The notes under the pieces are model-generated. The model worked only from the letters and a program-made list of their open reading frames with translations, was not told the DNA's origin and ran no database searches. Below are positions 1 to 64,000 of a stretch of 64,000 nucleotides of DNA, in pieces (the stretch's first letter is position 1; each line of letters starts with the position of its first letter). Where the stretch lies: assembly GCA_038087875.1 (NCBI GenBank), contig CM075988.1:8310001-8374000 (forward strand), written 5' to 3'. Position numbers and translations under genes: made by a program. The DNA is from Malacoraja senta. Taxonomy: Eukaryota.

Positions 1-394
1 GCATTGATGGTCAAGCTAGCTCCACAGCGCCCTCTCACCACTAACTATAAAACAGCATCCTGTATCTGGAGCAGAGATGAGTGGTGTAACAATGGGATGG
101 AAGGCCCTTTGTGTTGCTTCCCCTCCCCATTACCTCCTGTCCAATACACATTCCCAACCACTCCAAATCAAACCCAAATATGTGAGCTTTATTTTTCATA
201 CCTTCACATGTTTTCTTGCAGAATTCAACGCAGTGAGAGGATTCACAGACTGATTAGCAACCTCACTTGCTGGGCTATAACCATCCTTGTACCAGAGAAG
301 TGGGTGAATATTCAAAGATATGGACACAACAATACAAAAGAATACGGTTTTATTCGTCACATTGCACATAAAGTGCAAGTGAAATGCTTGTGTA

Positions 395-513
395 ATTCGG
401 TGGGTCAGACAGCATCTCTGGAGAAAAGTGATGTTTCTATTTCCAAACGTCACCCATTCCTTTTTCTCCATTAATGCTGTCTGACCCGCTGAGTTACTCC
501 AGCTTTTTGTGTC
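395..513. mobile_element. Penelope-like terminal-repeat fold-back fragment
   Basis: gggtcagacagcatctctggagaaaag followed by its inverse cattccttttctcc...atgctgtctgacccgctgagttactccagc, the module seen throughout the window. Confidence 0.65.
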
Positions 514-516
514 TAA

Positions 517-802
517 AGGGCCTGTCCCACTTACGTGACCTTTACAGGCGACTGCTGGCACCCTTGATAGGTCGGCAAAATTTTCAACCTGTTGAAAATT
601 CAGCGGCGCCCAGAAAGGCGCTACTTTGGAGACCTCTCACGACCATACAGGCGACCCCTGGCGACATGTCGCGGGTGACCTCTCACGACCATAGGAGACC
701 TCTCACGAGAGGTCTCCAAAGAGTCTTAGCGTTGAAAATTTCGGCGACCTATCACGGGTGCCGGCAGTCGCCTGTAAAGGTCGCGTGAGTGGGACAGGCC
801 CT
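517..802. mobile_element. Non-autonomous PIF/Harbinger-type MITE, family A (286 bp), inserted in a PLE terminal-repeat fragment
   Basis: About 72-bp imperfect TIRs starting AGGGCCTGTCCCACT and ending AGTGGGACAGGCCCT. TAA lies on both sides (514-516, 803-805). A 3-bp TWA TSD is typical of PIF/Harbinger. Confidence 0.85.
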
Positions 803-984
803 TAACTTGGGTGAATAATCACACGGACTTACAAATTAGTGGCAAGAATAGGATACTTGTCCCCTGGAACCTGCTCTGATATTCAATAAGCAGCACAGTG
901 GCGCAGCTGTACCACAACCGTGGAACACAGCTCCTTCCTATACAGCTGTAGAGTTGCTGCCTTACAGCACCAGAGACCCTTATG

Positions 985-1445
985 CCCAACTTGTCCATGC
1001 GGACCAAGATGGATAGACCAAAACCCTAACTTAGTTGCATTTTCATGCATTTGATCCATATCTCTCTGAACCTTTCCTATCACTGTCCCTGTCCAAATGT
1101 ATTTTAAATTTTGTTTCTGTACCTGCCTCAATAATGTTCCCTGACAACATTCTATATACACACCATCCTCTATGTAATGAAGTTGCCTCTCAGGTTCCTT
1201 TTAAACCTGTACCCTATAGTTTTTTTATTTACTATCTCTGGAAAAAAGGTAGCAACCATTCACCTTATCTCTGCCCTTCATGATGTTATATACCCCTGTA
1301 AAGTCACCCTTCAGTCTCCAACACTCAAAGGAATAAAGTCCTAGCTTGTCCACCCTCTCTTGGTAACGCAGACTCTCAATTCCTGGCGATATTCTTGTAA
1401 ATTTTCTTTGCAATATTTCCAATTTAATGATATTTTTCCTGTAGC
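985..1445 (-). mobile_element. CR1 (HER1-like) LINE 3' fragment
   Basis: Minus ORF LQRKFTRISPGIESLRYQERVDKLGLYSFECWRLKGD matches the CR1 ORF2 C-terminus. Confidence 0.8.
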
Positions 1446-1599
1446 AAACCCAAAACCCTTTAATGCATACTTATAAATGATTGTATAATAAATATGAGCA
1501 GTTGGCTGTTTGCTACTTTAATCCTTCTTCGATAAGATCCTAGCTGATCTAATAGTTGGCCTCAACTCTATTTTTCTCTCCCAACCCCATGACCCTTAA

Positions 1600-2330
1600 T
1601 TCCTCCTGCAGCAAAAGCATTCACTGAGCGAAGTTCTTCATTACCTCAGTCTTACTTCCCACATCTGCTGAGTAAGCTCACTAATTCTAAACCCTGTTAC
1701 CAGGGAAAACATCTTTACAGTATCTAATCTGTCAAACTACCTCAGAATCTTTACTGTTTCGATTAGATCATCTCTCAGTCTTGCAAATTCTGCAGAATAT
1801 TGGCATAGCCTCCCAGCCGAATAGAGAGCTAGCCAGATTTTCTGAGAGAACACTAGAATGGAGGAGAATGTCATCTGCAATGCCTGAAAGCCACTTATAT
1901 TCTTCCTCAAATTAAAAAAAAATGAAACAATAAACAATGGTCAGATCCTGGTCCCATCAAAGTTGTACCAGGACATCCTTACTTTTGTATTCCATCACTT
2001 TTGCAGTCAAGGCCATCATTTGATTCACCTTGTTAAATGATTATTAACTTTCTGCTATTTTTCATGAGATATCTTGAAACGCTAACATTTAATCGTCTCA
2101 TATCATTTCTATTCTTCTTATCAAAGTCAATGGTCTCATGTTTCCCCTCAGTATACTCTGGGTCCCATCTCGCATCCGTTTTTACTTAATCTGTCTGTAT
2201 TCCTTTGCAGATTTTGTGCACTACTCACAATTTACTTTCACACCTACCTACGTATTTCAGCAAAGTTGGATATATTACACACAGACCCTTCTGCAAAGTA
2301 ATTTTTAAAGATTGCAAATAGCAATACCTG
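1600..2330 (-). mobile_element. Old degenerate CR1 LINE fragment
   Basis: Minus translation contains RLRDDLIETVKILR plus a decayed CR1 RT-region nucleotide pattern. Confidence 0.6.
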
Positions 2331-2399
2331 AGGCAATCCAGGAATAAACATCTGTCAACTTGATGATGACCTGCTTATTCCTATGCACATCCACTGACC

Positions 2400-2660
2400 G
2401 GGCTTTGACACAGGGAAGGGAGAGGGGGGAAATAGGGGTGGGGGTGGGGAGGGGAGAGGACGTTCCCTAAAATTGGAGAATTCAATGTTCATATCGTTGG
2501 GTTGTAAGCTACCTAAGCGGAATATGAGATGCTGTTCCTCCAGTTTGCGTGTGGACTCACTTTGGCAACGGAAGAGGCCCAGGATAGCAATGTTGGTGTG
2601 GGAATGGGAAGGGGAGTTAAAATGGTTAGCAACCAGAAGATCCAGCGGTCCTAAGTGGAC
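2400..2660 (-). mobile_element. Penelope-like element, GIY-YIG endonuclease C-terminal fragment
   Basis: VANHFNSPSHSHTNIAILGLFRCQSESTRKLEEQHLIFRLGSLQPNDMNIEFSNF matches the PLE GIY-YIG C-terminal pattern (HFN..H..R...E...I..L....P.G.N). Confidence 0.85.
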
Positions 2661-3552
2661 CTTGGATAACCTTGCATTGAACACCATAGATGGAGGAGAT
2701 TTGTCAGCCCAATGAGTTTGCCCAATACTTTTTCTCTAGTAATACTGATTGTTTTACTTTCTTGCTATAAGTCACTAAATTCAAGGTAATGTGTTTACTG
2801 CCTCTTTTGTGAACATATGCAAAATTCTCATTCAATGTCTCTGACACTTCTTTCTCTCCATAATTAATCCCCCTTTCTTATCTTTTAAGAGAACAATGTT
2901 TACATTTACTACTCTCCTTTTCCTGCAGAAGCTCTTTAAATCTTTTTTTTCCCTCTGGTTTGTACACAATTTTTATTTTCCCTCTCTTTATCAATCATTT
3001 AGTCATGCATTGTTAGCTTCTAAAATTAGCCTAATTCTCAGGCCGACTATTACTCTTGGTAATATTTCTTTCTTTCAGTCTAATGCCATAATTTAGTAGT
3101 TCAGTGGAATCTTTATTTCCCAATATCTGTTTATGGTTTTCCTCAGGATGTATTAAAATAAATTAAACAAAGAAACGAACTGAATAATTTGAAATTCAAA
3201 TCGATATATTCAAGTAATTAAATGTCATGCCAAAGTAAGGAAGGAAATTAAAGCTCTCTCCAACAAAGGTTCCCGACAATTCACAAATGTATTTATGCAC
3301 ATGATCCTTACCAGAGAGACAAAGCCAGGGTGCTTTGATTGGCACTCAAGTGTACCCTCCCTAAGCAAGTACCATCTTCAACATCTGTCGTCAGGAAGAT
3401 TGGGGCGGTCTGCCATGGTGTTGCTAAAATGCAGATTAATGCACTGAGTGTCTGTCCCCAATGCATATGAAAAAAACAACTTGCATTTGCATAGTTCTTT
3501 TCCCAGGGCCCCAGTGTGTTTTGCATTGAATCAAATACGTTTATTAAAGTGT

Positions 3553-3657
3553 CGGAAGGAATTGCAGATGCTGGTTTGAACCGAAGGTAGACACAACATG
3601 CAGCATCTCTGGAGAGAAGGAATCGGTGACGTTTCAGGTCGAGACCCATCTTCAGAC
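3553..3657 (-). mobile_element. PLE terminal-repeat fragment with hammerhead-like core (3628-3655)
   Basis: Minus strand reads CTGAAGA-T-GGGT-CTCG-ACCT-GAAAC-GTC-ACC. Confidence 0.7.
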
Positions 3658-3749
3658 ATTTGTCACTGTTGATATGAGCAGCTAACCTGCAAGCAGAGAG
3701 ATATCACAAATTCTAATGCAAACTGGGATATCAGTTATTGATTGGAAAA

Positions 3750-3975
3750 TAACTATTGATCAGGACTCTGGGGATCTCGCCTTCTCCTCTTCAAAGTAGT
3801 TTGACGGGGGGTTTCTGAGAGAGCAGAGAGCACCTCCCTCAGCCAGCACCCCAAAGGCAGCAACTCTGTTGATCTTGCTGACAGCGTAAACCTAGATTCT
3901 TGTGCTGAAATCTTCAACCTGACTAATTCCAACTGACACAGAGGCGAGAGTGCGATTTACTGCACCTCAGGTGAC
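3750..3975 (-). mobile_element. Ancient DeuSINE (SacSINE/AmnSINE-like) remnant
   Basis: cctagattcttgtgctgaaatc...ctgacacagaggcgagagtgc resembles the reverse complement of the DeuSINE head as I recall it. It is heavily decayed. Confidence 0.45.
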
Positions 3976-6879
3976 ATTATAATTAATGTGCTTCACACAG
4001 CAACATTATTTCAACATAGTGTAGTTGTAAGTTGCATGTTATAGAAATAATAGGCAATTCTGTTCCTCAGTCTTGTTACGCTAAGCAATTAGATTGTGAC
4101 TAATCTCTGTCTCAACTTCATTTCCCTGTCTTTGTCTCATACCTCTTAATAGCATTAGGCAATAAAATCCTATTGATTCCAATGTTGAAAATAATGGATC
4201 GGCATTCACTTAACTTTGCTGCTACATAATTTGGCTCCATAATAAGTTCTCCAATTAAAATACTGTGTGCTCAGGTTTTAGAAACCCCACCCGATAAAAT
4301 ACTTTCAACCATTTTGAATTCCTGAATGATTTAAGATGCTTCATGTTTGATCATTCTCATTGACATCCTAGCTATTTTATGGAACCTGTTCTTATAATTA
4401 ATCTCCTTTGTGCCCATTATAATTTTGTGAATCTGTGCTATAACCCCAGCCCAGCTCAATATATCATCCTTGAGGTTCAGTAGCTAAAATTAAACGCATT
4501 TCTGTACAATAGATGAAATCTAGCAAATTATTTAGACAGGGGTCACTTCCTAATGTTGGGACTCCAATCTGCTTAGAATAAAGGTTGGTATTCTACTCTG
4601 AAAACAGAACAAACTGGAAACACCCAGCAGGGTCAGTCAGCATATGTGGAGAGAGAGAGAGTGCAATGTATAACATTAGCTCTCTTTCTATTCCTGCAGA
4701 TGCCGCCTGACCTGCTTCTGAATGTTTCCCTATTTTCGGCTTATTATTTCAAATTTCAACATGGACAGTTTTTTAAATTTCCATTTTAATTATCTGTGTG
4801 CCTTTTCTAAATATATGTTGTTCCTGTGCAGTTGCTTTTAGTTAAATCTTTGAGCATCTCACCATGAAATAAGTGTTCCAATTTTCCTTTCCAATGCACA
4901 AAGTGAAAGACCTCACTTCCCACATTGAAGTCCATCTGCCATAGATTTGTTTGCCCGCATAAGACTGTCTATGGTTTCTTTGTAACTTCCTGATCCTACA
5001 TTTTAGAGATTCCTAACAGAGTCAGCTGAAAAATTAGGATACACAACTCTCTATTCATTTATCTGATTCATTATAGTTTTATGGTGAGAAGTTGCTGTTC
5101 CAGAACAGATTTAATTATGGTGTCAGTGTCTTTCATCAGAGTCAAGTGACAGGACACTTATACAAGCATCAGCTGATCAAAGAAATTCAGCTCTAATGAA
5201 GGTTTGATCATGTCTGCCTAATCTTATTTAAAGTTTTGAGGTTATTAGCTTGGGGATTACTGGAGCGTCCTCTGAATGTTACCAATGTAGACATACTGAC
5301 ATTATAAGGTTCCACGTGAGAGATTATTAGTAAAAATTGGAATGCATTGAATTGGAGGCAGTCTTGAGATACGACTTGTCCATTAGTTGTATAGAAGGGA
5401 TTAGAAAGTACAAATAATAGGTTTGTCTCATAATTATGGATATGGCAAGCGGTACCTAGCACTTTTCCCAATTGGATGTTATCAATAAACCCTTCACTTT
5501 GTGAAATGACTTGGTCTTGTGAGACTGGGAGATTGTTACACTCTTCTTATTCAATCAATATTCCAGGTCTGCTTGACAGTGGTATGAGGGAACTAGACTG
5601 TCCAGGGGGGGGGGGGGGGGGAATCAGGGCTGGTAAGACAAGGGAGGGGGTGACCTTGGCAGAGTTGCTCCGTTGATGGAAGTTGGCTACAGATCTGAAT
5701 GAAACAGGTGGCATAACTTTGCAATTACGCCACTGGTGACAGAGAACCAGCAGAGAATATTCCCCTTGCTCATTATCAGTGGGTCCGGCAGATCCAGAAG
5801 ATATGATGTGGTACAACAGCTGGTGTGAGGGCACCCTGACTCGAGCGCCAAGAGATTTTCCGAGCACATCGCTTTTGTCTTCAAACATGACAGCCTGTTC
5901 TGGGGGGCATTTAGATGAACCCAATCAATACTCTGTTTCAGAAAATGACAAGCAAACAATGAGGTGACTGACTCAAATGTCTGCTTTCACTGGGTAGACG
6001 AGATAGGGGTGGAAATAATACCCACAGCACAGAGGTTTGTAGTTGTAATCCAACTTCCTCGATCTGTGCGTACATCGACAATTGGAAACATGGAGCAGAA
6101 CATAACTGTTAATTACTATTAACTGTAAATGTTAACACTGTTAGTTCACAGGTAGGGGACCACACTCAGGTCAGTTTGCAAGTTCTATGACCATTTCCTA
6201 TCATAAATAGTTGGTTGTAACAAGTTAAATTTTATACCCTACGTTAATAACACTGGATAAGATTAATTATAAGGTTGGGGGGAATGGGTTACATCAGTGC
6301 AAGTATACCAGTTGGAAAAGATTATAATGACACAGAAGGATGCCATTTAGACCTTTGTGTCTATGCTGGATGCTAGAGGAACAATCCTAATTCCCTGTGC
6401 CTCAAACTCACACATATCCGCCAAATCCCCTTGCGATTCTTTTCGTCATTACCTTACGTTAAGGGTAATTTTCCATAATTTACACTGGCCATTTAACCTG
6501 TCAGCACATCTTTGGGATGTGGGAGGAAGCCGGAGCTCCCGATGGAAAACACAAGCGGTCACGGGGAGAACATGCAAATTGCAGACAGGCAGCACCCGAG
6601 GTCAGGATCGAAACCAGGTCGCTTCAGCTGTAAATTAACACCCATGACTACTGAGCCACCTTGCTGCCATTTAGGTGAAGTAAAAGATGTCCCAGGTGTG
6701 ATCGTGATCCCTGAGTTGCAATGCAGTGATCATTGCACAAAATTAACTATGTCAGGAAAAGCTGACAGTATTCAACTTCCATTTAAATATTTTGATGCGG
6801 AAAGGAAAGTGAAACCACAAGCCTGATTATATTAGCCTTTTTGTGGTCATTTCCAATGGGAACCACTTACTATCCTCCG

Positions 6880-7367
6880 AGGTAGACACAAAATGCTGGA
6901 GTAACTCAGCGGGTCAGGCAGCATCTCTGGAGAGAAGGAATGGGTGACCTTTCGGGTCGAGACCTTTCTTCAGACTGATGTTAGTGTAGGGGTCGGGACA
7001 AAGATAGAATGTAGTTGGAGACAGTAAGACTAGTGGCAGAATTGGGAAGGGGGTGGGGATAGAGGGGGAAAGCAAGAGATATCTGAAGTTGGAGAAGTCA
7101 ATGTTCATACCGCTGGGGTGTAAATTCCCCAAGCGAAATATGAGGTGCTGTTCCTCCAATTTGCGCTGGGCCTCACTCTGACAATGGAGGCGGCCCAGGA
7201 CAAAAAGGTCAGATTGGGAATGGGAGGGAGAGTTTGAAGTGCTGAGCAACCGGGCGATCAGGTAGGTTAAGACGGACTGAGCGGAAGTGTTCTGCGAAAT
7301 GATCGCCGAACCTGCGCTTGGTTTCGCCGATGTAAAGAAGTTGACACCTGGAACAGCGGATACAGTT
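6880..7367 (-). mobile_element. Penelope-like element 3' part: GIY-YIG tail plus terminal repeat with hammerhead-like motif (6946-6973)
   Basis: ORF SNSPSHSQSDLFVLGRLHCQSEAQRKLEEQHLIFRLGNLHPSGMNIDFSNF, followed downstream by CTGAAGAAAGGTCTCGACCCGAAAGGTC. This directly links the short module to the PLE ORF. Confidence 0.88.
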
Positions 7368-7387
7368 ACAATCCTCCAACTTTACTT

Positions 7388-8017
7388 AAGACTTTAGACT
7401 TTAGAGATACAGCGCGGAAACAGGCCCTTTGGCCCACCGAGTTCATGCCGACCAGCGATCCCCTTACGCTAACATTATTCTACGCACACTATGGTCAATT
7501 TACAATTTTTTTACCAAAGCCAATTAATCTACAAACATAAGAGAGACACAAAATGCTGGAGTAACTCAGCGGGACAGGCAGCATCTCTGGATAGAAGGAA
7601 TGGGTGATGTTTTGGATCGAGACCCTTCTTCACACTTCAACCTACAAACCTGTACATCTTTGGATTGTGGGAGGAAAACGGAGCACCCAGAGAAAACCGA
7701 CGCAGGTCACGGGGAGAACGTACAAAACTCCGTACAGACAGCACCCGTAGTCAGGTTCGAACCCTGGTCCTCTGGCGCTGCAAGGCAGCAACTCTAGCGC
7801 TGCGCCACCGTGCCGCCCAATTTTTCACCAAAGCCAATTAAACTACAAACCTGTACGTCTTTCGAAAGTGGAAGGAAACCGGAGCTCCCAGAGAAAGCCC
7901 ACGTGGTCACAGGGAGAATGTGCAAACTCCGTAGAGACAGCACCCGTAGTCAGGATCAACCCCGGGTCTCTGGCGCTGTAAGGCAACAACTCCACTGCTG
8001 TCCCATTGTGTTGCCCC
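7388..8017 (-). mobile_element. Two HE1-like V-SINE copies; the first is interrupted by a PLE fragment (~7540-7637)
   Basis: On minus: tRNA-like head GGGCGGCACGGTGGCGCAGCG, V-domain GAGTTTTGTACGTTCTCCCCGTGACC, and tail GGGCCTGTTTCCGCGCTGTATCTCTAAA. Confidence 0.85.
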
Positions 8018-8989
8018 TGCTAGTTACATGGAACTACAGATGTGGGATTCTGGAGCAAAAAACTAAAACTGCTGGAGTAACTCAGTGGGTCAGGCAGTAT
8101 CTGAGAAGACCATGGATAGGCGATGTTTCGACGACCTGAAAAAGTCACCTATCCATGTTCTCCAGTTGATGCTGCCTGACCCGCTGAGTTACTCCGGCCC
8201 TTTTTTTTTACTATCCTTTGCGCATGTGTTAGCTTCATGTCTGCATGTTAAACGGGACAGTCAGAGACCAGTTGGAGGTTGGATATTGGCACCACCACTT
8301 GACTTGCCACTGAGCATAGGTGGGTCACATCCACTTCATATCTGATCCCCCTGCTTTTCCACCAGCAAGGGATGTCACAAGAATTACAGCATTGATCCTA
8401 GAGTAATTTAGTTTAGCTGAGAGATACAGCTTGGAAACTGGCCCTTCGGAAATTATGAACATGAGCATGTTATTCAAACGGTGAAAGATTGTAGGTTTCT
8501 GAGATGCAGGGGAATCTGGGGGTCCAATTGCAGGCTTTGAAAAATGGCAAATATAAGTACCATTAGGAAAGCCAACACAATATCATTGCTTACTGATAGA
8601 GCATTGAGAATAAAAGTGGAGAGGATATCCTCAGTGGGAAGGGATGGGGATGGGAAGACGTGACTGGCAGTGGGATCATGTTGACGATGGGGGAAATGTC
8701 GGAAATTGATGAAACAGATGCAGAGGCTGGTGGGGTGAACAGCAAGGGCTGTTAGTAAGAGCTGAACAATGGGATACAGAGAAGATGCGGTTGAGGGACC
8801 CATCTATGACAGCAGGGAACGGGGAAACCAAGTTTCAATGATCTTACTGAATAGAATGTGGATTCATGCAGCCAAGATGCCTACCCATACTCCAAATGCA
8901 ATATTCAGATTTTTCCTCCTTTGCACTTTTCAAACAGTGACTGCACCTCCAAAGTTCTTCATTGGTTATTTGAATATTTGGATGTTTAG

Positions 8990-9306
8990 TGTAGTTTTAG
9001 CTTAGTTTAGTTCAGAGCTACAGCGTGGAAACAGGCCCTTCAGCCCACTGAGTCTACACCAACCAGCGATCCCCACACACTAACACTATCCTACACACAC
9101 TAGGGACAATTTACAATTTTACCAAGCCAATTAAACAACAAACCCATACGTCTTTGGAGTGTGAGAGGAAACCGGAGATAGCAGAGAAAACCCACGCAGG
9201 TCACGGGGAGAATGTACAAACATCGTACAGACAAGCACCGTAGCCAGGATCGAACCTGGCTCCCTGGTGCTGTAAGGCATTAACTCTATCGCTGAGCCAC
9301 CGTGCC
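8990..9306 (-). mobile_element. HE1-like tRNA-derived V-SINE, near full length
   Basis: Head with A/B-box-like motifs (GGTGGCTCAGCG, GTTCGATCC), V domain, and a CR1-like tail with (TAAAC)n. Confidence 0.88.
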
Positions 9307-10284
9307 TATCTTCTTCGATAATGAAAGGCAAATCACTCTTTTAGCAATAACAAACTAGGCTGAGTGATTCCGACCTATCTCAAAGCAGACATTGGACCTA
9401 GACACTAGCAGTCCCACACAATTTAGTTCCACACTTTGGACCGATTTTGTTTAGTGAGCCTTTAGTATTGGATTTCCAAGGCAGATAATGTAAGGGATTT
9501 GTCATGTTACAAGTTCAACCACATCGCCTGGAGGAAAACAGCAAAGCGGATCCCATCATTAAAGGCAGACATCTTAAATATGTTCAGCTGTTTGCATTGA
9601 CCTGCTCCTGAATCTTGTAACTATTTCACAGCAACTGCCAGCCCTTGCATCTGGTCCTGAGAGATCACTGTCAAGACACTGACCTACCATCAGGTTAGCA
9701 GAAGCTTTGCCAGAATTTTTTTTTCAGCTATGCAAATCTTTTCCCATTGAAGCACATTGTTTAAAGCTGTGTGAACATGCAGTTTACCTCTTTTCTTGCA
9801 GAATTCTCCTTTCAAAAAAGTTAAAAACAAATGGGAAGTATTTCAATTTCTAATAGAAGTCATCTCCCCATTATTTGATATTCTTTCTCTTTGTCTTTCT
9901 CAAGCTGGTGACCAACTCCATGGGTTTCCTTCGCTTTCGGGCATTTTCCCTGAACAGGCCATCTGAACATATTTCCAAGTGCTCTTTGCTCATGACAAGG
10001 GCCGAGTCCATTGGGGAAAACCTTCAAACAAGGGAAGAGATATCACCCCAGGGGGCCATATGAGTGTTTTGTTTAAAGATAGGGGTGAGCGTTACTGATT
10101 ATGACACTATTCGATGTGTTGAAAATGTATGATCAGTTTTTGTTTTGTGTATGTTATTTATTCTGGAGTATATTTGAAAAAAATGTCGCTCATGGCAGGA
10201 GTCAGTCCAAACACATCCTCACCTAATATTCAGTGGTTGGTTCATTTTGACACCAATTCACTGGATAGCAATCAGGAGAGAGTG

Positions 10285-10518
10285 TTAAGATTGCCAAACC
10301 TTTCAGGTTGTTCAGAGCCTCCGGGAATTCAAGATTAATATTTCCAGTCACAGTACCAGTCTGTGAGTAAGTCTTCAGGGTTTAGTTTAGAGATATAGCG
10401 TGGGAAGACAGTATCTCTGAACTAAACCCCAAAGACACTCACAGACATACCATGACTGTAAATGGTCATCCTTAATTCCTGGAGGCTCTGAAGAACCAGG
10501 AAAGCTTGGCGATCTTAA
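10285..10518. repeat. Imperfect long inverted repeat (~110-bp arms, ~16-nt loop)
   Basis: The left arm ttaagattgccaaacctttcaggttgttcagagcctccgggaatt...ggtttagtttagagata pairs with tatctctgaactaaacc...aattcctggaggctctgaagaaccaggaaagcttggcgatcttaa. Confidence 0.85.
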
Positions 10519-10814
10519 ACAAGATAAAAGGATTCTCTGAAAGGTAACGATCGTTCACATGGGTTTGAAAGATCGCGTTTGCTTTCAGTAGGGGTTGGAA
10601 GGCAGATGGTGGTATCAGGTGGCAGGACTGGGCTGGGGGACTCAGAGGTCACTGAATGACATCCCTTTGGCTGCAGCATTTAGAGCCAGCAGTCTGAGCT
10701 GAATCGCCCGCTGCTTTCTCCCTCTCTACTGCCCATGGAAAGGCAGACCTCAGCACTCATGCTCCAGGTCGGAACTGCACAGCCAGGGTAAGGCGTTCAT
10801 CTAGAAATGTGCTT

Positions 10815-11065
10815 GACTTCCCTCAGGATTCCACTCCGGCCATTGTGGATTCTGAAGTGACTGTTGAAATCAATGTTCCACCTGCAGGCTGCCTCATGCA
10901 TGGCTGCTCGGTTATTTCTGAGATGATGTGTCTCCTTCGGACACTTATGTGCTTCCATGTGCTCCTGACCATTGGACTCGAGGTCCTCAGCCCCATCCTG
11001 ATTGCTCCTTCTCCAGTCTGAGCTGTCATGGGCCAAGGATTCCCTGGAATTAGTTGGGCATTTTA
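10815..11065 (-). mobile_element. RTE-clade LINE 3' fragment
   Basis: Minus translation LAHDSSDWRRSNQDGAEDLES...SHFRIH is a decayed RTE ORF C-terminus (LA.DR..WR motif, zinc-finger remnant). Confidence 0.65.
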
Positions 11066-11283
11066 TTAAAGTGCAGAGACAAGGAACTTCAGATGCTGGA
11101 ATATTTTTTAAAAAGCCCCAAAGTGCCGGAGTAACAGCGAGTCAGGCTGCAAGATGGACACAAAGCAGTGGAGTAACTCAGCACAAGATGGAGGTGAGAA
11201 AAGACCAGGACCAAACAGGGACAGCAACAAATGACCTCAGGCAGGGCGGTACCTGGTATGTCCATTGTTAGCTAAGGAAGGCG

Positions 11284-11483
11284 NNNNNNNNNNNNNNNNN
11301 NNNNNNNNNNNNNNNNNNNNNNNNNNNNNNNNNNNNNNNNNNNNNNNNNNNNNNNNNNNNNNNNNNNNNNNNNNNNNNNNNNNNNNNNNNNNNNNNNNNN
11401 NNNNNNNNNNNNNNNNNNNNNNNNNNNNNNNNNNNNNNNNNNNNNNNNNNNNNNNNNNNNNNNNNNNNNNNNNNNNNNNNNNN
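11284..11483. other. Assembly gap (200 N)
   Basis: Run of exactly 200 N. Confidence 1.
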
Positions 11484-12189
11484 TGGACTATGGTCGTATA
11501 TATCAACATGGCTTCCCTCTAGGCAGGCACGCTTTCACCAGAGGGAAGACCCATCCTCTTGTTCCCTGCAGAGGCAACTATTCCAATAATTTAGTGGCCA
11601 CATTCCATTCTCCATCTCATATAAACCTCTGCCCTCTCACATCCTAATGTAAAACACCTTGCTCAGTGGCCAACTGTGAGTTTAGCTTCTGGAATGCCTC
11701 AAATCTAAATGTTCTGATTTGTGTTTAAGTGAGTCATGTCTCCCTTTCCTGCCACAAAATCCTTGGGAATTTTGTATCTTTCCAGTTTGGGCTTCTTGCT
11801 TTTCCCTACCTTCCTTCCAAACTGCTGTTTGCTGTGTATTTGAATGGCTAGCCCTATGCTCCAAAACTCTTCCTGTAAGCTTCTGGTCCTCTCTATTTCT
11901 TTCTCTTCCACTGAAACCTATTTCCCTAACCCCTGCTGTTGATCATCTGCCTTATATTACTTCCTTAAGCATGCCCTGGCCCCAACCCGAAACATTGTCT
12001 GTCCATTTCTTCCATAGATGCTGCCTGATATAAACAAGCTGAGTTCCTCCAGCACATTGTGTATTGGCCCTTTATCAAAGCTTGTTGGAAAAAAAAGTGA
12101 TGTGCTGCGGGGAGCAACTACATAATAGGGTTTGTTATTGTTCACTGCTAATATTATAAGGCACCAGTTACCATGCCAGCCATTTCATC

Positions 12190-12620
12190 TTCACCTGGAG
12201 GAACAGCACCTCATATTTTGTTTGGGCAGCTTACAACCCAGTGGTATGAACACTGAATTCTCGAAGTTCAAGTAACTCCTGCATTCCCTCCGCTCCCTCT
12301 CTCCCCCCCCCCCCTCCCCTCCCTCCTCCACCCTAGTATTGCTCGCAGTTCCACTATTTGCATCCTTGTACCCCTCTCGTTTGCAAGTCTTCCCCAGCCA
12401 GCAATGGTCCATTATGGACTCCACCCTTTCTGAAGTCACCTGTTGCCAGCCCTGGTTTGTTCTGGACTTTTCTCAACTCCAGTTTTTCTCCCCACACACC
12501 CCTCCCCCACATCTCAATCTATCGGTCTGATGAAGGGTTCCGACCCGAATCGTCACCTATTCCTTTACTCCAGAGATGCTGCCCGGCCCGCTGAGTTACT
12601 CAGGGCTTTTGGTGCCTATC
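12190..12620 (+). mobile_element. Penelope-like element 3' part (GIY-YIG tail plus terminal repeat)
   Basis: ctggaggaacagcacctcatattttgtttgggcagcttacaacccagtggtatgaac encodes LEEQHLIFCLGSLQPSGMN and is followed by the terminal-repeat module. Confidence 0.85.
12521..12560 (+). ncRNA. Type I hammerhead-ribozyme-like motif in a PLE terminal repeat (core variant GAAU)
   Basis: AUCGGU-CUGAUGA-A-GGGU-UCCG-ACCC-GAAU-CGUC-ACCUAU. Stem I pairs 5 of 6, stem II is 4 bp, CUGAUGA is canonical. A15.1 is mutated, so it is probably inactive. Confidence 0.6.
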
Positions 12621-14391
12621 ATCTTTACCGGGTCACTGTTCACAAGAAACGGTGATGAAAGGACACTGAGAATCAGTACAGTATAAATCACAAAGACCAC
12701 CCAAATTCCCAGCAACTATTCCCAATAACGCATGCTCTTGGTCACAATTCCACAATGATGAGGTTCCACAATTTGAAAACCCCTCACCCACAGTCTATTA
12801 CACCCGAAGGTTCCACTGGTCTCAGTGGCTCACAGATTTTATTATGAGAATGATATGAAATAAACGGCTTGGTTTGTTGTAATAAATTTGTTATCTTCAC
12901 AAAATGTCAGAGTGGTCTGACCTTGGGTGTCTGTGTGACCGCACATCCCTGTTTGAATACAAAATCAAACTTTACAAGGGATACCTTGACAATCAAGCGG
13001 GCCGGGGAACAAAGGCTGAAATGTATCTGCTGACAGTGACGGAAGACTGTATTATCTGCAGTAATGATTCTATTTCAGCCTGACTGCGGTGCTTATAATG
13101 GTCAATTACGAGGCCTCTCTATTTGAGGTTGCGAGACCTCCAGGGAATCGTTCCTGGATCACGGGGGTAGAAAACAACAGGACAAAGGGTGGTTTGGGAG
13201 GGGGGGGGGGGGGTAGGGGAAGAGGAGCTCTTCTGAGTTGCAACATGATGGGAATTTGATGCAAACAATAAAGTGCATATGGGACTCCCTGCAATCAACA
13301 CACGGGAAGGTGAGGAGAATGCCAAGTACCTTGGCTTCTCCCTTCTACACAGACCACAGATCCCTGGGCTTTTCTGAATGAACTAAGCTACCTCCCCACC
13401 CAGCTTCAGGTCATCAGCAGTGTGGAAAAGCAGCCTTCTATTTTGCTTCCACAGCAGACAGATGCACATATTCTTTCCTTGCAGCACATATTGCGGTAAA
13501 TTTGTGACTGGCATTTAAATAGGCTTTAAAAAAATAGGCGTAGATAGGGTAGAAGCATGGACAGTCAGAACCTTTCTCCCAGGGTGGAAATGTCTCGGAT
13601 TAGAGGGCACAGATTTAAGGTGAGAGGTGCACAGTTTAAAAGGAGATATGAGGGGAAAGTTTTTAGACAGAAGGTGGTGGGTGCTTGGAATGCTCTGCCA
13701 GGAGTGGTGAACATAGAACATAGATCAGTGCAGCACAATGCCTGTGCCGAACATAATGCCTGGACGATCTCTTATCTGCCTGCTTTCCCTGCTGCATCTC
13801 TAAACCAAACTAAACACAAGACCACAAATTCTAACCAAAATGATTGATTCTTGATTAGCACAGATGTCAGAGGTAGTGGGGAGAAGGGTTTGGGAGTGAG
13901 AGATAGATCAGCCATGATTGAATGGCGGAGTAGACTTGATGGGCCGAATGGCCTAATTCTACTCCTATACCTTATGACCTTATGACTCACACTTGCCCAC
14001 TGAGTGTCGAATCTGCTCCTTGCTCTCAAAACATCAGGACTGCTCAGCGGGTGATAGAAACACTTCCAGTGTTGACTACAAACTCCAACACCAGCAGCTT
14101 TGAGAGGTGGAGAGGGAAAAGTGAAGCATAAGTGCCTTTATTATTCAGGTTGAAGTGAGTTTATTGTCATGTGTCCCTGATCGGACAATGAAATTCTTGC
14201 TTTGCTTCAGCACAACAGAACATAGTAGGCATTGACTACAAAAACAGATCAGTGTGTCCATATACCATTATATAAATATATACACACATTTAACCTCAAT
14301 AGAATTGATCTGTAGGGCCCAGCTGAAGAAGCTTTGCATTTATGTTGGCAGGTGAACTTGTCTCTTTTGTGAAATCTGATAATAAAGTTCC

Positions 14392-14678
14392 ATTTAGTTT
14401 AGAGATACTGGGTGGAAACAGGCCCTTCGGCCCACCATGCTGACCAACGATTGCCCCACACACTAGTTCTATCCTACACTCTGGGGACAATTTACAGAAG
14501 CCAATTAACCCACAAACCCGCAGGTCTTTGGGATGTGGTAGGAAACCGGAGCACCTGGAGAAAACCCACACGGTCACAGGGCAAATGTGCAAACTCCGTA
14601 CGGACAGCCCCCATAGTCAGGCACAAATGCCAGCTGTCTGGTGCTGTAAGGCAGCAACTCTACTGCTGCGCCACCATG
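14392..14678 (-). mobile_element. HE1-like V-SINE
   Basis: Same head, V-domain and tail as the other copies. Confidence 0.85.
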
Positions 14679-15616
14679 ACGCTCAACATTTCCAAAATCC
14701 AGATTATTTAAGAAATTGAATCCGCTTGTACCGGCTAACAAAATGAAATGATTTGGTTTGAAAGGAAACCCATCGTTTCTGGGTATTTATTATAATGTTA
14801 TAAGATAAACATTGATTACACTGAACTACCAGAGAGTGGGTTTCATTATGGGGCGCTGGGAAGAATCTTGTTTTCTAAGTGGAAACAGATGTCCTGAAGT
14901 TGTCCACAAATACACCCCCTTGGGTCCGAGCACTGGTTGTGATAACGACTTCTGTCATACTCTCTGAGGTGTGCACCAGGTTTTCATTTCCATTGTAACA
15001 CCTGCCATTGGCACTAAGGATTCAAGACGGCACCACTATCTCTCCCACCTTAAATTAACAGAAAATCAGAGGATCAATTCCCGTATGAGGTACAATAAGG
15101 TAAATGATTGCAACAAGAGTTCAGCTTCAGATGGAATAATTAGCCTCTGTGTGTTTGGTCCAGGGAATACAAGCATCAGCAAAGCTATTAATTTCCACAA
15201 TAATTCAAAGACAGAATCAGGTTTGGAGGTGATGCTTCATACAACTTAAGACCCAGTCAGCATTTAGTAACACCGCCGATATGTGAAAGGTTATAAATTG
15301 GCCAAAGGACTGGATTATAATCAGTTGCTATGGAGTCAGTTAACCACAAGAATCAATACTCTTATGAGAACTTAAGAACCATAATGAAAAGATATTTATC
15401 TTAAATTACGATTGAAAATTATTCAAACCCATCAAAGCTTTATTCACCTGCTGATAATCTTTCCCTTCTTAAGTGATTCCCTGTGAAAGAATCAGATGTC
15501 AATCCCTGTAATCTTGCAAGTATTAATATCACAAATGTAATCATTTGTTTTCGATCCCCAATTGCAGTTGATACTCTAAGGAGCAGTTGTACAAAACACA
15601 TTGGAAATAAGCGCAT

Positions 15617-15744
15617 GTTTAAGAAGGAACTGCAGATGCTGTAAAATCGAAGGTAGACAAAAATGCTGGAGAAACTCAGCGGGTGAGGCAGCATCTATTG
15701 AGCGAAGGAAATAGGCAACGTTTCGGGCCGAAACCCTTCTTCAG
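15617..15744 (-). mobile_element. PLE terminal-repeat fragment with intact minimal hammerhead core (15717-15744)
   Basis: Minus strand reads CUGAAGA-A-GGGU-UUCG-GCCC-GAAAC-GUU, with a palindromic AACGUU stem III. The 5' stem-I strand is truncated. Confidence 0.75.
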
Positions 15745-16049
15745 AATAAGCCCATGCCAGGGCTTGAATGAGGTACTTGTTTCTAAATGCTGATTTTGAT
15801 TTTGTATCTTCTCACTCTTTGCTCACAGAACAGTGTGGAATAATGGAGGGCCTCACAGAATAATCGAACTCCGCCTCTGGTTATGGATACCCCAAGCCTG
15901 GACAAAAGAGGAGGGCTTGGTCCGAGGCCTAACACCCCTACCCCATAAAACCCAAAACTCGCTATGGAAACAGCAAGCATAAACTATACTGGAAACATCT
16001 TCTCTGCCAAAGCTGCTATGGGACGCAAACTTATCGAGTGGTGGATGAC

Positions 16050-16542
16050 ATAGAAACATAGAAAATAGATGCAGGAGGAGGCCATTTGGCCCTTCGAGCC
16101 AGCACCGCCATTCATTGTGATCATGGCTGATCGTCCCAAATCAATAACCCATGCCTGCCTTCTCCCCATATCCCTTGATTCCACTAGCCCCTAGAGCTCT
16201 ATCTAACTCTCTCTTAAACCCATCCAGTGATTTGGCCTCCACTGCTCTCTGTGGCAGGGAATTCCACAAATTCACAACTCTCTGGGTGAAAATGTTTTTT
16301 CTCACCTCAGTTTTAAATGGCCTCCCCTTTATTCTAAGACTGTTGCCCCTGGTTCTGGACTCGGCCAACATTGGGAACATTTTTCCTGCATCTAGCTTGT
16401 CCAGTCCTTTTATAATTTTATATGTTTCTATGAGATCCACCCTCATCCTAATAAACTCCAGTGAATACAAGCCTAGTCTTTTCAATCTTTCCTCATATGA
16501 CAGTCCCGCCATCCCAGTGAACCTACGCTGCACTGCCTCAAT
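16050..16542 (-). mobile_element. Young CR1 (HER1-like) LINE 3' end
   Basis: ORF IEAVQRRFT..GLSYEERLKRLGLYSLEF..LIETYKIIKGLD..SRTRG..FTQRVVNLWNSLPQ, followed by the 3' UTR and a (TTTCTATG) tail. Confidence 0.92.
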
Positions 16543-16747
16543 CAAAAGGACGCCGCACATAGCCGAACGGAATGGCGAAAGCTCGCCGCCCAATGCACTC
16601 AATAGTGTGGGTGGAACTAAGTTTAAGTAAAAGTCACAGAATAATCAAGGGCCTGATAGATCAACAATGTGATGACATCTTCCATGGTCGAACCTACCTT
16701 AGTAGCAGACATTAAGGTAATGGTTCTATAAGGTTGGACGCTTCTCT

Positions 16748-17060
16748 AAGTTTAGTTTAGAAATACAGCTTGGAAACAGGCCCTTCGGCCCACCTAGTCT
16801 GTGCCGACCAGCGATTCCCGTACACTAATAACACTATCCTGTAGGGACAATTTACAATTTTTTCCAAAGCCAAATTAACCTACAAACCTGTAGTGTGGGA
16901 GGAAACCGGAGCACCTGGGGAAAACCCACGCGGTCACGGGGAGAAAGTATAATCTCGGTACAGACAGCACCTGTAATCAGCATCGACCCTTGGCTAACAG
17001 GATTATGGCAAGGGTCTCTGGTGATGCACGGCAGCAACTCTACTGCTGCGCCATCGTGCC
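16748..17060 (-). mobile_element. HE1-like V-SINE
   Basis: Head, V-domain and tail present. Confidence 0.85.
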
Positions 17061-17454
17061 TTCCCTACCTTTCTTAATTTTGTCAATGAGGTAAGGATGG
17101 GGCATTCCCATTCACCAGGTGATGGTATTATACTCAAACATAGTTCATTCACTCAGTCCTGCGGGAATGAAGGAGAGTTGGGTTCTAACCCTGCATGATC
17201 TAAACAATTCGGGATTTTTTTCAGTAACCCATGGAGATTCCTGTCTAAATACTATCATTTCACTTAGTTAAACCCTGTTATCTAATATAAGTGGACCATG
17301 AACTCAATAACAATTTAATCTTGCAATTTAATCTATACATATAATTTTATCCAGAATATCATAGGTTTGTCAATCGTTTTCCTAGTTGTTCATTTCAGAG
17401 CAACGCTTCAGCACCCGTGCATCTTGGAATGTACCGGAGGGGATTGGAGGGGTG

Positions 17455-17765
17455 CTAGTTTCGAGATACAGCATGGAAACGGGCCCTATAGCCCACTGAG
17501 TCCACACCGACCATCAATTACGCAATCACGCACTAGTTCTATATTGTCCCACTTTCTCATCCACTCCCTGCACACTAGGGGCCATTTACCGAGGCCAGTT
17601 GGCCTACAAAATCCGCACGTCCACGGGATGTGAGAAGAAACCGGAGCACACGGAGGAAACCCACGCGGTCACAGGGAGAAAGTGCAAACTCCACACAGAC
17701 AGCACTCAAGGTCAGGATGGGTCTCTGGTGCTCTGAGGCAGCAGCTCTAACAACTGCGCCACCCA
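17455..17765 (-). mobile_element. HE1-like V-SINE (older subfamily)
   Basis: V-domain GTGTGGAGTTTGCACTTTCTCCCTGTGACCGCGTGGGTTTCC on minus. Confidence 0.8.
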
Positions 17766-18119
17766 AATATAACAAGAAATCCCAATATGAGGGATTCTAC
17801 AGGCAGAGTAAAGCAAGGAACCGACTATACTGACGATGGATGGCTAAGGTAAGTTGGGAGCTTGTTCATTTGGACCTGGAGTAACAGCGTGGAGAAAGAG
17901 AAGGAGGAACAGGAACAACGCACTGGCACAGCACCACCACTCACCCCAAGTGCTGTGACCAGCCAAGGTGAAAGGAAGCGGCAAAAAGAGAATGTCGGTC
18001 AACTCCCTGGAGGTCTTCCTTCTGCAAGGAACCACGTAATGGTCACGCTGGAACTTGCTCCTGATCATACAGGCAGCTGTGACCACCACACTAGGAGTTG
18101 CAGCAGGAGTTGCAGCAGT

Positions 18120-18558
18120 TCCCTGCAGGAACTATACATCAGAAGGTGCAACTCCAGAGACAACAAGATCATGGGAGACCCCTTCCATCCCTGCAACGGA
18201 CTGTTCCAGCTGCTCCGGTCAGGCAAACGCCTCCGTTGCCATGCTGTGAAAACGGAGAGGATGAGAAGGAGTTTCTTCCCAGAGGCCATTAGGACTGTAA
18301 ACTCCTATCTCACCAGGGACTAACTTTACTGTAACATTGTACCATTTTACTGTTGTGTGGTGTCTTTTAAAAATAGCTGTTTTTTTCTTTTTTCCTCCCA
18401 CAAATATGTAATATGTGAATATGTGAATATGTAATTCTGTTCCATTCTGTGTGTAGTTTTTTTTTTTTTTTGCACAATTCACGAGCATCGCCACTTTTCA
18501 TTTCACTGCATATCTCCTATGTGTGTGTGACGAATAAACTTGACTTGACTTGACTTGA
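18120..18558 (+). mobile_element. Rex1/Babar LINE 3' end
   Basis: LQELYIRRC...KIMGDPFHPCNGLFQLLRSGKRLR...TERMRRSFFPEAIRTVN is a Rex1-type C-terminus. Tail is AATAAA(CTTGA)4. Confidence 0.88.
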
Positions 18559-18645
18559 GTTACATGTAGCCCCAGACACTGAGATGAGTGTGGACATGAA
18601 GGCAACTGAGCTGCTTGGTGCTGAGGCAGAGGAGAAATGCACCAA

Positions 18646-19275
18646 AAGGCTTAGGAAGTCTGGCATGTCCTCAACAACTCTCACCAACTTCTACAGAAGC
18701 CCCATAGATAGCATTTTATCGGTATGCATCACAGTTTGGTTTGGGAGTAGCTCCTTCCAAGAGCACAAAACATTGCAGTGAATTGTGGATGCAGCCTAGA
18801 GCATCGCACAAACCAGCATCTGCAGTTCCTTCCTATGCACAAAGCAACCTCCCTTCCATTGATTCCATTTATACCTCACGCTGCCTCAGCAAGGCCAGCA
18901 GCATAATCAAGAATGAGTCGCACCCTGGCCACTCCCTCATCTCCCCTCCCCCATCGGGCAAAAGATATATAAGTGTGAAAATGCACACTCCAGATTCAGG
19001 AACAGTTTCTTCCCAGCTGTTATCAGGCAACTGAATCATCCTATCACAAGCAGAGAGCAGTCCTGAACTATTATCTACCTCATTGATGACACTCGGACTA
19101 TCTTTCATCAGACTTTGCTGGCTTTACCTTGCACTAAACGTTATTCCCTTATCCTGTGTCATCTATACACTGTAAAAGGCTCAATTGTAATCATGTATTG
19201 TCTTTCCGCTGACTGGTTAGCACGTAACGAAAGCTTTTCATTATACCTCAGTACACATGACAATAAACTAAACTG
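18646..19275 (+). mobile_element. Second Rex1/Babar LINE 3' fragment
   Basis: RLRKSGMSSTTLTNFYRSPIDSILSVCITVWFG (DUF1891-like) and LPSIDSIYTSRCLSKASSIIKNESHPGH. Tail is aataaactaaactga. Confidence 0.88.
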
Positions 19276-19499
19276 AGGTGTAATCAGAGGTGGCATTGAG
19301 GTACCAAATGGAAGGTCCTGAACTATCTCCACACCCACTGGTCAACATCCCCAATACCTGTGAATATGGATAGAAGACATCTTATGACTTTCTCACTTCA
19401 CTGGGTTCTTGACCAGATTTACTCGCGAGTTTTGCTTTCTATCCACCAATTTAAAGATTGATAGGTTGATATGCAAAGATGACGATTTATTTCTTTTAA

Positions 19500-19710
19500 A
19501 AAGACACAAATTGCCAAGGTAACTCAGTGAGTCAGGCAGCATCCTTAAAGAACATGGATAGCTGACGATTCGGGTTGAGACCCTTCTTCAGACCCAACCC
19601 GAAATGTCACCTATCCATGTTCTCCAAGAATGCTGCCTGACTTGCCTGCCTGGAATACTCCAGCACTTAGTGTCTTGTTTTAAACAAGCATCTGCACTTC
19701 TTTATTTCTC
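19500..19710. mobile_element. PLE terminal-repeat fold-back (inverted pair)
   Basis: gagtcaggcagcatcc...cgggttgagacccttcttcaga followed by cccgaaatgtcacctatccatgttctcc...gctgcctgac. Confidence 0.7.
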
Positions 19711-20169
19711 TACGTGAGATTTAGATTTATTTGTATTTTTCTTTTGTCATAAGACAAAAGTCAACAAAAATCTTTGGAGCGTTGAATTAAAACTTTGTTT
19801 AATATTGTGTTTTTATTAATATAAGGGCCTGAAGAAAAGAGAGAATTGAGGCTGGCGAAGGGTTTATCATATAGGTGAGGATTTTAAACTGAGGGAATTG
19901 CCTGGTCTGCGGTAACCAAGGCTATGGAAATATAAAAAGAATGGCCTAAAGCGGTCCTGCAGTCTCCACAAATTCTGTGCTCCCTTAATTACAGCATCTC
20001 ACCATTCTTCTGATCAATGTTATGTATGTTCTCTGAGGTATCTGAGTTTATTTGCCTGTGATGCCTGCTGCAGGCAAGATTTTCATTGTACCTGCACTGA
20101 ACGTACATGTGAAATCAACTCAACTTGATTTGTTGCTGATGGGTTGAAATGAAATTGTTGCCTGAAAAC

Positions 20170-20526
<357 letters not shown>

Positions 20527-20829
20527 CAGTGGACAGAGGAGCAGGCCAGACACCTAACTAGATGTGGATTTTCTTATGCACAGTAGGGAAATTATTCAGG
20601 TTTTTTTTCTACAGCATGCTCGAAGTCACTTCAAAATCATGATTTAATCATGCAAAAAAACACAGTATCAGCTTGAGTAAGTCATTGATTTAGGTCTTGC
20701 ACCATCTGCTGCATAGATTGCATATTGATTTGCATTATAAAGGTAAATTAAATCACTTAGTATATCCAGGAGCTAACTCTTAATTCTGCTTTAGATGGGA
20801 CGTGCTGTTGTTATGTGGAACATGGTGAG

Positions 20830-21300
20830 ACTTGGAATTACAGAAATGTACAGCATGGCAACAGGCCATTCAGCCCAAATAATCCATGCTGACCAGTGGA
20901 CACTCTTCTGTATTAATTCCCTCTCCATCACTTGGTCCATAGCCTTCTTTGCCCAGTAATTCAAGTGCTTGTCTGGACATTTCAAATGCTCTCAGCAGCT
21001 CAGATTCAACCCTTTTCTCAGTCAGGGCATTCCAGGTTCTTACTGCTCTCTGGGTGAAGGTCCCCGTCTAATCCCTACTTACCCTAAATTCATATCTTTT
21101 GGTTTTATCTGTCTCTAAATTGGGGAAAACTTTAGGTGCTGTCTACCGTATCTCCTATAGATATCTCATATATTTATACATCTCTCTTGATCTCCTCTGC
21201 TCGAGGGAGAAGTGACCTAGTTTCTCCAGTCTCTCCTCATAACTGACCTGCTTCAACACTGGCAACATCCTGGTCAGCCTCCTCTGCACCCCACCCCCCC
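20830..21300 (-). mobile_element. CR1 LINE 3' fragment (older)
   Basis: acaggccattcagccc 3' UTR motif plus decayed ORF2 C-terminal sequence. Confidence 0.65.
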
Positions 21301-21334
21301 CCCCCCCCCCCCCCACCCCCTGCATTATCACATT

Positions 21335-21656
21335 GGGGGCAGCACGGTGGCACTGCGGTAGAGTTGTTGCCTTACAGTGTCAGAGACCCGGCTTCGATCC
21401 AGACTACTGGTGCTCATCTGTACGGGGTTTGTACCTTCACCCCATGACCGCGTCGGTTTTCCCTGTGATCTCTGGTTTCCTCTCTCACTCCAAAGACGCA
21501 CAGGTTTGTTAGTTAATTGGCTTGGTACAATTGTAAATGATCCCTAGTGTGTGTGTGTAGGATAGCATTAGTGTGTGGGAATGCTGGTTGGCCCCAGACT
21601 CAGTGGGCTGAAGGGTCTGTTTCTGCGTGTGTATCTCTAAACTAAACTAAACTAAA
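21335..21656 (+). mobile_element. HE1-like V-SINE, full length, plus strand
   Basis: GGGGCAGCACGGTGGCACTGCGGTAGAGTTGTTGCC...GCTTCGATCC...tail TCTCTAAACTAAACTAAACTAAA. Confidence 0.9.
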
Positions 21657-21819
21657 ATCCTTCCTATATCTTGGTGACTGGAACTGTACCCTGTATTCCA
21701 GCTGAGGTCCCACCAAGGTTTTATAAAGTTGGAGTAGATCGTCCCTACTTTGGCATTCAGTGTCCTGACTGAATCAGTCCAGTATCCTATATGCCCTCCT
21801 AACTATGTCATCTACCTGC

Positions 21820-22276
21820 TTCCCGGAATGGCGGGACTGACCTGTGATGAAAGAATGGGTCAACTTCACTGGAATTCATTGGAATTTATAAGGATAAGAG
21901 GGGAATCTTATAGAAACATAAAATTTGTAAGGGATTGGACAGGCTAGATGCAGGCAAAATGTTCTCCATGTTGAGGGAGTCCAGAACCAGGGGTCACAGT
22001 TTAAGAATAAGAGGTATGCCATTTAGGACAGAGATGAGGAAAAACCTTTTCACCCAGAGAGTTGTGAATCTCTGCCACAGAATGCAGTGGAGGCCAATTC
22101 ACTGGATGTATTTAAGAGATAAATATAGCTCTTAGGGATGACAGAATCAAGGGATACGGGGAGAAAGCAGGAACTACTGATTTTGGATGATCAGCCATGA
22201 GCATATTGAATGGCGGTGCTGGCTCAAAGGGCCAAATGGCCTACTCCTGCACCTAAATTCTGTTTCTATGTTTCCA
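21820..22276 (+). mobile_element. CR1 (HER1-like) LINE 3' end
   Basis: PGMAGLTCDERMGQL and LDRLDAGKMFSMLRESRTRGHSLRIRG..FTQRVVNL, followed by the 3' UTR. Confidence 0.9.
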
Positions 22277-22444
22277 TGTCACCTATGTTGCCACATTTAA
22301 GGATCCTATGGACGTACTCCAAGGTTCCTCTGTTCCTCAACTCCCAAAACGCATCACCTCACACTCAGCTTTGGGTGGTCCAGCCTGATTAGATGGCAGA
22401 TGACAAAACCATCAGTCCAGCTACCTGTTCAAATGTCCACACAC

Positions 22445-22897
22445 TATAGACTTTACTTTAGAGATACAGCGTGCAGAAACATGTCCTTCGGCCCACCGAG
22501 TCTGCACTGACCCACAGTCACCCCGTACACTAACATTATCGTACGCACTTGGGGTGGGAGATTGCAACCTTCACGTGGTCCACCCTGTTTTGACGAATGC
22601 AATCAACCCGGCGTGCACAATCGAATAAGATCAAATAGAAAATGTTGTCCTACAACTTTAGGCTGTGGAAGAAGAAGAGATCATATACACTGGGACAATT
22701 TGCCATTTTACCAAAGCCAATTACCTACAAACCTGTACACCTTTGGCATGTGGGAGGAAACCGGAGCACCCGGACAAAATCCGCGCAGTTACAGGGAGAG
22801 CGTACAAATTCTGCACAGACAGCACCCGTAGTCAGGATCGAACCCAGATCTCTAGCGCTGCAAGGCAGCAGCTCTACCGCTGCACCACCATGCCACC
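22445..22897 (-). mobile_element. HE1-like V-SINE interrupted by a ~130-bp GAA-tailed insert (~22550-22680)
   Basis: The SINE tail and body are separated by ggggtgggagattgcaacc...tgtggaagaagaagaga. Confidence 0.8.
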
Positions 22898-23389
22898 TTT
22901 GACTTAGTGATAGTCACACCAGTGCTGTAGCTGGTGTGAGGCAGAGGCCAATAGTTTTAATGTGGGAGAGTGTGTCAAAGCTGGAGGCAGGAGGTTATTG
23001 AGCAGACAAGGAAATGGAGAAAAGTATTGGTCAATAAAGGGTCAAGGATTAGGTGGTCAATATTTGGAAAGTGCAGATACAAATTAATTGGAGTGTTCTT
23101 ATTGAGGGAGGGACACTTGTTTAGAGGATAGAGAGAGATGCGGGGGGTGGGGGGGGGGAGGGGTTGGAGGTGGGGGTGGTGACATAAAATAGTGACGAAA
23201 TTTAGTGCTATCTGTGCATAACAAGTAAATGCATTCAAAATCTCATCCATAAACTGCATCCCTAAAACTACGTTTTTAATGACAATCTGACATTTTTATG
23301 TTACTTTCTTAAAGATTTTTAACACTAAATTCAAATTCAAAGACTGCCCCGGAGAGATTTGAACATGTAGTTTCTAGGAGCAAATAGTC

Positions 23390-23945
23390 AGCAGTACAGT
23401 GGTACAGCTGGCTGCCTTACAACGCCAGAGACTTGGGTTCGATCCTGACGTCAGCTCTGCCCTACTTTGACAAAAGGAAGCAACTGACAGAAAGGCGTTT
23501 TCTTGTAAATGAGGAAAATGTGTTTTTCTTTCAGCGCTCTGTGATGAAATTTCTTACTTCTCTGGTATAAATATTTTCAAATTGTACTCAGAGAAGACTT
23601 ATTTTGTTCACCATTGCGTAGAGCATATCTCAAATACCCTAAAACAAGCAATAACTCCATTTTGACAAAATTGTCAGTTGCTTCCTTTTGTCAAATTTGG
23701 GCAGAGCTGCTGTCTAATGGAGTTTGCATGTTCTCCCTGTGACCGCATGGGTTTCCTCCAGGTGTTCCAGTTTACTCCCACATTAAAATAGGTTTGTTGG
23801 TGAATTGGCCTATGTAAATTGCACCTAGTGGATACGAAAGTGGGATAATATAGAACTAGTGTAAATGGGACGATCGATAGTTTGCATGGACTCAGTGGGG
23901 TAAAGGGCCTGTTTCCATGTCATATCTTTAGATTCAGTTCAATCA
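23390..23945 (+). mobile_element. HE1-like V-SINE split by a TIR element
   Basis: The head (...gggttcgatcctgacg) resumes at gctgtctaatggagtttgcatgttctccctgtgacc after 23708. Confidence 0.8.
23457..23704. mobile_element. Unclassified 248-bp non-autonomous TIR DNA element
   Basis: 33-bp TIR CTGCCC(T/A)A(C/A)TTTGACAAAAGGAAGCAACTGACA with 2 mismatches. AGCT lies on both sides (23453-56, 23705-08). Confidence 0.8.
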
Positions 23946-25452
23946 ATTCAATCAAACATAACATCGAAACATTTGCTACATTGCAATGCCCCACATAAAA
24001 GTGAGAGAAATGGGTGAAACAATGATGTTTGAAATAACTACAAACCAAGACACAGAATGCTGCAGTAACTCAGCGGGTCAGCCAGCATCTATGGAGACGT
24101 CTCAGGTTGGGACCCTTCTTCAGACCTCAACAGCTACTAAACAAACTAGAGCATTGAGACCTCAAATACACATGGGATCCAATGATATACCTTGTGTCCC
24201 TAGAGAATAGTATTTATGGAGTGCTGCAGAATAGTATTTATGAAGTGCTGACACACCTAAATCTAACTTTGTGAACACATTTGTATGAACAGTTTAATGC
24301 AGCTTCATTGCGTGCTGTGCTCCTCACGATTAATGACACAGTTTGATGGGAAACTGACAAAGTTCAAGAACATGAAAGGTACTTCCCTTTTAGTGTTGCA
24401 TCAACTTGACAGCAAAATCACTTGTTGTGCTGAAAGAGTGCCTTTAACAACCCTATTTAAATAACAAGCAATTTAAACAAATTCTCGAGAGGCCCTACTC
24501 CAGGAGTCACCAATGCTGAGACTGACCCAGCTATATTGGTTTATTGGACGCTTTTTTTTCATATGCAATTTGTTTTAAACAGACATATACGTGTCGCAGA
24601 AACAAATTAGTTTGATCTGTGCCAAAAATAAGAACAGAAGCAGCAAACCAGGGCAGTCCATTCCATCTGAAGAAAGGTCCCGGCCCGAAATGTCGCCTTA
24701 TCTGAGATGTTGCCTGACATCTGAGCTGAGCTACCCCAGCACTTTGTGTCTTCTTTTGAAAACCAGCATCTGCTGTTCCTTGTTTCTACAGTCGATCCAG
24801 TCCCTTGTGTGTTACACCACTCAAATGGGTTATTGTGGCCAACATTACCACGGTTGACCAGTTTAGTTTGTTAGTTCATTAGTTTATTGTCATGTAAACA
24901 GTCAAATGCTTGTTCTGCATGTTCTACATGCAGTCCAATTAAATCATATTATAAATGAGTAAAAAAACAATAGATCCTCCTTAGAGCTGCATCCAGAGTG
25001 CCACCGTGCTCCAGCAAAATCTTCCAAGTTCCAAGACTCTGAGAAGTCCCATCTTGGCCAAAGGGGCGTTTTCTTAATTTCCCACATTAAGGCCCCCGCG
25101 TCCTGGCGACACCAGATCGATGAAGTAGGGGTCAGTCTGGCGTAGCACGATGCCGCCGGCTCCTTTCACCACTCAACCTCCTGCACTCCAAGGAATACAT
25201 TCCTAGCCTGCCCAACCTTACCCAATTGCTCTGGCCCTCGGGTCCTGGAAAAATTAATCGTCAATCCTCTCTGCACTCTCTCCAGCTTATGTATTGAGAT
25301 ACAGCACAAGAACAAGTCATTCGGCCCACTGAGTCCATACTCACCATCAACCATCACAACGTAAAATATTTGTCCGGCTATTTACTCAAATGCACCCCTT
25401 GGATTTAGTGGTAGCCATGCCATGGCGATTGCCAGCATGATTCAGAGACTAA

Positions 25453-25859
25453 AGGGCCTGTCCCACGAGCATGCGACTGCATGTGGCAAGCGCGACCTAA
25501 CCGGAAGCGGGGGCTGCGTGGAGGTCGAGTGATTGACGTGAAGTTCGAGCGAAGTCCGCAGGAAGTTCGCACGTGACGTACGCCATCAAGACGCTGCGTA
25601 CGGCATCGAGACGCACCGCACGCCCGTCGAGGCGGTGCGTAAGGCGTCAAGGCGGCTGCAGGCCGGCAGGCTGTTGCCGCGCGGGATTTTTGAACAGTGT
25701 CAGTTTTTCGGAGCCCCGCGCGATGTCGGGACCAGCTCCGCACAACTCCATACGGCTCTGGCGATCGAAGTGGGACCGGCCCCGCGAGGCCGTATGGCTC
25801 AAGCGACCACGTTAGGTCGCGCTTGCCGCATGCAGTCGCATGCTCGTGGGACAGGCCCT
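25453..25859. mobile_element. PIF/Harbinger-type MITE, family B (407 bp, CpG-rich)
   Basis: About 49-bp TIR AGGGCCTGTCCCACGAGCATGCGACTGCATG(T/C)GGCAAGCGCGACCTAAC. TAA TSD at 25450-52 and 25860-62. Confidence 0.9.
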
Positions 25860-26034
25860 TAATAGTTGTAATGTGGATGCGGATGTCAAAGATGGAGACG
25901 GGAATTTGTTGACCAGTCTGGTGAAAAAATGTTGTGGTCAATAGAGAGTCAAAGGTTAGGTGGTTAATATTTTTTAAAATTCAGCTACAAATGAATTGGA
26001 ATGCTTTAACCAAATGTTTAACTGCTAAATTCAT

Positions 26035-26355
26035 TTAATTTAGTTTAGTTTAGTTTAGAGATATGGTGCGGAAACAGTCATTTTGGACAGACGAGTCCAT
26101 GCTGTCCAGCAGTCCCCGCACATTAACATTACCCGACACACACTAGGGACAATTGTACATTTATACCAAGCCAATTAACCTACAAACCTGCACGTCTTTG
26201 GAGAGTGGGAGGAAACCAAAGTTCTCGGCGAAAACCTACACAGGTCACGGGGAGAATGTACAAACTCCGTACAGACGGCACCCGTGGTCAGGATTAAACC
26301 CGGGTCTCTGGTGCTGTAAGTCAGTAGCTCTACTGCCACGCCACCTTGCCGCCCG
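26035..26355 (-). mobile_element. HE1-like V-SINE
   Basis: Tail, V-domain and head present. Confidence 0.85.
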
Positions 26356-26879
26356 CATTTTTGTGGGAAATTATCAGAAATGTATCGAGATGAATCATCT
26401 ATCTTTTTTTTTAAATTCTCCCCACATTCCCATCAACTCCCCGGTTTCTACACACACTTACATACAAGGGCCAGTTTACCTACTCATGCCCCCAACCTGC
26501 ATGTCTTTCTGGGTTGGGAGTAAACTGGAGCACTTGGAGGAAACCCTTGCGGGGAACAAGGAATACGTGCAAACTCCACAAAGACAGCATCCAATGTCGG
26601 TCTTGAGAAGGGTCCTGAACCGAAACATCATCTGTCCATTTGCTGGCTAGTGTCTGTACTGATGCTGTCTTACCAGCTGAGTTCTTGCAGCATTTAGTTC
26701 TTTGCCCAAGGTCAGCAGTAAATCTAGATCTCTGACACAGTGAGGTAGCAGTTCTGCACCACTATGTGGGCCCGTGTTGTAGACTGATATTTTTAAGCTT
26801 TTTAATTGTTATATCAATTAATTGTGCCTCGCTTCTGTATTTCCATCTCTATTGGCCCAACAAACTCTTTCTCTGATAC

Positions 26880-27168
26880 TGTTTAGTTTATTTATTTTAG
26901 AGATACAGCACGGAAACAGGCCCTTTGGCCCACTGAGTCTGCGCCGAACAGCGATCCCCGCACACTAGCACTATCCTACACACTAGCGACAATTTACTAT
27001 TTTACCAATGCCAATTAACCTATAAACCTCTACGTCTTTGGAATGTGGGATAAAACCGGAGCACCCGGAGAACGTACAAACTCTGTACAGACAGCACCCA
27101 TAGTCAGGGTTGAACCCGGGTCCCTGGCGCTGTAAGGAAGCAACTCTACCACTGCGCCACCATGCCGC
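26880..27168 (-). mobile_element. HE1-like V-SINE (internal deletion)
   Basis: Tail and head present; part of the V-domain is missing. Confidence 0.85.
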
Positions 27169-27701
27169 TGGTTGAATATCAGTTTCATTCATTGCAAACT
27201 CACTAGCATGTAAGGCCAGTGTGGGTGGCAGTGGTGTGGGCTGCAAGGGCTGTGTGGACCATTGGGGACAGGAGTGTAAGGGTGAGTGCAGATTAACATC
27301 CCCCTTGCTCTGAAAATGAGAAGAGGGTATAAATAAATGAAAGTTTCTCTGTGATACAAAAGCCTCACCTGATACAGAAATAAAGGATTATCAACGCAAT
27401 GGAAGAGATAAAATCTACATAGATGCTACCATGCAATAAACTGCCCCTGCCAGTTCCAAATTAGGTCAGTCCTGATTGATTTCTCAAGAGCATTTGAGTT
27501 CAAAATTCCATTAATATCAAACTGTAACCCCATGCATCTTTCCCACATACACAAACAGACATTACTAATGCACCCATGCTGCTTTTGTTACTTCAAGTAG
27601 AAAATGACTCTTTCATTAACACTGTTTGAGCTGAGATTGACATCACATCGGAGAGGATGACAATGTCCATTTTCTCCTGTTGCTTAAAGCATAGCAATAT
27701 A

Positions 27702-28975
<1,274 letters not shown>

Positions 28976-29084
28976 TACTGACAGATATTATAAACTGCTC
29001 CTTGCAAATCAAACATACTAATTGAGAATGCCAAGTTTCTTAATGCAGAATCCTGGCTGTTGGGGAATTAAGAGCCTTGAATTC

Positions 29085-29535
29085 TCCATAAGTTCATAAA
29101 TGATAGGAGCAAATTTAGGCTATAGCCCATCAAGTCTACTCCACCATTCATTCATGACTGATCTAACTTTCCTTCTTAACACCATTCTCCTGTTTCTGCC
29201 CATAACCCTTGACACCAGTACTAATCAAGAATCTATTTATCTCTGCCTTAAAAATATCCATTGACGGCCTCAACAGCCTTTGTGTCATAGAATTCCATAG
29301 ATTCACCACCCTCTGACAAAATAAATGACTCCTCATCTCCTTCCTAAAGGAACGTCCTTTAATTATGAGGCTAGTCATACTCTCCCAGCTAGTCTCTCAC
29401 GCTAGTGGTAACATCCTCTCCACATCCACTCAATCCAGGCCTTTTCACTATTCGATAACTTTCAATGAGGTGCCCCCTCATCCTTCCAGTGAGTTGGGGC
29501 CCAGTGCTGTCAAATGCTCATTATATGTTAATGAT
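29085..29535 (-). mobile_element. CR1 LINE 3' fragment
   Basis: SLIIKGRSFRKEMRSHLFCQRVVNLWNSM..MDIFKAEINRFLIS. Confidence 0.85.
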
Positions 29536-29669
29536 AAGTTTACCAACTCAAAACATTTAGGCACTTTATCTCTCCACAGTTGCTGCCCAATATGCTGAGT
29601 TTAGTTTAGTTTCGTTTAGAGATACAGCGTGGAAACAGGCCCTACGGCCCACCTAGTCTGCACCGACCA

Positions 29670-31269
29670 TGGCAGATGCAGTATAATGTGGATCAATGTG
29701 AGGTTATCCACTTTGGTGGCAAGAACAAGAAGGCAGATTATTATATGAATGGTGTCAGATTAGGAAAAGGGGAGGTGCAATGAGATTTGGGTGTCCTTGT
29801 ACATCAGTCACTGAAAGTTAGCTTGCAGGTACAGCAGGCAGTGAAGAAAGCAAATGGCATGTTGGCCTTCATAGTGAGAGGATTTGAGTATAGGAGCAAG
29901 GAGGTCCTACTGCAGTTGTACAGGGCCGTGGTGAGACCACACCTGAGGTATTGTGTGCAGTTATGGCCTCCTAATTTGGGGAAGAACATTCTTGCAATTG
30001 AGGGAGTGCAGTGTAGGTTCACCAGGTTAATTCCCGGGATGGCGGGACTGACATATGATGAAAGAATGGATCGACTGGGAATTTAGAAGAATGAGAGAGG
30101 ATCGTATAGAAACATATAAAATTCTTAAGGGATTGGACAGGCTAGATGTAGGAAAAATGTTCCCCATGTTGGGGAGACCAGAACCAGGGGTCACAGTGTA
30201 AGAATAAGGGGTAGGCCATTTAGGAATGAGATGAGGAAAAACTTGTGTGAATCTGTGGAATTCTCTGCCACAGAAGGCAGTGGAGGCCAATTCACTGGAT
30301 GCTTTCAAGAGTTAAGGACCTGTCCCACTTGGGCGACTTTTTAGGCAAGTGCAGGAGACTCTGCGCTCGCCACATGATCGTCACATGGTCGCCACATGTT
30401 CGCTGGTGGTCTCTGGTGAGTCTCCTTCATGGTCGTGAGGAGTTCCCGCATTCTGGGAACTGGTCGCGGCCTCAGTATGGTCGCAGCAAATTTGTCAACA
30501 TGTTGAAAATTTTTCTGCAACCAAAAATTGGTCGCCATGGAGAAAATCAATAATCCTGTAGACGTAGGTGCAGTTGTAGTGGGGTCGCCATGTAGTTATA
30601 GGTAGTCGAGGTCGTCGTAGGGAGTTTTAGTTAATCGCCTTTGCTGACCGGTCATTTTCATTGGCTCATTGAGGAAAAAAAAACGTAAGCAGGAGTTTTC
30701 AGAACCAAGGATAACCGACCGGTAATGTTAAATGTCCGCATAACTTCACAGCTGTGTATCTCTGGCTTATTACAAGTTGTCTGGCTTCTTAAAAGTGCCT
30801 CCACTCCTTCTCCCCCCTTTCTCCCCCCTTCTCCCCTCTCCCCTCTTTTAAAGGACTTAGCGTACTCTGTGCTCGCCGTCTTAACCTTACTGTTCATCAC
30901 GGTGTGTGTCTGTATCACCTTGGCTTTGCACCGTGTGAATTTCAGACAGCGCTCCCCCTGCTTTCCCAGGCCCCCGCCTTTGCGATGTGTTTGTGTGTGT
31001 GTGTGTGTGTGTGTTCCACTCTGAGAGTCGCCGTTCCAGTTCCCGGTTTTCCAGGCGAGTGCCGGGAACTTAACAGTCGCCAGCAGTCCGCTGAAAAATC
31101 GCCTAAGTGGGACAGGCCCTTTAGATTTAGCTCTTAGGGCTCACGGAATCAAGGAATATTGGGAGAAAACAGGAAAGGGGTACTGATTTTGGATGATCAG
31201 CCACGTTCTTATTGAATGGCGGTGCTAGCTCGAAGGGCCGAATGGCCTACTCCTGCGCCTATTTTCTAT
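29670..31269 (+). mobile_element. CR1 (HER1-like) LINE 3' fragment, inserted in a SINE and split by a MITE
   Basis: LGVLVHQSLKVSLQVQQAVKKANGMLAFI.RGFEYRSKEVLLQLYRAVVRPHLRYCVQLW. The 3' UTR resumes at 31121. Confidence 0.92.
30315..31120. mobile_element. PIF/Harbinger-type MITE, family C (806 bp)
   Basis: Termini AGGACCTGTCCCACTTGGGCGAC and ATCGCCTAAGTGGGACAGGCCCT. TTA TSD at 30312-14 and 31121-23. Excision restores CR1 caagag-TTA-gatttagctcttaggg. Confidence 0.9.
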
Positions 31270-31944
31270 GACCAGCTATCCCTGCACATTAACACTACCC
31301 TACACACACTAGCGACAATTTTATATTTACACCAAGCCAATTAACCTGCAAACCTGCATGTCTTTGGAGTGTGTGAGGAAATCGAAGATCTCGGAGAAAA
31401 CCCACGCATGTCATGGGGAGAATGTACAAACTCCGTAGAGACAAGCACCCATAGTCAGGATCGAACCCATAAGGCAGTAGCTCTAGCACTACACCACTGT
31501 GCCGCCCCGCGTATCCAGAAATTTTCCATTTTACTTCATGTTTCCAACATTCATGGTATTTTGCTTTTTGCAAATTTGCTTCCAACCATAATAGATAATA
31601 GTAGAGCAAATGAACAAAAGTTCAAAGAAATAAAATAAAACTGGACATCCTGGTTCAGCCAATAAAGCAATTTTATGATAAATGCAGAAAATAAAGGTAA
31701 TAGGGAGAGCAATTTGTCTTCAATTACACGGTAAATTTTCTTAACGTTGTTGCTAAAATTCAATTCCATTGAACTCAATGCATACCATTGAATACCAATT
31801 CCGACCAGTACTATCATGCATTTTATTTCAATCCAGAGGCTTTGAGGTTTGACAACACCAACAATTGCACCTTTTATATAGCACCTTTAAAATATTAAAA
31901 TCTTTAAGGTCTCTCAATAAACATTGTCAAATGTGTATAAAATC

Positions 31945-32295
31945 ATGAGAGGAATTGATCGGGAAGATGCACAGAATCTCTTGCCCAGCGTAGGGAAATC
32001 GAGGACCAGAGAACATACAATAGGTTCAAAATGAAGGGGAAAAGATTTAATAGGAATCTGAGGGGTAACTTTTTCACACAAGGGTGGTGGGTATGTGGAA
32101 CAAGCTGCCAGAGGAGGTAGTTGAGGCTGGCACTATCGCAACGCTTAAGAAACAATTAGACAGGTACATGGATAGGACAGGTTTGGAGGGATATGGACAG
32201 GCTGGTGGGACTAGTGTAGCTGGGACATGTTGGCCGGTGTGGGCAAGTTGGGCCGAAGGGCCTGTTTCCACACTGTATCACTCTATGACTCTAAA
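31945..32295 (+). mobile_element. CR1 LINE 3' end whose tail is shared with the SINE
   Basis: VVGMWNKLPEEVVEAGTIATLKKQLDRYMD. It ends gggccgaagggcctgtttccacactgtat, essentially the SINE tail. Confidence 0.9.
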
Positions 32296-34804
32296 CAACT
32301 TGATTTCTTGCCACATAAAGAGATATCAGGACAGATACACAAAAGGTTGGTTATGTAGGAAGTTTTTTAGTCATGGAGAGGGGATTTTAGGAAGAAAATT
32401 CCAGAGCATAGCAGATGGACTTCTGGAGAGGAATGATACAGTGAGAGAACCATGACTGGAGCTCTCAAAGGGCTGCAAAGATAGAGATGGGTACAGAAAT
32501 ATGGAGGGGAAAGTCAAGAAAAATACAGACTTCAATAATTAAATAATATTATTCAGAAAAAAGCAGCATTCAAAGAACTCTGCAGCCTTTTCTCACAGAG
32601 ATTCTACTTCAGGTTGTTCTGCCCCTCCTCTCTTCAAGCTTTATTCTCTCTCTCCCTCCCACCACCGCCCCCACCCTCCCACCGACCCGACCCCTACAAT
32701 CAGTCTAAAGGAGGATCCCGGCCCGAAAGGTCACTTATCCATGTTCTCCTGAGAGACTCCACCAGCTGTGCCATTGTGCCACCTAGTGCTAAATAAGCAA
32801 AGTCCTTAGTGCAACCAAAGACAGTCCAGGCCAACTCCTGCAACCCCAACCCAGTGCAGCCTCCTGGACAGTAGGCCTTTATGGCCAAGGTATGTCTCCA
32901 TTTTATGAACTTGAAGGCTTCAAGATAGTGCCACAAACGTAATGACACTTTGTGTACTGCCTTGTTGAAGTCCACTATTCTTACACTACAATCACTGTTC
33001 TTTTGTACTTTGTTATGATTGTACTGATGGTATAGAAAGATTTTACTGAACTGAATGCAAAACACAGAAATCCACTGCATCTAGGTACATGTGACACTAA
33101 AGTACCATTGAACCACTGAAGTTCATCGTTGCTTGAGTTAGTGTTGTGTAGTGTTCAGGAGCCTGATTTAGAGATACAACATGGAAACAGGTCCACTGTG
33201 TGACCAGCGAATGCCCCGTACACTAGCACTAAACTACACACTAGGCCAAGCTTACAATAATGTGGGAGGAAACTGGAGCACCCTGAGAAAACCCACCTGG
33301 TCACGTGGAGAACGTACAAACTCCGTTCAGACGGCACCCATAGTCAGGATTGAACCTGGCGCTGTAAGGCAGCAACTCTACCACTGCAGATGATGTTTGT
33401 GTAAGAGGAGAATAGTTAGGGGTAAGCTCCAACCAAGCTTTTGGGTCTCATGCTGATCAAAATACTGGAACCCTCCTGACAAAGAGGGGAGTTCAAAAGA
33501 CTAGCAAACGATGTAGAATAATAGCAGAGGTTATTAGTACTGACCGTATGCAGCTTTCCACACATATCAAAAGCAGAAAGCAATAGAATCAGTGGTGAAG
33601 ACCAGCTCAGACCTGCATTGGAGAGATTGATGAAGGCACTGCTTCTATAGAAGTGAAAGAAGTAAACTGGAGTGGGAGGAAGAAAATGACTCAAGAGTCG
33701 GGATAGCACTGAGGCATATGCCTTGCAGTGGGTGCTCCCTGCACAGTGGATTCATTGGAGCGGGGACAGACACAGTGAAGGGGAAATGAGCGTGTGCCTC
33801 TTGAGAATCACCTTACCCAAGCCACCACCTGCAATACTCCACCAGTGTTGGCAAAGTATTTGCAGAGCCAGTTCCCCCTCTCAGCTGGAGAGCTGTGCGA
33901 TGGCACAGATCCTTCTCTGTGACACAGGTGACAACCTTTGATGCTCATAGGCAGACAGCTCTGCACCGGGCATCCATAGGAAAGTGGGAATTTACAGAAT
34001 CTGTGATAATTTCCTGCTCTTTCTGTCCATGAGGTGTATTTTGTTTCAACAATCCCACACCAGATGATTGCAGATGGTCTCCTTATTTTGCTTCCTCAGA
34101 TGTATACCATCCAGACTATCAATTTATACATTTTCAAAGATGCTAAATCCCTTCAAGATTCTCATATTATATTGCTCCCATCCAATTTCCCACACTTATT
34201 CTCTTGATCCACAACACTAACATCATCTGCAAACTATTCCGAATAATATCACTTCCACTGCCTCCACGATAGGTCATAGTTGTGGCCATAATCAGACCTA
34301 CTCTTTCCCTAAGTCATTATGTAACTAAAACATCTGTGGGATATTCTTTGATTTTACTTTCCAGTTTATTTTCACAGTCACCTTCCTAATTTCCCTTTAA
34401 ATTTCATTCCTAGACTTCCTGCTGTATCAAATGCTCACGGTCTCACTGAGCCTACTGTTTAAGCCTGAATTTATCCACCCTGCACCTTGCCATACAGGAA
34501 GTTCGACATTTGCCAGTACCACCTTTTTCTTTGTAGAAACATTTACACTTAATTCCTCAATCTCCGTTTTAAATGCTCTGGGACAAATTTATTTAAAGTA
34601 GCTCTTTATAATCATTTATGTTAAAGCAATCTTCAGTAACACTGGCCTTATTCCATTTTGCTATTGTATCTTTGTTCATTTTTATAACTGTGTTAAATTG
34701 AACAATATTCTGATCGCTACCACAAAAATGGTACTCAGTTCATCTGTTCAACTTCATTCTTTAAATCTTCAATCGACATATCCCTCCCTTCTCTTTGGGT
34801 TTGT

Positions 34805-35132
34805 TGTTTAGTTTAATTTAGTTTAGTTTAGAGATAGAGCGCGGAAACAGGCCCTTCGGCCCATCGAGTCCGCACTGACCAGCGATCCCCGCACATTAAC
34901 ACTACCCTACCCACACTAGGGACAATTTACATTTATACCGAGTCAATTAACCTACAAACTGGTAGGTCTTTGGAGTGTGGGAGTGAACCGAAGATCCCGG
35001 AGAAAACCCACGTGGGTCACGGGGAGTACGTAAAAACTCCGTACAGACAGCACCCGTAGTCGGGATCAAACCTGCATCTCTGGTGCTGAAAGTGCTGCAA
35101 GGCGGCAACTCTACCGCTGCGCCACTGTGCCG
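34805..35132 (-). mobile_element. HE1-like V-SINE, young full-length copy
   Basis: CpG-retaining head, V-domain and (TAAAC)n tail. Confidence 0.9.
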
Positions 35133-36234
35133 CAAGTGTGTACTGGCTAAATACATATCATCTGAAGATATTTTATGGATTATGTGTTCTTTATACCTTT
35201 CACATTGACTATATTCAAGTTTACATGAAGCTAATAGAAATTACTTACAATTACTGGCCTGTTGTTTTGACATTTGTCAGAGCACTTTAGACTTTAGAGA
35301 TCATAAGGTCATCAGGTCATAAGTGATAGGAACAGAATTAGGCCATTCGGCCCATTAAATCTACTCCGCCATTCAATCATGGCTGATCTATTTCTCCCTC
35401 CTAACCCCATTCTCCAGCCTTCTCCCCATAACCCCTGACACCTGTACTAATCAAAAATCTATCTATCTCTGCTTTAACATGCTCTGCTGTCACAGCTTAG
35501 AAGCAGGCCCTTCGCCCCACCAACTGGTGATTCCCCCCGTGCACTGACACTATCCTACACACTATGGACAATTTACAATTTTACCAAAGCCAGTTGACCT
35601 GTACATCTTTGGAGTGCGGGGGGAATCCGGAGCACCTACCCGGAGAAAACCCACTCGGTCATAGGGAGAATGTACAAACTCCGTTTCGACAATGCCCGTA
35701 GTTGGGATTGAACCCGGGTACCTGGCGCTGAATGGCAGCAGCTCTACTGCTGTGCCACAGTGCTACCCGCTAAACTTACGTCCAACCTACCTAAGAAAGT
35801 TACCTCCATTTTTTTTTTTTCCTACGTAGCTTATGGCCAGAAAAGTTGAGATATACACCACAAGGGGCCTAAGCAATATCTGAATGATGGTCGTATCCAC
35901 CAGGAGATATCTAGTGTAACCTTTAACATGTTTAGTCTCCCTCATGCTCAGTGCCTCATCTATGCTCAAATAATAATATCAGCAGGGTCTTCTTGCAGTG
36001 ATATCACAATCAAACGGAGGGTGCACCTATTGTGCTGAGGTGTGTAACATGCCACCATCAGTGGGGTCTATTTTCCCAGTGACAACACATTTTCATCATT
36101 GGAACCTACCTACAGCCATCAGGCGATTAAACACAACAACCTCCAAATAGGCTCTGAACTACATAGACAGGGGCATTATTTTGACTTTGTACTATTATTG
36201 TTTGCTTTATGTATATATATATATATATACATGT

Positions 36235-36262
36235 CTGAAGAAAGGTCTCGACCTGAAACGTC
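36235..36262 (+). ncRNA. Minimal hammerhead-like core in a short PLE fragment
   Basis: CUGAAGA-A-AGGU-CUCG-ACCU-GAAAC-GUC. The fragment sits between two (TA)n tracts. Confidence 0.55.
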
Positions 36263-36317
36263 ACCTATTCCTCAGCTGACCCGCTGAGTTACTCCAGCTC
36301 TTTGTCTATCTTTCTTT

Positions 36318-36356
<39 letters not shown>

Positions 36357-37299
36357 GACAATAACCAAGATGGGGTTTTTTAATGCCTAATAACATATAA
36401 ATGCCTCACTGTTGATGAAGTAACTTCTGAAATGAACCAGTGAAGGTGAAATGTACAATGTGCAAGCAATTCTCCATTGCCTTTTTGACAATGGATTGAC
36501 ATTAAAAAACATCCTAGAAAGTGATATTGAAAATGGTAGACTGAGGTAGGCAGTGTCACTGGAGACTGACTTCGACCTGTAATAAGATATATTCAGCCTG
36601 ATGCCAAGAAATGCTTCACACTAAAAAATTAACATTCCAGTTGAATTCCAGTTAAAATGGTGGCGACCACAATCCTGAGCTCATCTAAGAAACAGACAGA
36701 GATTGAGAAAGGCTGATGAGTTTTTGTCTGGATGGGTGACCTGGGGCAAGTTGGGTGACCTTATCATCTATCAGACACAGCACTCCTATCATCAATTTCT
36801 TCTGGTTTCCTTTTCTCCAGGAAAATGATACTTAAATTTCGATGTGGGATGAAGGGATATCCTCAAACAGATGGAAAATTCACCGTCTGGAACTCAGATG
36901 CAAATCCTCACTCCATCCCAGTCCATGCCACGGTACTTACAGTAACTATAAGGATTAGCACTTCAAGACAAATTGTAATGACAGTGCGCAAAATCAGCTT
37001 GATTTGGAGAATACCGACCATCCTTGTATTTGTTAAAAAAGGAAGGTGTAAATATTCTTTCATCTGAGTATTCCAATTGATTTTACAAAACTGATTTCAT
37101 AGCTGGTGTTGAATTGGAAATGTATTGGAGTAATGGCAGGGGGAGGGGGCCACAATGCGGGCAGCTAGCAGAGTCTCTTACTCACAGTGACAGATACCTG
37201 AGTTCAATCCTGACCTCGGGTGCTACTGTATCCCTGCAGCATCTGCACATTATCCAGGTGACCTTGTAGGTTCCTCCATGTGCTCTGATTTTTTTCGTA

Positions 37300-38460
37300 G
37301 GTTCATAGTACAGAACATAGTACATAGTAGGTACATAGGCCCTTTGTCTTCATTCATCTATGCTGACCAAGATGCCTACCTAACTAATTCAATTTTCCTT
37401 CATTCGCCCTTACCCCTTCGAACCTTACCTATCCATGTTCCTGACCAAATGTCTTTAAAAATCGTACATTATTTTTGCATATATTACCTCCTCTGGCAGT
37501 TCTTGCCAATATTCCCATCGCCCACTGTGTGAAAATCTTGCCCCAGAGATCTTCTTTAAATGTTTTCCCCCTCCCCTTCGCCTCTTGCCTTCTAGTTATG
37601 GACTCCTCTATCTACTGTATCTATGTCTCTCATAATATTATATACTTCTATTAGGTCATCGATCCGCCTCCTTTGCACTGGGAAAAAAGTCCCAGCTAAT
37701 CTAATCTCTCCTTATAACTCTGCCCTCCAAACCAGGTAATATTCTTGTGAATCTTTGCTGCACTCTCTATGGATTAATCGCATAGCTCCGATAGTGTGGC
37801 AACCACATACAATAGTCCAAGTGTAGTGCGACCAATGTTTTATACAACTGTAACATGAAGTCCAATTTCTGTCCTCAATGCCATAGCCGATGAAGAAATG
37901 ATGATGTCATATGCCTTCACTATATTCTGTCTACCTGTGTCACCATTCTCAGGGCAGTACGTACTTGCACCCCAAGGTCTTGCATTTCAGTAACAGTTCC
38001 CAGGGATAGACACAAAATGCTGGAGAAACTCAACAGATCAGGCAGCATCTCCAGATAGAAGGATTGGGGTGACGTTTCGTCTCCCATTCCCTCGATCCAG
38101 AGATGCTGCCTGACCTGTTGAGCTTCTCCAGCATTTTGTGTCAATCTTCGGTGTAAACAAGCATCTGCTGCTTCCCACACAGACCCTGTCAGTCACTGTG
38201 TTTGTTCTGGCCAGGTTTAACTTACCAAAATTCATCACTTCACACTTGCCTGAGTTAAATTCCATCAGCCAGTTCCCAATTTCCTCAGTTAATCTACATC
38301 CTGTTGTAACCTTGGACAACCTTCTTCACTCCACTATACCACTATTTTGGCATTGTTTGTTAACTTACTAATCATCCCATCCACATTCGCTACCAATCCA
38401 TATATGCTGAATACTAAATGACCCAGCACCGATCCCAGCAGCACCCCAGCTGCTGGGATC
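37300..38460 (-). mobile_element. Older CR1 LINE fragment with a nested PLE fold-back (~38005-38180)
   Basis: Minus WLMEFNSGKCEVMNFG and QDLGVQVRTALRMVTQVDR are CR1 RT C-terminal motifs. Confidence 0.8.
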
Positions 38461-38929
38461 GATACAGCTTTCAATCTGAAAAAACAACACGATGTTGCAT
38501 AGAAGGCACAGAGTGCCAGAGTTACTCAGTGGGTCAGGAAGCATCTCAGAAAAACATGGATAGCAACGTTTTGGTTCGAGATTCTTCCTTGTTCCTCCAC
38601 TACCATTCTCTACCTCCTTACATACTCCAAAGACAGATGAGTTTACAGGTTAAATGCCCACTATAAATCGGCCATTGTAAATTGCTCCTACATATGCAGG
38701 TGAATGGAGCAATCTGGGGGCAGTTGATGAGAGTATGGGAGAGAACATATTGGGATTAGCAGAATAATGTAAATGGGTGGTAGATCACCAGGTAGAAACA
38801 AGGAACTCCAGATGCTCATTTACAAGAAGAGTCGGGACCCATCTGAACAAGCGTCCTGACCCAAAACATCACCCATCCATGTTGCCTGACCCGCATTTTG
38901 TGTCTTTTAAAAAAATTGATCATCTGTGC

Positions 38930-39223
38930 AAACTTTAGAGTTTAAATTAGAGATACAGTGTAGTAACAGGGCCCCTAAGTCCACTCTGACCAGCGAACAC
39001 TCCTACACAAGTTCTATCCTGCACATTAGTGACAATTTACAAACGCTATTTCACCAGCAAACCTTTACTTCGTTGGAGTGTGGGAGGAAACCGCAGCACC
39101 GGGAGAAAATCCACGCAGTCACAGGGAGAATGTGCAAACTCCGTACAGACTGCACCCGTAGTCAGGATCGAACCCGGGTCTCTGGCGCTGTAAGGCAGCA
39201 ATACTACCGCTGCACCACCGTGT
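38930..39223 (-). mobile_element. HE1-like V-SINE
   Basis: V-domain and head present. Confidence 0.85.
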
Positions 39224-40159
39224 CGGCTCTGTGGGCTGAAGGGCCTGTCATTTTGTAAAAGAGTCCAAAATACAACTCTGGTTAGCCCAGAACTCAGTCA
39301 TTAAGCAACTAATCGGCCAGTGGCAAATTAATTAAATGCACCTTGATTTTCCCTGGTCTATATTTCTATTTTAAGAGAAACACCTTGGTACAGAGGGATG
39401 TGTGGAGTGGAATCGCACCTGAGACTCCTCACTAACCTTCATCACTTCTATTGGTACAGTGGACTTGATTGCTTTTAATTCAGTCAGTTGTTCCTCAGTG
39501 TTGGTTTACATCCCCGCACGACCGTGGTATAATCCTCAGGGAAATTAGCAAAATCACAAAGGCAACTGCTTGTAATTCTATAGCCATTTGCAGACAGAGG
39601 GATTAGTGTGATGGCTCAGAAGCAGCAAGGGCTGCAGCATAATTGTGCAATTAGGATTTTGTTAGCAGAATGCAAATACCTTTTGGCAAATGTTTACCAA
39701 GATCTCAGGGAGTCAGTTACTGAAAGGGAAATCTGATATGCTGAGAGATAATAGCCAAATTCACGACCACATGACAATGGTCACCGTGCTTCAAAGTAAA
39801 TCATTGCATCAATTTTGCAAAGGTACTGAGAGATGTCAAAAGAAGCCACATAAATAAAAGTCTTTCTCTTGAATAGATATAGATTTCACATCCGGGACAG
39901 CTTTATCCTCAGACAACGTCACTACGACAGATTAGCCTATTATTTACCCCAGTGTTGTGGCACACATTTTTTGCTGCATTATTTTCTAAATCAATGGCAA
40001 TCCCATCAAACATACCTCATTAGCTAATAGGCAAATATGGACACCTGGATCTCAATCTGAAATATCACCTATCCATGTTCTCCGGAGGTGCTGCCTGACC
40101 TGTTGAGTTACTCCAGCACATTTTTGTGTCCTGTTTTGAACATTGATGTTTTTTCGATT

Positions 40160-40703
40160 GAAAGGCACAGCAGGGAAACAGGCCCTTCAGCACACCGAGT
40201 CCATGCGGACCCTCGACCACCCATTCACTAGTTCTTGTTAACCCAATTTCACATCCACTCCGTACACACTAGGGGCACTTTACAGAGGCCAATTAACCTA
40301 CAAACCCGCAAGCCTTTGAGTTGTGGGAGGAAAGCAGAGCACCTGAAGGAAACCCAATGGGAAGAATGTGCAAATTCAACACAGAGAGCACTTCAGGCTT
40401 AGCTTAGTTTAGTTTAGTTTAGAGATACAGCGCAGAAACAGGTCCTTCAGCCCACCGAGTCCTCACCGACCAGCGATCCCCACACATTAACACTATCCAA
40501 CATACGCTTGGGTTAAATTTAAACTCATACCAAGCCAATTAACTTACAAACCTGTACGTCTTTGGGAATGTGGGAGAAACCGAAGATCTCGGAGAAAACC
40601 CATGTGTCATGGGGAGAACGTACAAACTCCGTACAGACAGCACCTGTGTTCAGGATTGAACCCGGGTCTCCGGCGCTGTGAGGCATCAGCATTACCACCT
40701 TGT
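40160..40703 (-). mobile_element. Two adjacent HE1-like V-SINEs
   Basis: Two tail/V-domain units in tandem. Confidence 0.85.
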
Positions 40704-42039
40704 GCTAAAGAGTACAGTGTAAATGCCACAGATGGCTGTGCAAACGGACATGGGGTCTTTTTCAAAGCGGAGATTGACAGGTTCTTGATTTATAAGGATG
40801 TCAAAAGGTCACGGGGAGAAGGCTGGAGAATGGGGCTGAGAAGGAGAAATAGATCTGCCATGATCGAATGGTGGAGCAGACTCGAAGGGCCAAATGGCCC
40901 AATTCTTCTCCTATGTCTTATGATCTTATTCATCTCCCTTCACAAGAACCCAGATGCTTCCAGTCCATTTGAATGGAATGATGATCAAAGTATTTTGAAG
41001 CAATTTAAACAAGAGAGGCCAGTCAGTGGCTGGAATCAATCCTGATGCCTCCACAAAGACACACATGTGCACGTATGTGTGATTGCTCCTCTGATTTTGA
41101 ACAGACTTAGGATCAGACTTGGGATAAATGCCAGAGAAAAACAGCTGAAAACCATTCCTCTAATTCTCTGGTAACTGTTAGAAATTCTATTCAGTTATGA
41201 TGATGGGCATTTACTATATTTTTCCGTATGTGGACTCATATACGGTTGATCTATGCTCGAGTAACACTATATAACTGAACTCGTCTGCATCTGCTTGCAA
41301 GAGATACCAGCATATTTGTGGTGTCCAATGTTTTGTGCTCGAAAAATGATTTACATTTCAAAGGATCTTTTTAAGGATTGGAAACGATTCCAGATAAAAG
41401 TACCATATTTAAATGAGACAAGAAAAATAGTAATTATCTTCTACAAACGTCCCAGAGTTCCACCCTCTGCTGCTAATAACATATAAAGCGTATTAGCAGT
41501 CAGTGAAAGTGATAGGAAACAATGAGATCTGACTTATCTAACAGTTAAGAGTCAGAACGCTGAGAGTCGGATAAAGTGATAGTTGACAATCCATTTGTCG
41601 ATTGATAAATGCAACTAATTTTTCCAAACCACAATGATCATTTAACAATTCAAAACAGAATGCTCTAAACACCATCAATAGAAAATAGGTGCAGGAGTAG
41701 GCCATTCAGCCCTTTGAGGGTGAATAGCAAGGGCAAGAAATGACTGTGGCAATGCAATGTTCACAAATTTCAGAACTGATAGATATTGGGAACAGAGGCA
41801 CAAGGAACTGCAGATGCTGGTTTACACAAAAAAGACACAAAGTGCTGGAGTAACTCAGTGGGTCAGGCAGCATCTCTAGAGAAAATGGATAGGTGATGTT
41901 TCGGGACCCTTCATCAGATCTTTCTTCAGGTTGGGAACTGGTCAGTTTTTAAGACAAGGAATGTTTGCTTTGAGGAGGCTGGTAATGATGCAGGGAAAGG
42001 AAAAGGATATGAGAATAGAGAACCAACCAGGTCTGGGAG

Positions 42040-42245
42040 CAGATACAAAGTGCTGGAGTAATTCAGCGGGTCAGGCAGCACCTCCAAAGAGAAAGGATGG
42101 GTAACGCTTCTTCTGAAGAAGGGTTCTGACCCGAAACATCACCGATATTTTTTTCCTCCAGAGATGCTGCCTGAACCGCTGAGTTACTCCTGCACTTTGT
42201 GTCTATCTTCGGTAAAAATCAGCATCTGCAGTTCTTTGCTACACA
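42040..42245. mobile_element. PLE terminal-repeat fold-back with central hammerhead-like motif (42113-42140)
   Basis: Inverted arms flank ctgaagaagggttctgacccgaaacatc. Confidence 0.75.
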
Positions 42246-42419
42246 GCTATGGGGGCAGTTGTTCGCTGGACTGGGAGAGCAGGAGTGAGCCGCCTCGACA
42301 AGATGGGCTCTGAGGGGATAGAGAGGACAGAGGTTGGAACAAGAAGCCTGAGATCGGAAAGGTTCAGAAGTCAACAAAGGAGAGACAAGATAATGAGGAG
42401 GCAGGGGAGGCTAGAATAT

Positions 42420-44340
42420 TAGCAATCCATCAGTATCTTTAAAACAGACAGGAACAACTTTTGAAATCTGTAAAAAGAAAAGATTAACAGAAGTTGACTA
42501 GTGGACTGGGACTGGAGATATTATATTTGGGAATAAAGAAATACCAGGACAATCAAACAATTATTTTGTGTCTGACTCAATTGAAGAGGAGGAAACCTCC
42601 AGAAATACAGGTCTAGAGTGCACACAGAATTGAAGGAAATTAGCATTTGTAACAAAAACTATTTTTGAAAAATAAGTAATGTTCCCACGGTTGGGGGTTC
42701 TGTAACCCAAGATTTTAGCAATGGAAATACTGATCATCATTTTCCAGAATTGCATAGATTTTAAAATGGTCCCCACTGACTGGGAAGCAGCAAATGTAGC
42801 CCGACAATAAACAGGCAAAGAATGAACATTGGGAATTACGGACTGATTAGTCTTACATCTGTGATTGGAAAAATCCTGGAATCGATTATTAAGAAAGTGG
42901 GAACAGGACATTTATATATGTAAATCATGCTTAATACACCTGTTTGATTTATATGTGTAGGAAGGAACTGTAAATGCTGGTTTGCACCAAAGATGGATAC
43001 AAAAAAGCTGGAGTACCACAGTGGGTCAGGCAGCATCTCTGGAAAAAGGTGACATTTTGACCCGAAGCGTCATCTATTTATTTTCTCCAGAGATGCTGCC
43101 TGATCAGCTGGGTTACTCTAATATTTTTAGTCTATGTTTGATTGAACCAGAGTATGTGATGTATTAAAACTTTCAGCAGGCTTTTGTTCAGGTGACACAA
43201 GAGGTTATTAAACAAAAATAGAGAACATAGGATTTTGAGGTAAGATTAATGGACGTAAAACAGATTGGGAATAAATGGGCCATTTTGAAGTTGGGATGCC
43301 ATAGGGATTGGTGTTGGGGACCCAGCTGTTCAGAAACTATATCAATAATTGGACGAGGAGAACAATTGTGATATGTCCAACTTTGCGGATGATACAAATC
43401 ATCAGTGTGACTTGTGAGAAGGATCGAGAGAGGCAGCAGAGGTTGATAGGCTAAGTGAATAGGGCAGATGGAATAGAGTGGGGAAACAAATACAAGGTCA
43501 TGATCATTGGTAGAAGAAATAGAATAGCAGATGAGGGATTGAAATGATGAAGGATTGAAGTCCATCATTGTTTGATAGAGGGACTGCAGCCCTTGCACTT
43601 GTTTTAACTGCGTTGTCTCTGTAGATGTGTATTATATTGTACCTTGTTTATTTTCTCTTTTGTACTACCTGATGGACTCATGTACGGTACTATTTGCTTG
43701 AATAGCACGTAAAAAAACCCAAGTTTTTCACTGCATCTCGTTAGGCATAATCATTGTAAACTATTGCACATAAATGTTGGCTTTAAGAAGGATCTCTTAC
43801 AAAAAAAACCCTGAAAATTCACATGCAGGCACATTTAGCAAATAGGAAGGTAAATTGTATGAGGATCTGAATTATGTAGAGCCTTATAAAATACATCCTC
43901 CCTCCCCTTTCAGCTATCACCTGCATCCATGCAGAGCTCATGGACATTATTTACTTCACTACTAACTTCCACCCTGTCCTCAAATTCATCAGGACTATCT
44001 CAGACACCTTCCTACCCTTTCAGCAATGGACTCCAAAACTATATCTGGATTATGTATATGTGTCTGGTCTCTGTACCTCAGGAGTTATATACTTGAGATA
44101 CAGGAAATGTGGTAAAGGTCACTAGATTGATTTCAGGGGTTGGGAGGTGTAGGGTATGTCCAATGGGGAAGATTATCAGACTGGGCCTATACTTTCTAGA
44201 GTTTAGAAGAATAAGAAGTAATCCCAGTGAAGCATATAACATTCTTATAGATTTGACAGGGTGAGGCAGGTATGACGTTTCCCCTGGTTTATGGAGCAGA
44301 GATAACAGTCTCAAAGTAAACACTCAGCCATTCAGGAATG
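42420..44340 (+). mobile_element. Long decayed CR1 LINE (RT region to 3' end) with nested inserts
   Basis: Decayed CR1 motifs: VPTDWEAANV, GNYGLISLTSVIGKILESII, MSNFADDT, LGLYFLEFRRI. Confidence 0.7.
43925..44050 (+). mobile_element. Penelope-like RT fragment
   Basis: ELMDIIYFTTNFHPVLKFIRTISDTFLPF matches the PLE RT motif N..HP.(L/I)KFT......LPFLD. Confidence 0.7.
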
Positions 44341-45066
44341 GAATAAGACCGATCAGTCTGAAGAAGGGTCCCAACCGGAAACATCGCTAATCTACATTCT
44401 CCAGAGATGTGGCCTGACCTGCTGAGTTACTCTAGCACTGAGTGTCCTTTATAGCATTTACCATGTTTAGCTTAATTTTTTCAATACTATGTAAAAACCT
44501 CATTCCCATCTGAAGGTTTATCGATCTTTTTCTGTTTCCATCTTGGTGACGCGGAAGACAAAACCAGGGCTTTGCATCTCACTGAAACTGAAAGTTGCAG
44601 AAAGCAACTTTAGTTGCTGAACATGTAGAAAAAAAACCATCAACATCTTCAGTCCCCTGTGGCCAGAGAGAGAGAAAGCAGCTTCATTTGAGGCAACATG
44701 GCATTAAAGTGAGGTACGACAGTGGGTCAGGCAGCATCACTGGAGAAAAGGAATAGGTGATGTTTTTTCTTAAGACTTCTGCAGTCTGAAGAAGGGCATT
44801 GACCCGAAACATCACCTATTCATTTTCTCCAAAGGTGCTGCCTAACCCACTGAGCTACTCCAGCTTTTTGTGTCTATCTTTGGTGTAAACCAGCTTCTGA
44901 AATTCCTTCCTACACACTAAACTGTCGGACCAATTTCAATGATTCTGAAAGATTTTACAATCGTGAATGAACGCCCAGGATTTGGTCTGGAGCCTTAGCC
45001 AGCTGAATCAGACAGTAGGTAGTTCTTCCAATTAGCTGTCTATGGGACGGTTGCCTGTTATGTCTT

Positions 45067-45267
45067 TAAGAAAGACTGCAGATGCTGGAAAATCCCAGGT
45101 AGACAAAAATGCTGGAGAAACTCAGCGGGTGCAGCAGCATCTATGGAGCGAAGGAAATAGGCAACGTTTCGGGCCTGAAGGAGGGTTTCGGCCCGAAACG
45201 TTGCCTATTTCCTTCGCTCCATAGATGCTGCTGCACCCGCTGAGTTTCTCCAGCATTTTTGTGTACC
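45067..45267. mobile_element. PLE-derived fold-back element with a 15-bp TSD
   Basis: Near-perfect inverted arms (ggtagacaaaaatgctgg...acgtttcgggcc / ggcccgaaacgt...catttttgtgtacc). The direct repeat tgcctgttatgtctt lies at 45052-45066 and 45268-45282. Confidence 0.88.
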
Positions 45268-45694
45268 TGCCTGTTATGTCTTCATATAGGGAGTTCGACT
45301 GTGCCAAAGCAAACTATTAATTTTTGGAGCATCTTGGGCATTCTGAGGATGTAGAGGATGTAATATAAAGTCAAGTTCTTTCCCAGTTTCATTAAGATAT
45401 TGCAGTTTGCAACGTGAGTTTATTTCTGACAATGATTTGACGTGAAATGTTGACTGTTTCTTGTCCTACTGATGTGCCCAGACCTGTTGAGTATTTCAGA
45501 ATGTTTTGTTTTTATTTATGACTTCTCGTTTGCCCAAATGAAAACAGGAGCCATCCAAGATTATTCTTTTTTTTTTTAAATTATGGAACAAAGATTCAGA
45601 GAGATGTGTAGGAAGGAACTGGTTGAGACCGAAGATAGAGACAAAAAGCTGGAGTAACACTGCGACTCTAGCAGCATCTCTGGAGAAAAGGAAT

Positions 45695-45730
45695 AGGTGA
45701 CGTTTCGGGTTGAGACCCTTCTTCAGACCC
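45695..45730 (-). ncRNA. Best-preserved minimal type I hammerhead-like motif
   Basis: Minus strand GGGU-CUGAAGA-A-GGGU-CUCA-ACCC-GAAAC-GUC-ACCU has an intact core, 4-bp stem II, 4-bp stem I (one G:U) and a GUC cleavage triplet. Confidence 0.65.
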
Positions 45731-46881
45731 TCTTCAGAGGGATATGGATCAAACATGGTAAAGTGGGACTAGTGTAGATGGGCATCTAGGTCACCTGGCA
45801 TGGATAGGGTCGATGGGCCTATGTTGTAGGACTATGACGCTTTCTACAAGCTGTGACACTGAGCGTCATAAATTCAGTGAGTCTGTCTTTGTGAAAATTA
45901 TGAAAAAAAATTCTGCTTAAAAATCAGGAAACTATTCCCCTAGGACTGGTTTCTTCCTTCTCACCAAGCATGTTCAGTATTACTTTGATCCACATAAAAA
46001 CAAAAAAACCCACCCTTTAAGTTTAATGAGCATGTCTGTGGAGCTGGTTGTGGCTTTATTTAGTGTAAAAATTCACAGGAATTAGCCATCCTCTCACAGA
46101 ATACCAGATCAGTCAGTGTGGAAGGCAGCACTGACATTGACAGATGCATCTTTTTAGAAGCAGAACACAAAAAAAATCAGAAATAAATGGGAGCTATTTA
46201 TTCAATAAAATGGCCAGACATTCCTGGCTTGTGGCCAGATGGGTATCATTTGCTCATTCTGCTGTCTAAAAATACTACCTTTTATCGAGTGATGTACTGC
46301 AATGTACACATGAGCCACTGAGATCTCTGTGATGTGAGGAACACTTAATCAAATGGAAGGTTTGTAATATGCGCAAACACAATTAAATTCATTACACATG
46401 CAGTGACCATCACTTGTACATTCAATTTGCAATTATTCCATGTGTACATTAATCAACGTGTACGACTGTAATTCAGACCCGTTCACCCATCAACTCTCGG
46501 CTCGATGCTCTATGCTGGCATACAATGCAAAGATACTCAACTATCAGCTTCTCATCCTTATTTTTAAATCCCTCCATTAATTTACTCCTTTCATTCTGCA
46601 ACATCCTTGAACCGTACTCCCCCTCGGCAAGCTCCTGCAATTCCCCCATCCCAATCATCCCTGAATTTAATCACTCCATTACTGGAGCCATAGATAAACT
46701 TAACTCGCAGAGCCTCCACTTCCCCTGTCCTTCAATGTCCTTCAAATTCTATCAGTCTGAAGAAGTGTCCCATCCCGAAACGTCATCTGTCCATTTCTCT
46801 CCACACATGCTGCCTGACCTGCTGAATTCACCCAGCACTTTGTTTTTTTGCTCAAGATTCCAGCATCTACCATCTCTTTAA

Positions 46882-47516
46882 AGGCCTGTCTCACGAGTCT
46901 GCGGTCATTGGCGGTGATACAGGAAGTATCTACCGCTCGTGGACCGCCAGAGACCGCGGGTTCGGTCAAACGCACACCGCCGGGGCCGTGCGGCGTTTGT
47001 CCCAACACCGCACGGTGCTCAGAAAAAGTCAGCAATGTCCAAAAATAATTTCTTACCGCACAGCCGCCGCCAGTGAGGCACGAGTGCGGCACGGTCACCG
47101 CCACAGCCGCCGCCAGTGCGGCACGAGTGCGGCACGGTCACCGCCACAGCCGCCGCCAGTGAGGCACGAGTGCGGCACGGTCACCGCCACAGCCGCCGCC
47201 AGTGCGGCACGAGCGCCGTAAGTCGAACTCTCACCGCCACAGCCTCCGCCAGTGAGGCACGTGTGCGGCACGGGCGCCGCCACAGCGCCGCGATCAGCAC
47301 TACCGCCGCCACAGCCCCGCTTGTCTTTTATAAAGCAAATTTCTATAACACCGCAAGCTCGTGGGACCGGCCGTACTGAGATCACTCGACCCCGCGCAGC
47401 ATCCGTGCGGCGCTCCCGCGGCATAGGCTCGGCGCTCTCGTGGTTGACGTGCGGTCCCCTCTTCCGGCGACGCCGCGCTTCACCGCCAATGACCGCAACA
47501 CCGTGAGACAGAGCCT
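46882..47516. mobile_element. PIF/Harbinger-type MITE, family D (635 bp, very GC-rich)
   Basis: Termini AGGCCTGTCTCACGAGTCTGCGGTCATTGGCGGTGA and TCACCGCCAATGACCGCAACACCGTGAGACAGAGCCT. TAA TSD at 46879-81 and 47517-19. Confidence 0.82.
47059..47315 (+). repeat. 43-bp minisatellite inside MITE D
   Basis: Unit cacagccgccgccagtg(a/c)ggcacgagtgcggcacggtcaccgc starts at 47059, 47102, 47145 and 47188, then degenerates. Confidence 0.95.
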
Positions 47517-47864
47517 TAAGTCTTCAAAATCTAATTCCTTAAAAAATGTTTTGGTCACCTGCTCTAATAATCTTCTTATGTGACTTGACGTCAAATTTTG
47601 ACTGATAATGTTCACACGTATTCTTAGTGCTCTGTAAATGCAGATTGGTTTAGTTTAGTTTAGATATACACCATGTAAACAGGCCCTTCAGCCCACCAAG
47701 TCCATGCTGGCCAACGATCACCGGTACACAAGTGCTCTGTTAACCCAGTTTCGCATCTGACATACCAGGGACAATGTACAGTAGCCAATTAACCTACAAA
47801 CCTGCACGTCTTTGGAATGTGGTGCAAGATTAAATTCTATATGGAATACTCAGATCTTATTTAT

Positions 47865-48272
47865 GGCAGAAGAGAGAACAGGAGAGTTATGACATAGGAC
47901 ATGGTACTGCTGTAAATGGTGTGGGGGAACATCTTGGGAAATGATTACCAGCATACAGGGAAAACATTGAAGAAGATGCTCCTCGCCCTTTTGAAGAAGA
48001 ACCTCTGGGCCATGAACAATTGTAGTGGAGAAGGAGCATTCAGAATGGTATTGAGGAACACAAGCCACGCATCAGTGCCCCACCAAAGCCCTGGGTATGC
48101 AGCAGAAGGATTCTACCTCCTCATTAACTAGTTACCTACTCGTTGCCGTTGGCATGTAGAAGAGTGTGCAGATCCCAGTTGACCTCATCAGCCACTTCAA
48201 AACCCACAAAACTAGAGTAAAGGGAAGTAATCCTCTCTCAGGAGGGACTGCCTAAGAAGAAAGAAGAAAGAT
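47865..48272 (+). mobile_element. RTE-clade LINE 3' end
   Basis: Decayed tggagaaggagcattcagaatggtattgag...catcagccacttcaaaacccac...gggactgcctaagaagaaagaagaaaga with a GAA tail. Homologous to 10815-11065. Confidence 0.65.
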
Positions 48273-49039
48273 GAACACTGTGAATTGGGTACATATGTGC
48301 ATAATTCCTTGAGAGCGGTAGGACGTGTTCAGAAAGAGATTAGTAAAGCTTGTAAGACACTAGGAATGTCCCAGAAGGTTTGAGAAATAAGAATAAAAAA
48401 GAAGTAAGGTTATAGTTGCAACATTTATGAATATTTTATCACTGCTGGGCCAATTCTGGTCACGATACTTTTTGAAGGAAGGGGAGGGCGCAGGAGAGAT
48501 TTACTGGATTAGGTCGAAGAACAAGGAATTTCAGCTGCAATGTTGGCAGGGAAATTGGAATTCTTCTCCGTGGAGCAAAGTGTTTGTGAAAAGATTTGAC
48601 AAAGGTGTAGTTCGCGGCAAGTGTCTTAACGATAGAAATTTCCCAAGACAGACACACAAGACAGACACATCAGGTCGGGCAGCATCTCTGGAGAAAAAGA
48701 ATAGGTGACATTTCAGGTTGGGAACCCTTCTGCACAAATTTCCATGAGTGGATAATGAATAGAACAGAGACCAAACATTCAAAATGTTGGGAAACAACGC
48801 AAGAACGTACAAAGAATGTACTTAGTTATGCTGAGTGATTATGATCGGGGACTCACTGACTATATGGGACGTGGAAACAGTGCCCATCAGGATTTTCCAA
48901 AGGGACAGAGACCAGTCTATAAAGAAAAAATGAGGAATAAGAACCTTCAGGGAATAATGGGAGAATGGAGTTGCATTTTTGTAAGGAACCAGCATCATGA
49001 GAATGGATCATGAGGCCTACTTCCCAAAGATTTTCGCTT

Positions 49040-49326
49040 TAATTTTAGACATACAGCATGGAAACAGGCCCTTTGGCCCACCGAGTCTTTACCGACCAAT
49101 GATCACCTGAACACTAGTTCTATCCCACGCACTAGGGTAAATTTACGGAAGCAAACCCACAAACCTGCACCCCTTTGGAATGTGGGAGGAAACTAGAGCA
49201 CCCAGAAAACTTAAGCAGTCACAGGAAGAATGTACGAGCTCCACACAGACGGCACCTGGGGTCAGGATCAAACCCAGATGTTTGGCACTGTAAAGCAGCA
49301 GCTCTACCACTGTGCCACTGTGCCAC
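49040..49326 (-). mobile_element. HE1-like V-SINE
   Basis: Tail, V-domain and head present. Confidence 0.82.
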
Positions 49327-50404
49327 CTTTTTCATTCTGTTATTTGAAAAGAAAGGAATCTCCAGCAGAGATCTCGCCAATCTTATTCCTTCAGGCAGCA
49401 CAACCAAAACAGATTATCTGAGTTATTCTGTTTGTGTGACCTAGTTTTGCAAATTGGTCAATAACTCTAACATCATTACAAATACTGTACGCATCAAAAC
49501 CATTGGCAGCAGAGACATCTTAGATTAAAGAAGCCCCTTGTAAATGTAAATGTATTTTTCACCGGTTTATATCCAAATTCACTGAGGCAAGTGATTATTT
49601 TTCACTCTGCTCAATAAACAAATGTAATGCCAGGAGCAAATTTATCGCAGGTGCTTTGCAAAGTAGAAATGGCTTAAAATATGTGCATAAGAAAAAGGTT
49701 TATGAAAGCATATAGATATGTGTGAGCGTCTTAATGAAAACCTGTGCACATGGATGTGAAAGTTTGGCCGACAGAGTCTATTTTCATTGCCTTCTTGCCC
49801 AAACCTCTCACCCATCGTTCCCCCATATTGTGCCCCATCAATGTCCTTTACTTATTCCCACGCAGACTGTCCCATCTCCAGCTCCCTGTGATGGAGTGGT
49901 AATATTTTCTACCACATACAAATAAAACGAAATGAAACTTCAATCGGGCAATTATTGGCATCATTGGTGCTGTTGCTGTCACTGTTGATGTTGTTGTTGT
50001 TGTTGTTGTTGAACCACTGTTGTGTTTATAATGTATTATTATTTGTATGATCATAATCAGAGTCAGCTTCAATGCTTTTATTGTCGCTGTTAACGCTGTT
50101 GGCACAGCTAAACTTGTTGAGTTTATAGTTTAGTTTAGTCTAGAGATACAGCGTGGAAACAGGCCCTTCGGCCCACCGAGTCCACACTTACCTTCGACAG
50201 CCCATTTACAATAATCCTACACGAGTCTAATCCGACTTTATTCTCTATATATTGCCATTAATTCATCCCAAATTCTACAGCTCACCTACACACTAAGGGC
50301 AATTTACTGCAGCCTACCAGCGATCCCTGTACACTAACGCTATCCTACACACACTACGGACAATTTACAATTTCACTGAAGCCTATTATCCTAAAAATTT
50401 ACAG

Positions 50405-50750
50405 GTATGAATATTGATTTCTCTAACGCCAAGTAACCCCGGCATTCCCTCTCTCTCTCTCTCCATCCCTCTCCACCCAAGTCGCACTCGCTTCTCGTTT
50501 TCACCCAACTAACAGCTAACAATGGCCGATTTCCTTTATCATCGTGACTTTTTTGCATATCTTTCATTCATTGTTCTTTATCTCTCTATATCATCATCTA
50601 TATCTCTCGTTTCCCTTTCCCCTGACTAGTCTGAAGAAGGATTTCGACCCAAAACGTCACCCATTACTTCTCTCCAGAGATGCTGCCTGCCCCGCTGAGT
50701 TACTCCAGCTTTTTGTGCCTATCTTCGGTTTAAACCAGCATTTGCAGTTC
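50405..50750 (+). mobile_element. PLE 3' end and terminal repeat nested in a SINE
   Basis: ggtatgaatattgatttctctaac (GMNIDFSN) through ctgaagaaggatttcgacccaaaacgtcacc...ccagcatttgcagttcc. The SINE resumes at ~50752. Confidence 0.8.
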
Positions 50751-50887
50751 CAACCTACAAACATGTACGTCTTTAGAGTGTGAGAAGAAACCGGAGGATC
50801 CTGGAGAAAACCCATGCAGGTCACGGGGAGAACGTACAAAATCCAACACCTGTGGTCAGGATCGAACTCGGGTCTCTGGCGCTGTTA

Positions 50888-51487
50888 AGGGGCTGTCCCA
50901 CTGCGGCGGCCTAATCCGCGAGTTCAGAAGAGTTTGCCCTCGACTTAAACTCGCAGCATGGTTGACACGAGGTCCTCGGAGGTCTTTGTAACTCTCCTTC
51001 ATGCTTGAGAGTAGTCTCCCCCGTACTCGAGGCCTCAGCTAGGTCGCGGCGTATTTTTCAACATGCTGAAAATGCCCACGAGTAAAAAAAAGGTTGCCAT
51101 GGAAAAAAATCGATATTTTATTTTTACTCGTAGGTTTAGTCGAAGTAGGTCGTAATAGATCTTGGTAGGTCGGCATGTTATTCGTAGGTAATCGAAGGTC
51201 GTCAAAGGTAATCGAAGGTAGTCGAAGGTAGTCGTAGATAGTCTTGAACATAGTCGAAGGGAGGTCGAAGGAGATTGAAGGAGGTCGTCTTCACTCTCCA
51301 CTATTCGGTGTCCAATTTTCCTGAAGCTAGTCTTCAACATAGTCGAAGCAGGTCAAAGGAAGTCTTCTACATAGTCGAAGGAGGTCTTCAATATGACACT
51401 TTTTCAAACTCTCCTAAACTCTTCTAAACTTGCCAATTAGTGGGACAGGTCCTTAAGGCAGCAACACGCCGCAGTGGGACAGGCCCT
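50888..51487. mobile_element. PIF/Harbinger-type MITE, family E, inserted in a SINE head
   Basis: Left end AGGGGCTGTCCCACTGCGGCG; right end CGCCGCAGTGGGACAGGCCCT plus TAA. It splits the SINE motif ggcgctg-taa-ggcagcaac. The left TSD reads TTA (one mismatch). Internal ~10-bp AGTCGAAGG repeats. Confidence 0.82.
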
Positions 51488-51526
51488 TAAGGCAGCAACA
51501 CTACCCCATGTTTGTTGCTGTATACG

Positions 51527-51726
51527 NNNNNNNNNNNNNNNNNNNNNNNNNNNNNNNNNNNNNNNNNNNNNNNNNNNNNNNNNNNNNNNNNNNNNNNNNN
51601 NNNNNNNNNNNNNNNNNNNNNNNNNNNNNNNNNNNNNNNNNNNNNNNNNNNNNNNNNNNNNNNNNNNNNNNNNNNNNNNNNNNNNNNNNNNNNNNNNNNN
51701 NNNNNNNNNNNNNNNNNNNNNNNNNN
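51527..51726. other. Assembly gap (200 N)
   Basis: Run of exactly 200 N. Confidence 1.

Positions 51727-64000
<12,274 letters not shown>

What the first reader, a model, noticed from the sequence alone, without database searches (positions are those of the whole stretch)
3553..50750. Dense population of hammerhead-ribozyme-bearing modules derived from Penelope terminal repeats
Seen: at least a dozen copies of CTGA(A/T)GA-A-[GGGT-NNNN-ACCC]-GAAAC-(G/A)T(C/T), near 3628, 6946, 12527, 15717, 19565, 24667, 36235, 41895, 42113, 44358, 44786, 45176, 45699, 46758 and 50631. In three places (6880-7367, 12190-12620, 50405-50750) the motif lies directly downstream of a GIY-YIG C-terminus. Established: PLE pseudo-LTRs carry minimal type I hammerheads whose tiny palindromic stem III needs dimerisation to cleave. 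Inference: this lineage carries a very high-copy ribozyme-bearing family, most copies lacking any ORF and resembling retrozyme-like parasites. All have an extra nucleotide (usually A) after A9 and most have a weak stem I, so activity is uncertain.
Basis: partly seen in the sequence, partly recalled or inferred. Interest (0 to 1): 0.7.

Follow-up and report, generated by a model that had tools for sequence, protein, structure and literature searches.

The report
Hammerhead-headed Penelope stubs in a skate/ray
This skate- or ray-like genome carries a short hammerhead-ribozyme-like repeat about every 1.4 kb; the copies are mostly decayed end pieces of a Penelope-like jumping gene in an already described layout, likely written directly by its enzyme from uncut RNA rather than spreading as a separate ribozyme parasite, so the finding is largely ordinary.

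Summary
The motif is real and denser than reported: 37 strong hits of a 100-140 nt module in 51 kb of unique sequence (reversed control 0). All 15 listed positions exist, but only 2 copies match the strict descriptor and 1 of 19 keeps every hammerhead element. Three copies follow a GIY-YIG end by 108-254 nt; homologues point to Neptune-type Penelope-like elements (PLEs) of a cartilaginous fish. Sixteen hits form 8 head-to-head pairs; 7 have the PLE 'tail' on one arm only. Target-site duplications and two empty sites show that one pair and one solo copy are single insertions. No tandem arrays, so not retrozymes. 36 of 37 copies start 5' of the predicted cut and none at it, so the copied RNA was likely uncut. 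The extra base after A9 is a published PLE feature, and a short stem I is the norm in 65 related motif types. Likely mechanism: reverse transcription from two internal sites, primed at one or both DNA ends, stopping at the hammerhead. No RNA data. The scan found the same thing before in at least 8 other shark/skate windows. Interest 0.3.

The parts
6879..7365 (-). 5'-truncated PLE copy: GIY-YIG C-terminal half (7364-7082, frameshifted), 108-nt linker, hammerhead C3 at 6973, tail-less end; 12-bp target-site duplication (1 mismatch) at 6867-6878 / 7366-7377
12196..12618 (+). 5'-truncated PLE copy: endonuclease end 12195-12272, 254-nt linker, C3 at 12527; 11-bp duplication 12185-12195 / 12619-12629
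50401..50761 (+). PLE end: last 11 endonuclease codons, 197-nt linker, C3 at 50631, tail; no duplication found
2466..2690 (-). endonuclease fragment of the same kind with no module behind it
45067..45267 (.). youngest head-to-head pair (arms differ at 1 of 80), tailed arm on -, tail-less arm on +, joint inside the hammerhead; exact 15-bp duplication 45052-45066 / 45268-45282; empty site in runs X3 and X5
   Evidence: (table 8, records 13 and 19)
382..515 (.). head-to-head pair, arms start at G12 and A13; tail not scorable
8023..8207 (.). head-to-head pair, joint in stem II, tail on - arm
19464..19706 (.). head-to-head pair, - arm holds the whole hammerhead and has no tail, + arm starts in loop II and has the tail
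37997..38172 (.). head-to-head pair joined at the stem III CG, tail on + arm
42039..42247 (.). head-to-head pair, + arm with whole hammerhead (C3 42113) and tail
42952..43134 (.). head-to-head pair, tail on - arm; 11-bp duplication 42941-42951 / 43135-43145
44719..44917 (.). head-to-head pair, + arm with hammerhead (C3 44786) and tail, - arm short
7537..7638 (-). solo tail-less module inserted in a dispersed SINE-like repeat; 11-bp duplication 7526-7536 / 7639-7649; other copies of the host repeat are empty at this site
15618..15744 (-). solo tailed module starting at C3; 12-bp duplication 15606-15617 / 15745-15756
45605..45742 (-). solo module; only copy with core, stem II, ACGT and a 4-pair stem I, the last owed to an 11-nt slip duplication at its 5' end; 11-bp duplication
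41799..41930 (-). solo tailed module with short 5' duplication and 5-nt stem II deletion; 10-bp candidate duplication
36231..36315 (+). solo module in a (TA)n tract (repeated at 62657 in the duplicate)
3546..3659 (-). solo module, C3 at 3655
11080..11182 (-). two abutting 3' fragments without hammerhead (second hit weak, E 0.014)
11978..12076 (+). solo module starting in stem II
24019..24128 (-). solo module, C3 at 24123
24663..24785 (+). solo module, C3 at 24667
26598..26707 (+). decayed solo module (repeated at 53041)
32675..32754 (+). decayed module with about 25 nt of linker like that of the 6973 copy (seen by eye; repeated at 59136)
38500..38587 (-). decayed solo module
38840..38923 (+). 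decayed solo module
40047..40140 (+). solo module starting in stem II
44352..44486 (+). solo module, C3 at 44358
46751..46885 (+). solo module, C3 at 46757
48634..48734 (-). decayed solo module; 10-bp candidate duplication

Best explanation
The modules are mostly decayed 3' end pieces (pLTRs) of Penelope-like retrotransposons, likely of the Neptune clade in a skate or ray, and were likely inserted one by one by the element's own endonuclease and reverse transcriptase from RNA that the hammerhead had not cut. Steps: (1, shown) insertions are flanked by 11-15 bp target-site duplications and two have empty sites; (2, shown here, mechanism from PMC11167929) they have two 3' ends about 35-40 nt apart, tail-less and tailed, matching the two internal start sites of reverse transcription found for the anole PLE; (3, shown) nearly all stop within about 30 nt at the hammerhead, 5' of its cut site; (4, inferred) the stop is the 5' end of the RNA, probably a start at the TCAGT just before C3, or a pause at the folded or protein-bound hammerhead; (5, inferred) when both cut DNA strands prime, one at each start site, the two cDNAs anneal through the short palindromes of the hammerhead and give a head-to-head pair with one tail; when one primes, a solo results; occasional priming at the downstream pLTR gives the endonuclease-linked copies. 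(6, inferred) The ribozyme was under selection in the source elements only; genomic copies decay.
For: Endonuclease fragments match proteins with C-terminal GIY-YIG; best named hit Leucoraja erinacea, 69% identity. 8 head-to-head, 0 tail-to-tail, 0 head-to-tail adjacencies among 37 hits; random placement gives mean 0.13, max 2 in 5000 runs. Repeats of 11 bp or more (1 mismatch) flank 8 of 28 units against 5.7% of random sites, p 1e-4. Contigs of organisms B and C join 45051 to 45268, lacking exactly the pair plus one duplication; other SINE copies lack the 113-nt insert at 7526-7638. Starts: 36 of 37 at or before +24 (C3 = 0, cut between +27 and +28), 0 at +25..+31, 1 at +50. One-sided tail in 7 of 8 pairs, 1 not scorable (read by eye). 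In 3 clear pairs (19464, 42952, 45067) the tailed arm is the shorter at its 5' end, which a cDNA folding back on itself cannot give. ORF-less and endonuclease-linked copies are interleaved. CpG positions of the motif are decayed in 5-12 of 26-36 copies; arms of 7 of 8 pairs differ by 11-22%. Inverted copy, tail and duplication are the published PLE layout (PMC8557442, PMC3846280); unprocessed RNA was the dominant substrate in vitro (PMC11167929).
Against: No full-length element or clear RT lies in the window (best RT-like hit E 6e-4 at 43892-44020), and the Neptune zinc-finger linker was seen only in homologues. 20 of 28 units have no flanking repeat of 11 bp or more. Only 3-4 of 37 copies reach upstream of the hammerhead, which a SINE-like master would also give. 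The tree rests on about 90 columns with low support. In D. virilis Penelope the transcript starts 46 bp upstream of a 75-bp intron whose end maps to helix I (PMC2377424, PMC4209133), so a start right at the hammerhead is not general. The core is more conserved among copies than the 3' part (12 of 265 against 168 of 1358 non-CpG mismatches, p 7e-5), which fits selection on masters but is not proof that copies are neutral; the seeds were chosen by motif, which biases it. No RNA reads were available.
Confidence: 0.8

Rival explanations
1. A separate non-autonomous, SINE-like family: a 100-140 nt unit with its own start site before the hammerhead that borrows PLE protein.
For: 33 of 37 hits share no sequence upstream of the hammerhead; TSD-defined solos start within about 5 nt of C3; density of one per 1.4 kb.
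Against: Same sequence subtypes occur with and without endonuclease; two 3' ends and 8 pairs with different joints; starts spread over 30 nt.
Confidence: 0.1
2. Retrozyme-like parasite: units cut by the hammerhead, circularised and re-inserted.
For: Motif has the type I architecture; stem covariation in other animals is strong; retrozymes are reported as pLTR derivatives, also in one chondrichthyan (10.64898/2026.07.22.740005).
Against: No arrays; no copy begins or ends at the cut site; 1 of 19 copies intact; stem II probability near 0 in 5 of 7 folded copies and stem I near 0 in 6 of 7 in the full module.
Confidence: 0.04
3. Same PLE origin, but pairs arise by self-priming (fold-back of the cDNA, or of an antisense template as proposed in PMC3846280) instead of two primings.
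For: Joints sit on palindromes (TCAG-T-CTGA, stem II, ACGT); PMC3846280 reads junction palindromes as self-priming; in 2 pairs (42039, 44719) the tailed arm is also the 5'-longer one.
Against: In 3 clear and 2 marginal pairs the tailed arm is the 5'-shorter one, so it cannot be a copy of the tail-less arm; both strands were cut and extended in vitro (PMC11167929).
Confidence: 0.15

Closest known systems
Endonuclease-positive PLE insertion units, Neptune type (PMC8557442, passages; PMC3846280, passages)
   Same: C-terminal GIY-YIG, pLTR with hammerhead, heavy 5' truncation, adjacent inverted copy head to head with palindromic joint, 30-40 bp tail on one side, target-site duplication, microsatellite target at 36231.
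   Different: Here most units are minimal (pLTR end only), very dense (about 8% of this window), and starts and joints fall at the hammerhead; I found no paper stating that link.
Minimal PLE hammerheads (min-HHR; PMC4209133, parts 1-2 of 4 read)
   Same: Type I, no real helix III, palindromic 15.2-16.2, extra base between 9 and 10.1, G10.1-C11.1, mostly solo, pairs on opposite strands noted, thousands per genome (about 4,000 coelacanth, 9,000 Xenopus).
   Different: Cartilaginous fishes are not named in the parts read (supplement not seen); stem I is 2-3 pairs and stem II 4 pairs, shorter than the Schistosoma motifs described there.
Anolis Poseidon PAc (PMC11167929, parts 1-2 of 4 read)
   Same: Two internal reverse-transcription starts that define the tail; both strands cut and extended; hammerhead cleavage not needed for insertion; ribozyme active only with protein.
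   Different: Other clade; the PAc ORF starts inside the hammerhead (CTGATGA), while most copies here have CTGAAGA without ATG.
Animal non-LTR retrozymes (10.64898/2026.07.22.740005, parts 1 and 3 of 5 and passages)
   Same: pLTR-derived, ORF-less, type I hammerhead.
   Different: Defined as tandem repeats with a hammerhead in each unit; none here.

Membership tests
EN+ Penelope-like element insertion | GIY-YIG endonuclease at the C-terminus, followed by pLTR | tested here: met
   3 fragments end 108-254 nt before the hammerhead; 57% identity, E 3e-14 to P0016, which hits GIY-YIG at E 0.004; the window piece alone is below Pfam's cut-off, E 0.081
EN+ Penelope-like element insertion | PLE reverse transcriptase ORF | tested here: inconclusive
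   no full element in window; weak hit 43892-44020, E 6e-4; homologue P0007 shows RT motifs before the same endonuclease end
EN+ Penelope-like element insertion | adjacent inverted 5'-truncated copy, head to head | tested here: met
   8 pairs, 0 tail-to-tail
EN+ Penelope-like element insertion | 30-40 bp tail on one end only | tested here: met
   7 of 8 pairs, 1 not scorable, by eye
EN+ Penelope-like element insertion | target-site duplication | tested here: met
   8 of 28 units with 11 bp or more, null 5.7%; two empty sites
Neptune (or Nematis) clade | CX2-5CxxC linker between RT and endonuclease; RT phylogeny | tested here: inconclusive
   linker present in homologues P0003, P0005, P0010, P0016, window fragments are truncated before it; no RT tree possible
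Minimal type I hammerhead | core CUGANGA / GAAA / UH with stem II and palindromic stem III | tested here: met
   met by the family majority; 10 of 19 copies keep the core, 4 of 19 also stem II and ACGT; in 65 motif types from metagenome contigs unspecified pairs 1.1-2.1 and 10.3-11.3 pair in 60 and 55, shuffles mean 29 and 28, max 39
Minimal type I hammerhead | self-cleavage as dimer or with protein | not testable with these tools
   folding only: ACGU duplex adds about -3 kcal/mol and is not the minimum-energy dimer in any of 7 copies
Non-LTR retrozyme | head-to-tail tandem units, each with a hammerhead | tested here: not met
Non-LTR retrozyme | unit ends at the cleavage site; circular RNA | tested here: not met
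   0 of 37 start at +25..+31; circular RNA not testable, no RNA run
SINE-like non-autonomous family | own clade with fixed ends, distinct from autonomous partner | tested here: inconclusive
   interleaved with endonuclease-linked copies but low support

The most novel reading that the evidence does not exclude
In these elements the hammerhead works less as a cutter than as the joint of the integration reaction: two element RNAs dimerise through its ACGU palindrome in a dimeric protein complex, each cut DNA strand primes on one RNA (tail and tail-less site), both enzymes stop at the ribozyme, and the cDNAs are joined there. Skate and ray genomes would then hold hundreds of thousands of fossil intermediates that read out the unknown second half of PLE integration and explain why PLEs keep a poorly cleaving ribozyme.
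Probability: 0.15. Interest if true: 0.65.

Novelty: new member of a known kind. Interest (0 to 1): 0.3.

Why it matters
As a ribozyme finding it is ordinary: minimal hammerheads in PLE ends and their solo copies are published. It matters modestly in two ways. The repeat covers about 8% of this window, so it is likely a major, poorly labelled repeat of skates and rays that can be mistaken for microRNA hairpins or MITEs. And the pile-up of 5' ends and head-to-head joints at the uncut hammerhead is a testable clue to PLE integration and to the open question of what PLE hammerheads are for.

Tried and rejected
Rfam scan: no hammerhead model hit; miRNA hits are hairpins or microsatellites below gathering score. 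No whole genome is held, so no genome-wide census. Viral contigs: 0 matches. The 122 metagenome loci share the hammerhead only; the window's module HMM finds no 3' part in them. Sequencing runs: no RNA holder listed; X23 turned out 'probably DNA' and all runs were contigs, so expression, splicing, RNA ends and circles are untested; no GT..AG joint was among the 15 of 39 joints shown. Summed contig depth over modules (1e5-1e7 against 50-90 in unique bins of X1, 408,186 contigs laid) fits a very high copy number but is not a count. Loose ends at 45728 and 50628 mix true 5' ends with linker variants and were not used. Host gene: a 112-nt exon-like stretch gave no hit in PDB, Pfam or the Atlas. 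Lunse et al. (PMC5785218) is not held; I saw only its reference and a review's summary. Supplement 2 of PMC11167929 is an image; supplements of PMC4209133 and of the bioRxiv preprint were not seen and may already list chondrichthyan motifs. Rejected: MITE (ends are PLE 3' ends, joints differ), recombination solo-LTRs (duplications and empty site flank bare modules), hammerhead cleavage as the source of 5' ends (none at the cut).
Full report
Observation. A loose scan and a mismatch scan recover the motif at all 15 positions given. An HMM built from 16 window copies finds 45 hits of a module of about 100-140 nt that begins with the hammerhead and runs on through a conserved 3' part; the reversed window gives none. 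Four hits lie in a 99.7% duplicate of 25284-37572 behind an N gap and were left out; 37 of the other 41 have E<1e-5, and the 41 cover 4068 of 51326 bases on both strands equally. Of 19 copies scored, 10 keep the core, 4 also keep stem II and the ACGT palindrome, 1 (45726-) also has 3 or more stem I pairs. Rfam has no matching hammerhead model.

Source. Four endonuclease fragments lie in the window; three end 108, 254 and 197 nt before a hammerhead, with linkers that do not align. A search with 2463-2642 returned 20 proteins of 37 candidates, the best named one from Leucoraja erinacea at 69%; four of the eight read carry a CX4CxxC linker before the endonuclease and one carries RT motifs before the same C-terminus. 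By the clade definitions in PMC8557442 (passages) this points to Neptune (or Nematis); Naiads are excluded by the C-terminal position and the hammerhead. The host is therefore likely a skate or ray; no genome is held.

Anatomy. Sixteen hits form 8 head-to-head pairs, with no tail-to-tail or head-to-tail neighbours (random placement gives at most 2). Every joint is different and lies between the stem I 5' strand and C15.2, often on a short palindrome. Copies end either about 62-70 nt behind the cut site or 35-40 nt further on (tail); 7 of 8 pairs have the tail on one arm only (by eye). Flanking repeats of 11 bp or more occur at 8 of 28 units against 5.7% of random sites. The youngest pair (arms differ at 1 of 80) has an exact 15-bp duplication, and single contigs of organisms B and C run from 45051 straight to 45268 (records 13 and 19): the pair is one insertion. 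A solo module sits in a SINE-like repeat whose other copies are empty at that site. Neighbouring modules at 42111, 42952 and 44352 are overlapped by contigs of organisms B, C and D that differ by about 4%, so they are older.

Where copies start. 36 of 37 start at or before +24 (C3 = 0), none at +25..+31 around the cut, one at +50 (the model begins at -8, and 3-4 copies run further upstream). Solos bounded by duplications start within about 5 nt of C3. Had the ribozyme made the template's 5' end, copies would start at +28 and lack the core. So the template was likely uncut, as found in vitro for the anole element, where cleavage needed protein, was not needed for insertion, and no RNA-seq reads ended at the site (PMC11167929, parts 1-2).

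Is the hammerhead real? As a family motif, yes. A metagenome scan with the core pattern gave 122 loci (scan cut at 13 of 64 parts, 80 with full flanks) that share nothing else with the module. Among 65 distinct types, pairs not specified in the pattern hold in 60, 56, 42 (stem I 1-3) and 55, 46 (stem II 3-4) against shuffle means of 24-29 and maxima of 35-39, with all four Watson-Crick types at pair 1.1; position 17 is G in only 4 (related sequences inflate this). 26 of 122 loci hit PLE proteins. So the extra base and the short stem I are the standard PLE form, as PMC4209133 describes (parts 1-2). In the window, core positions differ from the majority at 12 of 265 non-CpG cells against 168 of 1358 in the 3' part; this fits selection on source elements but is biased by motif-chosen seeds. 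Individual copies show CpG decay and mostly do not fold as hammerheads: stem II probability near 0 in 5 of 7, the ACGU duplex worth about -3 kcal/mol, and pairs fold into long hairpins of -67 to -169 kcal/mol that bury the 3' half of the motif.

Mechanism. Shown: insertion scars, two 3' ends, stop at the uncut hammerhead, decay. Established: PLE protein nicks and extends both strands and starts reverse transcription at two internal sites that bound the tail (PMC11167929); inverted copies, one-sided tails and palindromic head-to-head joints are the usual PLE layout (PMC8557442; PMC3846280, passages, which reads the palindromes as self-priming on an antisense template). Inferred: priming in the upstream pLTR yields a short cDNA that runs to the RNA's 5' end or stalls at the hammerhead; one priming gives a solo, two give a pair joined by microhomology. 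In 19464, 42952 and 45067 the tailed arm is clearly the 5'-shorter one, which fold-back of one cDNA cannot produce; in 42039 and 44719 it is the longer. TCAGT before C3 resembles an initiator (recalled); against it, D. virilis Penelope starts 46 bp upstream of an intron that ends at helix I (PMC2377424, passages; PMC4209133). I put the RNA-end reading at roughly one half, pausing at one third.

Retrozyme reading. Animal retrozymes are tandem arrays with a hammerhead per unit (10.64898/2026.07.22.740005, parts 1 and 3 and passages). None is here, and endonuclease-linked copies are interleaved with ORF-less ones (weak support). RNA could not be examined.

Novelty and verdict. A new member of a known kind. 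Eight searches listed no paper on this family in cartilaginous fishes or on joints at the hammerhead, but subscription papers and supplements were not visible. My reading was written, which showed 8 earlier notes of this scan on other shark and skate DNA with the same conclusion; they are not independent evidence. Interest 0.3: ordinary as a ribozyme, useful as a fossil record of PLE integration.

Noticed in passing
25284-37572 and 51727-64000: 12.3-kb duplicate, 99.7% identical, starting right after a 200-N gap; likely an assembly duplicate, depth not tested.
   Followed up: partly
36821-36932 (+), repeated near 63250: 112-nt open stretch between a strong acceptor and a GT donor; probable exon of an unidentified host gene (no hit in PDB, Pfam, Atlas).
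   Followed up: partly
12273-12526, 50434-50630, 6974-7081: Linkers between endonuclease end and hammerhead begin near GTAAC (two copies) and end in CTRAC...AG|T before C3 (two copies, and the loose-end consensus): intron-like ends at the position where the D. virilis intron ends. No RNA to test.
   Followed up: partly
45713-45738 and 41917-41929: Short tandem duplications of the first 11-12 hammerhead bases at the 5' end of two solos, like template slips at the end of copying.
   Followed up: no
3655-, 6973-, 15744-, 36235+, 50631+: The purine-rich core pairs with the pyrimidine tract behind the cut site in predicted folds, blocking the hammerhead fold; could be a built-in off state.
   Followed up: partly
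L002, L019, L024, L027, L038, L056, L061, L080, L081, L085, L118: Unrelated families from other animals also have an inverted arm joined within about 30 nt of the hammerhead (13 of 118 matches); 26 of 122 loci hit PLE proteins, 22 with the hit upstream on the same strand.
   Followed up: partly
16144-16644 (-), 29787-30083 (+), 32069-32455 (-): LINE-like protein fragments (CR1/L2 type by recall; no Pfam hit for the first two).
   Followed up: no
7380-7700, 9090-9180, 16840-16920, 22690-22770, 26980-27070, 34900-34990, 35560-35640: Many copies of a SINE-like repeat (resembles elasmobranch HE1 by recall, not tested).
   Followed up: partly
47055-47291: GC-rich 43-nt tandem repeat inside an element with GGCCTGTC-type ends, probably a DNA-transposon derivative (by eye).
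   Followed up: no
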